In this document: positions 1 to 64,000 of the stretch, one piece after another | Position numbering within the stretch: the stretch's first letter is position 1 | Layout: each line of letters starts with the position of its first letter | Assembly: GCF_001899205.1 (NCBI RefSeq) | Contig: NZ_MKVL01000010.1 | Coordinates: 117,166 to 181,165, forward strand | DNA from: Mesorhizobium sp. 65-26 | GTDB taxonomy: Bacteria; Pseudomonadota; Alphaproteobacteria; Rhizobiales; Rhizobiaceae | Direction of reading: 5' to 3' | DNA length: 64,000 nucleotides | Made by a program: the position numbers and the translations under genes | Notes under the pieces: generated by a model | What the model was told of the DNA's origin: nothing | Database searches by the model: none | What the model saw: only the letters and a program-made list of their open reading frames with translations

Positions 1-908
1 ACGGCGATGCCGAGATTGACCTCTCGCGACAGCACCAGCGCGCCGCCGTCGAGGCGGGCGTTGACCTGCGGAAAGTCGCGCAGCGCTATGCAGGTGGCGC
101 GGGCGATGAAGGGCAGGTAGGTCAGCGACAGGCCATTGTCCTGCCTGAAGCGCTCCTTGCGCTCGGCGCGCACCCGCTCGACGGCCGTGAAATCGACTTC
201 GATCGCCTGGAAGACATGCGGGATGGTGCGCCAGTTCTCGGCCAGCCTCTCACCGGTCCGCCTGCGGATGGCATTCAGCGTCACCACCTCGCCGGTGGCG
301 GGCGCGGCGGAAACCGGCGCCGGCGCCTGCATGGCCGGCTCGGCGGCGGGCTCCGGCGCGCGTGAAATCCGTTCCGCCGGGGCCGCCGAGGCCAGGGCGG
401 CCCGTACGTCCTTTTCTCCGATCCTGCTGGTGCCCGAAGCGAGCGCGGCGCGCGCCAGCACGTCGGCGTCGAGACCGTTCTGGGCGATCAGCCGCCGCGC
501 CAGCGGCGTGATGCGGACACCGCCGGTCCTGGCCGGACCGAAGGCATCGAGCGGCGTCGACACTTCCTCGAACGGGGAGCGCGCCTCGGGGCGAGGGGCG
601 GGTTGCGGCGTTGGCGCCGTGCTGGCGGGCGCGGAGGCTACCGCGGCGGCCTTTGCGGCGGACAAACCCGCCGCGCCGCCGATGACGGCGACGACGGCGC
701 CGACCTTGGCCACTTCGCCGGACTTGACCCTGATCTCGCTGAGCGCGCCGGCGACGGTCGCCTGGACCTCCATCGTCACCTTGTCGGTCTCGATTTCGAA
801 GAGGTTGTCGCCTTCGTTGACCGCGTCGCCCTCCTGCTTGAACCAGGAGAGGATCCGGCCCTCGGCGACGGTCTCGCCGAGCTGCGGCATCAGGACGTCG
901 GCGCTCAT
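1..908 (-). CDS. Dihydrolipoamide acyltransferase (E2) of a 2-oxoacid/acetoin dehydrogenase complex, 3' end outside window
   Basis: Not in ORF track (runs off the edge). Read manually from ATG 908: MSADVLMPQLGETVAEGRILSWFKQEGDAV...FEIETDKVTMEV (lipoyl domain, lipoyl-Lys in ETDK), Ala/Pro linker, E3-binding motif (RITPLARRL). ATGA overlap with E1 beta stop. Confidence 0.93.
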   Translation of the reverse strand, partial: MSADVLMPQLGETVAEGRILSWFKQEGDAVNEGDNLFEIETDKVTMEVQATVAGALSEIRVKSGEVAKVGAVVAVIGGAAGLSAAKAAAVASAPASTAPTPQPAPRPEARSPFEEVSTPLDAFGPARTGGVRITPLARRLIAQNGLDADVLARAALASGTSRIGEKDVRAALASAAPAERISRAPEPAAEPAMQAPAPVSAAPATGEVVTLNAIRRRTGERLAENWRTIPHVFQAIEVDFTAVERVRAERKERFRQDNGLSLTYLPFIARATCIALRDFPQVNARLDGGALVLSREVNLGIA

Positions 909-1894
909 CTCTTCGACCCGTTCATGACCCGCGAGATCTTCTCGACGATGCGCGGCGCGTTCGGCAGCGCGAGATCCTCGAGGTGGTCGGCGGCCGGCAG
1001 CGGTATGTGCGGCGTGGTGATGCGCACGATCGGGCCGTCGAGGTCCCAGAACGCCTCGTCGGCGACGATGGAGGCGATCTCGGCGCCCCAGCCGCACAGG
1101 CGCGGATTCTCCTCGACGGTAAACAGCCGGCCGGTCTTCGCCACGGAAGCCAGGATGGTGGCCGTGTCGAGCGGCACCAGCGAGCGCACGTCGATGACCT
1201 CGCAGTCGATGCCGTGCTCCGCCGCCAGCGTCTCGGCGGCGGCCAGCGCGCGCGGAACCATCAGCGCCAGCGCCAGTATGGTGGCGTCCTTGCCCGGCCG
1301 CAGGATTTTCGCGGTGCCCAGGGTGTCGATGATCTCGCCGTCGGGAACCTCGCCCTTCACCGCGTAGAGCGATTTGTGCTCGTGGAAGATCACCGGATTG
1401 TCGTCGCGCACCGCCGCCGCCATTAGGCCGATGACATCGACCGGCGAGGAGGGGGCCACGACCTTGAGGCCGGGGATCATCATCGTCCAGTTCTCGATCG
1501 ACTGCGAATGCTGCGCGCCGAAGCGGGCGCCGCCGCCATTGCCGGTGCGCACCACCAGCGGGCAGCCGAGCTGGCCGTTGGTCATGTAGCGCAGCTTGGG
1601 GAATTCGTTGGCGATGTAGTCGAAGCAGACGGCGACGAAATCGGCGAACATGATCTCGGCGATCGGCCTCAGCCCCGTCATCGCCGCGCCCATGGCGGCG
1701 CCGAGGATGGCCTGTTCGGAGATCGGCGTGTCGCGCACCCGGCGCGGGCCGAATTTCTCGTAGAGACCGACGGTCGACTTGAACACGCCGCCGGCCTTGG
1801 CCACGTCCTCGCCCAGGAAGACGACGTTCTCGTCGCGCTCCATCTCCTGCGCGATGGCGCGGGCGACCGCGTCGCGATAGGTCAGTTCCGCCAT
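905..1894 (-). CDS. ThDP-dependent dehydrogenase E1 beta subunit (acetoin dehydrogenase AcoB/PdhB-like)
   Basis: MAELTYRDAVARAIAQEMERDENVVFLGEDV...RVRDTPISEQAILGAAMGAA...GAQHSQS; start trimmed to ATG 1894, overlapping E1 alpha stop. Confidence 0.95.
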   Translation of the reverse strand: MAELTYRDAVARAIAQEMERDENVVFLGEDVAKAGGVFKSTVGLYEKFGPRRVRDTPISEQAILGAAMGAAMTGLRPIAEIMFADFVAVCFDYIANEFPKLRYMTNGQLGCPLVVRTGNGGGARFGAQHSQSIENWTMMIPGLKVVAPSSPVDVIGLMAAAVRDDNPVIFHEHKSLYAVKGEVPDGEIIDTLGTAKILRPGKDATILALALMVPRALAAAETLAAEHGIDCEVIDVRSLVPLDTATILASVAKTGRLFTVEENPRLCGWGAEIASIVADEAFWDLDGPIVRITTPHIPLPAADHLEDLALPNAPRIVEKISRVMNGSKR

Positions 1895-2910
1895 GACCAT
1901 CCCCCGTCGGCGTAGACATCCGTGGTAAGCAATTCGGCCGGTGCCGGTGGCGAGGCCTTGCACAGTTCGGTGGCGGCCTCGACCTTGCGCTTGCTCTCGG
2001 CGTCGATGGCCGTGATCTCGGCCTCCGAGATGCCGAATTCCCTCAGCCGCTCGCGGTAGATCTTGACCGGGTCGCGCTCCAGCCATTTCTCCAGCTCGCC
2101 CTCGGGACGGTATTTCGCCGGATCGGCGCGCGAGTGGCCGGAATGCCGGTAGGTCATGCATTCGATGAGCGAGGGACCGCCGCCGTCGCGCGCTTTGACG
2201 AAGGCGGCCTGCGCGGTGCGGTAGACGACGTCGGCGTCGTTGCCGTCGACGACGATGCGCTCCAGCCCGTAGGCGGAGGCGCGGTCGGCGGCGGGATGCT
2301 CGACCGCCGTCACGTCGCCGATCGGCGTGTATTCCATGTAGAGGTTGTTCTCGCAGATGAAGACCACCGGCAGCTTCCAGATGGCGGCGAAGTTCAGCGC
2401 TTCGTGGAAGGCGCCGATGTTGGTGGTGCCGTCGCCGAAGAAGCAGACCGAGACGTCCTTCTGGCCGAGATATTGCGCCCGCCAGGCCGAGCCGCAGGCG
2501 ATCGGCAGGTGCGCGCCGATGATGGCGTAGGAGCCCATCACGCCGTGCTCCACCGAGGTCAGGTGCATCGAGCCGCCCTTGCCGCGCATGAGGCCGACGT
2601 CGCGCAGCATCAGTTCGCCCAGCACCTGCTCCATCGGCACGCCGCGCGCCAGAGTGTGGGCGTGGCCGCGATAGGTGCAGAACGACTTATCACCCGGCTG
2701 CATGGCCATGGCGACGCCGGCGGCGATCGCCTCCTGGCCGAGCGACAGGTGGCTGGTGCCCTTGATGAGGTTCTGGAAGAACAGATCGTTGGCGCGCTTC
2801 TCGCAGTCGCGGATCTCGACCTGGAGCCGGTAGAGCTCGAGCCGGGTTTCCGGGCCAATATCGTCGTTCGACAGGCCCGCCTTGCGGGACCCGGTGTGTT
2901 TTCCTGACAT
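1882..2910 (-). CDS. ThDP-dependent dehydrogenase E1 alpha subunit (acetoin dehydrogenase AcoA/PdhA-like)
   Basis: HLSLGQEA, YRGHAH, GKGGSMH, ThDP motif GDG...ENN, YRHSGHSRADPAKYR. C-terminal part of track ORF 1882..3915; start trimmed to ATG 2910. Confidence 0.95.
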   Translation of the reverse strand: MSGKHTGSRKAGLSNDDIGPETRLELYRLQVEIRDCEKRANDLFFQNLIKGTSHLSLGQEAIAAGVAMAMQPGDKSFCTYRGHAHTLARGVPMEQVLGELMLRDVGLMRGKGGSMHLTSVEHGVMGSYAIIGAHLPIACGSAWRAQYLGQKDVSVCFFGDGTTNIGAFHEALNFAAIWKLPVVFICENNLYMEYTPIGDVTAVEHPAADRASAYGLERIVVDGNDADVVYRTAQAAFVKARDGGGPSLIECMTYRHSGHSRADPAKYRPEGELEKWLERDPVKIYRERLREFGISEAEITAIDAESKRKVEAATELCKASPPAPAELLTTDVYADGGWSWRN

Positions 2911-2974
2911 GTTCTGGTTCCACCCTAGATGGGCAAACCATGCCAAAACTGTCCATGCCGGACATGGGTCATGA

Positions 2975-2989
2975 TTCTCATATTGAACA
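2975..2989. promoter_or_regulatory. Candidate operator, copy 1 (TTCTCA-TAT-TGAACA)
   Basis: Imperfect version of the palindrome at 3066-3080; lies 65 bp upstream of the E1 alpha start. Confidence 0.5.
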
Positions 2990-3065
2990 ATCTTTTCCTT
3001 ACGCGCCGCGTCGATGCATGGCAGCGCTGTCATGCGTCCGGGCGATGCCAGCGCGATTGCAAAGA

Positions 3066-3080
3066 TTCTCATTTTGAGAA
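3066..3080. promoter_or_regulatory. Candidate operator, copy 2 (TTCTCA-TTT-TGAGAA, perfect 6-3-6 palindrome)
   Basis: AT-rich palindrome in the divergent intergenic region between the aco-like operon and the regulator. Confidence 0.6.
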
Positions 3081-3381
3081 AATGTCGGGAGGCGGCCCCG
3101 GCCGTCGATGCTAGCATCCAGGATGGGAGGAGCTGTGCCCGCGCCCAGGAGGACCGACCCCGCAGGGGCGGCGGCGCCATTGCTCCATGTGGATGATGCC
3201 GGAACCGGCGGGACGCGATGCGCCCGGCGGCGCGACGTGCCGGGCCGGGATCGTGGCCCGGCTCGGGTCGCGGCCGACGAAAGGGGAGAATTGAGCGCGA
3301 AGGCGCGAGGCAGGCACAGGTCCGAGGGCAGCGCGCGGAGCCGATACCGGCGCGAGGCCTTGCTGAAGGGAGGAGGATCCG

Positions 3382-5133
3382 ATGCTCGGTTTTGTGGAAC
3401 AGGAAGCCGACCGGTCGCAGGCCGACCGGATGACAGATTACGAACTGCTTCGCATCATCAATTTCCTGGAGCGCATCCGCGTTCCCTATGACGAGAAACT
3501 GCAGGCGGCATCGCCCGATCCGGTCTGGAACATCGTGCTCTTCCTGATGAAGAGCCACCTGCGCGGCGACACCGTCACCATGTCGTCGCTGGCCTCGGTG
3601 TCGCAGATACCGTTCCCCAGCGCCATGCGCCGCATCCACAAGCTGATCGACGACGGCGACATCGAGCAGATGAACCGCAGCGCGACCGGCAAGTCGTTCT
3701 TCCTGGTGCCCAGTTCGCGGCTGAAATCCAGCTTCGTCGCCTATGCGATCCGGGTGAAGGCATTGCTGGCCGAGACCTTCGGGCTGGGCGGCGGTAGCGC
3801 CAACGCGGAGGAGTATTATTTCGGCGGTTCCTACCTCGCCGACCAGATCATCCCGCCGCTCAGGCTGATGGAGAGCCGCCAGGCGCCGAGCCAGGACCTG
3901 CGCTTCCTGCTGCATGACGACAACTACTTCTCGTCGATGCGCAACATGTGGTCAGACTTCCGCTCCAAGCTGTCGTCACGGCGCAATTTCCGGCTGCTGG
4001 GGCTGCCAGACCTGCACAAGGAACTGTTCCGCAATGCCCGCCGCCCGGCCAGCGAATACGACGTCATGGCGGTCAACATCCCTTGGCTCGGCGAGGCGGT
4101 GAAGCAGGGCTTGGTGCAGCCGCTCAACAGCTTCCTGGTCGACAGCGGCATCAACTCGCTGGACTTCCACCCCAACATCTGGGCGACCGGCAGCTGGGAC
4201 TCCGTGCAGTACGGCGTGCCGATCTACTGCACCATCGAGACGCTGGCCGCGCGCAAGGACCTTTTCGAGGCTCATGACCTGCACATGCCGACCAGCTTCG
4301 AGAAGGTGCTCGACGCGGCGCGGCAGCTGCACAATCCCAAGCGCGGCATGCACGGCATCGTCTGGAACGCCGCGCGCGGCATGCCGATCGCTCACTCCTT
4401 CATGTTCTTCATGGGCGCCTGCGGGCAGCCGGTCATCAACGTGCCGATGGCGCGCGTGGCCTTCGACTACAGCCACATGGCGGGCGAGATGTACCGTCCG
4501 CGCGTGCAGAGCGAGGCGGGCCTGCGCACGCTCGACTACATGCGCCGGCTGCTCGCCGTCTCGCCGGCCGACATCCTCGTCATGGACTGGAATCGGGCGC
4601 TCGACTGCTTCATGCTCGGCCAGTCGGCGATGATCTACTGCTGGACGATGCGCGCCTCGCGCTTCGAATACGACATCCGCTCGGTGGTGAAACGCAAGGT
4701 CGAGTACCTGCCGCATCCGCATGGGCCGGGCGGCGCCGTCGTCGGGCCCGTCGGAGGCTTCCTGCTGACCATCCCGGCCGGCCTGTCGCCGGAACGCGCC
4801 AAGCTCGCCTTCGAGGCGATATCCTGGATGGCCTCGCCGGCGGCGATGAAGGAGCACGTCAAGAATGGCATACCGGTGGCGCCGCGCTTCAGCGTCACCG
4901 CGGACCCGGAGGCCGCCGCCACCACGCCCATCGTGCGGATGGTCGACAGGCTCGCCAAGCAGAACAAGCTGCATGGCTGGCACCGTCCGCCGATCCCCGA
5001 ATACACGCTGGTCGAAAAGATCATCGGCGAGGAGATCTTCGCCGCGCTCAACGGCGAGCTCACCGACCGGGAGGCGCTGGAGCGCTGCCAGAACGGCATC
5101 GACAAGGTGATGCGCGCGGCTGGCCACTACTGA
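3382..5133 (+). CDS. Winged-helix DNA-binding domain fused to a family-1 (CUT1) solute-binding domain; probable cytoplasmic ligand-sensing regulator
   Basis: RBS GGAGGAGG before ATG. N-terminal ~130 aa MarR-like wHTH (VTMSSLASVSQIPFPSAMRRIHKLIDDGDIE...GKSFFLVPS), no signal peptide. C-terminal ~400 aa resembles sugar SBP (YDVMAVNIPWLGE, YGVPIY, RKDLFE, GGFLLTIP). Confidence 0.8.
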   Translation: MLGFVEQEADRSQADRMTDYELLRIINFLERIRVPYDEKLQAASPDPVWNIVLFLMKSHLRGDTVTMSSLASVSQIPFPSAMRRIHKLIDDGDIEQMNRSATGKSFFLVPSSRLKSSFVAYAIRVKALLAETFGLGGGSANAEEYYFGGSYLADQIIPPLRLMESRQAPSQDLRFLLHDDNYFSSMRNMWSDFRSKLSSRRNFRLLGLPDLHKELFRNARRPASEYDVMAVNIPWLGEAVKQGLVQPLNSFLVDSGINSLDFHPNIWATGSWDSVQYGVPIYCTIETLAARKDLFEAHDLHMPTSFEKVLDAARQLHNPKRGMHGIVWNAARGMPIAHSFMFFMGACGQPVINVPMARVAFDYSHMAGEMYRPRVQSEAGLRTLDYMRRLLAVSPADILVMDWNRALDCFMLGQSAMIYCWTMRASRFEYDIRSVVKRKVEYLPHPHGPGGAVVGPVGGFLLTIPAGLSPERAKLAFEAISWMASPAAMKEHVKNGIPVAPRFSVTADPEAAATTPIVRMVDRLAKQNKLHGWHRPPIPEYTLVEKIIGEEIFAALNGELTDREALERCQNGIDKVMRAAGHY

Positions 5134-5162
5134 CCGGCGGCGGCCTGCAGCGCGCCCGCCTG

Positions 5163-5177
5163 CTCTCAAAATGATAA
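5163..5177. promoter_or_regulatory. Candidate operator, copy 3 (CTCTCA-AAA-TGATAA)
   Basis: 13/15 match to the reverse complement of 3066-3080; upstream of the ABC importer operon. Confidence 0.55.
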
Positions 5178-5357
5178 ATTTTGCGGTTTGATCGCGCCCC
5201 TGGAACTGCAACTCTTTCCACCAGGCGCCAGGGAGGGCGCCTCCAGTCACATAGACCGGACCGAGCAACAGGACGCCCCGGAACCATGCGCCGGGCGTGA
5301 CGGGGACGGCTGCGCCGCAGCCAGGACTCCGGCTGAAACGCAGGTGGAGGAACTTAC

Positions 5358-6512
5358 ATGAGCAACATCTCAAGACGCCTTGCCATGCTTCTGGTGGGCG
5401 CCGCCGGACTGGCCGCGCTCGCCGCGCCTGTCCTGGCGCAGGACGCCAAGTTCTACAACGGCGCGCCGCGGACCTATCTCTACAATCCCAACACCGATGT
5501 CTGCTTCAAGGACACCACGCAATACAAGAAGGAAGGTCCCTACACGATCGGCTTCTCCAACGCAGGCCTCGGCGACTCCTGGCGCGTCGTCATGCTGCAT
5601 TCGTTGGAGGCTTCGGCCGCCAAGCACAAGGACCAGATCAAGAAGCTGATCATCACCGATGCGGGCCATGACGACGCCAAGCAGGTGGCCGACATCCAGG
5701 ACCTCATCTCGCGCGGCGTCGATCTCCTGATCGTCAGCGCCAACACCCAGCAGGCGCTCGATCCGGCCGTGTCGCAGGCCATGGCCGCGGGCATCCCGGT
5801 GGTGATGGTCGACCGCCGTGTCGCCTCCGACAATTTCGTCACCTTCGTCACCGCCTCCGACGCCATGATGGGCCGCCTGTTCGCGCAGTGGATCGTCGAG
5901 AAACTGCACGGCAAGGGCAACGTCGTCATGCTGGCCGGGCAAGCCGGTTCGAGCCCGTCCGAGAACCGCGAGAAGCCGGCCCGCGAGGTGTTTGCGCAGT
6001 ATCCGGGCATCAAGGTGCTGGAGACGGTCTATTCCGACTGGTCGCCGGTCAAGGGCAAGCAGGTGATGCAGGCCATGATCGCCAAGTACGGCAAGCAGAT
6101 CGACGCCGTGTGGTCGGCGCACGGGCTGCAGACGCCGGGCTCGATAGAGGCTTTCATCGAGGCCGGATACAAGGATGGCGAGATCCCGCCGCACACCACC
6201 TCCGACGTCAACGGGCCGCTGCAGATGGCGATCCAGCACAAGGTGCCGATGCTCGAGGTCGGCTATCCGCCGGCGATGGGCGGCGTCTCGGTCGATGTCG
6301 CGCTGCAGGTGCTGGCCGGCGCGCCGGTGCCCTGCATCTACACGATCAACTCGCAGATCGCCGTCAGCGAGGGCGACAACACGCCTTCGATCGAAACGCC
6401 GCTGCGGCTGACCGACATGGTGGTGCCCAAGGGCGCGCCGGACATGCTGATCACCGGCGGCATGGGGCCGGACTACGACCCGAAGACCTTCAAGGTCGAC
6501 TTCCCGCAATAA
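5358..6512 (+). CDS. Sugar ABC transporter periplasmic binding protein (RbsB-like, CUT2)
   Basis: RBS GGAGG; signal peptide (..AAPVLA-QD); YTIGFSN, GVDLLIVS, IPVVMVDR motifs. Confidence 0.93.
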   Translation: MSNISRRLAMLLVGAAGLAALAAPVLAQDAKFYNGAPRTYLYNPNTDVCFKDTTQYKKEGPYTIGFSNAGLGDSWRVVMLHSLEASAAKHKDQIKKLIITDAGHDDAKQVADIQDLISRGVDLLIVSANTQQALDPAVSQAMAAGIPVVMVDRRVASDNFVTFVTASDAMMGRLFAQWIVEKLHGKGNVVMLAGQAGSSPSENREKPAREVFAQYPGIKVLETVYSDWSPVKGKQVMQAMIAKYGKQIDAVWSAHGLQTPGSIEAFIEAGYKDGEIPPHTTSDVNGPLQMAIQHKVPMLEVGYPPAMGGVSVDVALQVLAGAPVPCIYTINSQIAVSEGDNTPSIETPLRLTDMVVPKGAPDMLITGGMGPDYDPKTFKVDFPQ

Positions 6513-6526
6513 GCCTCGGTTTCGCC

Positions 6527-6559
6527 GGCGGGGGCCGCGGCAGCGCCGCGGTTCCCGCC
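6527..6559 (+). terminator. GC-rich stem-loop after SBP gene (mRNA-stabilising/attenuating hairpin)
   Basis: GGCGGG-GG-CCGCGG-cagcg-CCGCGG-TT-CCCGCC; no poly-U tail. Confidence 0.5.
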
Positions 6560-6578
6560 GCAGAATTGGACAGGGCGA

Positions 6579-8099
6579 ATGCTTACCCTTTCAGGTATCT
6601 CGAAGAGCTTCATCGGCGTCAAAGCGCTGTCGGGCATCGACCTCGACGTACGCGCGGGCGAAATCCACGCGCTGGTCGGCGAGAACGGCGCCGGCAAATC
6701 GACGACGATCAAGATCGCGGCCGGCGTCTACCGGCCCGACGCCGGCCAGATCGTGTTCGAGGGCAAGCCGGTGCAGTGGACGAGGCCGGCCGAGGCGAAG
6801 AACGCCGGCATCCACGTCATCTACCAGGAGTTCGTGCTGTTCCCGCACCTGACGGTGGCCGAGAACATCTATCTCGGGCACGAGCGGCGCAACCGCTTCG
6901 GCTTCGTCGACCATGCGCGCACCCGCCGCGACGCGGCCGAACTGCTGCGCAAGCTCGGTGTCGAGATCGATCCGCGCATGCCGGTGTCGGAACTCACGGT
7001 GGCCGACCAGCAGATGGTGGAGATCTCCAAGGCGCTCGTCCACAAGGTGAAGCTTCTCATCCTCGACGAGCCGACGGCCGTCATCTCCGGCCGCGAGGCC
7101 GAGCTGCTGTTCGCCCGCCTGGCGGCGCTGAAGGCCGAGGGCGTGGCCATCCTCTATGTATCGCACCGGCTGGAGGAGATCTTCCAGATCGCCGATCGCG
7201 TCACCGTCTTCAAGGACGGCGCCCATGTCGCCACCAAGGCCATCGGCGAGGTGACGCGCGACAGGCTGATCTCGATGATGGTCGGGCGTGACCTGAAGGA
7301 CATCTTCCCGCCCAAGAAGCCGGCCGGCGCGCCGGGCAAGGTGGTGCTCAAGGCTCAGGATATTTCCGTCGCGGGCCGTGTCCGCAACGCCGGCATCGAG
7401 GCGAGGGCAGGCGAGATCACCGCGCTGGCGGGGCTGGTCGGCGCCGGCCGCACCGAGCTTGCCATGGGCATTTTCGGCGGCCTGCCGACGACATCCGGCG
7501 ACGTCTGGATCGATAGCGAGAAGGTCGAGGCGATGACGCCGGCAATCGCCATCCGCAAGGGCGTCGGCTTCGTGACCGAGGACCGCAAGGGCCAGGGACT
7601 GGCGATGCTGCTCGATGTCGCCGCCAACGTCACCGCCGCGAACCTGTCGGCGGTGACGCGCAACGGCCTCATCGACAGGCGTCGCGAGAACGAGATCGCG
7701 CGACAGGAGATCGAGAACTACAGGATCGTCTGCCGTGGCCCGGCCACGGCCGTCGCCACCATGTCGGGGGGCAACCAGCAGAAGGTGATCGTGGCGCGCT
7801 GGGCGCGCACCAGCCGCAAGGTGCTGATCCTGGACGAGCCGACGCGCGGCGTCGATGTCGGCGCCAAGACGGAGATCTACCGCATCATGCGCGGCCTGGC
7901 GGAGCAGGGCATCGCGGTCCTGATGATCAGCTCGGAGCTGCCAGAGGTGGTCGGCATGGCTGACCGCGTCGTGGTGATGCGCGAAGGCGTCGTCAGTGGC
8001 GAGCTCGCCGGGGCCGACATCAGCGAGGAGGCGATCATGAGCCTTGCCACCCAGCATCCGGGCGCCCAGGCGCCAGCCATGGAGGGCCTGCCGCAATGA
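6579..8099 (+). CDS. Sugar ABC transporter ATP-binding protein (two ABC domains, RbsA-like)
   Basis: Walker A GENGAGKS, ILDEPT twice, MSGGNQQK signature. Confidence 0.96.
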   Translation: MLTLSGISKSFIGVKALSGIDLDVRAGEIHALVGENGAGKSTTIKIAAGVYRPDAGQIVFEGKPVQWTRPAEAKNAGIHVIYQEFVLFPHLTVAENIYLGHERRNRFGFVDHARTRRDAAELLRKLGVEIDPRMPVSELTVADQQMVEISKALVHKVKLLILDEPTAVISGREAELLFARLAALKAEGVAILYVSHRLEEIFQIADRVTVFKDGAHVATKAIGEVTRDRLISMMVGRDLKDIFPPKKPAGAPGKVVLKAQDISVAGRVRNAGIEARAGEITALAGLVGAGRTELAMGIFGGLPTTSGDVWIDSEKVEAMTPAIAIRKGVGFVTEDRKGQGLAMLLDVAANVTAANLSAVTRNGLIDRRRENEIARQEIENYRIVCRGPATAVATMSGGNQQKVIVARWARTSRKVLILDEPTRGVDVGAKTEIYRIMRGLAEQGIAVLMISSELPEVVGMADRVVVMREGVVSGELAGADISEEAIMSLATQHPGAQAPAMEGLPQ

Positions 8100-9058
8100 G
8101 CGCGATCGCTCCCGCCCAGCGGCCGACGAGGCTGCGCAACAACCAGGGCATCCTCGTCGTCGCGGCGCTGCTGGTGGCGCTGCTGATCTTCGGCGCTTTC
8201 ATCTCCGACCGCTTCCGCACCCTCTCCAACATCCTCAACATACTGGAGCAGTCGACGGGCCTCGCCCTGGTCAGCCTCGGCCAGACGCTGACCATCCTGA
8301 CCGGCGGCATCGACCTGTCCGTCGGCTCGTTGATCAGCCTGCTGTCGACGCTGACTTCCGGCCTGATCGCCGGCAAGGCGTCGATGGTGCTGCCGGTCGC
8401 GATCGGCGTGCTGCTGCTCGGCCTGCTGGTCGGCATCGCCAACGGGCTGCTGATCATCTGGCTGCGCGTCCATCCGCTCATCGTCACGCTGGGCATGGGG
8501 GCTGTGCTGCAGGGCATCGTGCTGCTCTATTCGCTGGGCCCGGCGGGTGCGGTGCCGCCAGGCTTCAACTACCTCGCCTACGGCCGGCTGCTCGGCGTGC
8601 CGGTCGGCGCCATCGTCATCGTCGTGCTGTTCCTGCTGGTCGGGCTCTTCCTGCGCTACGCCAGGCTCGGCCGCTACATCTACGCGGTCGGCGACGACGA
8701 GGCCGGCGCGCGGCTGATGGGCCTGCCACGCGCGCGGGTGCTGCTTACCGTCTACGGCTTCTCCGGCTTTTGCTGCGGGCTGGCCGCCATCTACCTCACC
8801 AGCCGATTCAGCGTCGGCCAGCCCTATACGGGGCTCAACTACACGCTCGCCTCGATCACGCCCGTCTTGGTCGGCGGCACGCTGCTCAGCGGCGGCAAGG
8901 GCGGTGTGCTGGGCACGCTGCTCGGCGTCTACCTCATCTCGCTGATCAACAACGTCCTCAATTTCATGGACGTGTCGACGCACTACCAGCTCATCGCCCA
9001 GGGCCTGATCGTCATCGCGGCGGTGTCGATCTATGTCGAGAAGAAGAAGAGGGTCTGA
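8096..9058 (+). CDS. Sugar ABC transporter permease (RbsC-like)
   Basis: Hydrophobic; TGGIDLSVGS, GRYIYAVG, LVGGTLLSGGKG. Confidence 0.95.
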   Translation: MSAIAPAQRPTRLRNNQGILVVAALLVALLIFGAFISDRFRTLSNILNILEQSTGLALVSLGQTLTILTGGIDLSVGSLISLLSTLTSGLIAGKASMVLPVAIGVLLLGLLVGIANGLLIIWLRVHPLIVTLGMGAVLQGIVLLYSLGPAGAVPPGFNYLAYGRLLGVPVGAIVIVVLFLLVGLFLRYARLGRYIYAVGDDEAGARLMGLPRARVLLTVYGFSGFCCGLAAIYLTSRFSVGQPYTGLNYTLASITPVLVGGTLLSGGKGGVLGTLLGVYLISLINNVLNFMDVSTHYQLIAQGLIVIAAVSIYVEKKKRV

Positions 9059-10032
9059 TGGTCGACGTCTCGCAAGGCACGGCCCCGGAAATCGGCGCCC
9101 CCACCGCTTCCGCCAGGAGCCGCCTGTCCGCTTACGCCCTGCCGATCTTCCTCGTCGCGCTGATCGCCGTCTCCGGCATCGTGTCGCCGGCGTTCTTGTC
9201 CGGCTCCAACATCTCCAACATGCTGCTGCAGGTGGCGCCGCTCGGCATCGTGGTGATCGGCCAGGCCTTCGTCATCATCCTGCGCGGCCTCGACCTGTCG
9301 GTGGCCTCGGTCATGGCGACGGCGGCGGTGATCGCCACCGGCTTCTCCGGCCAGAACTCCGACGTGCTGCCGATCGTGCTGATCGCCGTCGGCATCGGCG
9401 TCGCCACCGGCCTCGTCAACGGGCTGCTGGTCACCAAGCGCAGCGTCTCGCCCTTCCTGGCGACGCTCGCCACCATGATTGTGCTGCAGGGCTTCCGCTT
9501 CGCCTATACGCAAGGCGCGCCGTCGGGCAACGTGCCGCCGTTGTTCCGTCAGATCGGCTCGGCCACCTGGCACGGGCTGCCCTACAACATGATGCTGATG
9601 CTGGTGCTCGCCGTCGTCTTCGGCGTGCTGCTGTCTAGGTCGCGTTTCGGCCGCGAAGTCTACATCACCGGCGGCAATCCGACGACGGCGCGGCTGCTGG
9701 GCATCAATGCCGACCGCGTGACGGTAATCGGCTACATCATCTCGGGCGCGCTGGCGGCCGTCGCCGGCCTGGTGCTGAGCGGCTATGTCGGCATCGTCGA
9801 CAACTGGGTCGGACGCGGCTTCGAGCTGGACTCGATCGTGGCGGCGGTGATGGGCGGCATCTCGCTGTCGGGCGGCCGCGGAGGCATTGCCGGCGGCCTT
9901 TTCGGCGCGGCCATTCTGGTGGTCGTCTTCAACGCGGTGCTGCTGTTCGGGCTGCCTGTCCAGCTCCAGATCATCATCAAGGGCATCGTCATCGTGCTGG
10001 CCGCAGCTTTCTACGTGCGCCGGCGCGTGTGA
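9058..10032 (+). CDS. Second sugar ABC transporter permease (RbsC-like)
   Basis: TGATG overlap with previous stop; RGLDLSVAS, FGREVYITGGN, VMGGISLSGGRG. C-terminal part of track ORF 8044..10032. Confidence 0.94.
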   Translation: MVDVSQGTAPEIGAPTASARSRLSAYALPIFLVALIAVSGIVSPAFLSGSNISNMLLQVAPLGIVVIGQAFVIILRGLDLSVASVMATAAVIATGFSGQNSDVLPIVLIAVGIGVATGLVNGLLVTKRSVSPFLATLATMIVLQGFRFAYTQGAPSGNVPPLFRQIGSATWHGLPYNMMLMLVLAVVFGVLLSRSRFGREVYITGGNPTTARLLGINADRVTVIGYIISGALAAVAGLVLSGYVGIVDNWVGRGFELDSIVAAVMGGISLSGGRGGIAGGLFGAAILVVVFNAVLLFGLPVQLQIIIKGIVIVLAAAFYVRRRV

Positions 10033-10082
10033 CGCGCCGCGCCGGCCGGCTGGCCGGGCGGAAGAATTCGAGGAGGAAACAC

Positions 10083-10850
10083 ATGGGCAGACTTCAGGAC
10101 AAGATCGCCGTCGTCACCGGCGGCTCGCGGGGCATCGGCGGCGCTACCGTGCGCCGCTTCGCCGAGGAGGGCGCCAAGGTCGCGATCTTCGACGTGCTCG
10201 CCGAGGATGGCGAGGCGCTGGCGGCCGAGCTTTCGCGCGACGGCGGCGACGTGATCTTCGTCAAGGTCGACATCACCGACGAGAAACAGGTCGAGGCGGC
10301 GGTCTCGCGGGTGACCGGAAAATGGGGCCGGCTGGACATACTGGTCAACAACGCCGCCATCACCGGCGCCAACAAGTTCGCGCATGAGGTGACGGTGGAG
10401 GAGTGGGACCGCGTCTTCGACGTCAACGTCAAGGGCACGTTCCTGTGCACCAAATACGCGGTGCGGCCGATGATGGCGCAGAAATCCGGCTCCATCGTCA
10501 ATTTCTCGTCGATCTATGGACTGATCGGCAATGACGACATCCCGCCCTATCACGCCACGAAGGGCGCCACGCTGATGATGAGCAAGACCGACGCCATCTG
10601 CTACGCGCCCTACGGCATAAGGGTGAACGCCGTGCATCCCGGCTCGACCATGACCGAGATTTTCATGAAGTGCGCCGACACCTATCCGAAGGGCAAGCAG
10701 GCCTATCTCGACATGATGAAGGAAAAGCACCCGCTGCGCCTCGGCGAGCCGGTGGATGTCGCGAACTGCGTTCTTTTCCTCGCGTCGGAGGAGGCGCGCT
10801 TCGTCACCGGCGCCAGCCTCGTCGTCGACGGCGGCTACACCACGCAGTGA
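10083..10850 (+). CDS. Short-chain dehydrogenase/reductase (SDR)
   Basis: RBS GAGGAGG; TGGSRGIG, NNAA, YHATK (YxxxK), VDGGY. Confidence 0.95.
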   Translation: MGRLQDKIAVVTGGSRGIGGATVRRFAEEGAKVAIFDVLAEDGEALAAELSRDGGDVIFVKVDITDEKQVEAAVSRVTGKWGRLDILVNNAAITGANKFAHEVTVEEWDRVFDVNVKGTFLCTKYAVRPMMAQKSGSIVNFSSIYGLIGNDDIPPYHATKGATLMMSKTDAICYAPYGIRVNAVHPGSTMTEIFMKCADTYPKGKQAYLDMMKEKHPLRLGEPVDVANCVLFLASEEARFVTGASLVVDGGYTTQ

Positions 10851-10968
10851 AAGCGGAGGGCGCATCAGAAATGGCGCTCAACCCATTGTTTTCGCGGCAT
10901 TCCCTGGGGGAAGTCGTCTCATCTTTATCCTGGACTTGTTCCAGGCAGCATATCGCGGAGAGCAGCGC

Positions 10969-12036
10969 ATGAAGGCCGTCAGATTCCACGGAGCCAGGGA
11001 CATCAGGGTCGAGGACGTCGCCGAGCCGACGGCCAGGCTCGGCGCGCATGACGTGCTGATCAAGCCGATCACCACGGGCATATGCGGCACGGACCTGCAC
11101 GAATACATCGCCGGGCCGATCGTCACGCCGTCGACGCCGCATGTCTATACCGGCGCGACCAACCCGCAGATACTCGGCCATGAGTTCAGCGCGGTGGTGG
11201 CCGACACCGGCTCGGCGGTGACCAATGTGAAGGCTGGCGACCGCGTCTCCATCCAGCCGCTGATTTCGCCGCGCGACGACTATTTCGGCCGCCGCGGCCT
11301 CTACCATCTCAGCCCGCAAATGGCTTGCGTCGGGTTGAGCTGGGCCTGGGGCGGCATGGGGGAGCTCGCCATCGTCAACGACTACAACGTCGTGCCGGTG
11401 CCGAAAGGGGTGAGCGACGTGCAGGCGGCGATGATCGAGCCGGCTGCGGTCGCCATCTACGGCACCGACCGGGGCGGCGTGCAGTCGGGCTCGACGGTGC
11501 TGGTCTCGGGCGCCGGCCCGATCGGCGCGCTGACCCTGCTGGCGGCGAAGGCGGCGGGCGCGGCGCGCATCTTCGTCTCGGAGCCGAATCCCAACCGCCT
11601 CGCCAAGGCGAAGGAACTGATCCCGGACTGCATCGCCATCGACCCGACCAGGGACAATCTCGACGAGATCATCGCCGACCATACCGAGGAGGGGGTAGGC
11701 GTGGATGTCGCGCTGGAATGCGTCGGGCTGGAGGCCAGCCTCAACGCCTGCGCCAGGGCGGTGCGCCGCCAGGGCAAGGTTGTGCAGACCGGTCTGCATA
11801 TGAAGCCGGCCAGCATCGACGCCATGCTGTGGGCGCTCAAGGACATCACGGTCGAGGCGACCTGGTGCTACCCGGTGCAGATCTGGCCGCGTGTCATTCG
11901 CATGGTGGAGGCCGGCATCCTGCCGCTGGAGAAGGTGGTGACCGCCAACATCAGCGCCGAGGACGTGGTCGAGAAAGGCTTCGAGGCGCTGCTCGACAAG
12001 GCGGGAAAGCACCTGAAGATCCTGGTGAACATCTGA
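10969..12036 (+). CDS. Zn-dependent medium-chain dehydrogenase, 2,3-butanediol dehydrogenase-like
   Basis: GICGTDLHEY, LGHEF, GAGPIG, HLKILV; start trimmed to ATG 10969. Confidence 0.9.
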   Translation: MKAVRFHGARDIRVEDVAEPTARLGAHDVLIKPITTGICGTDLHEYIAGPIVTPSTPHVYTGATNPQILGHEFSAVVADTGSAVTNVKAGDRVSIQPLISPRDDYFGRRGLYHLSPQMACVGLSWAWGGMGELAIVNDYNVVPVPKGVSDVQAAMIEPAAVAIYGTDRGGVQSGSTVLVSGAGPIGALTLLAAKAAGAARIFVSEPNPNRLAKAKELIPDCIAIDPTRDNLDEIIADHTEEGVGVDVALECVGLEASLNACARAVRRQGKVVQTGLHMKPASIDAMLWALKDITVEATWCYPVQIWPRVIRMVEAGILPLEKVVTANISAEDVVEKGFEALLDKAGKHLKILVNI

Positions 12037-12099
12037 ATGGGCGGGGGCGCGCCGCGCCCCTTCCGCCGCACCACCGGACATCAACATCGGAGGAGAGAC

Positions 12100-12879
12100 A
12101 TGGCAGGCAATGCATTCGCGAACTATTCGCTGGAGGGCCGCACCGCGCTGGTCACCGGCGCGGCCGGCGGCATCGGCGGCGCCATCACCGAGCGGCTGGC
12201 AAGCCTTGGCGCGAGGGTGGTTCTGGCCGACGTCACCGACCGCGTGGTCGAGGTCGCCAAGGGCTGGGCGGACAAGGGCTACAAGACCAAGGGCGTCAAG
12301 GTCGATGTCACCAACAGCGCCGAGGTCGAGCGGGCGGCGGCAAGCCTCAACGAGGAGTTCGGCGCGGTCGACATACTGGTCGCCAATGCCGGCATTTCCT
12401 ATGAGAGCGACACGGCCGGGCATTCCGACGAGGACTGGCGCCGCTGCATGGCGATCAACCTCGACGGCATCTTCTACTGCGTGCGCTCCTTCGGCAAACG
12501 CATGGTGGAGCGCAAGCGCGGCAGCATCGTCTGCATTTCCTCGATCGCCGGCGTCAAGGCGGTGCGGCCGGAGCTGCACGCCGGCTATGACGTCTCCAAG
12601 GCCGGCGTGGCGCATCTGTGCCGGGTGGTCGGCGTCGAATGGGCGCCGCATAATGTCCGCGTCAATGCCGTCGGGCCGGGCTACACCGAAACCGAGATGC
12701 TGAAGAAGGTGGGCGCCGCGCAGCCCGCGGTCATGGCCACCTGGATCGGCGACACGCCGATGAAGCGCCTCTTGCAGCCGGCCGAGATCGCGGCCTCGGT
12801 GGCATTCCTGGCCTCCGACGCCGCCAGCGGCATCACAGGCCATGTGTTGATGACCGACGCCGGCTATTCGGTGGCGTGA
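12100..12879 (+). CDS. Short-chain dehydrogenase/reductase (SDR)
   Basis: RBS GGAGG; TGAAGGIG, ANAG, YDVSK, RVNAVGPG. Confidence 0.94.
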   Translation: MAGNAFANYSLEGRTALVTGAAGGIGGAITERLASLGARVVLADVTDRVVEVAKGWADKGYKTKGVKVDVTNSAEVERAAASLNEEFGAVDILVANAGISYESDTAGHSDEDWRRCMAINLDGIFYCVRSFGKRMVERKRGSIVCISSIAGVKAVRPELHAGYDVSKAGVAHLCRVVGVEWAPHNVRVNAVGPGYTETEMLKKVGAAQPAVMATWIGDTPMKRLLQPAEIAASVAFLASDAASGITGHVLMTDAGYSVA

Positions 12880-13916
12880 ACATGGCGGCGGAACGGGACA
12901 TGACCGCGACATCCGATGGGCCCGTCAGGATCGCCATGGTCGGCCTCGGCTGGTGGGGCCGCAAGATGGTGGCGGTGCTCGGCGGCGCCAAGGCGCATAT
13001 CGAGGTGGCGCGGGCGGTCGAGCCGGCGCCGGGCGCGGAAGAATTCTGCGCCGCCAACGGGCTTGCGCTGAGCACCGACTATGCCGAGGCGCTCGCCGAT
13101 CCAGGCGTCGAGGCGGTGATCCTGGCGACGCCGCATTCGCTGCACGAGGAGCAGATCGAGCGCGCCGTGGCTGCGGGCAAGCATGTATTCTGCGAAAAGC
13201 CGCTGGCCATGACCAGGACTGGGGCGGAGAGGGCCGTGGCGCTGTGCCGCGATGCCGGGCTGGTGCTCGGCATGGGCCACGAGCGGCGTTTCGAGCCGCC
13301 GATCGCCATGATCCTCGAGGCCGCCGCCGATGGTCGCCTCGGCCGCGTGCTGCAGGTCGAGGCCAATTTCAGCCACGACAAGTTCCTCGGGCTCGATCCG
13401 TCGAACTGGCGGCTCAACGCCAGCCAGGCGCCGGCCGCCGGCATGACGGCGACCGGCATCCACCTCACCGACCTGTCGACGCGGCTGCTCGGCCCGGCGC
13501 GCGACGTGCGCGTCGCCTGCGAGAACCTCGCCTCGGAAATTCCCCAGGGCGATACGCTGAGCGCGCATATCCGCTTCCATGGCGGCGGCACAGCCTACGT
13601 GTCGGCGACGCTGGCGACGCCCTTCGTGTCGCGCTTCGCCGTGTTCGGCACCAAGGGCTGGATCGAGGTGCGCGACAAGGCGCATGTCGAGGCGCCAGCC
13701 GGCTGGGTGGTGACCAGCGCATGGACTGGCACGCCGATCGAGGTGCGGGAGGTGGCACCCGCCGAGCCGGTTCGCGACAACCTCGTCGCCTTCGCCGAGG
13801 CGGTGCGCGGCAGGCGCGCCTACCCGATCACCGGCGAGGAGATGATCAACAACATCGCCATCCTCGAGAGCATCATCCGATCGGCCGGCACCGGCATGGT
13901 CGAGCTCGTGGCCTGA
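12876..13916 (+). CDS. Gfo/Idh/MocA family oxidoreductase
   Basis: VGLGWWG, ILATPHSLH, FCEKPLA, GIHLTD; exact start (12876/12882/12900) uncertain. Confidence 0.92.
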   Translation: MNMAAERDMTATSDGPVRIAMVGLGWWGRKMVAVLGGAKAHIEVARAVEPAPGAEEFCAANGLALSTDYAEALADPGVEAVILATPHSLHEEQIERAVAAGKHVFCEKPLAMTRTGAERAVALCRDAGLVLGMGHERRFEPPIAMILEAAADGRLGRVLQVEANFSHDKFLGLDPSNWRLNASQAPAAGMTATGIHLTDLSTRLLGPARDVRVACENLASEIPQGDTLSAHIRFHGGGTAYVSATLATPFVSRFAVFGTKGWIEVRDKAHVEAPAGWVVTSAWTGTPIEVREVAPAEPVRDNLVAFAEAVRGRRAYPITGEEMINNIAILESIIRSAGTGMVELVA

Positions 13917-13940
13917 ACGACAGCAAGCGGAGAGACGAAC

Positions 13941-14921
13941 ATGCGAGCGCTGGTCTTTGAATCCCCCGACAAGCCTGTAGTCATCGACAAGCCGATGCCC
14001 GGCATCGCTCCCGGCGAGGTGTTGGTCAGGACCCGAACCGTCGGCATCTGCCATTCCGACTACGAGCTGCTGGCGGGCCGCTACATCATCCCGATTTCCT
14101 ATCCGGTGACGCCCGGCCATGAATGGTGCGGCGAGATCATCGAGGTCGGGCGCGCGGTGAAGGGCTGGCGCGTCGGCGACAGGGTGGTGGGCGAATGCGT
14201 GGTGCGCACGCCCGAGCGGCTGCATCATTTCGGCTTCTCTATGGACGGCGCCGACCAGGAATATTTCGCCGTCAATCCCGACTGGCTGCACAAGCTGCCC
14301 GACGGCATCGACGACAGGCGCGCCTCGCTGATCGAGCCGTTCACCTGCGGTTTCTACGCGGTGCTGCGCTCGGGCGGCACCAATGCCAGCGAGACGGTGG
14401 TGGTGTCGGGCGGCGGCACCATCGGCCTCGTCTCGGCCGCGGCCGCCATCGGCATGGGCGCGCGCGTCATCGTCGTTGATCCGCTCGCCTCGCGCCGCGA
14501 AGTGGCAAGCAGGCTCGGCGCCGACGCCGTGGTCGATGCGACAAGGGATCCGGTCGCCGAAGTCATGGAACTGACCGGCGGCAAGGGCGCCGATCTCGTG
14601 GTCGAAGCCTCCGGCCACGACGCCTCGCTTGCCAACACCTTCGAATTTGCCCGCGAGGAGGGGCGCGTCTCGATGGTCGGCATCAACATCGGCCGCAAGA
14701 TCGCGGTCGAGCTCGGCAAGATCCAGATCCGCAACCTGGCTGTGCGCGGCTGCATCGGCTCGCCCGGCGTGTGGCCGGCGGCCATCCGCTTCCTGGAACG
14801 CACCGGCATCGACCTTTCGCCCATCCAGACGCACAGCTTCGCGCTGGAGGACGCGGTCGCGGCCTTCGATCTCGGCAAGGATGCCGGCAAATGCATCAAG
14901 GTCACGCTGACCGCCAACTGA
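13941..14921 (+). CDS. Zn-dependent alcohol/polyol dehydrogenase (MDR)
   Basis: GICHSD, PGHEW, SGGGTIG, VVEASG; RBS GGAGA. Confidence 0.92.
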   Translation: MRALVFESPDKPVVIDKPMPGIAPGEVLVRTRTVGICHSDYELLAGRYIIPISYPVTPGHEWCGEIIEVGRAVKGWRVGDRVVGECVVRTPERLHHFGFSMDGADQEYFAVNPDWLHKLPDGIDDRRASLIEPFTCGFYAVLRSGGTNASETVVVSGGGTIGLVSAAAAIGMGARVIVVDPLASRREVASRLGADAVVDATRDPVAEVMELTGGKGADLVVEASGHDASLANTFEFAREEGRVSMVGINIGRKIAVELGKIQIRNLAVRGCIGSPGVWPAAIRFLERTGIDLSPIQTHSFALEDAVAAFDLGKDAGKCIKVTLTAN

Positions 14922-14933
14922 AGGGAGCAAGCA

Positions 14934-15233
14934 ATGTCCAGGCAATTGACCGTGGTTGCGCATCTGGTCGCGAGGCCGGCCAAGATCGAGGAGACGCGAA
15001 AGTTCCTGCTGTCGCTGATCGAGCCGACGCGGGCCGAGCCCGGTTGCATCGACTATGACCTGCACCAGGATGACGAGCGGCCGGCCGAGTTCACCTTCTA
15101 CGAGAACTGGAAGGACCGCGCGGCCTGGGACGCGCATATGCTGACGCCCAACCTGCACGAGTTCGCGCGGCGCGCCGACGAGTTGTTCGCCGTGCCGCCG
15201 CACATCCGGCTGATGACGATGATCAGCGCGTAG
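14934..15233 (+). CDS. Antibiotic-biosynthesis-monooxygenase (ABM)/putative quinol monooxygenase
   Basis: TRAEPGCIDYDLHQD...FTFYENWKDRAAWDAHM; RBS GGGAG. Confidence 0.88.
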   Translation: MSRQLTVVAHLVARPAKIEETRKFLLSLIEPTRAEPGCIDYDLHQDDERPAEFTFYENWKDRAAWDAHMLTPNLHEFARRADELFAVPPHIRLMTMISA

Positions 15234-15357
15234 GCATCCCGTGGCATCCGGCGGCATTCTCATTCTGGATATCTTTCGCGCCCGCGCCAGCGGCACCCGC
15301 GACTAGACTTTCACCATCCGGTGCTGGAGGGCGCCGGCGGCGATCAGGGAGGCGACG

Positions 15358-16077
15358 ATGGGCAGGCTCGACGGCAAGGTGGCACTGGTCAGCGGTGCCG
15401 CGCAAGGCATAGGGCGCGCGGTGGCCGAGCTGTTCGCCGAGGAGGGCGCCGTCGTCCATGCCGGCGACGTCAAGCCTGTCGCGCCGGCCCGCAATATCGA
15501 GCCGCTGACACTCGACGTCACCCGGCCCGAGGACTGGGCGAAGGCCGTCGATACGATCCTCGCCCGCCATGGCAGGCTCGACATCCTCGTCAACAATGCC
15601 GGCATCGTGCGCGCCTACGAGCAGATGCTGGAGACCGACCTGGAGGCGTGGAACGCGGTCGTCGCGGTCAACCTCACCGGTAGTTTCCTCGGCATCAAGG
15701 CGGTGCTGCCGGCCATGCGCGCGGCGGGCAGGGGCTCAATCGTCAACTTCTCGTCGATCTGGGGCAGCGTCGGCGTCGCCGGCGCGGCCGCCTACAACGC
15801 CGCCAAGGGCGGCGTGCGCAACATGACCAAGAACGCGGCCGTCACCTATGCCGGCGAGAACATCCGGGTCAATTCCGTGCATCCCGGATTGATCCGCACG
15901 CCGCTGGTGGTGGCGCAGTCGGACGAGATGAATGCCGGCATCATCGCCAAGACGTCGATGGGCCGTATGGGCACGCCTCTGGAAGTGGCCAGGGGCTGCC
16001 TGTTCCTGGCGAGCGACGAGGCTTCCTTCATCACCGGGGCCGAGCTGGTGATCGATGGCGGCTATCTCGCGCAATGA
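15358..16077 (+). CDS. Short-chain dehydrogenase/reductase (cyclic/secondary alcohol dehydrogenase-like)
   Basis: RBS GGAGG; SGAAQGIG, NNAG, YNAAK, RVNSVHPG, IDGGY. Confidence 0.94.
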   Translation: MGRLDGKVALVSGAAQGIGRAVAELFAEEGAVVHAGDVKPVAPARNIEPLTLDVTRPEDWAKAVDTILARHGRLDILVNNAGIVRAYEQMLETDLEAWNAVVAVNLTGSFLGIKAVLPAMRAAGRGSIVNFSSIWGSVGVAGAAAYNAAKGGVRNMTKNAAVTYAGENIRVNSVHPGLIRTPLVVAQSDEMNAGIIAKTSMGRMGTPLEVARGCLFLASDEASFITGAELVIDGGYLAQ

Positions 16078-16096
16078 ACGGGACCGGAGGACGGAT

Positions 16097-16492
16097 ATGA
16101 ACGTGACCAATGCGCGGATCGAGCCGACTATCGAGCATGGCGGCACCTGCCGCACCTATTTCATGGTGCCGAAGGAGGCGATGCGCGCCGAGACCGAGGG
16201 CTCCTACCTTGAATATGTCTCGGAGTTCGAGATAGCGGCCGGTTCTCATCTGGAGCCGCACCGCCACGACACGCACGAGTTCTACTACGTGCTCAAGGGC
16301 CGCGCGCTGATGCAGATCGGCGCCGAGAAGCGCGAGGTGGAGCCGGGCGACCTGATCCACATCCCGCCCAACGCCGTTCACAGCATCGCGCCGCTGGGCG
16401 AGGCGCCGGTGCGCGCGCTTGCCTTCGCGGCAAGCTTCCTGCCGCCGGGCGGCGCGGGCACCGAGGCCGAGAAGGCAGACCTGCCGGCGTGA
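16097..16492 (+). CDS. Cupin domain protein
   Basis: RBS GGAGGA; HRHDTHEFYYVLKG and PGDLIHIPPNAVH cupin motifs. Confidence 0.9.
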   Translation: MNVTNARIEPTIEHGGTCRTYFMVPKEAMRAETEGSYLEYVSEFEIAAGSHLEPHRHDTHEFYYVLKGRALMQIGAEKREVEPGDLIHIPPNAVHSIAPLGEAPVRALAFAASFLPPGGAGTEAEKADLPA

Positions 16493-16582
16493 CGGCAGGC
16501 TGAGAAAACGCATCCTCCCACGACTGAGCGGGATCGTCCGGGCAGACCGGCGTCCCGCTCTCTTTTTGCCGTGCCTGAAGCC

Positions 16583-16627
16583 TGATGTCCGAAGAATGTG
16601 AGGCGGCTTTCGGACGGCATCATGCTC
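16583..16627. repeat. Degenerate rhizobial REP/RIME-like palindromic element
   Basis: TGATGTCCGAA-gaatgtgaggcggct-TTCGGACGGCATCATGCTC: imperfect inverted repeat in an intergenic region, resembling from memory the short interspersed palindromes of Rhizobiales. Confidence 0.45.
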
Positions 16628-16718
16628 CCATCTCTTTGATTTGGAGCGGCGCGAATACGGGTTCCGATTTTGCCGGTCATGGGTTAGGACCGGCGCATTC
16701 AGTTTGGAAGGAACGAGC

Positions 16719-17828
16719 GTGCAGGCAGTCGATTGCGTAGTCGCCGGGGCTGGTGTCGTCGGTCTCGCTGTCGCCAGGGCGCTGGCGCTCGCCGGACGCG
16801 AGGTGCTGGTGATCGAGCAGGCCGACGCCATCGGCACCGAGACCAGCTCGCGCAATTCGGAAGTCATCCATGCCGGCCTTTACTACGAGCCGGGCAGCCT
16901 GAAGGCGCGGCTTTGCGTCGAAGGGCGCGAGCGGCTCTACGCCTATTGCGGCGAGCGCGGCATCGCCCATGCGCGCACCGGCAAGCTGGTGGTGGCGGCC
17001 GAGGAAGCGCAGTTCGACAAGCTGCGCGCGATCCGCGCCAATGCCGAGCAGAGCGGCGTCACCGATCTTCAACTGCTGAGCCGCGCCGAGGCGGAGCATC
17101 TGGAGCCGGCGCTGCGCTGCGCCGGCGCTCTGCTGTCGCCATCGACCGGCATCGTCGACAGCCATGCACTGATGTTGTCGCTGCGCGGCGATGCCGAGGC
17201 GGCCGGCGCCATGTTCGCCTTCCTGACCAGCGTCAGCTCGGTCGAGGCTGGGCAGAACGGCGTCGAGGTGCGGACGCTGGACGAGAACAGCGAAGGTTTC
17301 GCGCTGACCGCCGGCGCCTTCGTCAACGCCGCCGGGCTGGGCGCGCCGGCGCTGGCGGCGCGCATCCGTCACTTCCCGCAGGACCGCATTCCCCGCCAGT
17401 GGCTGGCGCGCGGCAACTATTTCTCGCTGACCGGCAAGTCGCCCTTTTCCCGGCTGATCTATCCGGTGCCGGTCGATGGCGGCCTGGGCGTCCACCTCAC
17501 CCTCGACCTCGGCGGGCGGGCGCGTTTCGGTCCGGACGTCGAATGGGTCGACCGCATCGATTACGCGGTCGACCCGCGTCGCGGCGACGTCTTCTACGAG
17601 GCGATCCGGCATTATTGGCCGGGCCTCGCCGACGGCGCGCTGCTGCCTTCCTATTCCGGGGTTCGGCCGAAGCTTTCCGGTCCCGGCCAGCCGGCGGCGG
17701 ACTTCATCATCCAGGGACCGGCCGACCATGGCGCTGGGCCGATCGTGAACCTGTTCGGCATCGAAAGCCCGGGGCTCACTGCAAGCCTGGCCATCGCCGA
17801 GCGCGTCGCCGGGCTGCTTGCCGCCTGA
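16719..17828 (+). CDS. FAD-dependent oxidoreductase, L-2-hydroxyglutarate oxidase (LhgO)-like
   Basis: GTG start after GGAAGGA; [37 protein letters not shown]. Confidence 0.9.
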
Positions 17829-18044
17829 ATCTGCGATCCAGCTGATGAACAGATTCCAGGGGCTCTCCCAAGCCATTGTTCGCGCGCACCTTTCCGGGTG
17901 CGCCGTCGCATAGGCGCGAACATCCAGATTGAGAATCATCGCGCATGCCCGTGCGCCGCGCCTCTGGCATGGTCGCCTCCTGGCATGCCGCCCCCGCGCG
18001 GTGGCGTGTCCGCCGCCAGCATGCGCGGGGAGGATTTTCGTGGA

Positions 18045-19163
18045 ATGACCAGCGCGCTGTTTTCGCCAATCTCGCTTCGCGGCCTGACCCTGCCGAACCG
18101 CATCGTCGTGTCGCCGATGTGTCAGTACAATTCGGTCGATGGCTCCGCCACCGACTGGCACATATTGCAGCTCGGCCAGTTCTCGCTCGGCGGCTCTGGC
18201 GGGCTGGTGATGACGGAAGCCACCAATGTCAGCATGGCCGGACGCATCACGCCGAAATGCGCCACGCTCTGCAATGACGACAACGAGCGGGCGCTGAAGC
18301 GCGTCATCGACTTCTGCCGCCAGTACGGCGTCGCGGCGCATGGCATCCAGCTCGGCCATGCCGGGCGCAAGGGGTCGACCCTGCCGCCGGCGCTCGGCGG
18401 CAAGCCGCTGACGGCGGAGCAGGGCGCCTGGGAGACGCTGGCGCCCTCGGCGCTCGCCTTCGACGAAGGCTGGCACGTGCCGCGGGCCATGAGCACGGCC
18501 GACATCGCCACCTTCAAGAACGATTTCGTCGCCTCGGTACGGCGTGCCGAGCGTATCGGCTACGACCTCGTCGAACTGCATGCCGGCCACGGCTATCTCA
18601 TGCACCAGTTCCTGTCGCCGCTGTCGAACCGGCGCACCGATGCCTATGGCGGCAGCCTGGAAAACCGCATGCGCCTGGTGCTGGAGACCTTCGAGGCGGC
18701 GCGCGCCGCGTGGCCGGCGGAAAAGCCCATGGGCGTGCGCGTGTCGGCCACCGACTGGGTGGAGGGCGGCTGGACGCTGCAGGACACGATCGAGCTTGCC
18801 AGGGCGCTGAAAGCGCTGGGCTGCGACTATGTCGACGCTTCGAGCGGCGCCCTCGACCCGCGCCAGAAGATCGAGCTCGGCGCGGGCTATCAGGTTCCCT
18901 TCGCCGAGGCGGTGCGCCGCGAAGCCGGTATTCCCACCATGGCCATCGGCCTGATTACCGGCGTGCGACAGGCCGAGGACATCATCGCCGGCGGCAAGGC
19001 CGACTTCATCTGCATGGCGCGCGGCGCCATGTGGGATCCTCGCTGGGCCTGGCACGCGGCCGAGGAACTGGGCGCCGAGGCGCCCTATGCGCCGCGCGCC
19101 ATGCCGGCCCACCCCAGCATGCGGCCGTTCGTGTTTCCCAACCGCAGGAAGTCGGCGGCCTGA
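18045..19163 (+). CDS. NADH:flavin oxidoreductase (old yellow enzyme family)
   Basis: LPNRIVVSPMCQY, IQLGHAGRK, ELHAGHGYLMHQFLSPLSNRRTDAYGGSLENR. Confidence 0.95.
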   Translation: MTSALFSPISLRGLTLPNRIVVSPMCQYNSVDGSATDWHILQLGQFSLGGSGGLVMTEATNVSMAGRITPKCATLCNDDNERALKRVIDFCRQYGVAAHGIQLGHAGRKGSTLPPALGGKPLTAEQGAWETLAPSALAFDEGWHVPRAMSTADIATFKNDFVASVRRAERIGYDLVELHAGHGYLMHQFLSPLSNRRTDAYGGSLENRMRLVLETFEAARAAWPAEKPMGVRVSATDWVEGGWTLQDTIELARALKALGCDYVDASSGALDPRQKIELGAGYQVPFAEAVRREAGIPTMAIGLITGVRQAEDIIAGGKADFICMARGAMWDPRWAWHAAEELGAEAPYAPRAMPAHPSMRPFVFPNRRKSAA

Positions 19164-19204
19164 ACGGGCGGGTCGTGGAACAAGACAAGCTCAGACGCGG
19201 TGCC

Positions 19205-20731
19205 TCACCGGACGGGAAGGGCGTAAAGGTCCTTGTAGGTTTCGCGCAGCACGTTCTTCTGCACCTTGCCCATCGTGTTGCGCGGCAGCTCGTCGACGAA
19301 GATCACGCGCTTCGGGTGCTTGTACCTGGCCATGCGCGGCGCAATCGCCGCCAGTATGTCCTCGGCGGTGATCGAGGCGCCCGGCGAGCGGACCACGACC
19401 GCGGTGACGCCCTCGCCGAAATCGGGATGGGCGACGCCGATGATCGCGCTTTCGAAGACGCCGGGCAGCGCGTCGATCTCGCTTTCCAGCTCCTTCGGAT
19501 AGATGTTGTAGCCGCCCGAAATGATCAGGTCCTTGCCGCGCCCGACGATGTGGACGTAGCCGTCGGGATCGACCAGGCCGAGGTCGCCGGTGATGAAGAA
19601 GCCGTCGTCGCGGAACTCCGCCTTGGTCTTCTCCGGCATGCGCCAGTAGCCGGCGAAGACGTTGGGGCCCTTGACCTCGATCATGCCGACCTCGCCCGCC
19701 GGCAGCACACCGCCGCCGCCTTCGGGATCGGCTATGCGCAGCGCGACGCCGGGAAGCGGGAAGCCCACCGTGCCGGCGCGGCGCTCGCCGTCGTAGGGAT
19801 TGGACGTGTTCATGTTGGTCTCGGTCATGCCGTAGCGCTCGAGGATGGCGTGGCCGGTGCGCTCGCGCCATGCCCGGTGCGTCTCGGCAAGCAGCGGCGC
19901 CGAACCGGAGACGAACAGGCGGATGTTGCGCGCCGCCTCGCGGTCGAGCCCGGACTGCTGCAGCAGTCTGACGTAGAAGGTCGGCACGCCCATCAGCGAG
20001 GTGGCCTGCGGAAGCAGGGAGACGATGCGGGCGGGATCGAATTTCGTCTCGAACAGCATGGAGGCGCCCGCCATCAGGATGACGTTGGTGGCGACGAAGA
20101 GGCCGTGCGTGTGGAAGATCGGCAGCGCGTGGATCAGCACGTCCCCGGCGCTGAAGCGCCATTCGTCGACCAGGACCCTGGCGTTGGAGGCCAGGTTCTC
20201 GTGGGTCAGCATGGCGCCCTTGGAGCGACCCGTCGTGCCGGAGGTGTAGAGGATCGCGGCGAGGTCGTCCGGACGGCGCGCGATGGTGTCGAAATCCCCG
20301 GGTTGGCCCGAGGCAAGCTCCATCAAGGACCCTTCTCCGGCGCGCCCGAGCGTCGCGGTGTCGGCGCCCGACTTTGCAGCCAGGGTTGCGATGTCGACGG
20401 CGCGCGCGGGATCGCACACGACGAGGCGCGGCTCGGCGTCGCCGAAGAAATAGCCGAGCTCGGCCAGCGTGTAGGCCGTGTTGAGCGGCAGGAAGACGGC
20501 TCCGGCGCGCACGCAGGCGAGGTAGAGCATGAGCGCTTCCGGGCTTTTCTCGACCTGCACCGCGACGCGGTCACCCGGCCGAACGTTGAGCCGCGTCAGC
20601 GCGTGCGCCAGTTGCGCCGAACGCGTCAGCATGTCGCCATAGCTCAGCGCGCGGCCATCGTCGGTGCGCATCAGCGGCCGCTCCGGAGCCGGCATGCGGG
20701 CGCGGAAGGCATCGAACAGATGATTGGTCAT
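19205..20731 (-). CDS. matB: Malonyl-CoA synthetase
   Basis: AMP-binding YTSGTTGRSKG, ERYGMTET, NTMGKVQKN; MTNHLFDA N-terminus typical of rhizobial MatB; adjacent to malonyl-CoA decarboxylase. Confidence 0.92.
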   Translation of the reverse strand: MTNHLFDAFRARMPAPERPLMRTDDGRALSYGDMLTRSAQLAHALTRLNVRPGDRVAVQVEKSPEALMLYLACVRAGAVFLPLNTAYTLAELGYFFGDAEPRLVVCDPARAVDIATLAAKSGADTATLGRAGEGSLMELASGQPGDFDTIARRPDDLAAILYTSGTTGRSKGAMLTHENLASNARVLVDEWRFSAGDVLIHALPIFHTHGLFVATNVILMAGASMLFETKFDPARIVSLLPQATSLMGVPTFYVRLLQQSGLDREAARNIRLFVSGSAPLLAETHRAWRERTGHAILERYGMTETNMNTSNPYDGERRAGTVGFPLPGVALRIADPEGGGGVLPAGEVGMIEVKGPNVFAGYWRMPEKTKAEFRDDGFFITGDLGLVDPDGYVHIVGRGKDLIISGGYNIYPKELESEIDALPGVFESAIIGVAHPDFGEGVTAVVVRSPGASITAEDILAAIAPRMARYKHPKRVIFVDELPRNTMGKVQKNVLRETYKDLYALPVR

Positions 20732-20752
20732 GGTGTCGTCCCGGTCAGTATG

Positions 20753-22090
20753 TCAGGCGGAGCGCGCTGGCGCTGCTCGCGATGCGCGCGCCAGCCGGGT
20801 GACGGCGGGCGCCGCGGCCACGGCGTTGCCGGCGGCGAACAATTCGTGGTTCTTCTCGATGTCGTCAAGCAGGTAGCGGTAGTTGACCATAAGGCCATGC
20901 GCCTGGCGCAGCGCGCGCGGCGAGAGGTCGCCGAGCGCGTTGATGCGCTCGAGCCGCGCGCCGTTGCCGAGGTGGAAGCGGGCGACGGGGTCGATCACCG
21001 CGCCCGAAGCCGTGCGGGCCTCGACCAGGTAGCGCGCGGCGAGCGGAGGCAGCAGGCGGGTGGCCTGGCGGCGCGTCGTCTCGTCCTCCTGCCAGCTATC
21101 GCCGGCGACGAGCCGCAGCGCCTCGTCGGCCGCCGGGTCGCCCTGCTGCCCGGCCAGCCAGCGCGCGAAGCCCGGGAGTGGCGAGAGGGTGACGAAATCG
21201 GTGAGGCCGGGAAGGTCGCGGCGCAGGTCCTCGACCACCTGCTTGATCAGGAAGTTGCCGAAGGAGATGCCGCGCAGGCCCTCCTGGCAGTTCGAGATGG
21301 AATAGAACACGGCCGTCGTCGCCTCGCGCGGGTCGAGCAGCGGCCGTCCATCGGCGAGCAACTCGCCGATCGTCGCCGGCATGGCGCGGGTGAGGGCGAT
21401 CTCGACGAAGATCAGTGGCTCGTCTTCCAGCCTCGGATGGAAGAAGGCGTAGCAGAGCCGATCGCGCGGCTCGAGCCTGCGGCGCAGGTCATCCCAGCCG
21501 TTTATGGCGTGCACGGCCTCGTAGCGAATGATCTTCTCCAGGATGCTGGCCGGTGTCGACCAGTCGATGCGGCGCAGCAACAGGAAGCCCCGGTTGAACC
21601 AGGACGACAGGAGATGTCTGAGGTCGGTGTCGACAACGCCGAGGTCCGGCACGTCGGCAAGATGGCCGAGCAGTTCCTCGCGCATGCGCACCAGCGTCGC
21701 CATGCCGCCGGGCGCGAGGTTCAAACGGCGCAGGAGCTCCTGCCGGGCGGGCTCCGCCGCCGCGTGCAGTGTAAGTGCTGCGCCTTCCCCGGGCTGGGCG
21801 CGGTAAGCCTCGACGGCCACCGCCAGCCGCGCGTGGTCGACGCCGAAGCTGTCGCGCAGCATATGCAGGAACCCCAGTCGAGCGCTGGCATCCAGTCCTT
21901 CCCAACGCTCCAGGATCTCGCGGGCGCGGGCAACACCCGATGCCTCGCCCTTGCCGCTCAACAGGCTGGCGCAGAGCCGCCGCATCGCCTCTGGCGAAAT
22001 GGGGCCGGCAGGGCGGGGCAGGCCTATCGCCTGGCGGCCGCGATCGGCGATCGCGCCCAGCAGCTCGGAAAGGAAAAGACCGCGGTTCAT
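20753..22090 (-). CDS. matA: Malonyl-CoA decarboxylase
   Basis: SWFNRGFL, EKIIRYEAVH, FYSISNCQEGLRGISFGNFLIKQVV, DPVARFHLGNGA, GLMVNYRY. Confidence 0.95.
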   Translation of the reverse strand: MNRGLFLSELLGAIADRGRQAIGLPRPAGPISPEAMRRLCASLLSGKGEASGVARAREILERWEGLDASARLGFLHMLRDSFGVDHARLAVAVEAYRAQPGEGAALTLHAAAEPARQELLRRLNLAPGGMATLVRMREELLGHLADVPDLGVVDTDLRHLLSSWFNRGFLLLRRIDWSTPASILEKIIRYEAVHAINGWDDLRRRLEPRDRLCYAFFHPRLEDEPLIFVEIALTRAMPATIGELLADGRPLLDPREATTAVFYSISNCQEGLRGISFGNFLIKQVVEDLRRDLPGLTDFVTLSPLPGFARWLAGQQGDPAADEALRLVAGDSWQEDETTRRQATRLLPPLAARYLVEARTASGAVIDPVARFHLGNGARLERINALGDLSPRALRQAHGLMVNYRYLLDDIEKNHELFAAGNAVAAAPAVTRLARASRAAPARSA

Positions 22091-22169
22091 GGATGCTGGC
22101 CCGAGGGTTGCGTGTGCCGGAGGGTATCGCTTCGAGGCGCGTCCGGAAAGGCATTTGCCATGCATCAAA

Positions 22170-22181
22170 AATATCGATATT
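22170..22181. promoter_or_regulatory. Perfect 12-bp palindrome AATATCGATATT in AT-rich divergent promoter region (matA / SDR)
   Basis: Seen directly in a markedly AT-rich 22155-22236 segment. Confidence 0.55.
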
Positions 22182-22236
22182 AAATTACAATATCAAATAA
22201 AATCGCTAAAATAGGTACACCGAAGGAACACGATCG

Positions 22237-23010
22237 ATGGACGTTGCAGGACAATTCTCGCTGACCGGCAAGACCGCCTTCATCACCGGTGGTGGCGGCG
22301 GGCTGGGCCGCGCCGTCGCCGAAGCCTATCTCGCCTCTGGGGCCTCGGTCGCGATCTGCGACGTCGACGCCGGCAAGGTCGAAGCGGCGGTGAGGGACCT
22401 CGCGGTGGGCGGCCAAGTCGTAGGCGCGCCTTGCGATGTCACCAGCGCGGCTGGTGTCGCCGATGCCGTCGGCAAGGCGGAAGCGGCGCTGGGTGGCGGG
22501 ATCGACATACTGGTCACGGCCGCCGGCTTTGCCAGGCGCACCGCGGCTGTCGACCTCGATCCGGAGGAGTTCGACCGGATCATGGCGATCAACGTCAAGG
22601 GCACGTTCCTGCCGGCGCAGGCGGTGGCGCGCGGCATGATCGCGCGCGGGCAGGGCGGCAAGATCATCACCATCGGCTCGGTGCGCGGCCTTGTCGGCCA
22701 TCCGCTGGGCTATGTCAGCTACGGCACCAGCAAGGGCGCCGTGCATCTCTTGACCCGGCAACTGGCGACGGAATGGGCGCCGCACCGCATCAATGTCAAC
22801 TGCATCGCGCCCTCGGTGATCAAGACACCGCTCGCCGATTTCATCCTCAAGACGCCCGAGGTGCGCGACCTTTTCATGTCGCGCATCCCGTTCAACCGCG
22901 CGGCCGAGCCGGAGGAATTCGTCGGCGCCGCCGTCTTCCTGGCGGCCAGGGCGTCCGATTTCGTGACCGGCCAGGTGCTGTTCGTCGACGGGGGCAGCAC
23001 CGCCGGCTGA
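22237..23010 (+). CDS. Short-chain dehydrogenase/reductase (gluconate-5-dehydrogenase-like)
   Basis: TGGGGGLG, YGTSK, NVNCIAP, FVDGG. Confidence 0.93.
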   Translation: MDVAGQFSLTGKTAFITGGGGGLGRAVAEAYLASGASVAICDVDAGKVEAAVRDLAVGGQVVGAPCDVTSAAGVADAVGKAEAALGGGIDILVTAAGFARRTAAVDLDPEEFDRIMAINVKGTFLPAQAVARGMIARGQGGKIITIGSVRGLVGHPLGYVSYGTSKGAVHLLTRQLATEWAPHRINVNCIAPSVIKTPLADFILKTPEVRDLFMSRIPFNRAAEPEEFVGAAVFLAARASDFVTGQVLFVDGGSTAG

Positions 23011-23034
23011 AAGACGCTCCGCCGTAAGGCAGGA

Positions 23035-23781
23035 TCAGCCGCGCCTGCGGGTTCCCTTCGCCTGCGCCGTCCCGGCAGTACCATCCTCGCCGAAACGGGC
23101 CATGCACAGCGACGTCGTCAGGCGATAGTGGTCGAGCAAAGCCGCGACGGCGCCATCGGCGTCGCCATTCATCGCGCGCTCGGCGATCAGCCGGTGTTCG
23201 GCAAGCTCGTCGCGCCTGGCGCCCTTGTTGCCGCGCGCGAACTGGCGGTAGCGATAAGCCTGGTCGGCAAGCTGGTCGCAGAAACCGATCAGCCAGCGCG
23301 ACCGGCAGGCCGAGATCAGCGCGCGATGGAAAGCGCGGTGGAGCTTCTCCCAGTCGGGATTGGTGGCCGAGGGATCCTGCGGCAGGCGGCGCGGCGCGCG
23401 CGACAGGCGATGCAGCGCCAGCACGAGCTGTTCCTCCCAGTCCGCAGTGCGGTGGGCGATGGATTCGCGCAGCGCCCGTTCTTCCAGCCAGCACCGCGTG
23501 CGGGTCAATTCCTCCAGTTCGGCGGCGCTGAGTGGCATGATGAAGAAGCCGCGCTGGTCGTGCCGGCCGAGAAGGCCTTCCGAGGCGAGCCGGTTCAGTG
23601 CCTCGCGCACAGGTGACGCGCCGGCGCCGTAGCGGGCGACCGCCCATTCCACCTTCACCTTGCTCTCGGCTTCCAGCACGCCGTGCAGCAGGTCATCGCG
23701 AAGCTGCTGGTAGACAGTGCTGGCGAGCGTGCTCTTGGGCGCCGCGCCGTCGTCATTGAGATCGCCCGTGGTATAGGTCAA
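23035..23781 (-). CDS. GntR-family regulator with FCD domain
   Basis: TTG start after GGAG; STVYQQLRDDLLHG...SPVREALNRLASEGL, FHRALISAC, EHRLI. Confidence 0.92.
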   Translation of the reverse strand: MTYTTGDLNDDGAAPKSTLASTVYQQLRDDLLHGVLEAESKVKVEWAVARYGAGASPVREALNRLASEGLLGRHDQRGFFIMPLSAAELEELTRTRCWLEERALRESIAHRTADWEEQLVLALHRLSRAPRRLPQDPSATNPDWEKLHRAFHRALISACRSRWLIGFCDQLADQAYRYRQFARGNKGARRDELAEHRLIAERAMNGDADGAVAALLDHYRLTTSLCMARFGEDGTAGTAQAKGTRRRG

Positions 23782-23951
23782 AGCGGCTCCTGCTGCCTGC
23801 GGGGCATTGGCTTCAGGTCCGTTGCCGGTCCCGGCACCGCCGCTTGCTCCCTGCCTATCCGGCCCCGCGCGAATGCGGCGCGGCTGGCCGGAACCCACGC
23901 GCACCATACAGCGTCGGCCTTCCGACCCTCAAGAGGGCAAAGGCGAAGGCG

Positions 23952-24950
23952 TCAAAGCGGAATGGTCGCTCCGTTCTGTCCGGCCGAGGCAACAATGGCC
24001 TCGAACAGCCTGATGTTGTCGAGAAGCTGGGCGTTGGTGAAGCGATAGGGCCGTTCACCGGCGACGGCCGCCGCCCAGGCCTCGAAGTTGGCGGTAACGG
24101 TGTCGGTGGGGTGGTGGGTGGTCACCGTGCGTGGCGCGTTGGTGCCGGTGCAGACTGTGACCAGCGTCGGCTTTCCCTGGTCGACATTGCCCTCGCTGGC
24201 AACCTCGACCCAGCCCTTGTCGCCGAACAGCGTGACGCGTCCGTAGTAGGGCGTGCAGGACAGGAGCGTGATGGTGCCGCGCGCGCCGGAGCCGAAGCGC
24301 AGCGACACAGTGACGAAATCGGTGGCCGGCGGCTCGAAGATCAGGCTCGACGTCTGCGCCCGCACCTCCACCGGCGTGCCGAGGAAGGCAACGCAAAGGT
24401 CCGTCTGGTGGATGCCGGTGGCGGTCATCATGCCGGCCGGCGCGTGCCTTGGATCGAGACGCCAGTTGGAGCGGTCGATGCCACGGAACAGGTCGTGGCT
24501 GATGTTGGCCTCGAACAGCAGTGGCCTGCCTAGCGTGCCGTCCTCCAGCAGCTTGCGGACCTGTTCGAAACCCGGCTCGTAGCGGCGCTCGTGGCCGATG
24601 CCCAGCACCTTGCCGGCCTGCTGGCAGGCAGCGATGATGCGTGCCGCGCCAGCCGCATCCATGGCGAGCGGCTTCTCGCAGAACAGTTCCTTGCCGGCCC
24701 CCAGCACCGACAGGCACTGCGCCTCGTGCAGTCGATGCGGCGTGGCGAGGATGACGCCCTCCACCGCCTCGTCGGCGAGGACGGCATCGAGGTCGGCGAC
24801 ATAGGCGACGCCAAGTCCGGAGAGGAAATCCAGCGCGCCCTCCAGCGGCGAGGGGTCGACCCCGTGCAGCACCTCGAAGCGGGGGCTTTTCACGAGGCAG
24901 GAAATGATCTGCTTGCCCCACCAGCCAAGGCCGGCCACCGCGACGCGCAT
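23952..24950 (-). CDS. Gfo/Idh/MocA family oxidoreductase
   Basis: AGLGWWG, ILATPHRLH, FCEKPLA, GIHQTD. Confidence 0.92.
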   Translation of the reverse strand: MRVAVAGLGWWGKQIISCLVKSPRFEVLHGVDPSPLEGALDFLSGLGVAYVADLDAVLADEAVEGVILATPHRLHEAQCLSVLGAGKELFCEKPLAMDAAGAARIIAACQQAGKVLGIGHERRYEPGFEQVRKLLEDGTLGRPLLFEANISHDLFRGIDRSNWRLDPRHAPAGMMTATGIHQTDLCVAFLGTPVEVRAQTSSLIFEPPATDFVTVSLRFGSGARGTITLLSCTPYYGRVTLFGDKGWVEVASEGNVDQGKPTLVTVCTGTNAPRTVTTHHPTDTVTANFEAWAAAVAGERPYRFTNAQLLDNIRLFEAIVASAGQNGATIPL

Positions 24951-24952
24951 TC

Positions 24953-25240
24953 TCAACCCTGCCGCTTCTGGAAGGCGGTGATGGCGATCGACCCCCAGAC
25001 GCCGCCCGTGAGGTAGGGGTCAGCGCCGGTGAAGGCCTCGACCGCCGACCGGCCCTCGGCCTCGACGATCAGCAGGCTGCCCTTCATCGTCGTGCCGTCG
25101 TCCTCGACCAGCGGCCCAGCGGTAACGATGCGCACGCCATAATCCGCCGCCGTCGCCAGATGCGCGGTGTGGGCGGGCTGGTTCAGGCGCCGCCGTTCCG
25201 GACCGTCGGTCCCGTCGAGGGCATGGATGGCAAAGAGCAT
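24953..25240 (-). CDS. YciI family protein
   Basis: MLFAIHALD...AHTAHL...TAGPLVEDDGTTMKGSLLIVEA...DPYLTGGVW. Confidence 0.9.
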   Translation of the reverse strand: MLFAIHALDGTDGPERRRLNQPAHTAHLATAADYGVRIVTAGPLVEDDGTTMKGSLLIVEAEGRSAVEAFTGADPYLTGGVWGSIAITAFQKRQG

Positions 25241-25346
25241 CTGCGTTCCTCCGCTGCCGCGCGTCGAGCGGCCGGCCCGAAGCATAGGCGGGTCCATGCT
25301 TCCGGCCGGCTCCATCTTTCTCATTCCGGGAATCTCTGGTCTCTAT

Positions 25347-25391
25347 GAAAATCGATAATTTATTGACATGCCGTAAATCAACGATTTTAAC
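25347..25391. promoter_or_regulatory. AT-rich divergent promoter (YciI / FAH) with TTGACA -35 and AAATC-N3-GATTT inverted repeat
   Basis: TTGACA 25363-25368; AAATC 25375-25379 / GATTT 25383-25387; ATCGATA at 25351. Confidence 0.5.
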
Positions 25392-25418
25392 AAAAGCGTT
25401 GCCGGCAGGAGGATTTGC

Positions 25419-26306
25419 ATGCGCTTCGCGGTCTGCATGGAAGAAGGCGAGCGGCGTCTGGGCGTGGTGCGTGGCGATCGGGTCGCGACGCTCGGCTCGC
25501 CGAGCCCGGATCTGCTGGAAGTCATCGGCTGGGGCAGGGACGGGCTGGAGGCCATCTCCAAGCAGGCGGACGTGCTGCCGGCCGGCGCCTGGCGGCCGCT
25601 TTCCACAGTTCGGCTGGCGTTGCCCTTCCAACCTGCCGGGAAAGTCATCTGCCTCGGCCTGAACTATCGCGCGCATGCCAGGGAAGGCGGCTATGAAGTG
25701 CCGGACTATCCCGCGCTGTTCCTGCGCGTGGCGACGTCGCTGCTGCCGGCCGGCGAGGCGATCGTGGCGCCGCTCGTCTCGGAGAAGCTCGACTTCGAGG
25801 CCGAGTTGATGGTGATCATCGGGCGTGGCGGCCGGCACATTCCGGAGGCTCAGGCGCTCGACCATGTCTTCGGCTATACCTGCTTCAACGATGCCTCCAT
25901 CCGCGACTTCCAGCGCAAGACGCACCAATGGACGCCGGGGAAGAACTTCGATCGGACCGGCGCCATCGGGCCGGTTGTGGTTACGGCGGACGAACTGCCG
26001 GCGGGCGCCGCGGGCCTGCGCATCGCCTGCCGGCTCAACGGCGCGACCGTACAGGACGCCAGCACCGCCGACATGCTGGTGCCGGTGGCGATGGCGGTGT
26101 CGCTGGTCTCCGAATTCATGACGCTGGAACCCGGCGACATGATCGCCATGGGCACGCCGCAAGGGGTGGGGCATGCGCGAACGCCGCCACTGTGGATGCG
26201 CCCTGGTGATACGGTGGAAGTCGAGATCGAAGGCATCGGCATATTGCGCAATGGCGTGGTGGCCGAAGGCGAGGAAGCCCCGCTTCAGGGCGCCGCGGGG
26301 AAATAA
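25419..26306 (+). CDS. Fumarylacetoacetate hydrolase (FAH) family protein
   Basis: KVICLGLNY, LDFEAEL, NDASIRD, WTPGKNFD, PGDMIAMGTP. Confidence 0.95.
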   Translation: MRFAVCMEEGERRLGVVRGDRVATLGSPSPDLLEVIGWGRDGLEAISKQADVLPAGAWRPLSTVRLALPFQPAGKVICLGLNYRAHAREGGYEVPDYPALFLRVATSLLPAGEAIVAPLVSEKLDFEAELMVIIGRGGRHIPEAQALDHVFGYTCFNDASIRDFQRKTHQWTPGKNFDRTGAIGPVVVTADELPAGAAGLRIACRLNGATVQDASTADMLVPVAMAVSLVSEFMTLEPGDMIAMGTPQGVGHARTPPLWMRPGDTVEVEIEGIGILRNGVVAEGEEAPLQGAAGK

Positions 26307-26400
26307 CGTGTAGTCTTCCCGCATCGGAACTTCTGAGCGGAAAGGACCTGGTCGCCCGATTGCCTCAATGCGCTGAGCCAGGCCGGAAAGGACAAGCGGC

Positions 26401-27255
26401 ATGCGTGACATCACCGCCGATACCATCACACAGGCTGTCGAGCGCGCCTGGGGCAAGGCGCCTGATCCGCGCCTGCGGCACCTGCTGCAGCGGCTTACCC
26501 ACCACGTCCACGCCTTTGCGCGCGAGGTCGGGCTGACGCATGAGGAGTGGCTGGCGACCATCGAATTCCTCTGGCGGGCGGGGCGCATCAGCGACGACAA
26601 GCGCAATGAGTTCGCGCTGTTGTCCGACGTGATGGGCATCACCTCGCTGGTCGATCTTCTCAACGCCGCGCCGGGCGCCACCATCGGCAGCGTGCTAGGC
26701 CCGTTCTATTCCGACGACAGCCCAACGGTGCCGTTCGGCGCCGACCTTGCCGGTGACAATCCCGGCACGGTGGTGCTGGTGACCGGCGTGGTGCGCGACA
26801 CCGCCGGCAAGCCGCTGCCCGGCGCCGTCGTCGATATGTGGCAGACCGACGCCAAGGGCGCCTATGCAACGCAAGACGCCGCCCAGGACGACGACAATCT
26901 GCGCTGCAAGCAGGTCTGCGACGGGCAGGGGCGCTACGCATTCACCACGGTCGAGCCGGCACCCTACACAATTCCGATGGACGGACCGGTCGGCGCGCTG
27001 ATCAACACGGTCGGTCGCACGCCGTGGCGGCCGTCACATTTCCACTTCATCGTGCGGGCGCAGCATCACCGGCCGATCGTGACCGAGATCTTCTTCGAGC
27101 ACGACCATCATGTGGACAGCGATGCCGTCTTCGGCGTGCGGGAGGCGCTGGTGCGGCGGCTGGAGCAGGCGGAGGCCGTCGCGCCGCCCGGCGTCGCGCG
27201 ACGGCCGGAGCGGCGGCTCGATTTCGATTTCACGCTGGTTCCGCTGCCGGACTGA
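26401..27255 (+). CDS. Intradiol ring-cleavage dioxygenase (hydroxyquinol/catechol 1,2-dioxygenase-like)
   Basis: RNEFALLSDVMG, GSVLGPFY, WQTDAKGAY (Tyr), PAPYTIPMDGPVG (Tyr), RPSHFHF (His-x-His), DSDAVFGV. Confidence 0.93.
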   Translation: MRDITADTITQAVERAWGKAPDPRLRHLLQRLTHHVHAFAREVGLTHEEWLATIEFLWRAGRISDDKRNEFALLSDVMGITSLVDLLNAAPGATIGSVLGPFYSDDSPTVPFGADLAGDNPGTVVLVTGVVRDTAGKPLPGAVVDMWQTDAKGAYATQDAAQDDDNLRCKQVCDGQGRYAFTTVEPAPYTIPMDGPVGALINTVGRTPWRPSHFHFIVRAQHHRPIVTEIFFEHDHHVDSDAVFGVREALVRRLEQAEAVAPPGVARRPERRLDFDFTLVPLPD

Positions 27256-27299
27256 GCAGCACCTCGACCGACAGCACAACAATCGCGCAGGACTTTGCC

Positions 27300-28682
27300 A
27301 TGACCGATACGCCCAGCATCCTGATCCGCAACGCGATCGTGCTGTCGATGGACGACGCCGTGGGCGATTTCCTCGATGGCGACGTGCTGGTGAGCGGCGA
27401 CAGGATTGCCGCCGTCGGCCACGGATTGCCGGCCGGCGAGGCTGAGGTGATCGACGGGCGCGGGCGCATCGTCATCCCCGGCATCGTCAACGCGCATATG
27501 CACACATGGCAGACGGGCCTGCGCGGGCTGACCGCCAACATGACGCTGCTGGAATATTTCCGCTGGGTGCATCGCGGGCTGGCCACGGCCTTCCGACCCG
27601 CCGACATCCACATCGCCACGCTTGCCGGCGCGCTCGGCCAGATCAATGCGGGCGCCACGACGCTCGGCGACTGGTGCCATAACAATCCGACGCCGGACCA
27701 TACGGACGCCGCCGTCGACGCGCTGTTCGAAAGCGGCATCCGCGCCGTGTTCCTGCACGGCTCGCCAAAGCCCGATCCGAAACCGGGCCAGCCGCATTTC
27801 TCCGAAGTGCCGCATCCGCGCCACGAGGTCGAAAGGCTGATGCGCGGCCGTTTTGCCAGCCGCGATCAACTGGCGACGCTGGGGCTGGCGATCCTGGGGC
27901 CGCATTATTCGACTATGGAGGTGGCGCGCGCCGACTTCCGGCTGGCGCGCGAATTCGGCCTGGTCGCCTCGATGCACCAGGGCGGCGGCGAGGCGAAGAC
28001 GCCGGGCGGCTGGGAAAGGCTGGAGGCGGAAGGGCTGGTCGGCACCGGCATCAACATCGTGCATGGCAACAATCTCAGCGACGAGCAGATCCGCCGCTTC
28101 GTCGGCGCGGGCGTATCGTTCACGGTGACGCCGGAAAATGAGATGACACAGGGCCACGGCTTTCCCATCACCGGCCGGGTGCTGTCGGCCGGCGGCCAGC
28201 CATCGTTCGGCGTCGACATCGAGTCGCTCGTCTCCAGCGACATGTTCACGGTGGCGCGCATGGCGCTCGCCTGCCAGCGCGCGCTGGACAACGACCTGTC
28301 GCGCAGGCAGACCGGCGCTATTCCCGAGACTTGCTCGGTCAGCACGCGCGACGCGCTGCGCTGGATCACGTTGGAAGGCGCGCGCATGTTGGGACTGGCC
28401 GACCGGATTGGTTCGCTGACGCCCGGCAAGCAGGCCGACATCGTCATGCTGCGCGCCGATGACTGGAACATGTGGCCGGTGCATGATCCCTGTTCCACCG
28501 TCATCATGCAGGCCAGCACAGGCAATGTCGAAGCGGTGATGATCGCGGGGCGGTTCCGCAAGCGCGATGGCCGGCTGGACTGGCCCGACGCCGAGCACGT
28601 CAAGCGCGAACTGGCGCAGTCGGGCCGGCGCATCGTCGCCGAGCTCGGCATTCCGACGCAACTGCGGACAGCGGCGGCCTGA
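27300..28682 (+). CDS. Metal-dependent amidohydrolase (AtzA/TRZ-ATZ-like)
   Basis: PGIVNAHMHTWQ (HxH), SMH, VHG, FGVD, GSLTPGKQADIV. Confidence 0.9.
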   Translation: MTDTPSILIRNAIVLSMDDAVGDFLDGDVLVSGDRIAAVGHGLPAGEAEVIDGRGRIVIPGIVNAHMHTWQTGLRGLTANMTLLEYFRWVHRGLATAFRPADIHIATLAGALGQINAGATTLGDWCHNNPTPDHTDAAVDALFESGIRAVFLHGSPKPDPKPGQPHFSEVPHPRHEVERLMRGRFASRDQLATLGLAILGPHYSTMEVARADFRLAREFGLVASMHQGGGEAKTPGGWERLEAEGLVGTGINIVHGNNLSDEQIRRFVGAGVSFTVTPENEMTQGHGFPITGRVLSAGGQPSFGVDIESLVSSDMFTVARMALACQRALDNDLSRRQTGAIPETCSVSTRDALRWITLEGARMLGLADRIGSLTPGKQADIVMLRADDWNMWPVHDPCSTVIMQASTGNVEAVMIAGRFRKRDGRLDWPDAEHVKRELAQSGRRIVAELGIPTQLRTAAA

Positions 28683-28798
28683 CACCGGGCATGCCGGGGC
28701 AACCGCCTGTCCCCCCTCAGGCCATCAAGCCTTCATCAGCCTTTCGGGACAAAGGATTGTTTTGGGCTGACTTTCCCGGGTCAAGGCCAGACGTTGGG

Positions 28799-29014
28799 CT
28801 AGTTGTGCAGCGTTTCTCCGGGAGGCGCCAGCGTCTGCAGCGCCTCAGCCGAGAGCACCATCAGCGCGTAGGCGATCTCCTTCGGCGCCCAGCCGGCTTC
28901 CGCCGCCTTGGACGTCAGGCCGAGGAAGGACGGCTCCAGGGCGAACCGGCATTCGGCCTGGTAGGTGGCTTCTGTGATGTCGGGTCTCGGCCGGTTGATC
29001 AGCGCTTTCATCAT
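28799..29014 (-). CDS. Small hypothetical protein (71 aa)
   Basis: ECRFALEPSF..L...AAEAGWAPKEIAYAL resembles a recurrent small Rhizobiales hypothetical family (from memory); codon style looks coding. Confidence 0.6.
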   Translation of the reverse strand: MMKALINRPRPDITEATYQAECRFALEPSFLGLTSKAAEAGWAPKEIAYALMVLSAEALQTLAPPGETLHN

Positions 29015-29303
29015 GGGGCTCTTCTCGACTGAAGCGCCACGCGCCCAAACGGGACGCGCGAAGGCGCTCCAAACACTCCGCCGCGTGATGTCCGAGGAAT
29101 CATCCCCATCCCCCGGGCAACCCGCGTATTGCCCCTTCCCCAGGTTCAGATGTTGCGCATCGCGGCGTCCGCGTCAATGGAGCGGGAAGGCCTGGAATCA
29201 AGCACGCTTGCGTGAACGGGCGACTTTGGAGCGCGCGCCCTCTTTCCGTCGGATTGCCGGCGCTCCATCCTGGGCAGCTCATTGCGCAAAAGGGATTGTC
29301 CAG

Positions 29304-29879
29304 ATGAAACGTCTCGTCCTCGCCGCCGCCTGGCTCGCGATTGGCGTGCTGGCCGGTCAGGTCGCCGTCGCGAAGGAAAGGACCGGACTTGCCGACGCCA
29401 CCGTGGTGATCGTGCGCCATGGCGAAAAGCCTGACGAGGGCGCCGGCCTCTCGCCGGCGGGCGAGGCGCGCGCCAAGGCCTATGTCGGCTATTTCGAGCA
29501 TCTTTCGCTCGACGGCACGCCGTTCAGGCCCGATACGCTGGTGGCAAGCGCCGACTCCAAGAACAGCGCCCGCGAAAGGCTGACGCTGGAGCCGTTGGCG
29601 CAGGCGCTCGGCCTGCCGATCGACCAGCGTTTCGCCGACAAGGAGGTGAAACAGCTTGCGCACGCGCTTGCCGGCGAAAGTCATGGCAAGTCGGTGCTGA
29701 TCGCCTGGCACCATGGCGAACTCGCCAAGCTCATCGATGCACTCGGCGCCAACCCGGCCACGCTTCTGCCCGACGGACGCTGGCCGGATGACGTGTTCAA
29801 CTGGGTGGTCGTGCTACGCTATGACCACCAGGGCAAGCTCATTCCCGGCTCGCCTCGCCTGCTGCACGAGCCGTTCTGA
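29304..29879 (+). CDS. Secreted histidine-phosphatase-superfamily protein
   Basis: Signal peptide MKRLVLAAAWLAIGVLAGQVAVA; IVRHGEKP catalytic motif, R..LTLEPLA, IAWHH. Confidence 0.8.
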   Translation: MKRLVLAAAWLAIGVLAGQVAVAKERTGLADATVVIVRHGEKPDEGAGLSPAGEARAKAYVGYFEHLSLDGTPFRPDTLVASADSKNSARERLTLEPLAQALGLPIDQRFADKEVKQLAHALAGESHGKSVLIAWHHGELAKLIDALGANPATLLPDGRWPDDVFNWVVVLRYDHQGKLIPGSPRLLHEPF

Positions 29880-29926
29880 CACCATCCGTTTGCGAATCGT
29901 TAATCCGCTTCCGCTAATGGAAGGGG

Positions 29927-30070
29927 ATGACCAAGGATCTGGGCAACAGGCGCTACGCGCCGGCACAGCAGAACCGGGACACTTTCTTCTCCCGGATCGC
30001 CCCGGCATTGTTCCCGCTCGCGGCGGCGGTGCTGGGCTATTTCGTCGGGCGTCACTTCTTCGGTTTCTGA
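29927..30070 (+). CDS. Unannotated 47-aa small membrane protein
   Basis: Below track cutoff. GGAAGGGG RBS then ATG; MTKDLGNRRYAPAQQNRDTFFSRIAPALFPLAAAVLGYFVGRHFFGF*, with GC3-biased codons and a C-terminal hydrophobic helix. Confidence 0.6.
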   Translation: MTKDLGNRRYAPAQQNRDTFFSRIAPALFPLAAAVLGYFVGRHFFGF

Positions 30071-30121
30071 GGCGCTCCTCGCGCCGACCATGGTCATCAG
30101 CCAGCCCACCGCCTCGGTCCT

Positions 30122-32431
30122 TCAGCCGGTCTCGTCGTCGGGAACCTCGCCGTTGCGCGGCGCGCGTTCGCTGGCCAGGAGCACGACCGGGCCGGTGCTG
30201 CCTGCCAGCACGGCGGCCGCGGTGTCGCCGAAGAACAGGTCGTCGCCGGGCCTTTGGGTCACGCCCATGACGACCATCGCGGCGCCCTTGGTCATTTCCC
30301 GGACAATCGCCCTGTCCGGCGTGGCGCGGGCACGGATCGCGGTGTCCACCGCCACGCCGTAGCGGTCGGCGAGATTGGCGATGTCCTTCAGCACCGCTTC
30401 CTCGCGGCGGTGCGAGACGGAGTCCGTGCGGCCGCCGCCGCGCGCCGCCTGCGACACGTACAGCACCTTGACGCGGGCCCGGTGCGGGCGCGCCAGCGCC
30501 AGCGCGAAATCGGCGGCGCGGCGCGATACTTCCGTGCCGTTGATCGGTACCAGTATGGTGGTTCCGGTGCGCAGCACCGGCATCCGCGTTGCCGGCTTGG
30601 CGCCGTTCAGCACCAGGCACAACGGACCGTCGAAGCCTTCGGCGATCTCGCTGAGCGCATCGCCGAAGGCGCCCCCTTCGAGCATCGCATTGTCCAGGCC
30701 GGCGAGCAGCATGCCGTAACCCTTGCGCGCTTCCTGGGCGATAGAGGCGCCGGTGGCTTCGGCCTCGCTGCGCGCCGTCAGATGCACCTTGCCCACCACG
30801 GTGTCCTCGGCCTTGCTGACGGCTTCGGCGCTCTTGCGGGCGCCTTTCCTGACCTCCTTCACGGCGCGTTCAGGACCTTTTTCGCCGGCGATGCGGCCAT
30901 CTTTCAGGTGCAGCACCGTGGTGGGCATGCCGCTGCCGCCACCGACCAGACCCGCCAGATAGGCGGCGAACTTGCCTATGCGGCTGTCGTCGACCACCAC
31001 CAGCAGCCGCTCCAGCTTCGAGACGAAGCCGCGTTCGTCCAGCGCCTCGCGCTCGACACGCAGCTTCTCCTCCTCGCCGACCGGAAGTCGGCCGAGCGCC
31101 CAGCGCAGCATCGGCGGCATGGCCAGCGTGGTGACGACGGCCATGGTGACGATCATGGTGAAGAGGTTGTGCGACAGGATGTTCATCGACAGGCCGATGG
31201 AGGCGACGATCACCTCCGTTGAGCCCCGAGCGTTCATCGCGCTGCCGACGGCGACGGCCTCTTTCATCGACATGCCCGACAACCTGCCGCCGATGAAGGC
31301 GCCGCCGAACTTGCCGATACTGGCGATCAACACCAGTGCCGCCGTCAGCATCGCCAGCGTCGGGTCGACGAGCACGGTAAGGTCCGCCGACAAGCCGGCC
31401 GTGCCGAAGAAGATCGGCATGAAGAGCGCGGTGATGACGCCGCGCAACTGTCCCTCGATGTGGTCGGAAAGGATCGGTGATTCCCCTACCAATATGCCGG
31501 CGACGAAGGCGCCGAGCACGGTGTGGACGCCGATCATGTTGGTGATCAGCGCCATGACGCCCATGATGATCAGGATCACGGTGATGACGGCGTATTCGCT
31601 GCGGAAGGTATCGTTGGTCCAGCGGATCAGGGTGAAGACGAGGCGGCGGCCGAGCGTGAAGGAGAGGCCCATGAACAGGCCTACCTCGACCACGGTGAGC
31701 AGCAGCGGTCCGAGCCTGAGGCTGCCATTGGTGGCGATGCCGAAGGTGATGGCGATGATCAGCCAGCCGATCGTATCCTCGATGATGGCCGAGGAGATGA
31801 TGATCTGGCCGAGCGTTCTGCGCATGAAGTTCATCTCGCGCACCACCATGGCGACGATCTTGACCGATGAGATCGAAAGCGCGGTGCCGAGGAACAGTCC
31901 GACGACGGTGCGCTGCGTCGGTTCCGGCAGCAGCGAGGCCGGCAGCGCCTGCGCCAGCGCGAAGCCGCATAGGAACGGCACCACGATGCCGGTGAAGGAG
32001 ATCGAGAAGCAGGCTGCGCCGACGCGGCGCACCAGCCTGAGATCGGTTTCCATGCCGGTGAGCAGCAAAAGCAGTAGGATGCCGAGCTGGGAAACCGCGT
32101 CGATCATGCCCTTCTGAGCGGGATCGGTGGGGAAGATCGTATGCTGGGCCGACGGCCACAGCCAGCCGAACAGGGAAGGCCCGAGCAGGATGCCGCCGAC
32201 CAGCTGGCCCATGATGCCCGGCTGGCCGAAGCGCTGGAAAAGTTCGCCAAGGCCACGGCCGACCACCAGCAACAGCACGATCTCGGCTATGAAGATACCT
32301 TCGCCGGAGCCTCCCATGCCCGAGGCCGGGCCGGCCGCGCGGGCCGTGTCGACAGACTGCAGGAAGGCGAGCAGGGCGACAGTGCATGCCGCCCAGATGG
32401 TCCACTCCGGCGTTGCCCATGGCCGCTTCAT
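30122..32431 (-). CDS. Cation:proton antiporter (CPA2) fused to C-terminal universal-stress-protein domain(s)
   Basis: QPGIMGQLVGGILLGPS, LLTGMETD, TIGWLIIA, FMPIFFG, MNARGSTEVI; C-terminal ILVPINGTEVSRRAADFA...MVVMG (USP). Confidence 0.93.
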   Translation of the reverse strand: MKRPWATPEWTIWAACTVALLAFLQSVDTARAAGPASGMGGSGEGIFIAEIVLLLVVGRGLGELFQRFGQPGIMGQLVGGILLGPSLFGWLWPSAQHTIFPTDPAQKGMIDAVSQLGILLLLLLTGMETDLRLVRRVGAACFSISFTGIVVPFLCGFALAQALPASLLPEPTQRTVVGLFLGTALSISSVKIVAMVVREMNFMRRTLGQIIISSAIIEDTIGWLIIAITFGIATNGSLRLGPLLLTVVEVGLFMGLSFTLGRRLVFTLIRWTNDTFRSEYAVITVILIIMGVMALITNMIGVHTVLGAFVAGILVGESPILSDHIEGQLRGVITALFMPIFFGTAGLSADLTVLVDPTLAMLTAALVLIASIGKFGGAFIGGRLSGMSMKEAVAVGSAMNARGSTEVIVASIGLSMNILSHNLFTMIVTMAVVTTLAMPPMLRWALGRLPVGEEEKLRVEREALDERGFVSKLERLLVVVDDSRIGKFAAYLAGLVGGGSGMPTTVLHLKDGRIAGEKGPERAVKEVRKGARKSAEAVSKAEDTVVGKVHLTARSEAEATGASIAQEARKGYGMLLAGLDNAMLEGGAFGDALSEIAEGFDGPLCLVLNGAKPATRMPVLRTGTTILVPINGTEVSRRAADFALALARPHRARVKVLYVSQAARGGGRTDSVSHRREEAVLKDIANLADRYGVAVDTAIRARATPDRAIVREMTKGAAMVVMGVTQRPGDDLFFGDTAAAVLAGSTGPVVLLASERAPRNGEVPDDETG

Positions 32432-32534
32432 AGGTCCCCTCAAAAACGTCCGGCTGCTTTGCCATAACAACGCGCGAACGCGGCTTGCGTTGCAGCGTCA
32501 CCAGGCAACTGTTGGGCGGGGCGGAGCGGATCTG

Positions 32535-33233
32535 TCAGACGTGCACGTCGCCGAAGGTGAGCTCGCCGCGGTCGCCGACGGCGACGAAGGCGGCGGCGAA
32601 GAGGGCGATGTAGAAAGCCGCTATGAATGCCACGATGACCGTGCCGGGGATCGGCCCGAGCGCGGCATTGTCGATGACCTCGCGCAGCGAGCCGACGAGG
32701 CCGGGCCGCGCGCCAACCGCCTGGAGGCTGGGCGTCGATATCTTCAGCACCCAGGCGAGCAGCAGCACGAGGAACAGGTAGGCGTAGTTGCGGCGCAGCC
32801 GCCGGGCGAGCGCCACGCGCTGCGACAGCAGGAATTTCGGCGCGCGCAAGCCTTCCCCGACGATCAGCAGCCAGTCGGAGGCGAAGTCCTCGCGCGGCGC
32901 GAAGATCTGCGCAAAATAGTGCCGCTCCAACTGGCGCACGCGCGCCCTGTAGAAATCGAAGAAGCGATAGCGGCGCGCCTCGATCCACAGCAGCAACAGG
33001 ACCAGGAGCATGGCGAAGAGGAGCACGCCGTGATGGGCGCTGGCCGTCGATAGCGACACGGACAGCATCGCCGCCACCACAGTGATCGCCCAGTTGGTGG
33101 TGCGGTCCAGCCGGTCACGCCAGCCGGCCATACGCGCGATCTCGGCGCGGTGGAAATGCGCTATCGTGGTGACGAGCTCGGCCGACGAAAGCGACCGCCC
33201 GATCGGGTTCGGTGCCGCTGACGCATCGTTCAT
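32535..33233 (-). CDS. DUF2270-like integral membrane protein
   Basis: AHFHRAEIARMAGWRDRLDRTTNWA, IEARRYRFFD, RRLRRNY. Confidence 0.82.
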   Translation of the reverse strand: MNDASAAPNPIGRSLSSAELVTTIAHFHRAEIARMAGWRDRLDRTTNWAITVVAAMLSVSLSTASAHHGVLLFAMLLVLLLLWIEARRYRFFDFYRARVRQLERHYFAQIFAPREDFASDWLLIVGEGLRAPKFLLSQRVALARRLRRNYAYLFLVLLLAWVLKISTPSLQAVGARPGLVGSLREVIDNAALGPIPGTVIVAFIAAFYIALFAAAFVAVGDRGELTFGDVHV

Positions 33234-33546
33234 GATTTCCTCCCGCCAGCCCTGTATAACGATCCCCGCCGCCGAAAGTTCCGCGATGAGGCTGGTGCGG
33301 GCCGGGCGATTCGCCGGTGGCTGCGACGAGCGTCCTGGCCTCCCAGAGAAAAGGTCGATCCCATGTCGCCTGCCATCCGGGCAGGCTTACCGCCGCCTTC
33401 TGTCCCGAATTGTCCGCATCTGTCCCTATGTGCCGGTATCGGCGGGGAGTCGCCCTCTCTAGCCTTCGAACCGCGTCGCCATCAGGCACGCCGTGGGATC
33501 GGGTGTGGGCCGCAAGGCGGCCCGCCGGACAGGGGGCAGGAAGCGG

Positions 33547-36500
33547 ATGGCATCGCAGACGCGTGCGCAACGGCGTGCATTGCAGGGGATTGCGGCCGGG
33601 TTCTCCGGAGGCATTCGAAGCGTGGGCCTGCGGAGCGCTGGGCTGGCGGCGCTTTTCCTGTCGAGCTCCTCGCTGGCGCTCGGCGCGTCGCTGACGTGGA
33701 ATGGCGCGACATCGGGCAACTGGTTCACCGTGGGCAACTGGACGCCGTCGGGGGTGCCGACGTCGAGCGACGATCTCGTCATCAACAGCGCAGGCGTCAA
33801 CACGGCCACTATCGGCTCCGCCGGCGCCTTGGCGAAGACGCTCACCATCGGCAGCACCGCGGGCACCAACGGCGCGCTGGTCATCGACGGCGCGGGTACG
33901 CTCGGTGTGTCCAGCAACTACCTTGTGGTCGGCGACTATGGCACCGGCACGCTGACCATTTCGGGCGGCGGCAAGCTGACCAGCGCCGGCGGCGTGGTCG
34001 CCAACAATCCGTCCTCCAGCGGCACGATGACGATCACCGGCGCCGGCTCGCAATGGACCAACAGCTTCCTGTCGATCTCGGCCGACACCGGCGCGGTGGG
34101 GCGCGTCAAGGTCGAGGCCGGTGGCAAGCTGCAGTCGAGCGGCAACGTCATGATCGGTGAAAGCTCGGTCAATGCCGACGGCCAGTTGACCGTCACCGGC
34201 TCCGGCTCGGACTTCACCATGACCAGCGCCGGCATCGCCCAGTTCAGGGTCGGCGCCGTCGGCAAGGGCGATTTCCAACTGTTGGACAACGCCACCGCCT
34301 CGACCAAATACACCTATCTCGGCGGCAGCGTCGGCAGCCTCGGCACGGCCACGGTTTCGGGCGGCGCGTCATGGACGACGGGCTCGTTTACGGTCGGTCC
34401 ACAGGGGCAGGGCGAATTGACCGTCTCCAGCGGTGGCAAGGTCATCACCACCGGCAGCGGCGCCACGGCCCGGATCGGCAATGGCAAGGTGACGGTCACC
34501 GGCGCCGGCTCGCAATGGACGATCGATGGCAACAACTACCTGCCGCTGCTGATTGGCTCGACCAGCCAGACCGCCGAGCTCAAGATCCTGAACGGTAGCG
34601 CGGTGGCCATCGATGCCAACGCGACCAATTTCCTTTCCGCCGACCTGAGGCTGGCCAACGGCGCCAACGAGAAAGCGTCGATCACCATCGACGGCGCCGG
34701 CTCCAGCTTCACCACGCCCTACCGGGTCTATATGGGCAACGGCACCAATTCGACCGTCGACACCACCGTCTCGGGCGGCGGCAAGCTCAACACCGGCTAT
34801 ACCAGCATCGCCAGCGCCAGCGACGCCACCACGGCGACCGCCGACACGGTGACCGTCACGGGTTCCGGTTCGGTCTGGGCGATCAGCAATACGCTGGGAT
34901 CCGGCCCGTCCGACCTGCAAGGCCTTACCATAGGCGGCGCCGGCAAGGGCGTGCTGACCATTGCCGATGGCGGCGTGGTGCGGGTCAATGGCGGCACCGG
35001 CGGCGTCGGCATCGGCGGCCTCGCCGGCTCCTCGGGCACGCTCAACATCGGTGCGGCCGCCGGCAGCGCCGCGGTGGCGCCTGGCACGCTCGAGGCATCG
35101 ACCGCGATATTCGTGAGTTCCGCCGCCGCGCCGCAGGCAGTCAACTTCAACCATACGTCCAGCAACTACATTTTCGCGCCAAAACTCGACGGCAACGGTC
35201 CCGGCGCCGTCAACGTCATCGCCGGCACCACCATCTTCACCGCCGACAACACCTACACGCCGCTGACCACCATCTATGCGGGCGCCACACTGCAACTCGG
35301 CAATGGCGGCACGACGGGCGGCATCACCGGCAATGTCGCCAACAACGGCACGCTGATCATCGACCGCTCCAACGATTTCGGACTTGGCTATGCCGGCGTC
35401 ATTTCCGGCACGGGCAATGTGGTCAAGAACGGCACCGGCACCTCGACGCTGACGGGCGCCAACACCTATACGGGCGGCACCACGATCAACAGTGGCCAGC
35501 TCAACGTCGGCAATTTCACCGGCGACGGCACGCTGACCGGCGATTATGTCAATCACAGCAAGCTGCTCTCCTACTCCAACGGCACACCCACCTATTCCGG
35601 CGTCATTTCGGGCGAAGGCAGCTTCGAGAAGTCCGGCAACGGAACGCTGACCTTCAACAGCGTCCAGACCTATACGGGCGGCACGAAGCTGACCTTTGGC
35701 AGCCTCATCCTGGGCGGCAACGACCGGCTGGTGACGACAGGCGCGCTGATCGGCAATGGCGGCGTCTTCGACCTCAACGGCTTCAACCAGACCGTCGGCG
35801 ATCTTTCCGGCTACGGCCGCCTCGAGATCAGGACGGGCACCCTCACGGCTGGCGGTTCCGCCGACACGCTGTATCAGGGCCAGATAAACGGCACCGGCGC
35901 CTTCACCAAGCAGGGCTCGGGCACGCTGACCATCACCGGCACCAAGAACTTCAGCGGCACGACGACGGTCAATGCCGGCACGCTCAAGGTCGACGGCACC
36001 ATGGCGTCGAGTACCTTCCAGGTGAATTCCGGCGGCACGCTGACCGGCGGCGGCGCGGTCGGGGCCACGACCGTCGCCAATGGCGGCACGCTTGCCGGCA
36101 AGGCGGGCCAGACCCTGACGCTCGCCTCGCTGACGCTCAACGACGGCTCCAACGTCAGCGCCGCGCTGGGCGCGGCCAACACCACGCCGCTGTTCGACGT
36201 GACCGGCAATCTGACGCTCGACGGCAAGCTGTCGGTGAGCGATGCCGGCGGTTTCGGCAACGGCACCTATCGCATCGCCAACTATGGCGGCACGCTGACC
36301 AACAACGGGCTGGTGATCGGCACCGTGCCGGTGGGCTACAACCCCGGCGACTGGTCGATCCAATCCGGAAGCGGCGTCGTCAACCTTCTGGTCGCCACCG
36401 GAGCCGGCGAGCAATACTGGGACGGCGCCAACACGAACCCGGGCGGCGTCGCCGACGGGCGTGGCGGCAACGGCACCTGGGACGCTTCCTCGACCAACTG

Positions 36501-38952
36501 GACGAACAGCGCCGGCAATATCAATGCAGCCTGGGCCGGTCAGAAGGCGGTGTTCGCGGGCACGCCGGGCACGGTCAGCGTCGTCGGCTCACAGACCTTC
36601 ACCGGCCTGCGCTTCGTCTCGCATCCGAGCAACTGGACCTACACGCTTGCTGCCGGCGCCGGTGGCGGGCTGGTGACCAATTCGGCCGGCACCGAGATCA
36701 TCGTCGCCGCCGATCCGGGCGCGAGCGTGAACAAGGCGGTGATCAATGTCGGCATCTCCGGCACCGGCAGCATCGTCAAGCTCGGCGACGGCACGCTGGA
36801 TCTTGGGACGGCCAACAGTTACCAGGGCGGCACCACGGTCAAGGAAGGCGAACTGGTGGCGGCGGCCAATGGCGCGCTGGGCAGCGGCGCGGTCTCCGTC
36901 TCCGGCGCACCGGCGGCGACCTTGAAGCCCAGCCTGCGCTTCGCCGGTCCGGTCAATGCCAACGGCCTGACGATCACGACACAGAACGGCTCGGTCGTGT
37001 TCGACAGCCAGTCGAGCGCGGGCACCGCCGGCATCACCAACCAGGGCGACGGCGGAACCGTGTTCCTGGCCGGCTCCAGCGCCGGGACGGCCACCATCAC
37101 CAACGAGAGCGGCGGCACCACGGCTTTCCGTGGCGACGTCGCCTCGACCGGAGCCAGGATCGTCAACAAGAGCGGCGGCAAGGTCGACCTGTCGACCTTC
37201 GACGCGGCGGGCGCCTGCAATTGCGTCGTGCTCGGTTCCGTTGCCGGCGCTGGCGACATTGCGCTCGGCGCGCACAGGCTCGAGACCGGCGCGCTCAATC
37301 TCGACGAGACGATATCGGGTGTCATCTCCGATGGCGGAGCCTCCGCCAAGGGCAGCTTCACCAAGGCGGGCTCCGGAACGCTGGTGCTGTCGGGCGCAAA
37401 CACTTATCTCGGCACCACCACCGTCAATGGCGGCCTGCTCAGGATAGACGGCTCGCTGGGCTCGGCCGACCTCACGGTGGCAAGCGGCGCGACGCTTGGC
37501 GGCACCGGCACCATCGGCACGCTGGCGGGCGGCACGGTGACGATTCAGGCCGGCGGCCATCATGCGCCCGGCGCCTCGATCGGCACGCAGACCATCAACG
37601 GCAACTACCGGCTTGCCGGAACGCTCGACGTCGAGATCGACCCGACCAGCGCCGACAAGGTGGTGGTTTCAGGCAATGTCGACGTCACCGGCGGCACGCT
37701 CGCGCTGCACGAACTGACCGGCACCGGCTGGCAGCCAAGCCAGACCTACACGATCATCGACAACCAGGGCGCCAATGCGGTGACCGGCCAGTTCGCCTCG
37801 ATCACCCATGTCTACGCCTTCCTGACGCCGGATGTGGTCTACAATGGCGGCGACGGCAACAATGTCGTGCTGACGCTCAACCGCAACCAGGTCGACTTCG
37901 CCTCCGTCGCGCATACGCCAAACCAGAAGGCGGCGGCAGGCGGCATCCAGTCACTCGGCATCGGAAATACCGTCTACAACGCCATCGCGCCGCTGACGGA
38001 AGACGAAGCCCGCTATGCCTTCGACCAGCTCTCGGGCGAGGTGCACGCGGCCGCCGCCGGCATGCTGCTCGATGAGAGCCGGCTGCTGCGTGAGGCGGCG
38101 CTGGCGCGTGCCGGCGCCACGATCGGCGAGGGCGCGGCGAGGGGCTTCTGGATGCAGGGCGCCGGCCTTGCCCGCTCGCTCGACAGCGACGGCAACGCCG
38201 CCGACGCCAGCGCCAGCACCGGCGCCTTCTTCGCCGGCTTCGACACCGGCGCGGGCGACTGGACGATGGGCTTCCTCGGCGGTGTCAGCGTCACCTCGGT
38301 CGATGTCAACGACCGCAACTCCTCGGCCGACATCACCAGCGTGCATCTCGGCGCCTATGCCGGCGGCGCGATCGATGCCTTCCGGCTGAAGTTCGGCGCT
38401 GGCTACAGCCACCACGACATCGACACGGCGCGCGAACCGCAATTCGCCGGTTTCGGCGAGCGGCTGAAGTCCAGCTATGGCGCGAGTACGCTGCAGGTGT
38501 TCGGGGAGGCTTCGCGGCCGTTCGATCTCGGCGCGCTGACGGTCGAGCCGTTCGCCGGCCTTGCCTATGCGCGTCTGTCGACCGACGGATTCGACGAGAC
38601 TGGCGGGGCAGCCGCGCTGGGCTCCGGCGGCTACGCCAACGACGCCACCTTCACCACGCTCGGCGCACGCGTCTCGCGGCAATTCACGACCGGTGGCACG
38701 GCGTTCGACCTGCACGCCTCGCTCGGTTGGCGCCACGCCTTCGCCGACGCGCCGGCGGCGCGACTGTCCTTTGCCGGTGGCGATGCGTTCACCGTCTACG
38801 GCCTGCCGATCGCCCGCGATGCGCTGGCGTTGCAGGCGGGCTTCGACGTCAAGCTCGGCGCTGCCAGCCGGCTCGGTTTCAGCTATGACGGCCAGTTCGC
38901 GTCCGGTGCCATGGAGAACGCCTTCAAGGCGAGCTTCTCGACGCGGTTCTGA
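33547..38952 (+). CDS. Type Va autotransporter (~1800 aa) with repeat-rich beta-helical passenger
   Basis: Signal-like segment (AALFLSSSSLALGA), Gly/Thr-rich repeats (VTGAGSQW; GTGTSTLTGANTYTGGTTINSG), DQLSGEVHA linker, beta-barrel ending ..FSTRF. Start uncertain (33493/33547). Confidence 0.95.
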   Translation: MASQTRAQRRALQGIAAGFSGGIRSVGLRSAGLAALFLSSSSLALGASLTWNGATSGNWFTVGNWTPSGVPTSSDDLVINSAGVNTATIGSAGALAKTLTIGSTAGTNGALVIDGAGTLGVSSNYLVVGDYGTGTLTISGGGKLTSAGGVVANNPSSSGTMTITGAGSQWTNSFLSISADTGAVGRVKVEAGGKLQSSGNVMIGESSVNADGQLTVTGSGSDFTMTSAGIAQFRVGAVGKGDFQLLDNATASTKYTYLGGSVGSLGTATVSGGASWTTGSFTVGPQGQGELTVSSGGKVITTGSGATARIGNGKVTVTGAGSQWTIDGNNYLPLLIGSTSQTAELKILNGSAVAIDANATNFLSADLRLANGANEKASITIDGAGSSFTTPYRVYMGNGTNSTVDTTVSGGGKLNTGYTSIASASDATTATADTVTVTGSGSVWAISNTLGSGPSDLQGLTIGGAGKGVLTIADGGVVRVNGGTGGVGIGGLAGSSGTLNIGAAAGSAAVAPGTLEASTAIFVSSAAAPQAVNFNHTSSNYIFAPKLDGNGPGAVNVIAGTTIFTADNTYTPLTTIYAGATLQLGNGGTTGGITGNVANNGTLIIDRSNDFGLGYAGVISGTGNVVKNGTGTSTLTGANTYTGGTTINSGQLNVGNFTGDGTLTGDYVNHSKLLSYSNGTPTYSGVISGEGSFEKSGNGTLTFNSVQTYTGGTKLTFGSLILGGNDRLVTTGALIGNGGVFDLNGFNQTVGDLSGYGRLEIRTGTLTAGGSADTLYQGQINGTGAFTKQGSGTLTITGTKNFSGTTTVNAGTLKVDGTMASSTFQVNSGGTLTGGGAVGATTVANGGTLAGKAGQTLTLASLTLNDGSNVSAALGAANTTPLFDVTGNLTLDGKLSVSDAGGFGNGTYRIANYGGTLTNNGLVIGTVPVGYNPGDWSIQSGSGVVNLLVATGAGEQYWDGANTNPGGVADGRGGNGTWDASSTNWTNSAGNINAAWAGQKAVFAGTPGTVSVVGSQTFTGLRFVSHPSNWTYTLAAGAGGGLVTNSAGTEIIVAADPGASVNKAVINVGISGTGSIVKLGDGTLDLGTANSYQGGTTVKEGELVAAANGALGSGAVSVSGAPAATLKPSLRFAGPVNANGLTITTQNGSVVFDSQSSAGTAGITNQGDGGTVFLAGSSAGTATITNESGGTTAFRGDVASTGARIVNKSGGKVDLSTFDAAGACNCVVLGSVAGAGDIALGAHRLETGALNLDETISGVISDGGASAKGSFTKAGSGTLVLSGANTYLGTTTVNGGLLRIDGSLGSADLTVASGATLGGTGTIGTLAGGTVTIQAGGHHAPGASIGTQTINGNYRLAGTLDVEIDPTSADKVVVSGNVDVTGGTLALHELTGTGWQPSQTYTIIDNQGANAVTGQFASITHVYAFLTPDVVYNGGDGNNVVLTLNRNQVDFASVAHTPNQKAAAGGIQSLGIGNTVYNAIAPLTEDEARYAFDQLSGEVHAAAAGMLLDESRLLREAALARAGATIGEGAARGFWMQGAGLARSLDSDGNAADASASTGAFFAGFDTGAGDWTMGFLGGVSVTSVDVNDRNSSADITSVHLGAYAGGAIDAFRLKFGAGYSHHDIDTAREPQFAGFGERLKSSYGASTLQVFGEASRPFDLGALTVEPFAGLAYARLSTDGFDETGGAAALGSGGYANDATFTTLGARVSRQFTTGGTAFDLHASLGWRHAFADAPAARLSFAGGDAFTVYGLPIARDALALQAGFDVKLGAASRLGFSYDGQFASGAMENAFKASFSTRF
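34034..34520 (+). repeat. Exact 25-bp direct repeat inside the autotransporter (34034-34058 and 34496-34520)
   Basis: TCACCGGCGCCGGCTCGCAATGGAC twice, encoding TGAGSQWT. Confidence 0.9.
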
Positions 38953-38957
38953 TATCC

Positions 38958-38987
38958 GTCGCCCGAAGTGCTTCGCGCTTGGGCGAC
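38958..38987 (+). terminator. Stem-loop downstream of autotransporter
   Basis: GTCGCCC...GGGCGAC 7-bp inverted repeat just after the stop; weak U tract. Confidence 0.4.
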
Positions 38988-39123
38988 GCCCCCAGCCTTT
39001 GATCGAATCCCACCAGCCTGTTGGCCGCTTCGCCTCAGATTGCGATTCAGCCATGTCCGATGTCCGGCAGCGCCGTAAGCGCCGGAGCGGAGTACCGCGC
39101 CTGACGCTCATTGCCGAATGGCC

Positions 39124-39176
39124 TTGACTTATGCATATCCCGTTGGTTATACGTCGATCAATAGCCAATGGGTTAT
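39124..39176 (+). promoter_or_regulatory. Promoter (TTGACT -35) with two tandem ArsR-type boxes ATAnCC-N4-GGTTAT
   Basis: ATATCC-CGTT-GGTTAT 39135-39150 and ATAGCC-AATG-GGTTAT 39161-39176, directly upstream of the ArsR gene. Confidence 0.7.
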
Positions 39177-39185
39177 CGATTTCGA

Positions 39186-39509
39186 ATGGCAAACGCCCAC
39201 GACATGCTTTTCAGGACGCTCGCCGATCCGACGCGCCGCGCCATCTTCGAGCGATTGTGCCGCGAAGGTGAACAGACGGTCGGGGCGTTGACCGCTCAGG
39301 CCGGCGTCTCGCAACCGGCGGTCTCCAAGCATCTCGGCCTGCTCAAGGAGGCGGGGCTGGTCCGCGACCGTCACGAAGGCCGCCAGACCCACTACAGTCC
39401 GCGGCTGGAGGCGCTTGCGCCGCTGATGGACTGGACGCGCGATATGGCCGGCTTCTGGGAGAGCCGGTTCGACGACTTGGAAGATCTGCTCAAGAGGATG
39501 GACCAGTGA
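39186..39509 (+). CDS. ArsR/SmtB-family HTH repressor
   Basis: FRTLADPTRRAIFERL, VSQPAVSKHLGLLKEAGLV, GRQTHY. Confidence 0.95.
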   Translation: MANAHDMLFRTLADPTRRAIFERLCREGEQTVGALTAQAGVSQPAVSKHLGLLKEAGLVRDRHEGRQTHYSPRLEALAPLMDWTRDMAGFWESRFDDLEDLLKRMDQ

Positions 39510-39934
39510 ACGGCGCCGTCGAGACGCGGACCGTCGTCGTCGAGCGTGAGATCGCGCATGCGCCGGAAAAGCTCTGGCGCGCGCTGACGCAACCGCACCT
39601 GATCGAGGAGTGGCTCATGAAGAACGATTTCAGTCCGGTCGTCGGGCATCGCTTCAACATCAGCGCCGACTGGGGCGGCGTCCTGGACTGCGAGGTGCTT
39701 GCCGTCGAACCGAACAGGACATTGTCCTACACCTGGAACCTCGCGCATCAAGATCCGGCCTTCAACCTGCAAAGCGTGGTGACCTTCACGCTGACGCCGA
39801 CGGCCAAGGGTACGCATCTGCGCATGGAGCAATCCGGTTTCCGCCCCGAGCAGAGGCGGGCCTATGGCGGCGCCAGGGCCGGATGGCCGCAGTTCCTTGA
39901 GAAGCTGGAACTGCTTCTGGAGCGAACCGACTGA
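39506..39934 (+). CDS. SRPBCC/AHSA1 (START-like) domain protein
   Basis: VVEREIAHAPEKLWRALT...EEWLM...VTFTLTPTAKGTHLRMEQSGF...GW. Confidence 0.92.
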   Translation: MNGAVETRTVVVEREIAHAPEKLWRALTQPHLIEEWLMKNDFSPVVGHRFNISADWGGVLDCEVLAVEPNRTLSYTWNLAHQDPAFNLQSVVTFTLTPTAKGTHLRMEQSGFRPEQRRAYGGARAGWPQFLEKLELLLERTD

Positions 39935-40027
39935 CTTTCCCGGCCCGCGCCGTCAATCCCGGCCCGTGTCGTCACAAGCCGCGCCCTCGCCATGAAGCGG
40001 GCGCACCCTGGACCATGGAGGATACCC

Positions 40028-40420
40028 ATGAAGATCAAGCTGACCACCATCCACGTCGACAACCAGGAGAAGGCGCTCGCCTTCTACACGGGCGCGCTCG
40101 GCCTGACCAAGAAAGCCGATTTCAGCAATGGCCCGTTCCGCTGGCTGACGGTGGCTTCGCCCGATGAGCCCGAGGGGACCGAATTGCAACTGGCGCTCAA
40201 CGACAGCCCGGCCGCCAAGGCCTATCAGCAGGCGATGTTCGGCCAAGGCCAGCCGGCGCTGATGCTGTTCAGCGACGACATCGAGGGCGACTGCGAGCGC
40301 ATCAGGGCACGGGGCGGCGTCTTCGCCATGGAGCCGACGGAGGTTACCGGCTCGACCATCGCCCGTTTGAACGATGGCTGCGGCAACCTCGTCCAGATCA
40401 CCCAACTGGCGCGCTGGTGA
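40028..40420 (+). CDS. VOC/glyoxalase/bleomycin-resistance family protein
   Basis: IHVDNQEKALAFYT..LG, RWLTV, DGCGNLVQI. Confidence 0.92.
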   Translation: MKIKLTTIHVDNQEKALAFYTGALGLTKKADFSNGPFRWLTVASPDEPEGTELQLALNDSPAAKAYQQAMFGQGQPALMLFSDDIEGDCERIRARGGVFAMEPTEVTGSTIARLNDGCGNLVQITQLARW

Positions 40421-40462
40421 GGCGCGGTGCAGCTCTTTTCAACCATCTCGCGGGAGGTACCC

Positions 40463-40684
40463 TTGGACTGGAGCAAGTGGATAAGGCAGGCCCATCGCTG
40501 GCTGTCGATCATCTTCACCGCGACCGTGATCGCCAATTTCGCCACCATGGCCCTCGGCACGCCGCCGGCCTGGGTGGTGTATTCGCCGTTGCCGCCGCTC
40601 TTCCTGCTTCTGTTCTCCGGCCTCTACATGTTCGTGCTGCCCTATCTGGCCGGCGGCCGGGCCGCGCAGCGTGTCGGCGGGTAG
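40463..40684 (+). CDS. Small two-helix membrane protein
   Basis: TTG start after GGAGG; WIRQAHRWLSIIFT...LLFSGLYMFVLPY (PepSY-TM-like HRW motif). Confidence 0.8.
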   Translation: MDWSKWIRQAHRWLSIIFTATVIANFATMALGTPPAWVVYSPLPPLFLLLFSGLYMFVLPYLAGGRAAQRVGG

Positions 40685-40688
40685 GCCG

Positions 40689-41132
40689 GTGAAGAAGCCA
40701 CGATCACCCAAGGCGGGCTCCGGCGAAACCGGGCCCGTGCTGCTTTCGGGCGGCAACCCGCAGATCGCCAAGGGCGAAGGCGACGCGCCAGTGCAGGCTT
40801 ACATCGCGGCGATGCCGGGCTGGAAAAGCGAGGTGGGGCGGCGGCTCGATGACGTCGTCACGCGCACCGTTCCCGGCGTGCGCAAGGCGGTCAAATGGAA
40901 TTCGCCGCTCTACGGCGTCGAGGGGCAGGGCTGGTTTCTTGGCATCCATTGCTTCGCGAAGTACGTCAAGGTGGCGTTCTTCCGTGGGACCATGCTCGAC
41001 CCGGTGCCGCCGATCGCCTCCAGGAGCGGCGACACGCGCTACCTGCATATCGGCGAAGACGGCGCATTCGACGAGGCACGGTTCGCCGCCTGGGTAAGGC
41101 AGGCCAGCCGCTTGCCCGGCGAGCGCATGTAA
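40689..41132 (+). CDS. DUF1801 (YdhG-like) protein
   Basis: LLSGGNPQIAKG.GDAPVQAYIAAMPGWK, VRKAVKWNSP.YG; start 40671/40689 uncertain. Confidence 0.85.
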   Translation: MKKPRSPKAGSGETGPVLLSGGNPQIAKGEGDAPVQAYIAAMPGWKSEVGRRLDDVVTRTVPGVRKAVKWNSPLYGVEGQGWFLGIHCFAKYVKVAFFRGTMLDPVPPIASRSGDTRYLHIGEDGAFDEARFAAWVRQASRLPGERM

Positions 41133-41237
41133 GGGCCGGCGGACGGCGCTGAGGGCTTGCCGGACCGGCACACGCGCCTATGTCGATTACGGTTCGGGAC
41201 GGCCGCTAGGCCTACGTCATCGAGGAGAGAGACGGGC

Positions 41238-41636
41238 ATGACCAAGAGCGGATCGACGGAAGCGAAAACGCCTTCCCAGCAGATAGATGCCAGGATCGAG
41301 GAGCTGGGTGGCTGGCGCGGCGAGACGCTCGGCCGGCTTCGCACCCTCATCCGGCAGGCCGATCCCGAGGTGGTCGAGGAGTGGAAGTGGCGCGGCGTGC
41401 CGGTGTGGGAGCACGCGGGCATCATCTGCACCGGCGAAACCTACAAGGCCGTGGTCAAGATGACCTTCGCCCGGGGCGCGTCGCTGGAGGACCCGAAGGG
41501 CCTGTTCAATTCCAGCCTTGAGGGCAACACCAGGCGCGCCATCGACATCCGCGAGGGCGAGACGATCGACGAGGAAGCGCTGATGGCGCTGGTGCGCGCG
41601 GCCGTGGCGCTCAATACCTCCAAGGTAAAGCGCTGA
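41238..41636 (+). CDS. DUF1801 (YdhG-like) protein
   Basis: SQQIDARIEELGGWRGETL, VEEWKWRGVPVW, LFNSSLEGNTRRAID. Confidence 0.88.
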   Translation: MTKSGSTEAKTPSQQIDARIEELGGWRGETLGRLRTLIRQADPEVVEEWKWRGVPVWEHAGIICTGETYKAVVKMTFARGASLEDPKGLFNSSLEGNTRRAIDIREGETIDEEALMALVRAAVALNTSKVKR

Positions 41637-41684
41637 CCCGTCGAGCCGAAGATTTGCCCGATGTCGCCCTGAATAAGATACCGC

Positions 41685-41716
41685 GCAAGACCAGGGCCGT
41701 TTCCGCCCGGTCTTGC
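41685..41716 (+). terminator. Stem-loop after DUF1801 operon
   Basis: GCAAGACC...GGTCTTGC 8-bp inverted repeat. Confidence 0.45.
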
Positions 41717-42018
41717 AAGTAAAGTGATCAGTTTCACTGTCTTTTGACTTGCCAAGTCCAGCCGTCGCGCGCCTAATCAAGGTGCTCGCAATCGGGGGAT
41801 CGCGTGCGCGTCGCATCATACGCCGTCCGGGAATTTTCAAAGATGACCGCCACGCCGGTCGTGGCCCGCTTCGGCATGGCCCCAGCGGACATGTCGGCCC
41901 ATCGGCGCGGACAGGCAAGGGAAACCGCGACGTTCTGATTTCGCGCGTTGGTCGATCGGAGGCCCTGGGAAACAAGGCCGGCCCGATCGTCGGAAGCCAC
42001 GCGCCGGGGGAGGGGATC

Positions 42019-44595
42019 GTGGCAAGGAACATCGTTCTTCTGGCGGACGGCACCGGCAACAGCGCCGCGAAGGCCTTCAAGACCAATGTGTGGCGTCTCT
42101 ACCAGGCGCTGGACCTGACCGGCGGCGACCAGATCGCCGTCTTCAGCGACGGCGTCGGCACATCCTCGTTCAAGCCTTTCGAGATCATCGGGCTGGCGCT
42201 GGGCTTCGGCGTCAAGCGCCGGGTGCTGGCGCTCTACAAATTCCTCTGCCTCAACTACCAGAAGGGCGACCGAATCTTCGCCTTCGGCTTCAGCCGCGGC
42301 GCCTTTACCACCCGCGTCCTGGTCGGGCTGGTGGCGCGCGAGGGGCTGGTCGATTTCAAGTCGGAGGAGGAACTGGACCGCAACGCGCGCGCCGCCTACC
42401 GCGCCTATGGGGCCAAGGCTTTTCCCTCGAAACTGCCCTGGGTGGTGTTCGCGCGCTTTATCGCCCGGCGTTATTTCAATCTCTGGAACGAGATCACCGG
42501 CAGCCGCACCTACGAGCAGGTCCGGCCGGCGGGGGACGACGACCGCTCCGCGAAGCGGATGCGGATCGCCTTCGTCGGCGTCTGGGACACGGTCGCCGCC
42601 TACGGGCTGCCGATCGACGAATTAACCCGCGCCGTTGCCCAATGGGTATGGCCGATCATGTTCGGCAGCACCGGGCTGCTAGACAATGTCGAGCGCGCCC
42701 GGCAGGCCTTCAGCATCGACGACGAGCGGCGCACCTTCTTCCCGATCCGCTGGGACGAGGAGCCGTCGAAGCTCGGCCCCGGCGCCATCGACGCACGGTT
42801 GCTGCAGGTCTGGTTCGCCGGCTGCCATGCCAATGTCGGCGGCGGCTATCCGGACGACAGGCTCGCCCACATCCCGCTATGCTGGATGATCGGCGAGGCG
42901 GCCGAAAGCGGGCTGCGCTTCAAGACGGACGTCGTCGCCGACTACTGGGACTATGCCTCCGAGGCCGGGCGCATCTACGATTCACGCTCGGGCCTGGGCG
43001 TCTTCTACCGCTATCATCCGCGCCCCATCAAATGGCTGGTGGGCAGGGGCGTGACGCCGCTGGTCGATGCCAGCGTCGTCACCCGCATGGCGCGCGGCTG
43101 CGACGACTATGCACCCGTGGCGCTGCCGGAGCATATCGACGTGCTGACGCCGTTCGGCGAGCGCATCGCCTTCAACGGCATGCCCGGCATCGCGTTGACG
43201 CCACCCGACAGGCTGCCCCTGCCGGCCGGACGCGAACGCGATCTGCCGGCGATCGAGCGCAGCTTCCAGGTCTCGCTGACCAAGCTGCAGCAACAGAATG
43301 GCGGCGGTCGCCGCGAACGCCTTGCGCTGATGAACGATACTGTGTGGTGGCGGCGCGGGCTCTATTACGTGCTTCTCGCCATCGCCATGCTGTTCCTGGC
43401 CTTTCCGCTGGTCGCCGGCTACATGACGCTCGACATCGTCGGCCAGCTCGAACAATCGTCGAACGGGATCATCAGCCCGATCATCGGTTTCATCGGCGGT
43501 TTCCTGCCGAGCTTCGCGTCGCCATGGCTGGATGCGATGGCCCGCAATTCCATCCCGGCGGCGATCCTGGTCGCGTTGTTCTTCATCCTGCTCGCGGTCA
43601 ACAACGTGCTGCGCACCCGCATTGCCGACCGCGCGCGGGCCGCCTGGAACGATGCCGCCGGTCGCAACGCCGCCACGCTGCATTCGGGCCAGAGCGACGC
43701 GCATCGGCGAGCCGCGCTGATAACGGCCACGGCATCTGGCGTCGGCGCCGCCGCGCTGGCTGTCTCCGGCAATTACGCATGGCCATTCCTGGCCGTGGTG
43801 TGCATCGCAAGCCTGGCCGCCTTCGGCGCGCTGTCCAAGGGCTATCCGCAACACGGCGCCGGCAAAGTGCCACTGTCGTTGCGCATTGCCCGCGCCATCC
43901 GCGAGGACCGGCGCGCCAACCGGCTCTATCAAACGCTCCGCAAATGCGTGCTGCCCGGAGTCTTCCTGGCGCTGTCGATCGGCCTCATACTGCTGGGTCT
44001 CAACAAGGCGGTCTATGTGGTTGCCGATTCTGGCGGAGAGTTCTGCCCTGAACCGGCGAACCAGCCGGATCCACTCACCAAGCGCTATCCCGTCGAAAAG
44101 CTGCTCGCGGCGGATGCCGAGTTCAAGACCATCGATATGTGCACCGATACGGGTAGCTGGCTGCAGGAGGGCGTCCGCTATGAGGTCAGCATAAAGATCG
44201 ACAGCCAATGGCAGGACGGGGATCTGTGCGCCGATACACTCGGCGTCTACAAGCACAGCATCAAGCACAATCTCGCAACACCGCTCAAGCGCTGGTGGAG
44301 CCAACCCTATTTCAAACCCATCGCGCGGATCGGTCCCTATGGCAGTCACGAATACGTGCTCGAGCCCGTCGATCCGATATTTACCGGCACCTGCCTGAAC
44401 GGGGTGCTGAACGCCGAACTGACGCCGAAGGAGTCAGGCGAGCTCTATGTCTATGTCAACGACGCGGTGCTGATGCTGCCGGGCTGGACCCATTTCTTCT
44501 ACACGCACAACAGTGGCCGCAATGCCGGTTCCGCCAAGCTGCGCGTCAGGAGGGTGACGGTGTTCCCCGAAGGCGGACCGCCGAGGAGCCAGTAG
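42019..44595 (+). CDS. DUF2235 (Tle1-like alpha/beta hydrolase) with internal transmembrane segments and a C-terminal soluble domain
   Basis: GTG after GGGGAGGGG; NIVLLADGTGN, TNVWRLY, FGFSRGAF (GxSxG), GVWDTV, QVWFAGCHANVGGG; hydrophobic segments from about aa 445. Confidence 0.88.
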   Translation: MARNIVLLADGTGNSAAKAFKTNVWRLYQALDLTGGDQIAVFSDGVGTSSFKPFEIIGLALGFGVKRRVLALYKFLCLNYQKGDRIFAFGFSRGAFTTRVLVGLVAREGLVDFKSEEELDRNARAAYRAYGAKAFPSKLPWVVFARFIARRYFNLWNEITGSRTYEQVRPAGDDDRSAKRMRIAFVGVWDTVAAYGLPIDELTRAVAQWVWPIMFGSTGLLDNVERARQAFSIDDERRTFFPIRWDEEPSKLGPGAIDARLLQVWFAGCHANVGGGYPDDRLAHIPLCWMIGEAAESGLRFKTDVVADYWDYASEAGRIYDSRSGLGVFYRYHPRPIKWLVGRGVTPLVDASVVTRMARGCDDYAPVALPEHIDVLTPFGERIAFNGMPGIALTPPDRLPLPAGRERDLPAIERSFQVSLTKLQQQNGGGRRERLALMNDTVWWRRGLYYVLLAIAMLFLAFPLVAGYMTLDIVGQLEQSSNGIISPIIGFIGGFLPSFASPWLDAMARNSIPAAILVALFFILLAVNNVLRTRIADRARAAWNDAAGRNAATLHSGQSDAHRRAALITATASGVGAAALAVSGNYAWPFLAVVCIASLAAFGALSKGYPQHGAGKVPLSLRIARAIREDRRANRLYQTLRKCVLPGVFLALSIGLILLGLNKAVYVVADSGGEFCPEPANQPDPLTKRYPVEKLLAADAEFKTIDMCTDTGSWLQEGVRYEVSIKIDSQWQDGDLCADTLGVYKHSIKHNLATPLKRWWSQPYFKPIARIGPYGSHEYVLEPVDPIFTGTCLNGVLNAELTPKESGELYVYVNDAVLMLPGWTHFFYTHNSGRNAGSAKLRVRRVTVFPEGGPPRSQ

Positions 44596-44698
44596 CTCCC
44601 GGCATGCCGCAGGAAGGGCGAATTCCTTCTCGGTGGTTTTCCTGAATCCCATCAGGCGCTTGGACGATCCTGATCAAGTGCCGATTCAAGCGGGGCCG

Positions 44699-45643
44699 TC
44701 AGACGGTGATCGCCTCCGGCCCGGCGCCGCAGACGATGGCGCAGACGCGCTCGCCCTGCTTCAGCCGCACGCGCCGGTTGGCGAGCGCGGCGATTGCGGC
44801 GGCGCCGCTGAGGTCGGCGGCGAGCCCCATCTCGAACCACAGGCTTTTCGCCGCGGCCAGCATCTCGGCATCGCTGACCAGCACGATCTCGTCGACATGG
44901 TCGCGAACCATCTCGAAGATGCGGTCGTCGGTCCTGGCGCAGGCCATGGTCGCGACGCTGGTGGTCACCTTGTCGAGGCCGACATTGTGGCCGGCTTCCA
45001 GCGCCTTGAGCAGCACGGGGCAGCCTTCGGCCTCAATGCCGACGACGCGTACCCGGGGCGCCAGCGCCTTGATCGCGGTGGCGACACCGCTGACCAGGCC
45101 GCCGCCGCCCATGGCGACGAGAATGGTGGTGACGTCGGGCATCTGGCCGAGGATCTCCAGGCCGACCGTGCCCTGTCCGGACACCACGTCCGGATCGGCG
45201 AAGGGGTGGAAATAAGCGGCTCCGGTCTTGCGCACGAAGTCTTGCGCGGCCGCATTCGCCTCATGCCAGACGGAGCCGACGATGTGGGTGTCCGCGCCCC
45301 ATGCCCGGAGCTTCTCGATCTTTGCTGGCGAGGCGTTGGAAGGCAGGAAGATGGTGGCCTTGACGCCGGCCATGTGGCCGGCGCGGGCCGTAGCGATGCC
45401 GTGGTTGCCGCCCGAGGCGGTGACGATGCCATGGCTGAGGGCGGCGGGGTCCATCGACAGCAGCCGATTGGTTGCGCCGCGCGCCTTGAACGAGCCGGTG
45501 ACCTGCAGCAACTCCAGCTTCAGCATCACCTCGGCGTCGCCGGGCAGCGGCGTCTTGAAGGCGCTGGCGGCGATCATCGGCGTGCGCCGCACCTGGCCCT
45601 CGATGCGCCGGGCGGCGGCGTGGATGTCGTCGAGGCCGATCAT
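44699..45643 (-). CDS. PLP-dependent threonine/serine dehydratase (EutB-like)
   Basis: KLELLQVTGSFKARGA, TASGGNHG, GQGTVGLE, MGGGGL. Confidence 0.93.
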   Translation of the reverse strand: MIGLDDIHAAARRIEGQVRRTPMIAASAFKTPLPGDAEVMLKLELLQVTGSFKARGATNRLLSMDPAALSHGIVTASGGNHGIATARAGHMAGVKATIFLPSNASPAKIEKLRAWGADTHIVGSVWHEANAAAQDFVRKTGAAYFHPFADPDVVSGQGTVGLEILGQMPDVTTILVAMGGGGLVSGVATAIKALAPRVRVVGIEAEGCPVLLKALEAGHNVGLDKVTTSVATMACARTDDRIFEMVRDHVDEIVLVSDAEMLAAAKSLWFEMGLAADLSGAAAIAALANRRVRLKQGERVCAIVCGAGPEAITV

Positions 45644-46647
45644 GCGAGCTCTCCCTCGTAGCGGCGCGCGACGGTGACGCAGCAATTGCCGATCACGACG
45701 CGGCCGGGCTGCCGGCGGCCATAGACGATGCCGTCGGAGAGGTAGAACACGGTTTCCGGCTCGCGCGCCGGGTTGGCGAGATTGTGGATGCGCCCGGCTG
45801 CCTGGCCGGCATGCACGGTTGCACCAAGCGCGTGGAACGGCTCGAACACGCCGTCGGTGGTGGCCAGCACGTAGCCGTCGTGGCCGGGAATGCGCAGGAT
45901 GTTTTCCGGCCGCGCCTCGGGCGTCTCGCCGGTGGGCGGTAGCACGCCGAAATGCCCGAGCACGTTGCGCACGCCGCGCCGGCAGATGGCGAGCGCGTCG
46001 AGCGAGACGGTGCCGGCGCCCGCCATCTCGGTGCCGACGGTGGTCAGGCCCGCCCGCACCGAGGTGGCGGTCGAGGTGCGCGGCTCGCCGAGATTGTCGA
46101 TGACCACGGTGAGCGGGGCGTCGAACGCCAGCACCGCGTCTATGTTGCGCTTGCGGTGCACGGGGTCGGGCGCTGGCTCGATGATGGCGCTGGGCAGGAT
46201 GTTGAGCGAGGAGCCGCCTGAATGGAGGTCGACATAGGCCTGGGCGAGCGGCATCACGACATCGCTGACATAGGCCGAGATCTGCTGCGTGATGGTACCG
46301 GCGGGGTCGCCGGGGAAGGTGCGGTTGAGGTTCAGCCCGTCGACCGGCGAGGTGCGCCGTCCGGCGAGCACTGCCGGCACGTTTATGGCCGGCAGGAAGA
46401 TGATGCGGCCGCTGACCATGCCGGGGTCGAGTTCGCGGATCAACTCGCCGAGCGTGATCGGCCCCTCGTACTCGTCGCCATGGTTGCCGGCCTGCAGGAT
46501 GACGGTGGGGCCCCTTCCATTGGCGATCACGGCGATCGGAATTCGGGTCGCGCCCCAGGCGTCCTCATGCGGCGAATGCGGTATGTCGACGAAGCCGACC
46601 TGTTTGCCGGTGCGGTCGAAGTCGATGGTGGTGCGGGCGGTGGACAT
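45640..46647 (-). CDS. Succinylglutamate desuccinylase/aspartoacylase-family deacylase (EutE/DoeB-like)
   Basis: GNHGDEYEGP, NLNRTFPGD, DLHSGG, TEMAG. Confidence 0.9.
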   Translation of the reverse strand: MSTARTTIDFDRTGKQVGFVDIPHSPHEDAWGATRIPIAVIANGRGPTVILQAGNHGDEYEGPITLGELIRELDPGMVSGRIIFLPAINVPAVLAGRRTSPVDGLNLNRTFPGDPAGTITQQISAYVSDVVMPLAQAYVDLHSGGSSLNILPSAIIEPAPDPVHRKRNIDAVLAFDAPLTVVIDNLGEPRTSTATSVRAGLTTVGTEMAGAGTVSLDALAICRRGVRNVLGHFGVLPPTGETPEARPENILRIPGHDGYVLATTDGVFEPFHALGATVHAGQAAGRIHNLANPAREPETVFYLSDGIVYGRRQPGRVVIGNCCVTVARRYEGELA

Positions 46648-46737
46648 GCTGGCCGTGTTTCCGTTGGCGAGGGAAGCCCGGCGGAGCCGGGATTGCGGGG
46701 AGGTCGCGGCGGCGGAGCCCAATGCTCCCCCGCCTTT

Positions 46738-46773
46738 GCGCATGACCCCGACGATCGCGACGGGATCATGCGC
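46738..46773. repeat. REP-like hairpin between SBP gene and deacylase
   Basis: GCGCATGACCCCG-N10-CGGGATCATGCGC (12/13 inverted match). Confidence 0.55.
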
Positions 46774-46790
46774 GAAATCAAGGTGCCGGG

Positions 46791-47579
46791 TCAGATCGGC
46801 GGCAGGCTCGGCAGGGTGGTGCCGATCCATTTCTGCGACAGCGCCGACAGCGAACCGTCCAGCATGCCGAGATGGATATAGGTATCGAGCCAGCGCAGCA
46901 ACTCAGGGCTGCCCTGCTGGATGCCTATGTAGCAGGGCGAGAACTGGAGGATGAACTTGGGCTTGAGCTGGACCTTGGGATCCTTGTCCATCAGGTCCTT
47001 GGCAACGACGTCGGCGGTGGCGAGCAACTGCGCCTGGCCCGAGGTGAAGGCGGCGGCGGCGGTCGCGTCATCGTCGAAGCGGACGATCTTGGCGTTGGGC
47101 GCGGCCTTGGTCAGTTCCAGGTCCTGCGTGGTGCCGCGCGCCACCGCGATGGTCTCGTCCTTGAGGTCGGTGGGGCTCTTCACCGCGATGCTGTCAGGAC
47201 CGAAGACGCCGATCGACAAGGCGGCATAGGGCGAGGTGAAGGCGATCTGCAGCGCACGCTCGGGCGTCGCGCCCATGGCGGCGATGACGATGTCGAGCCG
47301 GTCGGTGACCAGATAGGGCACGCGGTTGGCGCCGGTGATCTGCTGCAATTCGAGCTTCACGCCGAGCGCCTCGGCGATCTTTTTGGCCATGTCGACATCG
47401 AGGCCGACCGGCTCGTTCTTGGCGTCGACCGAGCCGAAGGGCGGCACGTCGATCGGCACGCCGATACGCACGGTGCCGCTGGAGAGGATTTTCTGCAGGT
47501 CGGCCGCGCGGGCCGGCAGGGCGGCGACCGCGCCGCAGAGCAGCACGGCCGCGAGGATCCTGGTGAGATGCTTTAACAT
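46791..47579 (-). CDS. Polar amino-acid ABC transporter substrate-binding protein (family 3)
   Basis: Signal peptide; GTVRIGV..DVPPFG, GLDVDMAK, ERALQIAFTSPY. Confidence 0.94.
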   Translation of the reverse strand: MLKHLTRILAAVLLCGAVAALPARAADLQKILSSGTVRIGVPIDVPPFGSVDAKNEPVGLDVDMAKKIAEALGVKLELQQITGANRVPYLVTDRLDIVIAAMGATPERALQIAFTSPYAALSIGVFGPDSIAVKSPTDLKDETIAVARGTTQDLELTKAAPNAKIVRFDDDATAAAAFTSGQAQLLATADVVAKDLMDKDPKVQLKPKFILQFSPCYIGIQQGSPELLRWLDTYIHLGMLDGSLSALSQKWIGTTLPSLPPI

Positions 47580-47608
47580 GGCAATTCCCCTGTGCTGGTT
47601 GATTTTTC

Positions 47609-48340
47609 TTAGTGGAGGACGGCGCTCAGGAAGCTCCTGAGTTCGGCCGTACGAGGCTCGACCAGGGTCTTACGCGCGGGCCCATCCTCATGGATGCGGC
47701 CCTGGTGCATGAAGATCACCCGGTCGGCTACGTTCTTGGCAAAGTTCATTTCGTGGGTGACGAGCATCATCGTCATGCCCTCGCTGGCGACACCTTCGAG
47801 CACGCGCAGCACCTCGCCGACCAGTTCCGGGTCGAGCGCCGAGGTAATCTCGTCGAAGAGCATCAGCGCCGGCTGCATGGCGAGCGAGCGGGCGATCGCC
47901 ACGCGCTGCTGCTGGCCGCCCGAGAGTTGGTCGGGATAGGCATCGAACTTGTCGGCGAGCCCCACCTTGGCGACCACCTCGCGGGCGACCTCGCGGGCGG
48001 CGGCCTTGTCCATCTTGCGCACCAGGCGCAGAGCCAGCGTCACGTTGCGCTCGACATTGAGGTGCGGGAAGAGGTTGTAGCTCTGGAAGACCATGCCGGC
48101 CCGCTGGCGCAGCAGGTTGAGATCCGCGCCCGGCGCGGTGACGTCGATGCCGTCGACGATGATGCGCCCGGCCTGGACCTTCTCCAGCCCGTTGATGCAG
48201 CGAAGCATGGTCGACTTGCCGGAGCCGGAGCGACCGATGATGGCGACGATCTCGCCCTTCTCGACGGTGAGCGAGATGCCTTTCAGCACCTCGACGGCGC
48301 CGTAGCGCTTGCGGATGTCGGCGAGCTCAACGAGCGACAT
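47609..48340 (-). CDS. Polar amino-acid ABC transporter ATP-binding protein
   Basis: GRSGSGKS, LSGGQQQRVAIAR, FDEITSALDPE. Confidence 0.96.
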   Translation of the reverse strand: MSLVELADIRKRYGAVEVLKGISLTVEKGEIVAIIGRSGSGKSTMLRCINGLEKVQAGRIIVDGIDVTAPGADLNLLRQRAGMVFQSYNLFPHLNVERNVTLALRLVRKMDKAAAREVAREVVAKVGLADKFDAYPDQLSGGQQQRVAIARSLAMQPALMLFDEITSALDPELVGEVLRVLEGVASEGMTMMLVTHEMNFAKNVADRVIFMHQGRIHEDGPARKTLVEPRTAELRSFLSAVLH

Positions 48341-48977
48341 GGAGTCTCCTTTCCAGCGCGCGGGCGAGCTGTGAGAGCGAGAAGCAGATGACGAAATAGA
48401 TCGCGGCGGCGGCGAGATAGACGGGCAGTGGCGCGAAGGTGGCGCCGCTGATGATCTGGCTGGCGCGGGTCAGTTCGACGAAGCCGATGAGCGCGGTGAG
48501 CGAGGTGTTCTTCACCAATTGCACCAGGAAGCCGACGGTGGGGGCGACGCTGATCAGCACGGCCTGCGGCAGCACCACATGGGTCAGCCGCTGCACGTAG
48601 GTGAGGCCGAGCGCCGCGCCCGCCTCCCACTGGCGGTCGGACACCGACTGCAGGCTGCCGCGCCAGATCTCGCCGAAGAAGGCCGAGGCATAGATCGACA
48701 GCGACAGCGCGGCCGCGGTCCAGGGCTGCACGGAGAGGCCGAACAGCGGCAGGCCGAAGAAGAAGACGAAGAGCTGGCCGAGCAGCGGCGTGCCCTGGAT
48801 CAAATTGATGTAGCCGACGGCCAGCCAGTTGAACGGCTTCAGCGGCACCACGCGCAGCACCGCCACGACGATGCCGAGCAGGCCACCGCCGACCATGGCG
48901 GCAAGTGCCAGCAGCAGCGTCCAGCGCGCGGCTTCGATGAGGTAGACGATGTCGGCGGCGCTGAATTCGCGGATCAT
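48327..48977 (-). CDS. Polar amino-acid ABC transporter permease
   Basis: MIREFS..., IQGTPLLGQL, EIWRG, QWEAG, VKNTSL. Confidence 0.94.
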   Translation of the reverse strand: MIREFSAADIVYLIEAARWTLLLALAAMVGGGLLGIVVAVLRVVPLKPFNWLAVGYINLIQGTPLLGQLFVFFFGLPLFGLSVQPWTAAALSLSIYASAFFGEIWRGSLQSVSDRQWEAGAALGLTYVQRLTHVVLPQAVLISVAPTVGFLVQLVKNTSLTALIGFVELTRASQIISGATFAPLPVYLAAAAIYFVICFSLSQLARALERRLHVAR

Positions 48978-49645
48978 CGGGCAGGCCTCCGCACGAAGAC
49001 AAGCCAGTACATGGCCGCGAAAAAGGCGCGGAAGCCGAGCGTCAGCACCAGGTAGGAGACGGTGATCAGCGCATAGGTCTCGAAGGAGCGGTAGGTGCGC
49101 GAGTCGATGAAGGCGGCCTGGTGGAACAGTTCGGTGGCGCCGATCGAGGAGACGACACTGGTGGCCAGCATGACCAGCACGAACTGGCTGGCGAGCGCCG
49201 GGTAAATGGCCTTCAGTGCCTGGAACAGCACGACATGACGGAAAGTCTGGCCCGCTGTAAGGCCAAGCGAGCGGCCGGCTTCGACCTGGCCCTGGCGCAC
49301 CGATTCGAAGCCGGCGCGCAGGATCTCGGCGCCATAGGCGCCCATGTTGACCGACAGCGCGATGAGGGCCGCCGTGTTGGCCGACAGCCTGATGCCGATC
49401 GAAGGCAGGCCGAAGAAGACGATGAACAACTGGACCAGCAGCGGTGTGTTGCGCAGAACCTCGACATAGACGCGGGCTGCGGCGCGTACCGGCGCCAGCG
49501 GGCTGACGGCCGCGATCGCCACGGCCAAGCCGATCGCCAGGCCGCACACCATGGTGACCAGCGAGAACTGCAGGGTCAGCAGGACGCCCTGCATGATCTC
49601 GCCGGTGTAGCGAAGCAGGACGTCAAATTTGAAATTGTAGCTCAT
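48974..49645 (-). CDS. Polar amino-acid ABC transporter permease
   Basis: LRNTPLLVQLF, AYGAEILRAG, GQVEAGRSLG. Confidence 0.94.
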   Translation of the reverse strand: MSYNFKFDVLLRYTGEIMQGVLLTLQFSLVTMVCGLAIGLAVAIAAVSPLAPVRAAARVYVEVLRNTPLLVQLFIVFFGLPSIGIRLSANTAALIALSVNMGAYGAEILRAGFESVRQGQVEAGRSLGLTAGQTFRHVVLFQALKAIYPALASQFVLVMLATSVVSSIGATELFHQAAFIDSRTYRSFETYALITVSYLVLTLGFRAFFAAMYWLVFVRRPAR

Positions 49646-49722
49646 GGATGCAGAGCGTCCTTTATGCAGCCACACCGATACAGCTATGTTCCGCACGGTA
49701 TTTGCTGGACATCAACGCTAAC

Positions 49723-49763
49723 GTCGCTTCATATGTGACGTCAAGCGTCACATATGAAGCGAC
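49723..49763. promoter_or_regulatory. Perfect 18-bp inverted repeat with 5-nt spacer, probable IclR operator
   Basis: GTCGCTTCATATGTGACG-TCAAG-CGTCACATATGAAGCGAC between divergent ABC permease and IclR; minus-strand TTGACG at 49739-49744. Confidence 0.8.
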
Positions 49764-49772
49764 AGAGCAATT

Positions 49773-50534
49773 ATGAACGACGAGAAGATGAACTACAGCG
49801 CGCCGGCCCTGGAAAAGGGGCTCGACATCCTCGAATTGCTGGCCAATGCCGGCCAGGCGATGGGCACGCGGCAGATCGCCGAGGAGCTCGGCCGCTCCAA
49901 GAACGAGATCTTCCGCATGGTTCATGTGCTGCTCGCGCGCGGCTACCTGCAGCGCGACGAGGGCGGCGAGGGGCTGATGCTGTCGAACAAGCTGTTCGGC
50001 CTCGGCATGCAGACGGCGCGCGCCCGCGACCTGGTCAGCACGGCGGCGCCCATCGTCGAGCGCTTTGCCGAGGAGGTGCACCAGGCGGCGCATCTCGTGG
50101 TGGCGCATCGCGGCGAGACGGTCATCATCGCCGCCGCTTCCGGCGGCGCCGACATGAACTTCTCGCTGAAGCTCGGCTATCGCCGGCCGCTTGCGGACGC
50201 CCATTCGGGGCTGGTGCTGATGGCTTTCCAGCCCAAGGCGGTGCGCGAGCGCATGGTCGCAGAATGCCTGGCGCTGATGCGCGAGCCGCCCGACCCGACG
50301 ACGCTTGCCGCCGAGCTCGACACGGTGCGGGCGCAAGGGGCGATCATCCATGAGAGCCGCGACATCATCGGCGTCACCGACCTCGTCTGCCCGATCCTTA
50401 CAAGCGACGGTCGCGCCGTGGCCTGCGTGACGGTCGCCGCCGTCAGCCGGCGCAGCGCCGCGCCCAATTTCGAGGCGATGCTGGAGCGGCTGAAGCTCGC
50501 CTGCGCCGACATCGCGCACGAACTCGCGGGGTAG
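49773..50534 (+). CDS. IclR-family transcriptional regulator
   Basis: YSAPALEKGLDILELLA, SKNEIFRMVHVLLARGYL, CPIL..DGRAVACVTV. Confidence 0.94.
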   Translation: MNDEKMNYSAPALEKGLDILELLANAGQAMGTRQIAEELGRSKNEIFRMVHVLLARGYLQRDEGGEGLMLSNKLFGLGMQTARARDLVSTAAPIVERFAEEVHQAAHLVVAHRGETVIIAAASGGADMNFSLKLGYRRPLADAHSGLVLMAFQPKAVRERMVAECLALMREPPDPTTLAAELDTVRAQGAIIHESRDIIGVTDLVCPILTSDGRAVACVTVAAVSRRSAAPNFEAMLERLKLACADIAHELAG

Positions 50535-50592
50535 GGGGCGCCAGGCCTGCAAGGCACGGACCAAGGCGGCGCTTGCGGCAACGGCCATCGCA

Positions 50593-51750
50593 TCACTCCA
50601 CCACGATGAGGTCTCGCTGGGTTCGGCCGAGCAGTTCGGCGCCCTCGTCGGTGACCAGCACATTGTCGATGATGCGGGCGCCGAGCCCTTCCGGGCCGAC
50701 GAAGACCGGGGGCTCCACCGTCAGCACCATGCCGGCCTTCAGCAGATACGGGCTGTCGCCGATCATGTGCAGCGGTTCGGCCCAGCTCGGCGGAAAGCCC
50801 GGTCCCAGCGAATAGCCCGACGTATGGACGCGGTAGGGCTCGAGGCCGGCGTTGCCGATGATCGCGCGCGCCGCCTGGTGCGGCACCGTTGCCGGCACGC
50901 CGTCGCGGATGGCGGCGATCATGGCGTCGGCGGCGCGCCGCACCACATCGTGGAGCTCGACCATGCGCGCGGTCGGGCGGCCGAGCGCGAACTGGCGCCC
51001 GAGTGTGGCCGTATAACGGTTGAAGGCAGCGCCGAGCTCGATGCTGCCGAAATCGCCGGGCGCGAGCCTGCGTGCCGTCGGCGCGCCGTGGCTGTAGGCC
51101 GAGCGCGGGCCAGAAACGAGGTTGATCGGACTGGCGGCGATGCCACTGCCATTGGCGAGCAGGGTCTCGTAGACGCCGCCGGCGAGCGCAAGCTCGGTGC
51201 GGCCGGCGGCAAGATCGCCGGCGAAGCGCGCCATGCCGAGATCGGCCAGCGCGGCGGCTTGCCTGACGAAGCCGATCTCGGCCGGCGACTTCACCAGCTT
51301 CAGCCCGGCGATCAGCTCGCTGGCATCGGCGGCAAGGGCAGCGCCAAGCACCTCGCGCAGCGCGAGATAGTGATGGGGATGGAGGTAGTAGGCCGGAACC
51401 TCCACGCCGACGCGGCCGCCGAGCAGGCCATGGCGCCGGGCCAGCCTCGCGAAGGCGGCGACCGGATCCTCGTTTTCGCCGCCGCCGAAGCCGTGCACCT
51501 CGTCGGCGAGGGAATCAGTCTCGAATTCATGCACCTCGCCCTGCCTGGCAAGCATCACCAGCGGCGCCCCCTCGGGGCCGACCAGCAGGCACTGGAATTC
51601 CTGGTAGCTCTTGGCGTCGGAGCCGGTCAGCCAATGGATCGAAGCGGGATGGATGGCGACCAGCCAATCCAGGTCGCGCGCGGCCATCTCATTGCGGACG
51701 CGAGCGAGGCGTTCAGCGAATTCGGTGGCGGTGAAATCGTGCCTCGACAT
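50593..51750 (-). CDS. M24-fold hydrolase, creatinase/ectoine hydrolase (EutD/DoeA)-like
   Basis: EFAERLARVR..M, LKLVKSPAEI, HTSGYSLGPGFPPSWAE (similar to EutD GYxIGxxYPPxWxE), TVEPPVF; several canonical M24 metal ligands replaced. Confidence 0.85.
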   Translation of the reverse strand: MSRHDFTATEFAERLARVRNEMAARDLDWLVAIHPASIHWLTGSDAKSYQEFQCLLVGPEGAPLVMLARQGEVHEFETDSLADEVHGFGGGENEDPVAAFARLARRHGLLGGRVGVEVPAYYLHPHHYLALREVLGAALAADASELIAGLKLVKSPAEIGFVRQAAALADLGMARFAGDLAAGRTELALAGGVYETLLANGSGIAASPINLVSGPRSAYSHGAPTARRLAPGDFGSIELGAAFNRYTATLGRQFALGRPTARMVELHDVVRRAADAMIAAIRDGVPATVPHQAARAIIGNAGLEPYRVHTSGYSLGPGFPPSWAEPLHMIGDSPYLLKAGMVLTVEPPVFVGPEGLGARIIDNVLVTDEGAELLGRTQRDLIVVE

Positions 51751-51763
51751 GGATCCGCCGCCT

Positions 51764-52972
51764 TCAATCCCGCGTGACCGCCATGGCTTCGATCTCGATG
51801 AGCAGGTTCTCAAAGGCGAAGCCGGCAACGCGGATGGCCGTCACCGCTGGGCCTGCCCCGGGGTAGAATTCGCGCTGGACGCGCTCGATCACCGCCCGCG
51901 TCGCCTCGATCCGTGGCCAGTCACCCTCGGCGTGGTAGTAGATGTAGAGCTTGGCGACGTCGCTTTCGTCGAGGCCGCCCTCGGCCAGCGTGCGGCGGAT
52001 GAAGTTGAAGACGTTGCGGGTCTGCGTCTCCATGTCGTCGCCGACGGCGCGGGCCTTGTCGTCGGCGGAAATCTGGCCGCCGATGAAGGCGAGCCTGCCG
52101 ATCTTCCAGCCTTGCGTGAACTGGGTGTTGGGAATGCTCCAGTCCCAATGGTTGGCGGGCTGCAGCCGCTGCTTGTCCTCGCCCAGCACGCCGATGCCCT
52201 CGACCTGGATCAGCTCGTCGGCGTCGCCCATGCCCTGGATGCGCAGGCCGGCGCCGGCCGCCGAAGGCACGGCCATGTAGCGGCGGCGCACATTGGTCAT
52301 CTTCTCCCAATAGTCGGTGACCTCGCGACCCTGGCCGAAGAAGCGGAAATAGGTGTTCTGCCGCATCAGGCTGTGGCGGTCGCCGCCGCCGGCGCGCAGC
52401 ATGGTGTCGAGGTTGCGGAAGGCCTCGTCGGTCTGCACCTCGATGTCGCCGAGGCCCAGCACCTTGCCATGGCTGTCGAGCGAACGCTGGCCGCCGATGA
52501 ACAGCATGTCGCCAACCTTCCAGCCCTGGACGAAGGGCAGGGCGCGCTGCCAGCGCCAGTGGCCGGGTGGGTCGAGAAGCTCGCGCGGGGTGTCGTCCGT
52601 CACCACCCAGGCGTCGATCATCAGCAGCGCGCCGGGCTTGTCGAGCCCGCAGCGTATTTCCGTCGTGGTCGGTCCGGGAGCGCTGAAGATGCCGGCGCGA
52701 ACCGCGTCCAGTTCTTCCAGGAAGGCGCCGACGGCGTCGGTCTCGCAGGTGAAGTAGACATTGTGTTTGACGATGTCGGCCATGCTCGCGCCGGCCTGCC
52801 GGAGCAATCTTGCGAGATTTTCGAAGATCAGCCGGGCCTGCCCGGCGACGCCGGTCGCGGCGATGTCGCCCTTGTCGTCCGTCGCCATCAGGCCGCCGAC
52901 GAAGAGGAGGCCGCCGGCCGCCACTGCCTGGGGCGCGCTGTCCTTGACGATGCTGAAACTCCGCATGCGCAC
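51764..52972 (-). CDS. Triple-domain Rid (YjgF/YER057c/UK114) protein
   Basis: Three consecutive Rid units: LFVGG..QARLIFENL..DIVKHNVY..LLMIDA; LFIGGQ..QTDEAFRNL..LIQVEG; AFIGGQ..QTRNVFNFI..DVAKLYIY..LIEIEA. RBS GGGGAGG before GTG. Confidence 0.9.
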   Translation of the reverse strand: MRMRSFSIVKDSAPQAVAAGGLLFVGGLMATDDKGDIAATGVAGQARLIFENLARLLRQAGASMADIVKHNVYFTCETDAVGAFLEELDAVRAGIFSAPGPTTTEIRCGLDKPGALLMIDAWVVTDDTPRELLDPPGHWRWQRALPFVQGWKVGDMLFIGGQRSLDSHGKVLGLGDIEVQTDEAFRNLDTMLRAGGGDRHSLMRQNTYFRFFGQGREVTDYWEKMTNVRRRYMAVPSAAGAGLRIQGMGDADELIQVEGIGVLGEDKQRLQPANHWDWSIPNTQFTQGWKIGRLAFIGGQISADDKARAVGDDMETQTRNVFNFIRRTLAEGGLDESDVAKLYIYYHAEGDWPRIEATRAVIERVQREFYPGAGPAVTAIRVAGFAFENLLIEIEAMAVTRD

Positions 52973-52994
52973 GTTGGCATCCTCCCCTTTTTGT

Positions 52995-53016
52995 ACTTAC
53001 TTACATGCAAGTAAGT
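52995..53016. promoter_or_regulatory. TetR-type operator palindrome ACTTACTT-ACATGC-AAGTAAGT
   Basis: 8-bp inverted repeat 23 bp upstream of the Rid start, overlapping a minus-strand TTGACG (53021-53026) promoter spacing; divergent TetR gene follows. Confidence 0.75.
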
Positions 53017-53120
53017 CGTGCGTCAATCGAGCGAGAAGATGGGTGGAGGTCGGCGCATGGGCATCGTCGAGCGGCTGTCTTTCTTTCTGGAAGCGCGCTG
53101 TTCGCCTGCGGCGCCCACGG

Positions 53121-53783
53121 ATGGAAAACCGCTCCGCGGTTTTCCGGGAATCGCTCTATGCTCCAGGCATGGAAGAGATCGATACGCGTCAGGCAATCAA
53201 GGACACGGCGCTGGAGCTGCTGGTGCGGCGCGGCTATCGCGGCACCAGCTTTGGCGATATTTCGACGGCGCTCAGCACCACGCGCGCCAACATCCACTAC
53301 CATTTCGGCAACAAGCAGGCCCTGGTGGAGGAGGTTCTGGACGATTACATGCGCGCGACACTCGGCGCGCTGCGCTCGGTGTGGGATGCCGAAGGTATCG
53401 ATCTCGCCGGCCAGATCGCGGCGATGATCGGCTACAGCCGCGCCCGCTTCATGCATTTCAACCCGACCGGCCAGGAGGGGCAGGCCTGGAGCCTGATCTC
53501 GCGGCTGAGGCAGGACGCGGACCTGCTCGGCCCGCGCGGCCGCGCCATGCTCGACCATTTCGGCGCGGAGCTTTCAGCATTGTTCTCGGAGGCGCTGTCG
53601 GCTGCGGCGAAGCGGGGCGAGCTTCGCGCCGACATCGTCCCGGCCGACGCGGCGCTGCTGTTTGCGGCGATCGCCGACAACGCCGCGCCGATCACGCTCG
53701 CCGAAGGTGGCTTCGAGCGGCTGGAGCGCGCCTATGACGCGCTGGGCCGCATGATCGGCGCGGGACGGGCCGACCGGAACTAG
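53121..53783 (+). CDS. TetR/AcrR-family transcriptional regulator
   Basis: IKDTALELLVRRGYRGTSFGDIS..LSTTRANIHYHFGNKQAL; start 53121 or 53169. Confidence 0.93.
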   Translation: MENRSAVFRESLYAPGMEEIDTRQAIKDTALELLVRRGYRGTSFGDISTALSTTRANIHYHFGNKQALVEEVLDDYMRATLGALRSVWDAEGIDLAGQIAAMIGYSRARFMHFNPTGQEGQAWSLISRLRQDADLLGPRGRAMLDHFGAELSALFSEALSAAAKRGELRADIVPADAALLFAAIADNAAPITLAEGGFERLERAYDALGRMIGAGRADRN

Positions 53784-53808
53784 GCGGTCCGGCCGGGATT
53801 CCGAAGTC

Positions 53809-54333
53809 TCAAATGGCGCCGTAGATCGCGGTCGCCAGCGCCGTCGGTCCACCCGAATAGGTCGGCAGCGACTGCGCGAGGGCGGGGTTGGTGGCTTCGA
53901 GCTTGGCGTTCACCGCCTCGATGATCGCTGGCGTCAGCGGCTTGTTGGCCGCCGCCGAGAGTGCGGAGGCCAATTGCGCCAGTGTTGGGGGCGTGGTGCC
54001 GGTGGCCGGCGCGAGATAGTTCTGCAGCAGGCCGGCATAGACCACCGCCACCTTGCCGATCTCTGACTTCGGCGACGCATTGGCGAGCGCCTTGGGCGAG
54101 GCATGAATGAAGCCGTTGAGGGCGCCGAGAGCGCTGGCGGAATTGCCGTTCGACGTTGTTCCCGCGTCCTGCGTCGCATCGGCCGACTTGCCGTAGGCAT
54201 GACCATTGCCGTTGCCGCCGGCATTGCCACTGCCGCCGCTCTTGGCCAGGGCCGGCGACGCGGCCAGCGCCGCGCCGAGCAGGACAGCGGCGACCGATCT
54301 CGAGGAGAAGCGAATCGTGAAAGTGGGCAGCAT
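53809..54333 (-). CDS. Secreted Gly/Asn-rich hypothetical protein
   Basis: RBS AGGAGG; signal peptide (..AASPALA-K), GGSGNAGGNGNGHAYGK, LGALNGFIHASPKALANASPKSEIG. C-terminal part of track ORF 53809..55335. Confidence 0.8.
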   Translation of the reverse strand: MLPTFTIRFSSRSVAAVLLGAALAASPALAKSGGSGNAGGNGNGHAYGKSADATQDAGTTSNGNSASALGALNGFIHASPKALANASPKSEIGKVAVVYAGLLQNYLAPATGTTPPTLAQLASALSAAANKPLTPAIIEAVNAKLEATNPALAQSLPTYSGGPTALATAIYGAI

Positions 54334-54489
54334 GGGGGTCCTCCTTGTCTGGAGCCTCCTTCCTTCCGGCGGTTGTTGGTGGAAATGTGGTCGCCAGCTT
54401 ACCGATCCGTAAGGAACGCTCTCCGTCGCATGGCTGCTTGAGAATCGTGATGCCATCGGCAAGATGGGCGCGATATCGAGGCATGGATC

Positions 54490-55212
54490 ATGAACAGGAC
54501 GACTTCCGGCAAGCCTTCCAGCCGATCCGCCGGACGCGGCGGGGGCATGACGCTGAGCGAGGCGCACGTGGCGCGCACGCTGCGCGAGGTGGCCGATGCC
54601 GGGCCGACGCCCGGTATGGTTCACATGGTCGACGCCGACTATGTCCGCATCCGCGACGAGATACTGGCCGCGGCGCCGCCCGGCCCGCTGAAGCTGTTCG
54701 CCTATGGTTCGCTGCTGTGGAAACCGGCGGCGGAGGTGAGGGGCGGCGAGCGCGTGGTGGCGGCCGGCTGGCACCGCGCCTTCTGCTTCAGTGTCCTGCG
54801 CTATCGCGGCACGGTGGAGCGGCCGGGCCTGATGATGGCGCTCGACCGGGGCGGCCAGTGCCAGGGCATGGTGTTCGAGATCGCCGAGCCGGTGGCGGCC
54901 AATCTCGAGGCGCTGCTGCGGCGCGAGATGACGATCCTGCCGCCGGTCAACGTGCCGCGCTGGCTGCATGTGCGCGGCGCCGGCGGCGCCATGCGGGCGC
55001 TGGGCTTCGTCGTCGATCCGGCCAATCCGCGTTATGTCGGCAAGCTCCCGAAGCGCGCGGTGGCGGCGACGCTCGCCACCGCCGTGGGCCACTGGGGATC
55101 TGGCGCGCAGTATCTCTATGAGACCATCCGGCACCTCGACGCCTGCGGCATCCGCGACCGCAACCTGTGGGAATTGCAGGCGATGGTGGCCGAAGCGATC
55201 GAGGCCGGTTGA
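54490..55212 (+). CDS. chaC: Gamma-glutamylcyclotransferase, ChaC family
   Basis: LFAYGSLLWKP, GWHRAFC, RYRGTVERPGLMMALDRGG.C.G, LLRREM, G..AQYLYET. Confidence 0.9.
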   Translation: MNRTTSGKPSSRSAGRGGGMTLSEAHVARTLREVADAGPTPGMVHMVDADYVRIRDEILAAAPPGPLKLFAYGSLLWKPAAEVRGGERVVAAGWHRAFCFSVLRYRGTVERPGLMMALDRGGQCQGMVFEIAEPVAANLEALLRREMTILPPVNVPRWLHVRGAGGAMRALGFVVDPANPRYVGKLPKRAVAATLATAVGHWGSGAQYLYETIRHLDACGIRDRNLWELQAMVAEAIEAG

Positions 55213-55228
55213 GACGGGGGGTAGCCGC

Positions 55229-57238
55229 ATGACCGATTTCCACCTCGTCGAGGCATCCATCGCGGCGACGCGGCAGGCTCTGGAGGAAGGTGTCGTCACC
55301 AGTGTCGAACTGGTGGCCGCGTGCCTGAGGCGCATCGGCTTCTACGACCGTCAAGGCATTGCGCTCAATGCCGTTCCCGTGCTGAACCCCGCCATGTTCG
55401 AGGAGGCGCTGGCCTCGGACCTGCGGCGCCGCGAGGGCAGGGCGCTGGGACCTCTCGACGGCATCCCCTACACGGCCAAGGATAGCTACAAGGCGAAGGG
55501 CCTTACCGTCGCCGCCGGTTCGCCGGCCTTCGAGCATCTGGTCGCTGGCGGTGATGCCTTCACCATCGCCCGGCTGCGGGCGGCCGGCGCGGTGCTGATC
55601 GGGCTCACCAACATGTCGCCCATGGCCAATGGCGGCATGCAGCGCGGCGTCTACGGCCGCGCCGAAAGTCCCTACAACGGCGACTGGCTGACCGCCGCCT
55701 TCGGCTCCGGCTCGTCGAACGGTTCGGGCACGGCGACGGCCGCGTCCTTCGCCGTCTTCGGGCTGGGCGAGGAGACATGGTCGTCCGGCCGGGCACCGGC
55801 CTCCAACAACGCGCTGGTCGCCTACACGCCGTCGCGCGGCGTGATCTCGGTGCGTGGCAACTGGCCCCTCGTGCCGACCATGGATGTGGTCGTGCCGCAC
55901 ACACGCAGCGTCGCCGATATGCTGGAACTGCTCGATGTCATCGTCGCCGACGATCCGGACACGCGCGGCGACTTCTGGCGGAGCCAGCCCTGGGTGCCAA
56001 TCCCCAAGGCCTCCTCGTTGCGGCCGTCGAGCTACGCTGAGCTGGAACTGGACGGCGCGCTTGCCGGCAAGCGGCTTGGCGTGCCGAAGATGTATATCGG
56101 GCGCGACGCCGGCTCGGCGCGGCCGATCGAAACCCGTGCTTCGGTGCTGGCGCTGTGGCGGCAGGCTGCGCGCGATCTGGAAGCGCTCGGCGCCGAGGTC
56201 GTCGAGGTCGATTTTCCCGTGGTCTCGAATTACGAGCGCGACCGGCCGGGCACGCGCTCGATGGTCGATCGGGGGCTGGTGCCGGCCGAATTCGCGGAGC
56301 GCGAACTCTGGGATCTGTCGATCTGGGCCTGGGACGATTTCCTGCGCGCCAACGGCGATCCGGCGATCCCCGATCTCGCCTCGGTCGACGGCGTGAAGAT
56401 CTTCCCGCCGCCGCCAGGCGCCCTGCCGGACCGCTACGGCGCCGACGATCTCGACCTCGCCGACTATGTGGCGCGCGCCAGGCAAGGCGTCGTGCCGCTG
56501 GAGCGGATCCCGGCGATCGAGGACGGCATCAGGGGGCTGGAGGCGACGCGGCGCATCGATTTCGAGGAATGGCTCGAGGCAAGCGGGCTCGACGCGGTGG
56601 TGCTGCCGGCCGTCGCCGATGTCGGCCCGGCCGACGCCGACGTCAACGAGGCCTCGGCCGATCTTGCCTGGCGCAACGGCACATGGGTGGCCAACGGCAA
56701 TCTGGTCTGGCGCCATCTCGGCATCCCGACCGTGACGGTGCCGATGGGCACGATGGCCGATATCGGCATGCCGGTCGGCCTCACCTTCGCCGGCAAGGCC
56801 CATGATGATACGGCGCTGCTGCGCATGGCGGGCCACTACGAGCGGCACACTGGGCGACGCACCCAGCCGCCGCGCACGCCCGAACTGCCTGGCGATGTCT
56901 TTGCCGCGAGGGCCGGGACATCGCAGGCCCAAGAGGGTGACGTGCCCGACGTCCGGCTGAGCGCCGGAACGACGCACCGGGGCGGCGAGGACGAAATCCT
57001 GGTCATACTCCAAGTCAAGCCTGCGGGCGGGCAGGTGGCCGTGCATGTCAACGGCATCCCGTTGGCGGTGCATGACGCGGGCGGACGCCTCGAAGGGCGG
57101 ATTTCGGTCCCGGCTTCGACCCATCAAGGTGTTCACAGCACCTGGCGAGGCGCCTACGGCTCGATCGTCACCGCGGTGGCGCGGCTGCCGGGTGGGCTGG
57201 CAGCTGGAGCTTACGTCGTTACCGGAGGGATCGGATGA
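55229..57238 (+). CDS. Amidase signature family protein with ~110-aa C-terminal extension
   Basis: LDGIPYTAKD (Lys), GSGSSNGSG (cis-Ser), LGEETWSSGRAPAS (nucleophile Ser), PVGLTFAG. Confidence 0.92.
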   Translation: MTDFHLVEASIAATRQALEEGVVTSVELVAACLRRIGFYDRQGIALNAVPVLNPAMFEEALASDLRRREGRALGPLDGIPYTAKDSYKAKGLTVAAGSPAFEHLVAGGDAFTIARLRAAGAVLIGLTNMSPMANGGMQRGVYGRAESPYNGDWLTAAFGSGSSNGSGTATAASFAVFGLGEETWSSGRAPASNNALVAYTPSRGVISVRGNWPLVPTMDVVVPHTRSVADMLELLDVIVADDPDTRGDFWRSQPWVPIPKASSLRPSSYAELELDGALAGKRLGVPKMYIGRDAGSARPIETRASVLALWRQAARDLEALGAEVVEVDFPVVSNYERDRPGTRSMVDRGLVPAEFAERELWDLSIWAWDDFLRANGDPAIPDLASVDGVKIFPPPPGALPDRYGADDLDLADYVARARQGVVPLERIPAIEDGIRGLEATRRIDFEEWLEASGLDAVVLPAVADVGPADADVNEASADLAWRNGTWVANGNLVWRHLGIPTVTVPMGTMADIGMPVGLTFAGKAHDDTALLRMAGHYERHTGRRTQPPRTPELPGDVFAARAGTSQAQEGDVPDVRLSAGTTHRGGEDEILVILQVKPAGGQVAVHVNGIPLAVHDAGGRLEGRISVPASTHQGVHSTWRGAYGSIVTAVARLPGGLAAGAYVVTGGIG

Positions 57239-57325
57239 GGGCGCCGCCGTCACCTTGCCCTTCGCTTTCTGAATCGACGGATGGCCGCAAGCGCCTGCCT
57301 TCAAAGGCTTTCCCGCCTCGGTCGC

Positions 57326-58396
57326 TCAGAGTGCCGTGCCGCGCTCGCTGTCGAAGATGTGCAGTGCCTCGGGTGGGAAGGAGAGCCGCAGCCGGTCGCC
57401 ATCACGGGCGGCGAAGTCGGCCTTGACGATGGCGAGCAGGTCGCTTCCGGCCGCCTCCACCACCAGATGTGTCTGCGGGCCGGTGGGCTCGGCGACCTTC
57501 AGCGTTCCCGCCAGCGTGCCGCTCTCGCGCTCCACCACGATGCTCTCCGGGCGCACGCCGAGCGTCACCTTGCCCGTCTTCGAAGCGAGGGGCCGGGCGG
57601 GCAGCGCGATCTCGGTGCCGTCGGACAGTTCGGCCTTCTGGCCCGAACCGGTGTCCTTCAACCTGGCCTCGATGAAGTTCATCGAGGGCGAGCCGATGAA
57701 GCCGGCGACGAACAGGTTCGCGGGCCTGTTGTAGAGTTCCAGCGGCGAGCCCACCTGCTCGATCGTGCCGCGGTTGAGCACGACGATGCGGTCGGCCAGC
57801 GTCATCGCCTCGATCTGGTCGTGCGTGACGTAGACGGCGGTGGTCTTGACGCGGTGGTGCAGCAGCTTGATCTCGCCGCGCATCTGCACACGCAGCTTGG
57901 CGTCGAGATTGCTGAGTGGTTCATCGAACAGGAAGACCGAGGGATTGCGCACGATGGCGCGGCCCATGGCGACGCGCTGGCGCTGGCCGCCGGAAAGCTG
58001 GCCCGGCCGACGTTCCAGCAGATCGACCAGGTCGAGCATGCGCGCGGCTTCCTCGACGCGCCTGGCGATCTCCTGCTTGTCCTTGCCGGAGAGCTTCAGG
58101 TTGAAAGCCATGTTCTGCGCCACCGTCATGTGCGGGTACAGCGCATAGCTCTGGAAGACCATGGCGACGTTGCGGTCGCGCGGGCTGTCGTCGTTGACGA
58201 CCTTGCCGTCGAGCAGGATGTCGCCGCGCGTCGCGTTCTCCAGCCCCGAGATGATGCGCAGCAGCGTCGACTTTCCGCAGCCTGAGGGGCCGACCAGGGC
58301 GACGAACTCGCCATCGGCGATGTCGAGGTCGATACCCTTGATGATGTTCGCCGCGCCGAAGGACTTCTCGACGCCACGCAACTGTATGGATGCCAT
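57326..58396 (-). CDS. CUT1 ABC transporter ATP-binding protein (MalK/UgpC-like)
   Basis: [46 protein letters not shown]. Confidence 0.97.
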
Positions 58397-58416
58397 GCTC
58401 AGCCTCCTGTCATATC

Positions 58417-58434
58417 CGGATCGCCGGCGATCCG
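58417..58434. promoter_or_regulatory. Perfect 18-bp palindrome CGGATCGCCGGCGATCCG
   Basis: Seen directly, ~20 bp upstream of the MalK-like start inside the operon spacer. Confidence 0.5.
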
Positions 58435-58553
58435 ATGCCGTGCGCTGTGCTCCGAAACAGATTCAGGCACCGTGCGTTCGGCCTTGTTTTCGTGTTGTTT
58501 TCCCCTCGCGCACGCCCCCGGAGCGGATCCCGGGGGCGGCCCGCGGCAATGCC

Positions 58554-59390
58554 TCAGCCGCGCAGCGCGCGCACCGTGTCCATCAGCGCCTTGACCTTGC
58601 CGAGTACGACCTTGTCGCCATGCATCTTGCCATTGCCCTTGACGTAGCTGCCGACGATGGCGCCGTCGGCGACCGACAGGAGCTCGGCGGCGTTCTCGCT
58701 GCTGAAGCCGCTGCCGACCAGGATCGGCCCGACCGAGCCGGCGCGGATCTGCTTGACCTCGGAGGGGGCGGTGGCGTGGCCCGTGCGGGTGCCGGTGGCG
58801 ATCAGCACTTCGGCGCCGAAGAACTCGACGTCGCGCGCCTGGTCCTCGATGTCGCGGTCGCCGACGATGGCGTGGCTGCCATGCTTCACGTGGACGTCGG
58901 CCAGCACCACGATGTCCTCGCCGTCGAGCGCGCGGCGATAGCGCATGGCCTGCGAGGCCGCGCCTTCGACGATGCCCTCATTGGCGACATAGGCGTTGGC
59001 CCACTGGTTGACGCGCACGAACTGCGCGCCCGAGCTCTTGGCGCAGGCGAGCGAGGCCTTGGCGGCGTTGGCGACGATGTTGAAGCCGAGCGGCAGCTTC
59101 GTGGCCCGGCGCACGCGGTCGCCGATCACCGACATGCCGCCGATGGTCTCGAAGCCGATGTCGTCGGGCTTGAGGAAGGGAATGTCGCCGGCGTTCTCCA
59201 GAAGGATGCCGTCGACGCCGCCTTCCTCGAGGATCAGCGCTTCCTCCACCGCCTGCTCGTAGACCTGCGCGAGCGAGCCGTTGCGGTAATAGGGCGAGCC
59301 GGGCAGGGGCAGCACATGCACCATGCCGATGATCGGCTTGCTCGTACCGAACAGACGCTCCAGCACGGGCTTACTCTCGCGGGTAGTCAT
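58554..59390 (-). CDS. BtpA/SgcQ family protein (TIM barrel)
   Basis: KPIIGMVHVLPLPGSP, DGILLENAGDIPF, ADVHVKHGSHA, LIATGTRTG, DGAIVGS. Confidence 0.92.
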   Translation of the reverse strand: MTTRESKPVLERLFGTSKPIIGMVHVLPLPGSPYYRNGSLAQVYEQAVEEALILEEGGVDGILLENAGDIPFLKPDDIGFETIGGMSVIGDRVRRATKLPLGFNIVANAAKASLACAKSSGAQFVRVNQWANAYVANEGIVEGAASQAMRYRRALDGEDIVVLADVHVKHGSHAIVGDRDIEDQARDVEFFGAEVLIATGTRTGHATAPSEVKQIRAGSVGPILVGSGFSSENAAELLSVADGAIVGSYVKGNGKMHGDKVVLGKVKALMDTVRALRG

Positions 59391-59414
59391 TATGATCTCC
59401 TTGTTTTTCTTAGC

Positions 59415-60200
59415 TTATTGATCGATGCGCCAGATGCGGGCGGCGTTCTTCCAGAAGACCTTCTCGAGGTCCTCGTCGCTGAGCCCGATGACGCGCAGCT
59501 TTTCCTGCTCGACGCGCGGCGATTGGTAGGGGACGTCGGAGCCGTATTGCAGCCGGTCAACCGAGACGTTCTTGACGAAGGTCATGATGTCGAAGGGGTA
59601 GGCCTGCGACATGTCGACGTTGATGTTGGGATATTCCTGGCAGGCGAGGATCGCCTCCCAGAGGAAGGCGTGCATGCCGATATGGGCGAGCACGAAGGTG
59701 ACGTTCGGATAGGCCTTGGCGGCCTGCGCCTGAAGGTAGGGCAGGTCGCGCGGGGCATCGCCCGAATGCATCAGCACGGTGAGGTTGTGCTCCTCGGCCT
59801 TGTCGAGCAGTGGACCCATGACGCGCATGTCGTTGGGGCGGTAGAAGTCGTAGCCGGCGACCAGCTTGAGGCCGCGGCAGTTCCATTCGCCGACATAGCG
59901 GTCGATGAGCTGCTGGGTGTGCTCGGCGCCGAAGGTCGGGTCGATGCGGGCGACGCCGACGATACGGTCGGGATATTTCATGGCGGCGATGCCGACGTCG
60001 CCATTGGCCTCGTTGTAGTCGGCGTCCCAGGGGGGCGTCTGACGCCGGTCGTGCGGGAACAGGACGCCATGCGAGGCGCCCTGCTCGTCGAGCAGGCGGA
60101 TCACGCTGTCGGGCTCGCCCCGCACGAGGTAGGGAACGCAGGTGTTGGCGGCGACGTTCTTGTCGGTGCCGTAGTGCATGTGGGCGTCGATTATTCTCAC
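59415..60200 (-). CDS. Amidohydrolase_2 family metal-dependent hydrolase
   Basis: GTG start; IIDAHMHYG, GLKL, VLMHSG, VLAHIG, LQYGSDVP. Confidence 0.9.
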   Translation of the reverse strand: MRIIDAHMHYGTDKNVAANTCVPYLVRGEPDSVIRLLDEQGASHGVLFPHDRRQTPPWDADYNEANGDVGIAAMKYPDRIVGVARIDPTFGAEHTQQLIDRYVGEWNCRGLKLVAGYDFYRPNDMRVMGPLLDKAEEHNLTVLMHSGDAPRDLPYLQAQAAKAYPNVTFVLAHIGMHAFLWEAILACQEYPNINVDMSQAYPFDIMTFVKNVSVDRLQYGSDVPYQSPRVEQEKLRVIGLSDEDLEKVFWKNAARIWRIDQ

Positions 60201-61141
60201 AGCGAAAGCTTCCTTCCAAAATTGGCCTCGAACCGCTCCGCTACCTGGGCGAGGCTCGGCAGGTTGGTCTGGCAACCCCATTTCTCGATCACGAAACTGG
60301 CGACGGTGGCGCCGATGCGGGCGGCGGTCTCGTTGGACTGGCCGGCGATCAGGCCTTTCAGCGTGCCGGCGACGAAGGAGTCGCCCGCGCCGGTGGAATC
60401 GACGAAGGTGGCCGGCTTGACCGACGGCATGTCCTGGCGGCCGTCGTTGCTGTACCAGGCGCTGCCCTCGCCGCCGCGCGTCACCACCACCAGGCGCGGC
60501 CCGTGCGGCAGGATGTCGGCGGGAGAGGCGGCGCCGAGCGAGCGCATCAACTCGTCCGCCTCGCCGCGGCTGAGGAACAGGATGTCGGTGGCGGCGAGGA
60601 AGCGCGGTGCCAGCGCGCCAGCGGTCGCGACCATGCCGTTGATGGCGGTGAGCGCGCCGGTGCGGCGACCGTGCTCGATGGCATCGAGCGTATAGGGGCT
60701 GAAGGCCTCGCTGATGACGACGGCGCCGGAGCGCTCGATCTCCTCAAGCGGCGCGCGCCAGTCGTCCTGCTTCTCGGCGATGCCCAGATGCGAGACGCAG
60801 AAGCCGCCATTGGCGGCGTCGAAGAAGTTGAAGCTGTGGCCGGAGCGTTCGCCAGCCACCACCTCGACGCCGCCGAGATCGACGCCGTTGCGGATCATGT
60901 GATCGGCATAACCGGAACTGCGGAAGTCGTCGCCGACCACCATGCCGAGGCCGACCTTCATGCCGAGGGCGCCGGCGACGGCGGCGATGTTGGCGCTGCA
61001 GTCGCCGAAGTGAATGGCCTCCACCTCTTCCATGGGCATGTCCAGCGGCACGGTCTCGCCGTCGCGGGGCAGGCGCTTCATGCGCAGCAGGTGGTCGAAG
61101 ATGGTCCACGACCCGATGGAGAAAAGCTCGAGCGTCTTCAT
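60197..61141 (-). CDS. PfkB-family carbohydrate kinase
   Basis: GDCSANIA, VVVTRGGEGS, VDSTGAGDSF. Confidence 0.92.
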   Translation of the reverse strand: MKTLELFSIGSWTIFDHLLRMKRLPRDGETVPLDMPMEEVEAIHFGDCSANIAAVAGALGMKVGLGMVVGDDFRSSGYADHMIRNGVDLGGVEVVAGERSGHSFNFFDAANGGFCVSHLGIAEKQDDWRAPLEEIERSGAVVISEAFSPYTLDAIEHGRRTGALTAINGMVATAGALAPRFLAATDILFLSRGEADELMRSLGAASPADILPHGPRLVVVTRGGEGSAWYSNDGRQDMPSVKPATFVDSTGAGDSFVAGTLKGLIAGQSNETAARIGATVASFVIEKWGCQTNLPSLAQVAERFEANFGRKLSL

Positions 61142-62001
61142 TTGACGGCTCCCATGGTCAGGCCGCGGGTGATCTGTTTCTGGAAGAGGACGGCGGCCAC
61201 CATGCCGGGGAAGGCCGACACCATCGCCGAGGCCGCCATCACGCCCCACTTGATCTGGTCGAAGGTCATCGCCTGCAGGATGCCCATGGTGACCGGGCGC
61301 GTGCTGCCGCCGGCGAGCACGAGGCCGAAGATCATGTTGTTCCAGCTGAAGATGAAGGCGATCATCATCGCGCTAGCGATGCCGGGGCGGGCGATCGGCA
61401 CGACGATCGAGGTGAGAATGGTCCAGATGCCGGCGCCGTCGATGCGCGCGGCCTCCTCGATCTCGATCGGCATGTCGCGGAAGAAGGACGCCAGGATCAG
61501 GATGATCAGCGGCAGCGTGATCAGCTGGTGCACCAGGATCATGCCGGCATAGGTGTCGTAGAGGCCGATGCGGGTGTAGATCACATAGAGCGGCAGGATG
61601 ATGACCAGCTCCGGCGCGAAGCGGAACGACAGGAAGGTGAAGCGCAGCTTGTCGGACGTCTTGTCGCGACGCCTTGCCAGCGCGTAGGCGGCGGGGATGC
61701 CGATCAGCGCCGAAAGGAGTACCGCGCCACCGGAGATGATGACCGAGTTCATCAGGAACTTGATAAGGTCGGGCAGCTGGCCGCTCGCCCGTTCAGCCTC
61801 GCTGCCGAACAGCACTTCGGCATAGTTGGAGAGCGTCGGCGTGAACAGGAAACGCGGCGGATAGGCGATGATGTCGCCGAAGTTCTTGATCGACATCATG
61901 AAGATCCAGACCAGCGGGAACAGCACGAAGCCGGCGAAGGCGACATAGCAGAGGAAAAGCCCGAGCCTGCCGGGCAGGGCGCGAAGGGTCTTAGAGGCCA
62001 C
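61138..62001 (-). CDS. CUT1 ABC transporter permease
   Basis: NSVIIS, IPAAYAL, EIEEAARIDGA, FIFSWN. Confidence 0.95.
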   Translation of the reverse strand: MASKTLRALPGRLGLFLCYVAFAGFVLFPLVWIFMMSIKNFGDIIAYPPRFLFTPTLSNYAEVLFGSEAERASGQLPDLIKFLMNSVIISGGAVLLSALIGIPAAYALARRRDKTSDKLRFTFLSFRFAPELVIILPLYVIYTRIGLYDTYAGMILVHQLITLPLIILILASFFRDMPIEIEEAARIDGAGIWTILTSIVVPIARPGIASAMMIAFIFSWNNMIFGLVLAGGSTRPVTMGILQAMTFDQIKWGVMAASAMVSAFPGMVAAVLFQKQITRGLTMGAVK

Positions 62002-62896
62002 GGGTCTTGACCTCCTGCTTCTGCCAGAAGGACAGCAGCGCGCCGCTGATAGCGTAGCAGACCAGCCACAGTACGAAGACGATGGTCATCGCCTTGCCGA
62101 GGCTCGACCAGCGATAGGCTTCCTCATAGGCCATGACGTGCAGCGTGCGGGTGGCGTCCAGCGGCCCGCCCTTGGTGGTGGAATAGATGATCTCCAGCGA
62201 CTTCAGCGAGTCCGAGACGCGGAAAAGCGCCACCAGCAAAAGGTAGGGCGCCAGCAGCGGCAGCTTGACGTGGCGGATAATCTGCCAGGAATTGGCGCCA
62301 TCGATGCGCGCCGCCTCGACGATCTCGCCCGATACCGACTGCAGGCCGGCGAGCAGGATGATGGTGGCGAGCGGCGTGAACAGCCAGGTGTCGATGAGGA
62401 TGATGGAGGCCATGGCCGTGTGCGGGCTGGTGAGCCATGACAGCGGCTCGATGCCGACCTGCGCGAGCAGCCAGTTCAGCACGCCGCTCTGCGGGTGCAT
62501 CATCGTCTTCCAGATGAGGCCGGCGACGACCGGCGGTACCAGCAGCGGCAGCACCACGGCGGAGCGGAAGAAGGACTGCAGCCGGCCCGGCACGTCGAGC
62601 AGGATGGCGAAGGCGAGCCCCAGCGGAAGCTGGATGAAGAGAGCGGCGGCCGCGTAGGTCAGCGTGTTGGCGAGCCCGGTCCAGAACAGCGGCGTCTCGA
62701 ACAGCGTGATGTAGTTGCCGAGGCCGACGAACTTCGTGGCCGGCATGTAGAGCTTCTGGTTGGTCAGGCTGGTGTAGATGCCGCTGAGGAACGGATAGGT
62801 CGTCGACAGAAGCAGGGCGAGGGCGGGACCGAGCATGGCGTAGAACGCCGCTCTGGTCATCCAGCTCTTGTCCGGTTGCGCTGCTTGGCGGGCCAT
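61991..62896 (-). CDS. CUT1 ABC transporter permease
   Basis: FVGLGNY, LLAGLQSV..EIVEAARIDGA, TKGGP. Confidence 0.95.
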   Translation of the reverse strand: MARQAAQPDKSWMTRAAFYAMLGPALALLLSTTYPFLSGIYTSLTNQKLYMPATKFVGLGNYITLFETPLFWTGLANTLTYAAAALFIQLPLGLAFAILLDVPGRLQSFFRSAVVLPLLVPPVVAGLIWKTMMHPQSGVLNWLLAQVGIEPLSWLTSPHTAMASIILIDTWLFTPLATIILLAGLQSVSGEIVEAARIDGANSWQIIRHVKLPLLAPYLLLVALFRVSDSLKSLEIIYSTTKGGPLDATRTLHVMAYEEAYRWSSLGKAMTIVFVLWLVCYAISGALLSFWQKQEVKTRGL

Positions 62897-63022
62897 ATGA
62901 GGGTGTTTCTTGGCTTAGGGATCTGATGTCGGGCCGGTCGGTGATGGCGTTCCAGCGGAGGTGGGAGCCGGCCCTGGCGGTTCGATCTCGCCGCATTCGC
63001 GCGGCCGCAAAGGATCAGGCGG

Positions 63023-63055
63023 GCCGGGGCGGGGCGCGATTGCCCGCGCCCCGGC
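63023..63055 (-). terminator. GC-rich stem-loop after SBP gene
   Basis: GCCGGGGC.GGG...CCC.CGCCCCGGC imperfect inverted repeat immediately after the SBP stop. Confidence 0.5.
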
Positions 63056-63061
63056 TTGCCG

Positions 63062-64000
63062 TCATTCGTCCAGCATGCGCTGGATGTCGTCCTGTGCTTC
63101 GCACAGATTGGTCTTCACGTCGCCCTGACCGAAATAGGACTTCTGGATCGCCTCGGCCCAGCGGTCGAGCATGCGGGTCAGTTCGGGATGCGGCGGGAAG
63201 CGGATGGTGGCAACCTCCGCCTCGGTCTTGGCGGCTTCGATGTACTGGCCGGGCTTCTCGCCCCAGCTGTGCATCAGCTTGACCACGTCGGGCGAATCCC
63301 AGGCCGACTGGCGCACAGGGTTCATGTTGCCGGCGAGGTGCGTCTTGATCATCGTGTCCTTCGACGTCACCCACTGCATGAACAGCCAGGCGGCGTCCTT
63401 GTGCTTGGAAGCCGAGTTCATCGACAGCGACCAGATCCAGGCGGCCGCGGCGCGCTTGCCATCGGGACCGAGCGGGGTCGGCGCGTAGCCGACATCGCCG
63501 GCGATCGCCGACTGCTTGGGATCCTCATAGGTCGGCGCGAACAGGTTCGCCTCGTTGAGCGAGAAGACATACTGGCCCGACGCGAAACCCTGCATGGCCT
63601 CGTACCAGGTGAAGGCGCCGGCGCCTTCGGGCGAGGCCTTCTTGATCAGGGTGATGAAGTCGGTGGTGGCGGCGATGCTCTTGTCGGAGCAGATCTGCAG
63701 CTTGCCGTCCTTGTCGAGCATCTCGGCGCCGTAGGATTCCAGCATCGTGCCAAAGGTCAGGTAGGGCAGGTCCCAATAGCGGTCGAAGCGGGTGATGATG
63801 CCGTGCGTCTTGCCGTTGGGGCCGTCGAGCTTCAGCTTGTCGGCCATGGCCAGCAGGTCGGCATAGGTCTTTGGTACTTCGAGGCCGAGCTTCTTCAGCA
63901 TGCTTGGCCGATAGGCGAGCTGATAGGATTCGAAGTTGATCGGCAGCGTCCAGAGCGAACCCTCGCCGATACCCTTGAGCGGGGTGAGGTCCCAGCGGCC
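63062..64000 (-). CDS. CUT1 ABC transporter substrate-binding protein, 5' end outside window
   Basis: LWTLPINFESYQLAYRPSMLKKLGLEVPKTYADL, WIWSLSMN, AAWLFMQW; frame open to the window edge. Confidence 0.92.
   Translation of the reverse strand, partial: GRWDLTPLKGIGEGSLWTLPINFESYQLAYRPSMLKKLGLEVPKTYADLLAMADKLKLDGPNGKTHGIITRFDRYWDLPYLTFGTMLESYGAEMLDKDGKLQICSDKSIAATTDFITLIKKASPEGAGAFTWYEAMQGFASGQYVFSLNEANLFAPTYEDPKQSAIAGDVGYAPTPLGPDGKRAAAAWIWSLSMNSASKHKDAAWLFMQWVTSKDTMIKTHLAGNMNPVRQSAWDSPDVVKLMHSWGEKPGQYIEAAKTEAEVATIRFPPHPELTRMLDRWAEAIQKSYFGQGDVKTNLCEAQDDIQRMLDE

Follow-up and report, generated by a model that had tools for sequence, protein, structure and literature searches.

The hydroxybenzoquinone ring is cleaved by bqdLMS, and BtdS belongs to the DoxX family (PMC10084136). 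In Corynebacterium glutamicum, the iolT2-rhcM2D2 operon combines an inositol transporter with hydroxyquinol enzymes under a repressor that is released by 1,2,4-trihydroxybenzene (PMC7764795). This operon is an independent precedent for a link between inositol transport and hydroxyquinol enzymes. The function of Bqd is reportedly itself a proposal, made by Darley et al. in 2007 from genetics and cell extracts. In the literature that we searched, no route from a polyol to hydroxyquinol and on to oxygen-free, ThDP-dependent ring cleavage has been described. A stretch of 64,000 nucleotides from Mesorhizobium sp. 65-26 (the window, Table 1) may encode such a route. Our preferred reading, which we hold with moderate confidence, is a single regulon for the phosphorylation-independent catabolism of an imported sugar-like polyol via hydroxyquinol or hydroxybenzoquinone, which would be cleaved by a Bqd-like ThDP/lipoamide complex. 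Judging from sequence comparison, the substrate is most likely a carbocyclic polyol, that is a cyclitol, for example a deoxy-inositol or one of the inositol isomers.

Gene classes were assigned by Pfam and NCBIfam domain searches. All classes named in an earlier sequence-only reading of this DNA were recovered, and the coding frames of the island genes are backed as genuine by third-position GC profiles. The E1 operon is divergent from the importer and dehydrogenase genes, so the locus is not one co-linear island. The ABC ATPase and permease genes have overlapping start and stop codons. The functional unit probably reaches right as far as the DAO and OYE genes, ending at about 19163, and the Gfo2/YciI and FAH/dioxygenase genes further right probably belong to the same regulon. 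The sequence-only reading had also proposed that the pathway does without phosphorylation. Consistent with this proposal, domain searches found no kinase or aldolase among the genes at 1-22168 of the window, and none just to its left in the same operon or elsewhere within 10 kb. The cluster in the window contains no E3 gene.

Table 1. Genes and candidate operators of the window
Feature	Position	Strand	Assignment or context
E2 dihydrolipoyl acyltransferase, 5' part	3-908	minus	Pfam Biotin_lipoyl + 2-oxoacid_dh; cut by left window edge
E1β of heterotetrameric ThDP-dependent dehydrogenase	905-1894	minus	Transket_pyr + Transketolase_C
E1α, ThDP-binding subunit	1882-2910	minus	E1_dh, E = 1.6e-70
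Operator TTCTCA-N3-TGAGAA, copies 1 and 2	2975-2989 and 3066-3080		between E1α and regulator gene
Putative regulator, 583 aa	3382-5133	plus	SBP_bac_1/SBP_bac_8 at residues 224-510
Operator, copy 3	5163-5177		upstream of ABC operon
SBP, CUT2 (ribose-type) family, periplasmic	5358-6512	plus	Peripla_BP_4, E = 8e-53; signal peptide
ABC ATPase, double	6579-8099	plus	ABC_tran x2
ABC permeases, two	8096-9058 and 9055-10032	plus	BPD_transp_2
SDR1	10029-10850	plus	adh_short_C2
MDR1, Zn-MDR, (R,R)-butanediol/sorbitol-dehydrogenase-like	about 10969-12036	plus	PDB 6IE0, E = 1.9e-62
SDR2	12037-12879	plus	adh_short_C2
Gfo/Idh/MocA oxidoreductase	12876-13916	plus	Pfam
MDR2, Zn-MDR, sorbitol-dehydrogenase-like	13941-14921	plus	Pfam and PDB relatives
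ABM-domain protein	14934-15233	plus	ABM, E = 6.5e-19
SDR3	15358-16077	plus	Pfam; sub-operon with cupin
Cupin	16055-16492	plus	Pfam; sub-operon with SDR3
FAD oxidoreductase, DAO/LhgO-like	16641-17828	plus	Pfam; real start probably further downstream
OYE-family flavin enone reductase	17898-19163	plus	Pfam; real start probably further downstream
Gfo2 and YciI	within 23952-27255	minus	Pfam
Operator-like site 4	25318-25332		between Gfo2/YciI and FAH/dioxygenase unit
FAH-family hydrolase	within 23952-27255, after operator-like site 4	plus	Pfam
Hydroxyquinol-type intradiol dioxygenase	26401-27255	plus	Pfam; PDB 1TMX best match

A scan of the window for TTCTCA-N3-TGAGAA returned four matches with at most two mismatches, where 0.88 would be expected. 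Each of them falls in a divergent or upstream promoter region belonging to the E1 operon, the ABC operon or the YciI/FAH-dioxygenase unit. Their positions are conserved in eight related loci (Mesorhizobium, Kaistia and related), and two loci (L139 and L148) carry an operator-like site between ABM and the SDR3 homologue. From its sequence, the 583-residue protein looks like the regulator. Its N-terminal region is without a family match, its SBP_bac_1 domain is apparently a cytoplasmic sensor, and among PDB structures it is best matched by the sugar/polyol-binding proteins 5IAI and 4RYA. Of the 34 MDR2-centred loci, 28 contain a homologue (67-71% identical), in most cases together with E1. The gene had been missing from the list of the sequence-only reading. 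As a side observation, the sensor domain resembles binders of acyclic polyols.

SBP homologues of 67-97% identity occur in about 55 loci. More than 50 alphaproteobacterial loci, with an SBP at least 65% identical, have kept the importer/dehydrogenase block, in the recurrent order SBP-ABC-SDR1-MDR1-SDR2-(YciI)-Gfo-MDR2. Counts refer to loci of at least 14 kb centred on SBP (44 loci) or on MDR2 (34 loci). MDR1 is the most constant partner of the importer (41 of the SBP-centred and all of the MDR2-centred loci); Gfo, MDR2 and SDR1 are found in 29 SBP-centred loci, and SDR1 is kept at 66-93% identity in SBP-linked operons. E1α is present in 28 MDR2-centred loci. The synteny of SDR3 and cupin is retained in Mesorhizobium and Kaistia. 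Clusters of the Mesorhizobium/Kaistia type have ABM and those of the Rhizobium/Paraburkholderia type have YciI, which in the Rhizobium type sits between SDR2 and Gfo. Since ABM-carrying clusters have no YciI at this position, ABM may replace it. The solved structures nearest to the SBP are of furanose- or fructose-binding proteins, with E-values of only about 1e-30. PDB relatives of the Gfo/Idh/MocA enzyme are aldose-aldose oxidoreductase, 1,5-anhydrofructose reductase and scyllo-inositol dehydrogenase.

The exact E1α protein was found on a 1.04-Mb contig, on which the E1 operon extends leftwards out of the window through a full E2 (440 aa), a Peptidase_M24 gene overlapping that of E2, a CobW GTPase and an NAD_binding_2 (β-hydroxyacid) dehydrogenase; beyond the latter lies a second, unrelated sugar ABC system. 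The ThDP motif of E1α (GDG...NN) begins at residue 159, and the protein scores under the PDH equivalog cut-offs of NCBIfam. E1β covers only positions 139-462 of NF008854, without the N-terminal lipoyl domain that the β subunit of housekeeping PDH has in Alphaproteobacteria. Full-length E2 (locus L001) contains a lipoyl lysine (Lys43) and the catalytic motif DHRAFDG. The M24 protein is DddP-like. Its ligands D279, C290, H356, E388 and E403 are invariant across 123 sequences, with the second metal-binding Asp invariably replaced by Cys. CobW shows a P-loop, a CLCC motif and a His-rich tract. Because M24(Cys) and CobW are encoded left of the window, these module markers were absent from the sequence-only reading. 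Many M24-less clusters (E1αβ-AldDH-E2 plus SDR) encode an E1αβ with 77-86% identity to that of the window, and these enzymes could be ordinary ones of the acetoin type. Clusters of the form E1αβ-AldDH-E2-M24-DoxX-OYE-CobW elsewhere, including L087 and L089, which contain both DoxX and OYE, encode OYEs that share 62-64% identity with the OYE of the window. DAO homologues (45-54%) adjoin several E1 operons.

Related operons show where such a pathway may lead. On plasmid pPR13E01 of Rhizobium indicum, the last genes of the co-directional importer operon encode a PRISE-like reductase, an intradiol dioxygenase and maleylacetate reductase. Paraburkholderia largidicola has the order SBP (70%), ABC, MDR1 homologue (56%), NAD(P) oxidoreductase, YciI, intradiol dioxygenase and maleylacetate reductase, and this dioxygenase matches hydroxyquinol 1,2-dioxygenase (1TMX) at 2.5e-95, where the best chlorocatechol/catechol enzyme reaches 7e-36. 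Both operons are without E1. The dioxygenase of the window likewise matches 1TMX at 1.5e-62, compared to about 1e-35 for catechol dioxygenases.

A second connection leads to Thauera aromatica, whose fused-E1/glyoxalase/E2 module we take to be the hydroxybenzoquinone-cleaving Bqd complex. The cluster encodes a DbhLS-like hydroxylase, cupins, NAD_binding_2, M24, E3, AldDH, CobW, fused E1αβ (735 aa), glyoxalase and E2. Its M24 and CobW are 77% and 41% identical to the Mesorhizobium counterparts, whereas E1α and E1β of the window are only 34% and 38% identical to the fused E1. A Xanthobacteraceae metagenome-assembled genome (L021) carries a DbhLS-like (resorcylate-hydroxylase-type) molybdoenzyme and cupins, 79% and 59% identical to those of Thauera, and downstream in the same co-directional array E1α (84%), E1β (92%), E2 (60%), M24 (93%) and CobW (63%) related to those of Mesorhizobium. 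In Ruegeria, the genes for M24, NAD_binding_2, AldDH, fused E1, glyoxalase and E2 immediately precede, in the same orientation, the gene for an SBP that is 84% identical to that of the window; the fused E1 and the glyoxalase are 66% and 67% identical to those of Thauera. Two further loci (L140 and L097) join an E1 module to the importer block, and three non-orthologous versions of the module adjoin this same block. Together with the conserved operator, these neighbourhoods bear out the association of importer/dehydrogenase and E1/E2 genes that the sequence-only reading had drawn as one island, albeit as two divergent operons. The endings of the orthologous operons, either dioxygenase and maleylacetate reductase or a Thauera-type module, point to an aromatic or quinonoid C6 intermediate, and with L021 they suggest the route from a polyol to hydroxyquinol or hydroxybenzoquinone.

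It is unlikely that the locus instead converts an open-chain polyol or deoxy-alditol to a (methyl) ketol, which an acetoin-dehydrogenase-like E1/E2 would cleave directly to acyl-CoA and an aldehyde, without passing through an aromatic or quinonoid compound. MDR1 does have the butanediol-dehydrogenase likeness noted earlier and MDR2 resembles sorbitol dehydrogenase, the sensor domain is akin to polyol-binding SBPs, the β-hydroxyacid dehydrogenase of the left flank is nearest to L-threonate and tartronate-semialdehyde enzymes, and an aldehyde dehydrogenase often stands beside close E1αβ relatives, as ketol cleavage predicts. The ligands of the SBP and sensor relatives also mean that an acyclic sugar or alditol substrate may apply. 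However, such a pathway leaves unexplained the E1-less operons ending in hydroxyquinol 1,2-dioxygenase and maleylacetate reductase, the placement of the E1/M24 module inside polyphenol-hydroxylase clusters, the enone reductases (OYE, PRISE-like) and YciI. The simple acetoin-type cleavage with which the sequence-only reading ended the pathway is therefore probably the wrong endpoint, while a cyclitol, one of the substrates it offered, fits best.

We consider it distinctly improbable that two independent systems merely lie side by side, E1αβ/E2/M24/CobW serving hydroxyquinol or hydroxybenzoquinone from common aromatic substrates, for instance resorcinol-type phenols, and the ABC/dehydrogenase operon an unrelated sugar. 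E1 or M24 is found within 10 kb in only 8 of the 44 SBP-centred loci, and E1/M24 modules also occur with aromatic-acid transporters (Liv-type or TRAP), yet both operons share the conserved operator, three non-orthologous modules have come to stand beside one importer block, and the E1-less importer operon itself has hydroxyquinol dioxygenase and maleylacetate reductase. It is highly improbable that the locus is a standard cluster for the use of 2,3-butanediol and acetoin (bdh plus acoABC): (R,R)-butanediol dehydrogenase is the best solved relative of MDR1, AcoABC has the E1αβ/E2 architecture and PGAP names the Paraburkholderia MDR1 homologue "2,3-butanediol dehydrogenase", but that homologue shares its operon with hydroxyquinol dioxygenase and no E1, domain searches of the window genes and left flank found neither AcoR nor AcoX, and acetoin use would leave the four genes of the sugar-type ABC importer, the six other dehydrogenases, M24(Cys)/CobW and OYE without a role.

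In the hydroxyquinol/hydroxybenzoquinone pathway that we favour, the polyol would enter through the ABC system, as membership in the CUT2 family suggests. A series of NAD(P) oxidoreductases, perhaps MDR1 first and then SDR1, SDR2, Gfo, MDR2, SDR3, the β-hydroxyacid-dehydrogenase-like enzyme and an enone reductase (here OYE), would oxidise the ring, which would be dehydrated and re-reduced until aromatised to hydroxyquinol (1,2,4-benzenetriol) or 2-hydroxy-1,4-benzoquinone. The orthologous operons suggest this end point; each single step on the way is a guess. The oxidoreductases may be assisted by a small α+β-barrel protein, which is ABM in the window and YciI in relatives. Since the window contains no recognisable dehydratase of the IolE or DHQase type, aromatisation would rely on ABM, the cupin or spontaneous elimination. 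From motif position and conservation, the regulator would act on the E1 and ABC operons via TTCTCA-N3-TGAGAA, and the SDR3-cupin and YciI/FAH-dioxygenase units are probably under the same control.

For cleavage, Mesorhizobium would use its divergent E1α-E1β-E2-M24-CobW-(β-hydroxyacid dehydrogenase) operon as a split-E1 counterpart of BqdLMS, the "hydroxybenzoquinone dehydrogenase" of the anaerobic resorcinol/α-resorcylate pathway. E1 may break the C-C bond beside a carbonyl of the quinone or triketone, or of a hydrolytically released methyl-diketone. The acyl group would pass to lipoyl-E2 and on to CoA, with a shared housekeeping E3 reoxidising the lipoamide, and the expected products are acetyl-CoA and a C4 dicarboxylate. 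More speculatively, M24, with its Asp-to-Cys metal ligand and dedicated CobW metallochaperone, may attack the ring or the ring-opened diketone as a hydrolase or lyase that is not a peptidase. As the window holds its own hydroxyquinol-type dioxygenase, the ThDP route may be conditional or serve another step. The relatives without E1 would use hydroxyquinol 1,2-dioxygenase and maleylacetate reductase instead, so that the importer block would feed hydroxyquinol cleavage either way.

The G+C content of about 67% across the window makes open frames alone unreliable, so the real genes were picked by third-position GC profiles and their classes confirmed by Pfam and NCBIfam scans. Each of the gene classes named in the sequence-only reading was recovered in this way. 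None of the island's enzymes reached an NCBIfam equivalog cut-off, which means that they cannot be recognised as orthologues of any named enzyme. The importer has a CUT2 (ribose-type) architecture in Pfam, with a Peripla_BP_4 SBP, an ATPase containing two ABC domains and BPD_transp_2 permeases; it reached none of the substrate-specific equivalog cut-offs in NCBIfam. Scans for terminators and promoters returned nothing that exceeded shuffled expectation. Four sequencing runs flagged 'RNA?' showed flat depth and long contigs spanning both strands; they behave like DNA and are uninformative on co-induction.

Features of the island, its right flank and the second cluster, in window positions
Feature	Position	Strand	Remark
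E2	from 908 leftwards	minus	truncated by window edge
E1β	905-1894	minus	Pfam Transket_pyr + Transketolase_C
E1α	1882-2910	minus	Pfam E1_dh
Regulator candidate	3382-5133	plus	583 aa, SBP_bac_1 domain
CUT2 SBP	5358-6512	plus	
CUT2 ATPase	6579-8099	plus	
CUT2 permeases	8096-9058 and 9055-10032	plus	
SDR1	10029-10850	plus	
MDR1	about 10969-12036	plus	
SDR2	12037-12879	plus	
Gfo/Idh/MocA	12876-13916	plus	
MDR2	13941-14921	plus	
ABM	14934-15233	plus	
SDR3	15358-16077	plus	
Cupin	16055-16492	plus	
DAO-type flavoprotein	16641-17828	plus	
OYE flavoprotein	17898-19163	plus	
matB and matA	19205-22168	minus	between island and second cluster
GntR	23035-23907		beside second cluster
Second cluster	23952-28682	minus/plus	Gfo2, YciI on minus; FAH-family hydrolase, intradiol dioxygenase, TRZ/ATZ-like amidohydrolase on plus
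Operator-like site	25318-25332		divergent YciI/FAH promoter region
Intradiol dioxygenase	26401-27255	plus	member of second cluster

The exact E1α protein was found on a public contig of 1.04 Mb (locus L001), which supplies the left flank of the window. There, E2 (440 aa) is followed by a Peptidase_M24 gene that overlaps it, a CobW GTPase, a β-hydroxyacid-dehydrogenase-like NAD_binding_2 gene and, on the other strand, a separate sugar ABC system. The sequence-only reading had stressed the absence of a kinase or aldolase and had named a hidden one just beyond the window edge as one of the observations that would count against it; the 10 kb of left flank in L001 contain neither. The separate sugar ABC system (L001 16836-21029, immediately past the E1 operon) is a second CUT2 type with SBP, ATPase, one permease and its own SDR, and it is kept in M. 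metallidurans and Mesorhizobium sp. YC-39 (SDR 88-89% identical). Another contig, which comes from a different sample (L002, ENA ERZ778026), carries 100% identical E1α and E1β together with the ABC block, and after E1β the genes for ExbD, MotA/ExbB and RuvABC replace E2 and M24. Either the strain is rearranged at this point or the assembly is chimeric; the contig was left out of the comparisons.

What kind of complex do the E1 and E2 genes encode? Both subunits of E1 and the E2 carry the motifs and domains of a 2-oxoacid/acetoin dehydrogenase-type complex. The ThDP motif GDG-X(24-27)-NN of E1α is intact and starts at residue 159; the full-length E2 from L001 contains the lipoyl Lys43 in ETDKV and DHRAFDG at residue 410. 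This pair does not look like the housekeeping alphaproteobacterial pyruvate dehydrogenase: E1α scores 323 bits against the equivalog TIGR03182 (cut-off 394), and E1β covers only positions 139-462 of NF008854 and lacks the N-terminal lipoyl domain of the housekeeping β subunit. Neither the window genes scanned nor the 10 kb to the left include an E3 (dihydrolipoamide dehydrogenase) of the complex's own. In homologous clusters an E3 gene follows CobW (L047 and, by size and position, L011), and L087 also contains one. In a tree of concatenated E1αβ sequences the window falls within a well-supported clade of 44 members, 35 of which adjoin an M24 gene, whereas the sister clade mostly shows the order E1αβ-aldehyde dehydrogenase-E2 without M24.

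A complex of the AcoABCL type, working with butanediol dehydrogenase, is one close comparison. The two systems share a heterotetrameric E1αβ, a lipoyl-E2, a BDH-like MDR encoded beside E1α, and cleavage chemistry on a ketol or diketone. In contrast to AcoABCL, the island and its left flank encode no AcoR (σ54 activator), AcoX or AcoL, and the module has obligatory M24(Cys)/CobW partners and ties to a sugar importer and to hydroxyquinol enzymes. As a separate observation, locus L026 and about 45 similar loci from Pseudolabrys/Xanthobacteraceae MAGs encode sister-clade E1αβ 77-84% identical to that of the window in the order SDR-EamA-E1α-E1β-aldehyde dehydrogenase-E2-D-2-hydroxyacid dehydrogenase, without M24; this sister-clade system may be acetoin-type.

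A different relationship emerged from clusters for anaerobic aromatic degradation. The resorcinol pathway provides the biochemical frame: BtdLS, of which BtdS is a DoxX family member, oxidises hydroxyhydroquinone to hydroxybenzoquinone, and BqdLMS, with a PDH-like ThDP E1 and a lipoyl E2 (plus E3), is proposed to open the ring of this product without O2 (PMC10084136). In Thauera aromatica, one stretch encodes an AthL-type molybdo-hydroxylase (1002 aa + 288 aa), two cupins, NAD_binding_2, M24 (77% identical to the M24 of the window's operon) and a TRAP transporter, and is followed by a second molybdoenzyme, E3, aldehyde dehydrogenase, CobW, a fused E1αβ (735 aa), glyoxalase, E2 and LysR. We take this gene set to correspond to the 3,5-dihydroxybenzoate/hydroxyhydroquinone cluster (dbh/btd/bqd) known from the literature. 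Published work, too, puts the Bqd function forward as a proposal. Cell extracts were reportedly found by Darley et al. in 2007 to degrade hydroxybenzoquinone to acetate and malate.

The link between this cluster and the window is provided by a Xanthobacteraceae MAG (L021). One co-directional array in this genome encodes a DbhLS-type hydroxylase and cupins (79% and 59% to those of Thauera), a Liv-type ABC system, E1α (84% identical to the window), E1β (92%), E2 (60%), M24 (93%), CobW (63%) and aldehyde dehydrogenase, with the E1 module directly behind the hydroxylase. PDH-like E1/E2 genes thus cluster with hydroxyhydroquinone/hydroxybenzoquinone-forming enzymes in both L021 and Thauera; in the window the upstream position is taken by a polyol-type operon, and the orthologous operons terminate with a hydroxyquinol dioxygenase. 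From the L021 array and the comparison with the Thauera cluster, the E1 module of the window appears to be the split-E1 counterpart of the Bqd ring-fission module. The direct identity to the fused Thauera E1 is low, at 34% for E1α and 38% for E1β, and the accessory set common to both systems consists of M24 (77%), CobW (41%) and NAD_binding_2 (30%). Two further loci (L087, L089) show the gene order E1α, E1β, aldehyde dehydrogenase, E2, M24, (E3), DoxX, (NAD_binding_2), OYE and CobW, with OYEs 62-64% identical to that of the window. The aldehyde dehydrogenase, present in L021, L087, L089 and L098, is absent from the window.

Compared with the BqdLMS systems of Aromatoleum/Azoarcus anaerobius (resorcinol) and Thauera aromatica AR-1 (3,5-dihydroxybenzoate), the window with its left flank shares the PDH-like ThDP E1 and lipoyl E2 and, with Thauera, the M24, CobW and NAD_binding_2 dehydrogenase accessories. 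In contrast to these systems, E1 is split into α and β; E3, glyoxalase, molybdo-hydroxylase and DoxX/Btd dehydrogenase are missing from the window; the host is an aerobic rhizobium; and a sugar-type importer with polyol dehydrogenases, not a phenol hydroxylase, supplies the module. The cupin of the window matches those of Thauera and L021 only locally (about 28-30% over 44-59 residues), and a match this short is no evidence of orthology.

The M24 protein aligns over its full length with the DddP structures 4S00 and 4B28 and, by its catalytic C-terminal domain, with the prolidase 1PV9; the pita-bread catalytic domain is present (Pfam Peptidase_M24). The canonical Asp-Asp-His-Glu-Glu metal ligands are not kept, in that the second Asp is replaced by Cys (C290). 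The resulting set D279, C290, H356, E388 and E403 is invariant in 123 relatives, down to versions of 49% identity. The family has at least 7,999 relatives at E up to 1e-20 (7,999 of the 8,000 scored candidates), and the best 120 matches, spread over Alpha-, Beta- and Gammaproteobacteria, share 76-95% identity. In L001 the region concerned is 13309-15810, left of the window; members of the family sometimes occur without a nearby E1, for example in L088. The CobW protein contains a P-loop, a CLCC motif and a His-rich tract, as is typical of COG0523 metallochaperones. No description of an M24(Cys)/CobW pair was found in the literature searched. A reading as DMSP lyase was rejected both for the DddP-like M24 (115.7 bits against the NF043017 cut-off of 600) and for the cupin with its weak PF16867 match; the genomic context is not sulfur-related. 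An assignment of M24 as dihydrophloroglucinol cyclohydrolase of the anaerobic phloroglucinol pathway was also rejected, since the actual enzyme belongs to the 'cyclase' family (PMC10470551).

We then ask what the importer/dehydrogenase block delivers to this module. Homologues of the SBP (67-97% identical) occur in about 55 loci with the recurring order SBP, ATPase, two permeases, (SDR), SDR1, MDR1, SDR2, (YciI), Gfo, MDR2 and (PRISE-like enone reductase); a regulator and a β-hydroxyacid-dehydrogenase-like gene recur divergently from the SBP operon. Of the 44 loci that span 14 kb or more, 41 encode MDR1; the corresponding count is 29 for each of Gfo, MDR2 and SDR1. The end of the operon was read from two records with 20-kb flank coverage. 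On the Rhizobium indicum plasmid pPR13E01 the last genes of the operon encode the PRISE-like reductase, an intradiol dioxygenase and a maleylacetate reductase. The Paraburkholderia largidicola plasmid PPGU16_p2 has a shorter operon, with SBP (70%), ABC, a '2,3-butanediol dehydrogenase' that is an MDR1 homologue (56%), an NAD(P) oxidoreductase (42% to the β-hydroxyacid-dehydrogenase-like protein of the window), YciI, an intradiol dioxygenase, a maleylacetate reductase and an SDR. The Paraburkholderia dioxygenase matches hydroxyquinol 1,2-dioxygenase 1TMX at 2.5e-95, compared with 7e-36 for the best chlorocatechol/catechol match. These operon endings predict that the importer/dehydrogenase block yields hydroxyquinol or a very close analogue.

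Some variants of the operon differ in size and content. L133 and other Bradyrhizobium loci hold a minimal version, annotated in L133 as a LysR gene divergent from MDR1 (61-64%), SBP (about 71%) and ABC genes only; these genomes must carry the genes for the later steps at other sites. Three unrelated loci, namely the P. largidicola record (L155, 16868-18602) and, as found by tblastn, L007 and L128, have a homologue of type II 3-dehydroquinate dehydratase beside the pathway. This protein is a candidate keto-cyclitol dehydratase, and a xylose-isomerase-like TIM barrel in L047 likewise fits keto-cyclitol dehydration.

The two blocks are joined in more than one way. In Ruegeria, an array of AKR, glyoxalase, M24, NAD_binding_2, aldehyde dehydrogenase, fused E1 (731 aa), glyoxalase and E2 lies directly upstream of, and on the same strand as, an SBP 84% identical to that of the window, and the dehydrogenase block then follows. 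The fused E1, glyoxalase and E2 of this array are 66%, 67% and 44% identical to those of Thauera. In L140 a fused-type E1, CobW and M24 are divergent from SBP, and in L097 an M24 gene (91% identical) comes after MDR2. Loci centred on MDR2 (n = 34, at least 14 kb), mostly from Aestuariivirga and other Hyphomicrobiales and with a CUT2 importer different from that of the window, contain MDR1 (34), Gfo (33), PRISE-like reductase (29), regulator (28), E1α (28), M24 (23) and CobW (21). One upstream block is thus coupled variously to a fused Bqd-type E1, to a split E1αβ, or to a dioxygenase and maleylacetate reductase, which is the pattern expected for alternative cleavage of one intermediate.

Possible operators connect the island with a second cluster. 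Allowing up to 2 mismatches, the window holds four copies of the palindrome TTCTCA-N3-TGAGAA (0.88 expected; this number was reached in 1 of 100 shuffles). The stretch between E1α and the regulator gene contains two copies and the region upstream of SBP a third, and all three positions are conserved in Mesorhizobium species. Kaistia-like loci (L138, L139, L148) keep the copy upstream of SBP, and L139 and L148 have a further site after ABM or before SDR3. The fourth copy in the window, operator-like TTCTCATTCCGGGAA, is that of the second cluster. The sensor domain of the regulator candidate is closest to sugar/polyol SBPs (best PDB relative 5IAI, 7.7e-27; also the 'sorbitol' protein 4RYA). The protein combines about 200 N-terminal residues without a family match with a cytoplasmic CUT1-type SBP fold. 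Homologues (48-55% or 67-71%) accompany the pathway in most genomes; Paraburkholderia and Bradyrhizobium have HTH or LysR regulators instead.

The dioxygenase of the second cluster is of the hydroxyquinol type (1TMX match 1.5e-62), and the predicted ThDP route would stand beside a dioxygenase route in the same window, which weakens the case for it. The resemblance to the aerobic hydroxyquinol branch of the β-ketoadipate pathway is twofold: orthologous importer/dehydrogenase operons end in the two enzymes of this branch, hydroxyquinol 1,2-dioxygenase and maleylacetate reductase, and a dioxygenase of the hydroxyquinol type is encoded in the window itself, 10 kb downstream, with an operator-like sequence in the region of its promoter. 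In contrast to this branch, the window dioxygenase is accompanied by an FAH-family hydrolase instead of maleylacetate reductase, the cleavage proposed for the main island is ThDP/lipoamide-dependent, and known hydroxyquinol pathways have phenols as starting compounds and oxygenases as entry enzymes, in place of a polyol imported by an ABC system. The gene scan over 1 to 33 kb of the window detected no maleylacetate reductase, whereas the orthologous operons L155 and L156 (the R. indicum record) contain the pair; FAH may replace this enzyme in the second cluster. The matB/matA genes between island and second cluster could point to a ring-fission product that yields malonate.

The imported substrate could possibly be an acyclic sugar or alditol. 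A carbocyclic substrate is favoured, since a route from such a compound fits an enzyme set in which dehydrogenases and enone reductases abound (OYE here, PRISE-like elsewhere) and kinase and aldolase are lacking. A known carbocyclic system is inositol catabolism (iol). It resembles the island in its CUT2 importer, as used for inositol in Caulobacter and rhizobia, in its Gfo/Idh/MocA dehydrogenase and, in principle, in the ThDP-dependent C-C cleavage of a cyclic dione by IolD; the window MDRs are also distantly similar to IolM of the Thermotoga IolG/IolM/IolN/IolO variant (E about 1e-43 to 1e-47, below cut-off). Unlike in the iol pathway, the end point here appears to be an aromatic triol and not a phosphorylated keto-deoxy acid. 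Pfam and NCBIfam found no homologue of IolE, IolD, IolB, IolC or IolJ in the island, and Gfo scores 101.7 bits against the IolG equivalog TIGR04380 (cut-off 355); the canonical iol, erythritol and rhamnose-type pathways were rejected because all of their equivalog cut-offs were missed. An AI-2/Lsr-like system, suggested by ABM as LsrG and by the two permeases, fails on an SBP without LsrB match, on the absence of LsrK and LsrF, and on permease and ATPase matches that are weaker to Lsr models than to ribose and arabinose models.

A comparable operon is known from another phylum. In C. glutamicum, the iolT2-rhcM2D2 operon (IhtR regulon) co-transcribes an inositol-type transporter with maleylacetate reductase and a hydroxyquinol-type dioxygenase, and its repressor responds to 1,2,4-trihydroxybenzene (PMC7764795). 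Here, too, polyol uptake is tied to hydroxyquinol cleavage in an unexplained way, with an MFS instead of an ABC transporter and without the ThDP module. It is the sole related hint in the literature searched, in which we found no description of a polyol/cyclitol-to-hydroxyquinol pathway.

How might such a pathway work? MDR1, the butanediol/sorbitol-dehydrogenase-like universal partner, is the probable catalyst of the first oxidation, at a secondary alcohol group of the polyol taken up. Conversion of a C6 polyol to hydroxyquinol (C6H6O3) would demand only dehydrations and balanced redox steps: inositol would have to lose three waters, and a deoxy-inositol would undergo one oxidation and two dehydrations. 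No dehydratase was found in the window, a weak point of this scheme. TftG, a member of the YCII family, catalyses an elimination on chlorinated hydroxyquinol, and the YciI and ABM folds are both dimeric α+β barrels. By analogy with TftG, YciI, or ABM where YciI is absent, may assist the water eliminations.

Ring fission could then proceed in two ways. E1 might attack a 1,2-dicarbonyl tautomer directly, so that E2 would form 3-oxo-hexenedioyl-CoA. Alternatively, M24 might hydrolyse a vinylogous β-diketone to a methyl α-diketone, which an acetoin-type E1 would split to give acetyl-CoA plus a C4 product, either a diacid or a semialdehyde; further conversion of the semialdehyde would fall to the aldehyde dehydrogenase and the β-hydroxyacid dehydrogenase. 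Both options fit acetate and malate as the reported products, and the second would explain why the E1αβ is 77-86% identical to that of clusters without M24.

The boldest reading would be a previously undescribed three-part strategy, which we propose tentatively and consider, as a whole, somewhat unlikely. Dehydrogenases, enone reductases and eliminases of the YciI/ABM type would convert a sugar-like or cyclitol polyol into aromatic hydroxyquinol; the ring would be opened by an O2-free ThDP/lipoamide reaction in many Hyphomicrobiales, Ruegeria and relatives; and an obligatory Cys-liganded M24, matured by CobW, would act as C-C hydrolase/lyase on hydroxybenzoquinone or the ring-opened diketone. 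To our knowledge, genetic evidence implicating PDH-like ring cleavage comes from no more than two denitrifying Betaproteobacteria. Since ThDP ring fission has already been proposed for these two organisms, the finding extends a known idea rather than founding one; the polyol-fed version appears to be new, with a substantial chance of new enzymology.

If true, the three-part strategy would extend to the anaerobic resorcinol/resorcylate clusters, in which the genes for M24, CobW, aldehyde dehydrogenase and β-hydroxyacid dehydrogenase would gain a function. The M24 protein with its D-C-H-E-E ligands would represent a new metalloenzyme family, in a genomic context clear enough to guide the assignment of function. 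An orphan importer/dehydrogenase operon that is widespread in Rhizobium, Mesorhizobium, Bradyrhizobium, Aureimonas, Ruegeria and Paraburkholderia gains a predicted and testable end point, hydroxyquinol, and a shortlist of candidate substrates, the cyclitols, which are abundant in legumes, leaves and algae. O2-independent ring cleavage may be far commoner than the denitrifiers suggest, because the module is found widely in soil and marine Alphaproteobacteria with E1 either split or fused. Finally, the degradation of a carbohydrate-like compound via an aromatic intermediate would reverse the usual logic and constitute a new biochemical pattern.

What the first reader, a model, noticed from the sequence alone, without database searches (positions are those of the whole stretch)
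2975..5177. Three copies of a TTCTCA-N3-TGAGAA operator link the dehydrogenase operon and the ABC operon
Seen: 3066-3080 TTCTCA-TTT-TGAGAA (perfect), 2975-2989 TTCTCA-TAT-TGAACA and 5163-5177 CTCTCA-AAA-TGATAA (13/15 to the reverse complement of the perfect copy). All are intergenic and AT-rich in a GC-rich background. A weaker half-match, TTCTCA-TTC-TGGATA, lies at 15257-15271 before the last SDR-cupin pair. Inference: this is the binding site of the wHTH-SBP regulator and defines its regulon.
Basis: partly seen in the sequence, partly recalled or inferred. Interest (0 to 1): 0.62.

Follow-up and report, generated by a model that had tools for sequence, protein, structure and literature searches.

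The report
Operator sites of a mislabelled sugar-sensor regulator
Three copies of a 15-base palindrome (TTCTCA-N3-TGAGAA) are real, conserved protein-docking sites that most likely let one uncharacterised regulator, which databases label as a transporter's "solute-binding protein", switch a dehydrogenase operon and a sugar/polyol uptake operon together.

Summary
All three 15-mers are intergenic and lie at the stated coordinates. They are the only strong matches in the 64 kb window. Perfect copies occur 11 times in 688 kb of related loci, against 0.03 expected by chance.

All 10 loci whose regulator is at least 73% identical carry them, at fixed offsets: 64-66 nt before the E1-alpha start and 177-184 nt before the binding-protein start in six of seven loci. 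O1 and O2 are invariant in five Mesorhizobium species, while only about half of the surrounding spacer is.

The 583-aa neighbour is a cytoplasmic fusion of a MarR-like winged helix and a MalE-type solute-binding domain. The motif follows this protein's recognition helix. It is found only in clade A (26 of 56 loci, 0 of 24 elsewhere). Two other clades have their own 6-N3-6 palindromes, TATCCG-N3-CGGATA and GGTCCA-N3-TGGACC.

So the "operator of the wHTH-SBP regulator" reading is well supported by comparison, though no binding was tested. The fourth site at 15257 is not supported. Whether the protein represses or activates is unresolved; I favour a ligand-released repressor. About 59% of clade-A loci show no nearby site. 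I found no published description of the family; SgrR is the closest known analogue.

The parts
2975..2989 (.). Operator O1, TTCTCATATTGAACA. It is the E1-alpha-proximal site, starting 65 nt upstream of the E1-alpha ATG.
   Evidence: 23.7 bits. It is 15/15 invariant in 5 Mesorhizobium species. An equivalent site lies 62-66 nt from the E1-alpha start in L001-L005, L007 and L008.
3066..3080 (.). Operator O2, the perfect palindrome TTCTCATTTTGAGAA. It lies in the divergent E1-alpha/regulator spacer.
   Evidence: 34.8 bits. It is 15/15 invariant while the flanking spacer carries indels and substitutions. Perfect or 1-mismatch equivalents occur in L001-L008 and L010.
5163..5177 (.). Operator O3, CTCTCAAAATGATAA. 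Its end lies 181 nt upstream of the binding-protein ATG of the ABC operon.
   Evidence: 23.8 bits. The offset to the binding-protein start is 177-184 nt in the window and L001-L005, even though L003 has a ~100-nt insertion upstream and L005 has the regulator 2.7 kb away. L006 is the exception at 249 nt.
3382..5133 (+). The candidate regulator, 583 aa. Residues ~17-133 form a MarR-like winged helix. An invariant YYFGG linker follows (145-148). Residues ~170-583 form an SBP_bac_1 (MalE-type) domain. There is no signal peptide.
   Evidence: Pfam finds SBP_bac_1 and SBP_bac_8 only and nothing for the N-terminal part. AlphaFold2 models. Foldseek: the C-terminal part matches 5iai and 4rya; the N-terminal part matches MarR-family proteins and AspA. 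Hydropathy. Invariant linker.
1882..2910 (-). E1-alpha subunit of an acetoin/pyruvate-dehydrogenase-like complex. It is the first gene of the divergent operon.
   Evidence: Pfam E1_dh 1.7e-70. NCBIfam PDH_E1_alph_y scores below its cutoff.
3..1885 (-). E1-beta (905-1885) and E2 (3-902, which runs off the window). Both are in the same operon.
   Evidence: Pfam Transket_pyr and Transketolase_C; Biotin_lipoyl and 2-oxoacid_dh. In orthologue L081 the operon continues with an M24 peptidase, CobW and a NAD_binding_2 dehydrogenase.
5358..16492 (+). The ABC-plus-dehydrogenase operon. In order: Peripla_BP_4 binding protein, ATPase, two permeases, SDR, Zn-ADH, SDR, Gfo/Idh/MocA, Zn-ADH, ABM, SDR, cupin.
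   Evidence: Pfam. The gene order is the same in L081 and L085.
15257..15271 (.). A weak half-match, TTCTCATTCTGGATA. It is not supported as an operator.
   Evidence: It scores 11.6 bits. The ABM-SDR spacer is 124 nt here but 19 nt in L081 and L085, so the site has no orthologue. One caveat: a TGGATA right half also occurs in the E1-alpha-proximal sites of L005 and L007.
17921..17950 (.). A decayed site before the Oxidored_FMN gene. Only the right half, TTGAGAATCA, is kept.
   Evidence: L081 (21052) and L085 (21110) have GTTTCATATTGAGAA (18.2 and 16.5 bits) at the orthologous place. The window reads CATCCAGATTGAGAA.

Best explanation
The three palindromes are DNA operators of the adjacent 583-aa protein. 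This protein is a cytoplasmic one-component regulator: a MarR-like winged-helix head joined through a conserved YYFGG linker to a MalE-type solute-binding domain.

A dimer probably places its two recognition helices (residues 78-90, FPSAMRRIHKLI) in successive major grooves on the half-sites TTCTCA and TGAGAA, whose centres are 9 bp apart. O1 and O2 control the divergent E1-alpha/E1-beta/E2 operon and probably the regulator's own gene. O3 controls the ABC-transporter and dehydrogenase operon. One ligand signal would therefore switch uptake, oxidation and ThDP-dependent cleavage together.

The most likely mode, at about 60% if binding is granted, is repression that is relieved when a sugar- or polyol-like ligand closes the binding domain and disturbs the DNA-binding geometry.

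What is shown: the sites exist, are conserved and track this protein's clade, and the protein has a DNA-binding fold. What is inferred: binding itself, dimer geometry, direction of regulation, and the ligand.
For: Statistics:
- The three sites are the only matrix hits of at least 15 bits in 64 kb. Shuffles give 0.013 such hits.
- There are 11 perfect copies in 688 kb of regulator-bearing loci, against 0.03 expected.

Footprints:
- O1 and O2 are fully invariant in 5 species, against 51% for the rest of the spacer.
- O3 is invariant at 10 of 15 positions across 7 sequences, against 31% for the rest of its spacer.

Position:
- Offsets to the E1-alpha start (62-66 nt) and to the binding-protein start (177-184 nt in six of seven loci; 249 nt in L006) are conserved despite indels and gene rearrangements.

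Link to the protein:
- Motif A is present in 10 of 10 loci with at least 73% identity and in 16 of 46 loci at 65-72%. It is absent from all 24 loci of other clades.
- Clade B (helix PYSTGNRM) has TATCCG-N3-CGGATA in 11 of 11 loci. Clade C (helix P[RH]GTAIRRIQ) has GGTCCA-N3-TGGACC in 4 of 4 loci.
- In eight clade-A loci the site lies 48-120 nt before the regulator's own start codon.

Fold and location:
- The N-terminal model (pLDDT 88) has helix-helix-helix-hairpin winged-helix topology with flanking long helices. Nearly all of its top PDB matches are winged-helix DNA binders of the MarR family or AspA.
- There is no hydrophobic leader, so the protein is cytoplasmic.

Not an RNA element:
- As RNA, the sites fold no better than shuffled sequence. 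There are no Rfam hits.
Against: - No binding or expression data exist. The runs labelled as RNA gave flat, DNA-like coverage and no transcription start sites.
- 33 of 56 clade-A loci have the same recognition helix but no site within +/-4 kb. One of them was checked to +/-10 kb (L086). No alternative palindrome was found in them.
- No convincing sigma-70 promoter could be placed near the sites, so repression versus activation is open. O3 lies just upstream of a conserved TTGATC block, which could be a -35 element. That position would suit an activator.
- The matrix is partly circular, because the window's sites were in the training set.
- Many loci are close relatives, so the counts are not independent events.
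- A genome-wide regulon scan was impossible.
Confidence: 0.72

Rival explanations
1. The same protein binds the same sites but acts as an activator, or as a dual regulator like LysR-type proteins or SgrR. It would recruit RNA polymerase to the ABC and E1 promoters when ligand is bound, and repress only its own gene.
For: O3 ends 10 nt upstream of a conserved TTGATC block followed by a conserved CTGCAACTC block. This would put the operator centre near -50. O2 lies 39 nt upstream of an invariant TAGCAT block. No strong -35/-10 pair overlaps O2 or O3. SgrR-type HTH-SBP regulators activate targets and repress themselves (bioRxiv 10.64898/2026.04.01.715812).
Against: MarR-like heads usually repress (established knowledge). 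In eight clade-A loci the operator's TTGAGA half can itself be read as a -35 hexamer, 16-17 nt before TAGACT- or TAGGAT-like hexamers (my reading). That fits occlusion. No promoter has been mapped.
Confidence: 0.25
2. The palindrome is the site of a different transcription factor encoded elsewhere, for example a global carbon regulator. Its closeness to the wHTH-SBP gene would be coincidental.
For: 33 of 56 clade-A loci carry the regulator without any nearby site. No direct binding evidence exists. The rest of the genome could not be scanned.
Against: No other regulator gene is conserved in these loci. The motif is absent from all 24 loci of other regulator clades, and those clades have clade-specific palindromes of identical geometry. 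There are no other strong sites in the 64 kb window.
Confidence: 0.1
3. The repeats are chance AT-rich promoter sequence, or RNA hairpins (terminators or attenuators), rather than protein-binding operators.
For: They lie in AT-rich spacers. A weak terminator-like hit overlaps 3086-3100 on the minus strand.
Against: Perfect copies are more than 300 times over expectation. The sites are fully invariant inside diverged spacers. The RNA hairpin is -4.3 kcal/mol with z between -1.4 and +0.4. The sites lie upstream of genes, not downstream. The half-sites are conserved while the 3-nt spacer varies, which is the signature of a dimeric protein site.
Confidence: 0.03

Closest known systems
SgrR / DsvR (E. 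coli, Vibrio cholerae): HTH (SgrR_N) fused to an SBP_bac_5 solute-binding domain
   Same: It is a cytoplasmic one-component regulator made of an N-terminal DNA-binding head and a full transporter-type solute-binding domain. It regulates itself and binds a short box near its own gene.
   Different: Neither domain is shared at the family level. Here Pfam finds SBP_bac_1 and SBP_bac_8, not SBP_bac_5, and there is no SgrR_N match even at E = 10. The targets here are catabolic operons, not a small RNA.
MarR-family repressors (MarR, HcaR, MepR, PefR, MftR)
   Same: The N-terminal 135 residues are predicted to have the same winged-helix topology with long flanking helices. Most of the top Foldseek hits are MarR-family proteins. 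The operators are short palindromes in the regulator's own promoter region.
   Different: No MarR profile matches, and the Foldseek E-values are only about 2e-3. MarR proteins are about 150 aa and bind ligand at the dimer interface. This protein adds a ~420-aa solute-binding domain as the presumed sensor.
LysR-type and LacI/GalR-type regulators
   Same: The logic is the same: a DNA-binding head fused to a periplasmic-binding-protein fold that senses a small molecule. They are local regulators of adjacent catabolic or transport operons and are often transcribed divergently.
   Different: LysR-type proteins use HTH_1 plus a ~200-aa type-II domain. LacI-type proteins use a LacI HTH plus a type-I domain. 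Neither profile matches here. The sensor here is a full-size MalE-like (cluster-1) binding protein, whose closest structures are 5iai and the sorbitol-binding 4rya.
TrmB (Thermococcus/Pyrococcus sugar-sensing regulator of the trehalose/maltose ABC operon)
   Same: It is a winged-helix regulator that senses a sugar and controls a sugar ABC transporter operon through palindromic sites (recalled from established knowledge).
   Different: The TrmB sugar-binding domain has a different fold, and no TrmB profile matches here. This comparison rests on memory and was not tested beyond the Pfam scan.

Membership tests
ABC-transporter extracellular solute-binding protein (the public annotation) | An N-terminal signal peptide or lipobox, so that the protein is exported | tested here: not met
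   The first 160 residues are a charged, helical winged-helix domain. The maximum Kyte-Doolittle value (15-residue window) in the first 200 aa is 1.28, and there is no hydrophobic leader.
ABC-transporter extracellular solute-binding protein (the public annotation) | SBP_bac_1 fold | tested here: met
   Pfam SBP_bac_1 2e-21. PDB 5iai 7.7e-27 by sequence. Foldseek target-normalised TM-score 0.87 to 5iai.
ABC-transporter extracellular solute-binding protein (the public annotation) | Encoded with cognate permeases of the matching class (CUT1: two BPD_transp_1 permeases and a MalK-type ATPase) | tested here: not met
   The adjacent transporter is of the ribose/CUT2 type: a Peripla_BP_4 binding protein, BPD_transp_2 permeases and a fused double ATPase.
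MarR family | Match to the MarR or MarR_2 sequence profiles | tested here: not met
   No Pfam or NCBIfam hit for residues 1-203, even at E = 10 for Pfam and E = 1 for NCBIfam.
MarR family | A winged helix-turn-helix flanked by N- and C-terminal helices that form the dimer interface | tested here: inconclusive
   The predicted topology is H19-39, H47-61, H67-74, H78-90, hairpin 94-110, H112-133, with pLDDT 88. MarR-family structures dominate the Foldseek hits but at E of about 2e-3 and query-normalised TM-scores of 0.4-0.5. The dimer was not modelled.
MarR family | Binds a palindromic operator as a homodimer | not testable with these tools
   Only the conserved 6-N3-6 palindromes are seen.
SgrR family | SgrR_N winged helix plus an SBP_bac_5 domain | tested here: not met
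   Pfam finds SBP_bac_1 and SBP_bac_8 only. There is no SgrR_N hit.
LysR-type regulators | HTH_1 plus a LysR_substrate domain | tested here: not met
   Neither profile matches. As a contrast, a true LysR-type protein in L010 matches both.
Transcription-factor operator (generic) | Conserved in orthologous promoters more than the surrounding spacer, at fixed positions | tested here: met
Transcription-factor operator (generic) | Site specificity co-varies with the recognition helix of the proposed factor | tested here: met
   Three regulator clades have three palindromes of the same geometry. The counts are not phylogenetically independent.
Transcription-factor operator (generic) | Demonstrated protein binding or an effect on expression | not testable with these tools
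   No usable RNA data were found.

The most novel reading that the evidence does not exclude
The window's regulator and its about 200 cluster-level relatives would form an unrecognised family of bacterial one-component transcription factors. The family would consist of a MarR-like winged helix, a YYFGG linker and a MalE-type solute-binding domain, and is annotated everywhere as "extracellular solute-binding protein".

The family would use a fixed 6-N3-6 operator geometry. Its half-site would be read by a short, swappable stretch of the recognition helix: SAMRRIH reads TTCTCA, TAIRRIQ reads GGTCCA, and TGNRM reads TATCCG.

In this genome the regulator would tie a ThDP-dependent cleavage complex to uptake and oxidation of a still unidentified polyol, cyclitol or diol. 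Its ligand would therefore name the pathway's substrate.
Probability: 0.6. Interest if true: 0.65.

Novelty: new variant of a known kind. Interest (0 to 1): 0.55.

Why it matters
- It turns a protein that every database calls a transport component into a testable transcription factor with a defined DNA site. This corrects the annotation of several hundred alphaproteobacterial genes.
- The three clade-specific palindromes, each paired with its recognition helix, give a ready-made helix-swap experiment on DNA-recognition rules.
- A full-size, ligand-specific binding domain wired to a simple operator is attractive as a biosensor part.
- Locally, it defines which genes form one unit: the E1/E2 complex, the ABC importer and eight further genes, six of them dehydrogenases (three SDR, two Zn-ADH, one Gfo/Idh/MocA) plus an ABM protein and a cupin. 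Finding the regulator's ligand would identify the substrate of this uncharacterised pathway.

Tried and rejected
- **Whole-genome regulon scan.** The regulon is therefore known only for the window and the fetched loci.
- **Transcription start sites from public runs.** The runs guessed to be RNA (X25-X28) gave flat, contig-like coverage across genes and spacers, so they are effectively DNA. They were uninformative.
- **Promoter placement.** The consensus scan found no sigma-70 promoter near any site. A TGGCAT...TTGC stretch before E1-alpha has the wrong spacing for sigma-54 and is not conserved (my reading). I rejected it.
- **RNA-element reading.** There are no Rfam hits, and the hairpins fold no better than shuffled sequence. 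Rejected.
- **The 15257 site as a fourth operator.** It scores low and its spacer is absent from the orthologues. Not supported.
- **The 25318 hit** (TTCTCATTCCGGGAA, between a YCII gene and an FAH gene). It lacks the near-invariant inner TCA/TGA positions and overlaps a start codon. I treated it as chance.
- **An alternative operator in the 33 clade-A loci without a site.** The only recurrent palindromes were coding-sequence artefacts.
- **Literature.** Six searches for a description of wHTH plus SBP_bac_1 regulators or of this palindrome found nothing relevant. A seventh search retrieved the SgrR/DsvR analogue. One look-up (L042) failed because my start codon was wrong.
Full report
**1. Observation**

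- 2975-2989 TTCTCATATTGAACA
- 3066-3080 TTCTCATTTTGAGAA (perfect)
- 5163-5177 CTCTCAAAATGATAA

Only one other hit exists in 64 kb, at 25318. Shuffles give 0.88 hits on average.

**2. Gene map**

Pfam scans give the following map.
- Minus strand: E1-alpha (1882-2910), E1-beta (905-1885) and E2 (3-902, cut by the window edge) of an acetoin/pyruvate-dehydrogenase-like complex.
- Plus strand: a 583-aa protein (3382-5133).
- Plus strand, 5358-16492: a ribose-type ABC importer followed by three SDRs, two Zn-dependent dehydrogenases, a Gfo/Idh/MocA enzyme, an ABM protein and a cupin.

All the sites are intergenic. The spacer at 2801-3000 is AT-enriched (GC 0.555, against about 0.67 elsewhere).

**3. 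Conservation**

A scan of one genome per species returned 80 loci that encode a relative of the 583-aa protein.
- Perfect palindromes occur 11 times in these 688 kb, against 0.03 expected from Markov-1 shuffles. Matches with at most one mismatch occur 18 times, against 1.3 expected.
- All 10 loci with at least 73% identity carry strong sites.
- Positions are conserved. The proximal site starts 62-66 nt from the E1-alpha ATG. The distal site starts 143-171 nt from it. O3 ends 177-184 nt from the binding-protein ATG in the window and L001-L005; L006 is the exception at 249 nt.
- The O3 offset holds even though L003 has a ~100-nt insertion between the regulator stop and O3, and even though the regulator in L005 lies 2.7 kb away.
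- In an alignment of five Mesorhizobium species, O1 and O2 are invariant at 15 of 15 positions, while 223 of the 441 remaining spacer columns are invariant. O3 is invariant at 10 of 15 positions across seven sequences, against 64 of 209 for the rest of its spacer.
- In L006 and L010 the divergent operon begins with CobW or an M24 peptidase rather than E1-alpha, yet the sites are still there. In Mesorhizobium the E1/E2 operon continues into these same genes.

A matrix built from the orthologous sites shows near-invariant TCA-N3-TGA inner positions, a W-rich spacer and A/T flanks. It is partly circular, because the window's own sites were in the training set.

**4. The proposed factor**

Every public source calls the 583-aa protein an "extracellular solute-binding protein" or a "multiple sugar transport system substrate-binding protein". 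Pfam sees only SBP_bac_1 and SBP_bac_8, in residues about 224-510. The first 200 residues match nothing in Pfam or NCBIfam.

AlphaFold2 models built on a 39-sequence alignment give the following:
- A long helix (19-39), three helices (47-61, 67-74, 78-90), a beta-hairpin wing (94-110) and a long helix (112-133). The pLDDT is 88 for this domain.
- A low-confidence linker containing the invariant YYFGG (145-148).
- A complete bilobed binding-protein fold.

Foldseek places the C-terminal part next to the Agrobacterium binding proteins 5iai and the sorbitol-binding 4rya. It places the N-terminal part among MarR-family regulators and the winged-helix protein AspA. Nearly all of the top hits are DNA binders, but E is only about 2e-3.

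There is no hydrophobic leader, so the protein is cytoplasmic. A profile-free search with the N-terminal 139 residues finds only 206 cluster representatives among 1.84 billion. In these the domain nearly always sits near the N-terminus (mostly residues 1-120), and the many full-length members are 541-633 aa. This is a small, dedicated family rather than a branch of ordinary MarR proteins.

The regulator's sensor domain is a type-II, MalE-like fold. The transporter's own binding protein is a type-I Peripla_BP_4 fold. The sensor is therefore not a copy of the cognate transport receptor.

**5. Link between site and protein**

The recognition helix reads PF[AP]SA[ML]RR[IVL]H in every locus of the clade that contains the window. 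It reads differently in the other clades (tree).

| Regulator clade | Recognition helix | Palindrome | Loci with the palindrome |
|---|---|---|---|
| A, at least 73% identity | PF[AP]SA[ML]RR[IVL]H | TTCTCA-N3-TGAGAA | 10 of 10 |
| A, 65-72% identity | same | same | 16 of 46 |
| All other clades | different | TTCTCA-N3-TGAGAA | 0 of 24 |
| B (Rhodobacteraceae) | PYSTGNRM | TATCCG-N3-CGGATA | 11 of 11 |
| C (Rhizobium/Shinella type) | P[RH]GTAIRRIQ | GGTCCA-N3-TGGACC | 4 of 4 |

- The clade-B palindrome lies in the spacer between a Zn-dehydrogenase and the operon that contains the regulator. It is often doubled, with the copies 29 bp apart.
- The clade-C palindrome lies about 72 nt before the regulator start, with a second copy further upstream.

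So three helices go with three half-sites and one geometry. This is the pattern expected if the family binds these palindromes. No other regulator gene is conserved across the loci. I found these clade-specific palindromes before I read the earlier scan notes. Those notes describe the same family with an ATATCCA-N3-TGGATAT operator in other genomes. I treat that agreement as a lead, not as independent proof.

**6. Limits**

- 33 of the 56 clade-A loci have no recognisable site within +/-4 kb. One of them, extended to +/-10 kb, has none either (L086). I found no substitute palindrome. In those genomes the long reverse-strand ABC-dehydrogenase operon runs beyond the fetched DNA, so its promoter was not seen.
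- The counts include close relatives and are not independent.
- The whole-genome search was shut, so "defines its regulon" is verified only locally.
- The 15257 half-match scores 11.6 bits and lies in a 124-nt spacer that is 19 nt long in L081 and L085. I do not count it. I note, however, that the E1-alpha-proximal sites of L005 and L007 have the same TGGATA right half.
- The orthologues do have a fourth site (GTTTCATATTGAGAA, 16-18 bits) before the Oxidored_FMN gene. In the window only its right half survives, at 17921-17950.

**7. Mechanism**

The half-site centres are 9 bp apart. This suits a winged-helix dimer contacting successive major grooves (inference). O1 keeps a strict distance to the E1-alpha start, while the O1-O2 spacing varies between 70 and 108 bp without helical phasing. 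The two sites therefore probably act on separate promoters rather than through a fixed loop.

In eight clade-A loci the operator lies 48-120 nt before the regulator's own ATG. In those loci its TTGAGA half can be read as a -35 hexamer, 16-17 nt before TAGACT- or TAGGAT-like hexamers (my reading). That fits autorepression by occlusion.

At O3, in contrast, the operator lies just upstream of a conserved TTGATC block. That position would also suit an activator.

No start-site data could be obtained, and the consensus scan is silent. I therefore commit to a ligand-released repressor at about 60%, given binding. An SgrR- or LysR-like activator-plus-autorepressor is the main alternative.

The RNA-level readings are rejected.

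**8. Comparison with known systems and novelty**

The logic of a DNA-binding head plus a periplasmic-binding-protein fold is that of the LacI and LysR families. The closest precedent for a full transporter-type binding domain is SgrR/DsvR, which has an HTH plus SBP_bac_5 and represses itself (bioRxiv 10.64898/2026.04.01.715812). None of these families' defining profiles match here. I found no paper describing this family or this palindrome.

I rate it a new variant of a known kind: an ordinary palindromic operator belonging to an apparently undescribed and systematically mis-annotated regulator family. Interest is moderate (0.55). The mechanism class is familiar. The helix/half-site pairs and the annotation correction are useful and directly testable.

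Noticed in passing
window 5223-5242: There is a conserved inverted repeat or stem-loop, AGGCGCC-AGGGAG-GGCGCCT, in the ~180-nt leader between O3 and the binding-protein start. It has seven pairs. Three of them change on both sides in at least one orthologue while staying paired, including AGACGCC...GGCGTCT in L001-L003. It could be a 5'-UTR hairpin or the site of a second factor. There is no Rfam match.
   Followed up: partly
window 3081-3381: An unusually long (~300 nt), very GC-rich (0.725) spacer lies between O2 and the regulator start. It has islands that are invariant in five species (GTGCTAGCATC, TGGGAGGAGC, ATTGCTCCATG) separated by indels that are not multiples of three. Gene callers place inconsistent small ORFs here in the orthologues. 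Its function is unknown.
   Followed up: no
window 16641-17845: A ~370-395-aa ORF with no Pfam match lies between the cupin and the Oxidored_FMN gene. In the orthologues L081 and L085 these two genes are only about 170 nt apart, so this is a window-specific insertion. It coincides with the decay of the fourth operator.
   Followed up: no
window 15234-15357: The ABM-SDR spacer is 124 nt here but 19 nt in L081 and L085. The SDR N-terminus also differs (MGRL... against MAKLDGK...). This points to a local rearrangement.
   Followed up: partly
L003 5750-5896: Mesorhizobium metallidurans has a ~100-nt insertion with internal inverted repeats (REP/MITE-like) between the regulator stop and O3. The O3-to-binding-protein distance is unchanged.
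   Followed up: no
L063 2965-3008; L066 and L075 2920-2963: In the Rhodobacteraceae clade the operator is doubled. TCTCCGYTTCGGAGA and TATCCGAARCGGAKA start exactly 29 bp apart in the Zn-dehydrogenase / NAD_binding_2-regulator spacer.
   Followed up: partly
L053 2274-2288 (also L017, L024, L047, L054): A variant site, TGTTCAAWATGAGTA (TGGRTA in L024 and L054), lies 74 nt before a ketopantoate-reductase-like (ApbA) gene. This gene is next to a glyoxalase/VOC gene that is divergent from the regulator. It suggests a different target set in the Hyphomicrobiales MAG clade.
   Followed up: partly
window 5358-6512 versus 3382-5133: The transporter's binding protein is a type-I Peripla_BP_4 fold. The regulator's sensor is a type-II SBP_bac_1 fold. 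The regulator therefore did not arise by duplication of its neighbour.
   Followed up: no
window 25318-25332: TTCTCATTCCGGGAA (12.2 bits) lies in the divergent spacer between a YCII-domain gene and a fumarylacetoacetate-hydrolase-family gene, and overlaps the YCII start codon. It is probably chance.
   Followed up: partly

What the first reader, a model, noticed from the sequence alone, without database searches (positions are those of the whole stretch)
3382..5133. Winged-helix regulator that uses a cytoplasmic ABC solute-binding domain as its sensor
Seen: a wHTH N-terminus joined directly to a CUT1-type SBP fold with no signal peptide, placed between a divergent ThDP-dehydrogenase operon and an importer whose own SBP belongs to a different (RbsB/CUT2) class. 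Known: LacI regulators use a type-I PBP fold and SgrR uses a family-5 SBP fold; a MarR-like wHTH plus family-1 SBP is not a well-characterised regulator class. Inference: a one-component sensor of an imported sugar or ketol that controls the 16-kb catabolic island.
Basis: partly seen in the sequence, partly recalled or inferred. Interest (0 to 1): 0.72.

Follow-up and report, generated by a model that had tools for sequence, protein, structure and literature searches.

The report
Cytoplasmic regulator with transporter-type sugar sensor
This Mesorhizobium gene, labelled in every database as an exported sugar-binding protein, most likely encodes a DNA-binding regulator that stays inside the cell, uses a transporter-type binding domain as its sensor, and appears to control the neighbouring sugar-alcohol breakdown genes through a conserved DNA palindrome.

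Summary
ORF 3382-5133 (conserved start probably 3430, giving 567 aa) fuses three parts. The first is a MarR-like winged helix (PDB profile hit to a SlyA-like MarR, E 7.6e-6; MarR_2 in 24 of 34 family members). The second is a strongly conserved linker. The third is a family-1 ABC solute-binding fold (PF01547, E 2e-21; TM 0.86 to the ribitol-binding protein 5IAI).

It has no signal peptide, whereas the neighbouring CUT2 binding protein has one. The N-domain was found only in this fusion: about 205 clusters at 50% identity, in Alpha- and some Betaproteobacteria, all named "extracellular solute-binding protein".

Across 70 loci the gene travels with a CUT2 importer, Zn/GFO/SDR dehydrogenases and an acetoin-dehydrogenase-like E1/E2/E3 operon.

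I found a candidate operator, AAATTCTCA-N3-TGAGAATTT. Its only three matches in the 64-kb window flank this gene (2972, 3063, 5160). It recurs at the same promoters in other genera. It sits 28-29 nt from an extended -10-like element.

DNA binding, the ligand and the sign of regulation are inferred, not shown. This is a new variant of a known kind: SgrR is analogous but not detectably homologous. Interest is moderate.

The parts
3382..5133 (+). Regulator gene (called REG here): 583 aa from ATG 3382, or 567 aa from the family-conserved ATG 3430
   Evidence: ORF and translation. GC3 0.91. Over 120 homologues at 66-92% identity, mostly 567 aa.
3430..3786 (+). N-terminal MarR-like winged helix-turn-helix domain (residues 17-135). 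Predicted recognition helix is residues 78-90, about 3613-3651, and contains the family-invariant Arg83.
   Evidence: AF2 secondary structure and pLDDT. Profile hits to MarR/SlyA/TubR structures. MarR_2, HTH_IclR and MarR hits in family members. Invariant R67 in M17 numbering across 43 diverse members.
3787..3900 (+). Inter-domain linker (residues ~136-173) with the invariant YYFGG..Y...QIIPPL motif
   Evidence: Invariant columns Y145 Y146 F147 G148 G149 Y151 Q155 I157 P158 P159 L160. Lower AF2 confidence, pLDDT 52-73.
3901..5130 (+). C-terminal family-1 (CUT1/MalE-like) solute-binding fold, the presumed cytoplasmic ligand sensor
   Evidence: PF01547/PF13416. PDB sequence profile 5iai E 7.7e-38, 1eu8, 4rya. 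Foldseek TM(target) 0.83-0.87.
2972..2992 (.). Candidate operator U1 (TGATTCTCATATTGAACAATC), facing the E1 alpha operon
   Evidence: PWM 22.6 bits; one of only 3 hits >=12 bits in 64 kb, against 0 in shuffles. Conserved in Mesorhizobium, Kaistia and L008.
3063..3083 (.). Candidate operator U2 (AGATTCTCATTTTGAGAAAAT; core TTCTCA-N3-TGAGAA is a perfect palindrome), facing REG
   Evidence: PWM 36.4 bits. One mismatch to ATTCTCANNNTGAGAAT. Conserved across genera.
5160..5180 (.). Candidate operator D1 (CTGCTCTCAAAATGATAAATT), facing the CUT2 importer/dehydrogenase operon
   Evidence: PWM 19.8 bits. The orthologous site scores 27-33 bits in L004-L009.
2937..2945 (-). TGg-CATGGT, an extended -10-like element 29 nt from U1. 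Predicted E1 alpha promoter, with transcription start near 2930.
   Evidence: Fixed-spacing analysis. Sequence.
3109..3117 (+). TGc-TAGCAT, an extended -10-like element 28 nt from U2. Predicted REG promoter, with transcription start near 3124 and a leader of about 260 nt.
5207..5215 (+). TGc-AACTCT, an extended -10-like element 29 nt from D1. Predicted importer-operon promoter, with transcription start near 5222.
1..2910 (-). Presumed target operon 1: E1 alpha (1882-2910), E1 beta (905-1900) and the lipoyl-E2 N-terminus (1-908, cut by the window edge) of an acetoin/pyruvate-dehydrogenase-like ThDP complex
   Evidence: Pfam E1_dh, Transket_pyr and Transketolase_C. NCBIfam PDH E1 alpha/beta models. 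The E2 reading frame starts MSADVLMPQLGETV...ETDKV.
5358..16077 (+). Presumed target operon 2. CUT2 importer: Peripla_BP_4 5358-6512, ATPase 6579-8099, permeases 8096-9058 and ~9079-10032. Then SDR 10029-10850, Zn-ADH ~10990-12036, SDR 12037-12879, GFO/IDH/MocA 12876-13916, Zn-ADH 13941-14921, ABM 14934-15233 and SDR 15358-16077.
   Evidence: Pfam and NCBIfam. Synteny with REG in 70 loci.

Best explanation
REG is a cytoplasmic one-component transcription factor.

Shown by sequence and structure prediction: a MarR-like winged-helix domain is fused, through a strongly conserved linker, to a complete family-1 ABC solute-binding fold that has lost its export signal.

Inferred from comparative genomics: a REG dimer binds the 15-21 bp palindrome AAATTCTCA-N3-TGAGAATTT. 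In this window the palindrome sits once in front of each of three promoters: the E1 alpha-E1 beta-E2 operon, REG itself, and the CUT2 importer/dehydrogenase operon.

Inferred by analogy with other binding-protein-fold sensors: the C-terminal domain closes around a small imported polyol or ketol, or an early oxidation product. Its nearest solved relatives bind ribitol and sorbitol. The linker would transmit that closure to the DNA-binding dimer.

At the catabolic promoters the site keeps a fixed 28-29 nt distance from an extended -10-like element with no good -35, which places the site centre near -51. I therefore favour ligand-dependent activation there. In Aestuariivirga-type genomes the site overlaps REG's own -35, which suggests autorepression. 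That would make REG a dual regulator, as SgrR is annotated in E. coli.

My confidence is about 0.75 that REG is the DNA-binding regulator of this island, and about 0.45 for the activator sign.
For: Domain evidence is.

REG has no signal peptide, while the neighbouring transporter binding protein has one.

The N-domain occurs only in this fusion. There are 205 clusters, the full-length ones are 541-633 aa, and the short hits are fragments or frameshifted copies.

REG co-occurs with ADH-GFO-ADH, a CUT2 ABC importer and E1 alpha/beta in 70 loci. The same context holds for members at ~36-63% identity in Ensifer and Maritimibacter and for a Mesorhizobium paralogue.

No other regulator gene lies in window 1-23 kb.

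The palindrome gives only three hits >=12 bits in 64 kb, all flanking REG, against 0 in shuffles. It recurs upstream of REG, E1 alpha, SDR1/ADH1 and the importer in other genera.

The TGn-nAnnnT element falls at offset 28 or 29 in 44 of 132 flanks, and at no more than 3 flanks for any other offset.

In 7 of 7 Aestuariivirga-type REG promoters the right half-site TTGAGA lies 16-17 nt from a TAGNNT -10.

The distant paralogue loci L076 and L077 each have a single perfect AT-rich 6-N3-6 palindrome in the whole locus. It lies 66-84 nt upstream of the REG homologue and has different half-sites (ATCCA).

5IAI holds ribitol (PMC8468352). The depositors name 4RYA a sorbitol-binding protein.
Against: There is no experimental datum for DNA binding, ligand binding, localisation or expression. 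The RNA-labelled public runs gave only flat contigs that span intergenic DNA.

Many loci are related, so the site counts are not independent events.

The -10 assignments are weak matches and no transcription start is mapped. Extended -10 promoters are not the textbook alphaproteobacterial type.

MarR-family proteins are mostly ligand-released repressors.

Members at 45-56% identity (L055-L069) lack this palindrome near the gene.

The N-domain could not be tested by fold search, because the SBP domain dominated both searches.
Confidence: 0.72

Rival explanations
1. Same protein and same operator, but REG is a classical MarR-type repressor. It occupies the palindromes without ligand, and binding of the polyol or ketol to the SBP domain releases it, de-repressing all three promoters.
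For: The DNA-binding domain is MarR-like, and most MarR proteins are ligand-released repressors (established knowledge). In Aestuariivirga-type loci the site overlaps the -35 of REG's own promoter. U1 lies only ~72 nt from the E1 alpha start codon.
Against: The fixed 28-29 nt spacing to a -10-like element at four or five different promoter types, with no recognisable -35, is what is expected of an activator. A repressor has no need for one phase.
Confidence: 0.3
2. REG is what the databases call it: an extracytoplasmic solute-binding protein of an ABC transporter, with an unusual N-terminal extension.
For: Strong SBP_bac_1 match and fold. Every source names it 'extracellular solute-binding protein'.
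Against: It has no signal peptide, lipobox or hydrophobic segment. The N-terminus is a conserved wHTH homologous to MarR. The adjacent permeases are CUT2 (BPD_transp_2) and have their own exported Peripla_BP_4 protein. No CUT1 permease pair lies next to it in any locus examined.
Confidence: 0.03
3. The palindrome belongs to another, unlinked regulator. REG is a cytoplasmic ligand-binding protein whose winged helix serves protein-protein contacts or binds some other DNA.
For: No binding experiment exists. Winged helices can mediate protein contacts. Members at 45-56% identity lack the motif.
Against: The motif tracks the REG gene itself, 55-90 nt upstream in nine loci of other genera. It is confined to REG-flanking promoters in the window. 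Divergent paralogues carry a same-geometry palindrome with changed half-sites directly upstream. The recognition-helix arginine is invariant in 43 diverse members.
Confidence: 0.1

Closest known systems
SgrR (E. coli b0069; SgrR_N winged helix + family-5 solute-binding domain)
   Same: A one-polypeptide regulator: an N-terminal winged helix followed by a cytoplasmic ABC solute-binding fold without a signal peptide. RefSeq annotates it as a dual regulator. The proposed logic is the same, with the binding-protein fold acting as the sensor.
   Different: No detectable homology. BLASTP E 0.74. hhalign of the N-domain profile gives probability 2%, aligning only the HTH. The sensor here is family 1 (PF01547/PF13416), not family 5. 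The targets are catabolic operons and an importer, not a small RNA. This looks like an independent fusion.
MarR/SlyA family regulators
   Same: The DNA-binding domain is homologous (4mnu E 7.6e-6; MarR_2 in 24 of 34 members). It has the same helix order, with a long helix on either side of the wHTH. The operator is palindromic.
   Different: MarR proteins are single-domain, about 140-180 aa, and bind ligands within the dimer. This protein has 567 aa and a separate ~410-aa sensor domain. Pfam's MarR models do not reach significance on the window protein itself.
CUT1 / family-1 ABC binding proteins for polyols and disaccharides (5IAI ribitol, 4RYA sorbitol, 1EU8 trehalose/maltose)
   Same: The fold and sequence family of residues ~174-583.
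   Different: No export signal, no cognate CUT1 permeases, and fusion to a DNA-binding domain.
LacI/GalR and LysR regulators
   Same: The general principle of a periplasmic-binding-protein fold used as a cytoplasmic effector domain of a transcription factor (established knowledge).
   Different: Those families use other PBP classes (type I Peripla_BP_1/3; LysR_substrate) and other DNA-binding domains (HTH_LacI, HTH_1). None of these Pfam families matches REG.
TrmB (archaeal and Thermotogae sugar-sensing wHTH regulators)
   Same: An N-terminal winged helix plus a C-terminal sugar-sensing domain, controlling a sugar ABC transporter operon. 12 of 34 family N-domains give weak TrmB-domain hits.
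   Different: The TrmB effector domain is not an ABC solute-binding fold (my own knowledge, not tested here).

Membership tests
MarR family | Winged helix-turn-helix of the MarR type | tested here: met
   The profile of the N-domain hits MarR/SlyA structures (best E 7.6e-6). MarR_2 hits 24 of 34 members and MarR 16 of 34. AF2 topology is H-H-H-H-beta-beta-H.
MarR family | Single-domain protein of ~140-180 aa whose ligand pocket lies within the wHTH dimer | tested here: not met
   567-583 aa, with a separate 410-aa SBP-fold domain.
MarR family | Homodimer binding a palindromic operator | tested here: inconclusive
   A conserved palindrome was found at the expected promoters. Dimerisation and binding were not measured.
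SgrR family | SgrR_N winged helix plus SBP_bac_5 domain | tested here: not met
   The Pfam hits are SBP_bac_1 and SBP_bac_8 only. There is no significant similarity to E. coli SgrR.
ABC transporter solute-binding protein, family 1 (CUT1) | SBP_bac_1 fold | tested here: met
   PF01547 E 2e-21. TM(target) 0.86 to 5IAI.
ABC transporter solute-binding protein, family 1 (CUT1) | N-terminal signal peptide or lipobox for export | tested here: not met
   Hydropathy scan of the first 70 residues, compared with the neighbouring binding protein. No dedicated signal-peptide predictor was available.
ABC transporter solute-binding protein, family 1 (CUT1) | Encoded beside its two CUT1 permeases (BPD_transp_1) and an ATPase | tested here: not met
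   The adjacent permeases are BPD_transp_2 (CUT2) and have their own Peripla_BP_4 protein. The same holds in loci L001, L076 and L077.
LacI/GalR family | HTH_LacI domain plus type-I Peripla_BP_1/3 domain | tested here: not met
   Neither family appears among the Pfam hits at E<=1.
One-component regulator (DNA-binding output fused to a small-molecule input domain) | Input and output domains in one cytoplasmic polypeptide | tested here: met
One-component regulator (DNA-binding output fused to a small-molecule input domain) | Ligand-dependent change in DNA binding or transcription | not testable with these tools
   Needs EMSA, a reporter or RNA-seq with candidate ligands.

The most novel reading that the evidence does not exclude
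REG founds an unrecognised family of one-component regulators. In this family a MalE-like (family-1) binding protein was brought into the cytoplasm and fused to a MarR-like winged helix, independently of SgrR. It acts as a ligand-dependent activator from about -51 at extended -10 promoters. It governs a so far undescribed polyol/ketol pathway that ends in a ThDP-dependent acetoin-dehydrogenase-like cleavage. Its half-site specificity (TTCTCA versus ATCCA) has diversified among paralogues.
Probability: 0.4. Interest if true: 0.68.

Novelty: new variant of a known kind. Interest (0 to 1): 0.58.

Why it matters
Three reasons.

1. About 200 sequence clusters of this protein are named "extracellular solute-binding protein" or "multiple sugar transport system substrate-binding protein" in NCBI, UniRef and IMG. 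If they are regulators, transporter inventories of rhizobia and marine Rhodobacterales are inflated and their regulator inventories are short.

2. The work gives a ready, testable regulon: operator, three promoters and target operons. The targets form a widespread catabolic island with no assigned substrate, and the sensor domain could be used in a ligand screen to identify that substrate.

3. A family-1 binding protein wired to a winged helix is a natural template for sugar or polyol biosensors, since MalE-type domains are well-studied engineering scaffolds.

It does not change the general picture. Binding-protein folds already serve as regulator sensors in LacI, LysR and SgrR.

Tried and rejected
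- **Fold search for the N-domain.** Both Foldseek searches were dominated by the SBP domain, including the one on the poor first model. The winged-helix assignment therefore rests on profile searches and predicted topology.
- **The search for related loci with the diverse alignment A2.** It failed because the alignment has no conserved stretch. The closer alignment A1 worked.
- **Expression evidence.** The "RNA?" runs holding about half the words gave contigs of flat depth that also cover intergenic DNA, so nothing can be said about transcription starts or induction. All other runs were DNA metagenomes from bioreactors and wastewater.
- **Rfam on 2800-5500 at E<=1.** No family matched.
- **Sigma-54 reading of the conserved TTGGCAC/TGGCAT element.** Rejected. 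The GG-N10-GC spacing is not met in Mesorhizobium (8 nt), and there is no GC at -12 in the Aestuariivirga-type loci (sequences).
- **Leader ORF 3108-3491 (possible GTG 3135 after GGGAGGAG).** Rejected. It is not in the list of ORFs that passed the codon-position GC filter, and L004-L007 have no start codon at that place.
- **Another regulator in the island.** None lies in 1-23 kb. The GntR-like frame at ~23.0-23.9 kb (-) sits with the malonyl-CoA decarboxylase and AMP-ligase genes, as it does in Kaistia.
- **Paralogue of REG in the window.** None.
- **Literature.** Six full-text searches found no paper describing a wHTH plus family-1 SBP regulator or this gene cluster. The solute-binding-protein signalling review covers only extracytoplasmic proteins.
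- **Substrate of the island.** NCBIfam gives only sub-threshold similarity (threonine, scyllo-inosose or idonate dehydrogenase-like Zn-ADHs, IolG/xylose-dehydrogenase-like GFO, YtfQ/RbsB-like binding protein), so no pathway could be named.
Full report
**1. What is there**

The window has 65-70% G+C. Its closest relatives are Mesorhizobium genomes: REG is 92% identical to proteins of M. sp. YC-39, M. sanjuanii, M. metallidurans and M. helmanticense.

ORF 3382..5133 (+) encodes 583 aa. Its codon-position G+C (0.62/0.43/0.91) matches the neighbouring genes. A GGAGGAGG box precedes ATG 3382. The 16 residues before M17 are conserved only within Mesorhizobium, Kaistia and close relatives. Most homologues are 567 aa and start MT(D/E)YELLRII, which corresponds to ATG 3430. 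The choice of start does not affect anything below.

**2. The two domains**

*The C-terminal domain.*
- Pfam places SBP_bac_1 (E 2e-21) and SBP_bac_8 (E 5.8e-16) on residues 224-510. It finds nothing on residues 1-170, and NCBIfam finds nothing at all.
- A family profile finds the ABC binding proteins 5IAI (E 7.7e-38), 1EU8 and 4RYA, always from query position ~161 onwards.
- A first AlphaFold run on 18 close homologues was poor overall (pLDDT 49.6) but confident for residues 19-132. A second run on 43 sequences down to 28% identity gave pLDDT 86.3 and pTM 0.83.
- Foldseek on the second model gives TM(target) 0.86, 0.87 and 0.83 to 5IAI, 1EU8 and 4RYA.
- 5IAI holds ribitol (PMC8468352). The depositors label 4RYA a sorbitol-binding protein.

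*The N-terminal domain.* In numbering from M17, the model has helices 3-23, 31-45, 51-57 and 62-74, a beta hairpin at 78-82/90-94, and a helix at 96-116. This is the order of a MarR-type winged helix.
- Fold search could not isolate the domain, so I built a 34-sequence alignment of it.
- Its profile hits a SlyA-like MarR regulator (4mnu, E 7.6e-6), TubR (4.8e-4), SlyA (1.9e-3) and a long series of MarR-family structures.
- Scanned one by one at E<=1, 24 of 34 members hit MarR_2 (best 1.6e-8), 23 hit HTH_IclR, 16 hit MarR and 12 hit TrmB.
- One arginine in the predicted recognition helix is the only invariant residue of the domain across 43 diverse members.

*The linker.* The sequence between the domains carries an invariant YYFGG.Y...QIIPPL motif.

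**3. Not exported**

No 11-residue window in the first 70 residues exceeds Kyte-Doolittle 1.5. The protein-wide 19-residue maximum is 1.51, and it lies inside the SBP fold. The adjacent transporter binding protein begins with a textbook signal peptide. No dedicated predictor was available, so this is a hydropathy argument, reinforced by the folded winged helix at the N-terminus.

**4. Distribution**

- HMMER with the N-domain against 1.84 billion representatives found 205 clusters at E<=1e-3. All full-length ones are 541-633 aa.
- Ten short hits I read were fragments or frameshifted copies that run into the linker or the SBP sequence. The domain was therefore seen only in this fusion.
- Members come from Hyphomicrobiales (Mesorhizobium, Ensifer, Kaistia, Bradyrhizobium, Aestuariivirga, Martelella), Rhodobacterales, a Dongiaceae genome and a Polaromonas genome.
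- Every name given by a source is some form of "extracellular/ABC transporter solute-binding protein".

**5. Genomic context**

- Upstream and divergent lie E1 alpha (1882-2910), E1 beta (905-1900) and the lipoyl-E2 start (908 downwards) of a pyruvate/acetoin-dehydrogenase-like complex.
- Downstream lie a CUT2 importer (5358-10032) and then SDR, Zn-ADH, SDR, GFO/IDH/MocA, Zn-ADH, ABM, SDR, cupin, DAO and OYE genes, up to ~19.2 kb.
- tblastn of these proteins against 70 REG loci shows the ADH-GFO-ADH trio (66-80% identity), a CUT2 importer and E1 alpha/beta next to REG throughout Hyphomicrobiales. GFO and an SDR stay nearby even in the Rhodobacterales members at 45% identity (gene calls in 17, 18).
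- Members at ~36-63% identity in Ensifer and Maritimibacter, and a Mesorhizobium paralogue, again sit beside CUT2 importers, dehydrogenases and E1/E2/E3 genes.
- REG is the only regulator-like gene in the conserved set.

**6. A candidate operator**

The intergenic regions flanking REG contain AT-rich boxes that stay constant between Mesorhizobium, Kaistia and two MAG lineages while the DNA around them diverges. The shared core is TTCTCA-N3-TGA(G/T)AA.

- A symmetrised weight matrix built from 37 sites in other loci has the consensus AAATTCTCAAATTGAGAATTT. In the 64-kb window it gives three hits at >=12 bits, at 2972 (22.6), 3063 (36.4) and 5160 (19.8). Twenty shuffles gave none.
- A consensus search with 3 mismatches gave 4 matches against 0.85 expected. 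One of these is a weak site at 15256 upstream of the last SDR, which did not reach 12 bits.
- Across loci, sites at >=15 bits fall 55-90 nt upstream of REG, in the divergent region between the SDR/ADH operon and E1 alpha, and ~190-280 nt upstream of the importer's binding-protein gene. The motif is also present in Ensifer.
- Members at 45-56% identity lack it.
- In the Maritimibacter and Mesorhizobium-paralogue loci, the only perfect AT-rich 6-N3-6 palindrome in the whole locus lies 66-84 nt upstream of the REG homologue. Its half-sites are different (TATCCA / AATCCA). This is what is expected if the family binds this geometry and specificity has drifted.

**7. Promoter geometry**

- I aligned all flanks on the site. 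A TGn-nAnnnT element, resembling an extended -10, occurs 28 nt (27 times) or 29 nt (17 times) from the site edge in 132 flanks, and at most 3 times at any other offset.
- It occurs at several different promoter types: E1 alpha (TGGCA(T/C)NGT), the REG leader in Mesorhizobium-type loci (TGCTAGCAT), the importer operon (TGCAACTCT) and the SDR/ADH operon (TAGGAT).
- In the window these elements lie at 2937-2945 (-), 3109-3117 (+) and 5207-5215 (+), which puts the site centres near -51.
- A constant phase with no clear -35 argues for activation.
- By contrast, in seven Aestuariivirga-type loci the site upstream of REG supplies TTGAGA as a -35, 16-17 nt from a TAGNNT -10. That is the geometry of autorepression.
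- These are pattern-based inferences. No transcription start is known, and many of the loci are related.

**8. Mechanism proposed**

REG would be a cytoplasmic dimeric winged-helix protein that binds the palindrome. Its binding-protein domain would sense an imported small polyol or ketol, or an early product. Closure of that domain would be relayed by the conserved linker. The output would be activation of the importer/dehydrogenase and E1/E2/E3 operons, with autoregulation of REG.

- Shown: domain composition, absence of an export signal, synteny, and the motif with its placement.
- Inferred: DNA binding by REG, ligand class, sign of regulation, and allostery.

**9. Comparison with known systems**

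- The nearest analogue in architecture is E. coli SgrR (winged helix plus family-5 binding domain; "dual regulator" in RefSeq). There is no detectable homology in either domain, so this is a parallel invention.
- The DNA-binding domain is homologous to MarR, but the protein fails the single-domain definition of that family.
- The sensor is a family-1 binding protein, but it fails the export and cognate-permease criteria.
- LacI and LysR share only the principle.
- I found no paper describing this architecture or this island. Absence from that library is not proof of absence.

**10. Verdict**

The finding is real. It is a conserved, systematically misnamed regulator family with a predicted operator and regulon. 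I rate it a new variant of a known kind, with moderate interest (0.58). Confidence is about 0.72 for the regulator role and lower for the activator sign.

Noticed in passing
window 5224-5241 (within the predicted leader 5222-5357): A stem-loop GGCGCC-AGGGAG-GGCGCC lies just after the predicted start of the importer-operon transcript. It is kept in five loci with compensatory changes at three stem pairs (e.g. G-C to A-U in L004 and L006). The rest of the ~135-nt leader is also partly conserved. No Rfam family matches.
   Followed up: partly
window 3125-3133 and 3180-3186 (REG leader): The ~260-nt leader of REG starts with a conserved GGGAGGAGC that can pair with TTGCTCC ~50 nt downstream. Both are kept in Mesorhizobium L004-L007, and Kaistia has GGGAG...CTCCC at the same place. 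Like the importer leader, it carries a GGGAGG box soon after the predicted start. Function unknown. The overlapping ORF 3108-3491 does not look coding.
   Followed up: partly
L076 7935-7955; L077 7917-7937; L063 19564-19584: Distant REG paralogue loci carry palindromes of the same 6-N3-6 geometry but with ATCCA half-sites (TATCCA-N3-TGGATA, AATCCA-N3-TGGATT). In L063 one lies ~80 nt upstream of an OYE-family gene. Hybrid sites with one TGGATA half occur in L008 (5993) and weakly in the window at 15256-15272.
   Followed up: partly
L002 4745-5998; L075 2656-3909; L076 10711-12009: A Peptidase_M24-family gene is embedded in or next to the E1/E2/E3 operon in Kaistia, Ensifer and Maritimibacter. 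This is an odd partner for a 2-oxoacid/acetoin dehydrogenase complex and may be a clue to the unknown substrate.
   Followed up: no
window 19205-23900: Convergent with the island lie an AMP-dependent ligase (19205-20731, -), a malonyl-CoA decarboxylase (20753-22192, -), an SDR (22210-23010, +) and a GntR-like frame (~23.0-23.9 kb, -). This resembles a malonate-utilisation (mat-like) cluster, and the same neighbours occur in Kaistia.
   Followed up: partly
L001 867-9013: In Aestuariivirga litoralis the genes just upstream of REG are GFO/IDH/MocA, Rieske, AP_endonuc_2, a CUT2 ABC importer, FA_hydroxylase and LacI. This set resembles the rhizopine (moc) catabolic genes (resemblance recalled from memory, not tested).
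   Followed up: no
window 1800-6600, public runs X25-X27 and X34: Runs flagged 'RNA?' hold a 95-99% identical copy of the whole region as contigs of flat depth that cross intergenic DNA. They behave like DNA or total nucleic acid. The exact window sequence occurs in bioreactor and wastewater metagenomes from several studies.
   Followed up: partly
window 3382-5133 and all homologues: NCBIfam has no model that touches this protein, even at E<=1. Every public name found for the family is a transporter binding-protein name, so this is a systematic annotation error affecting about 200 clusters.
   Followed up: yes
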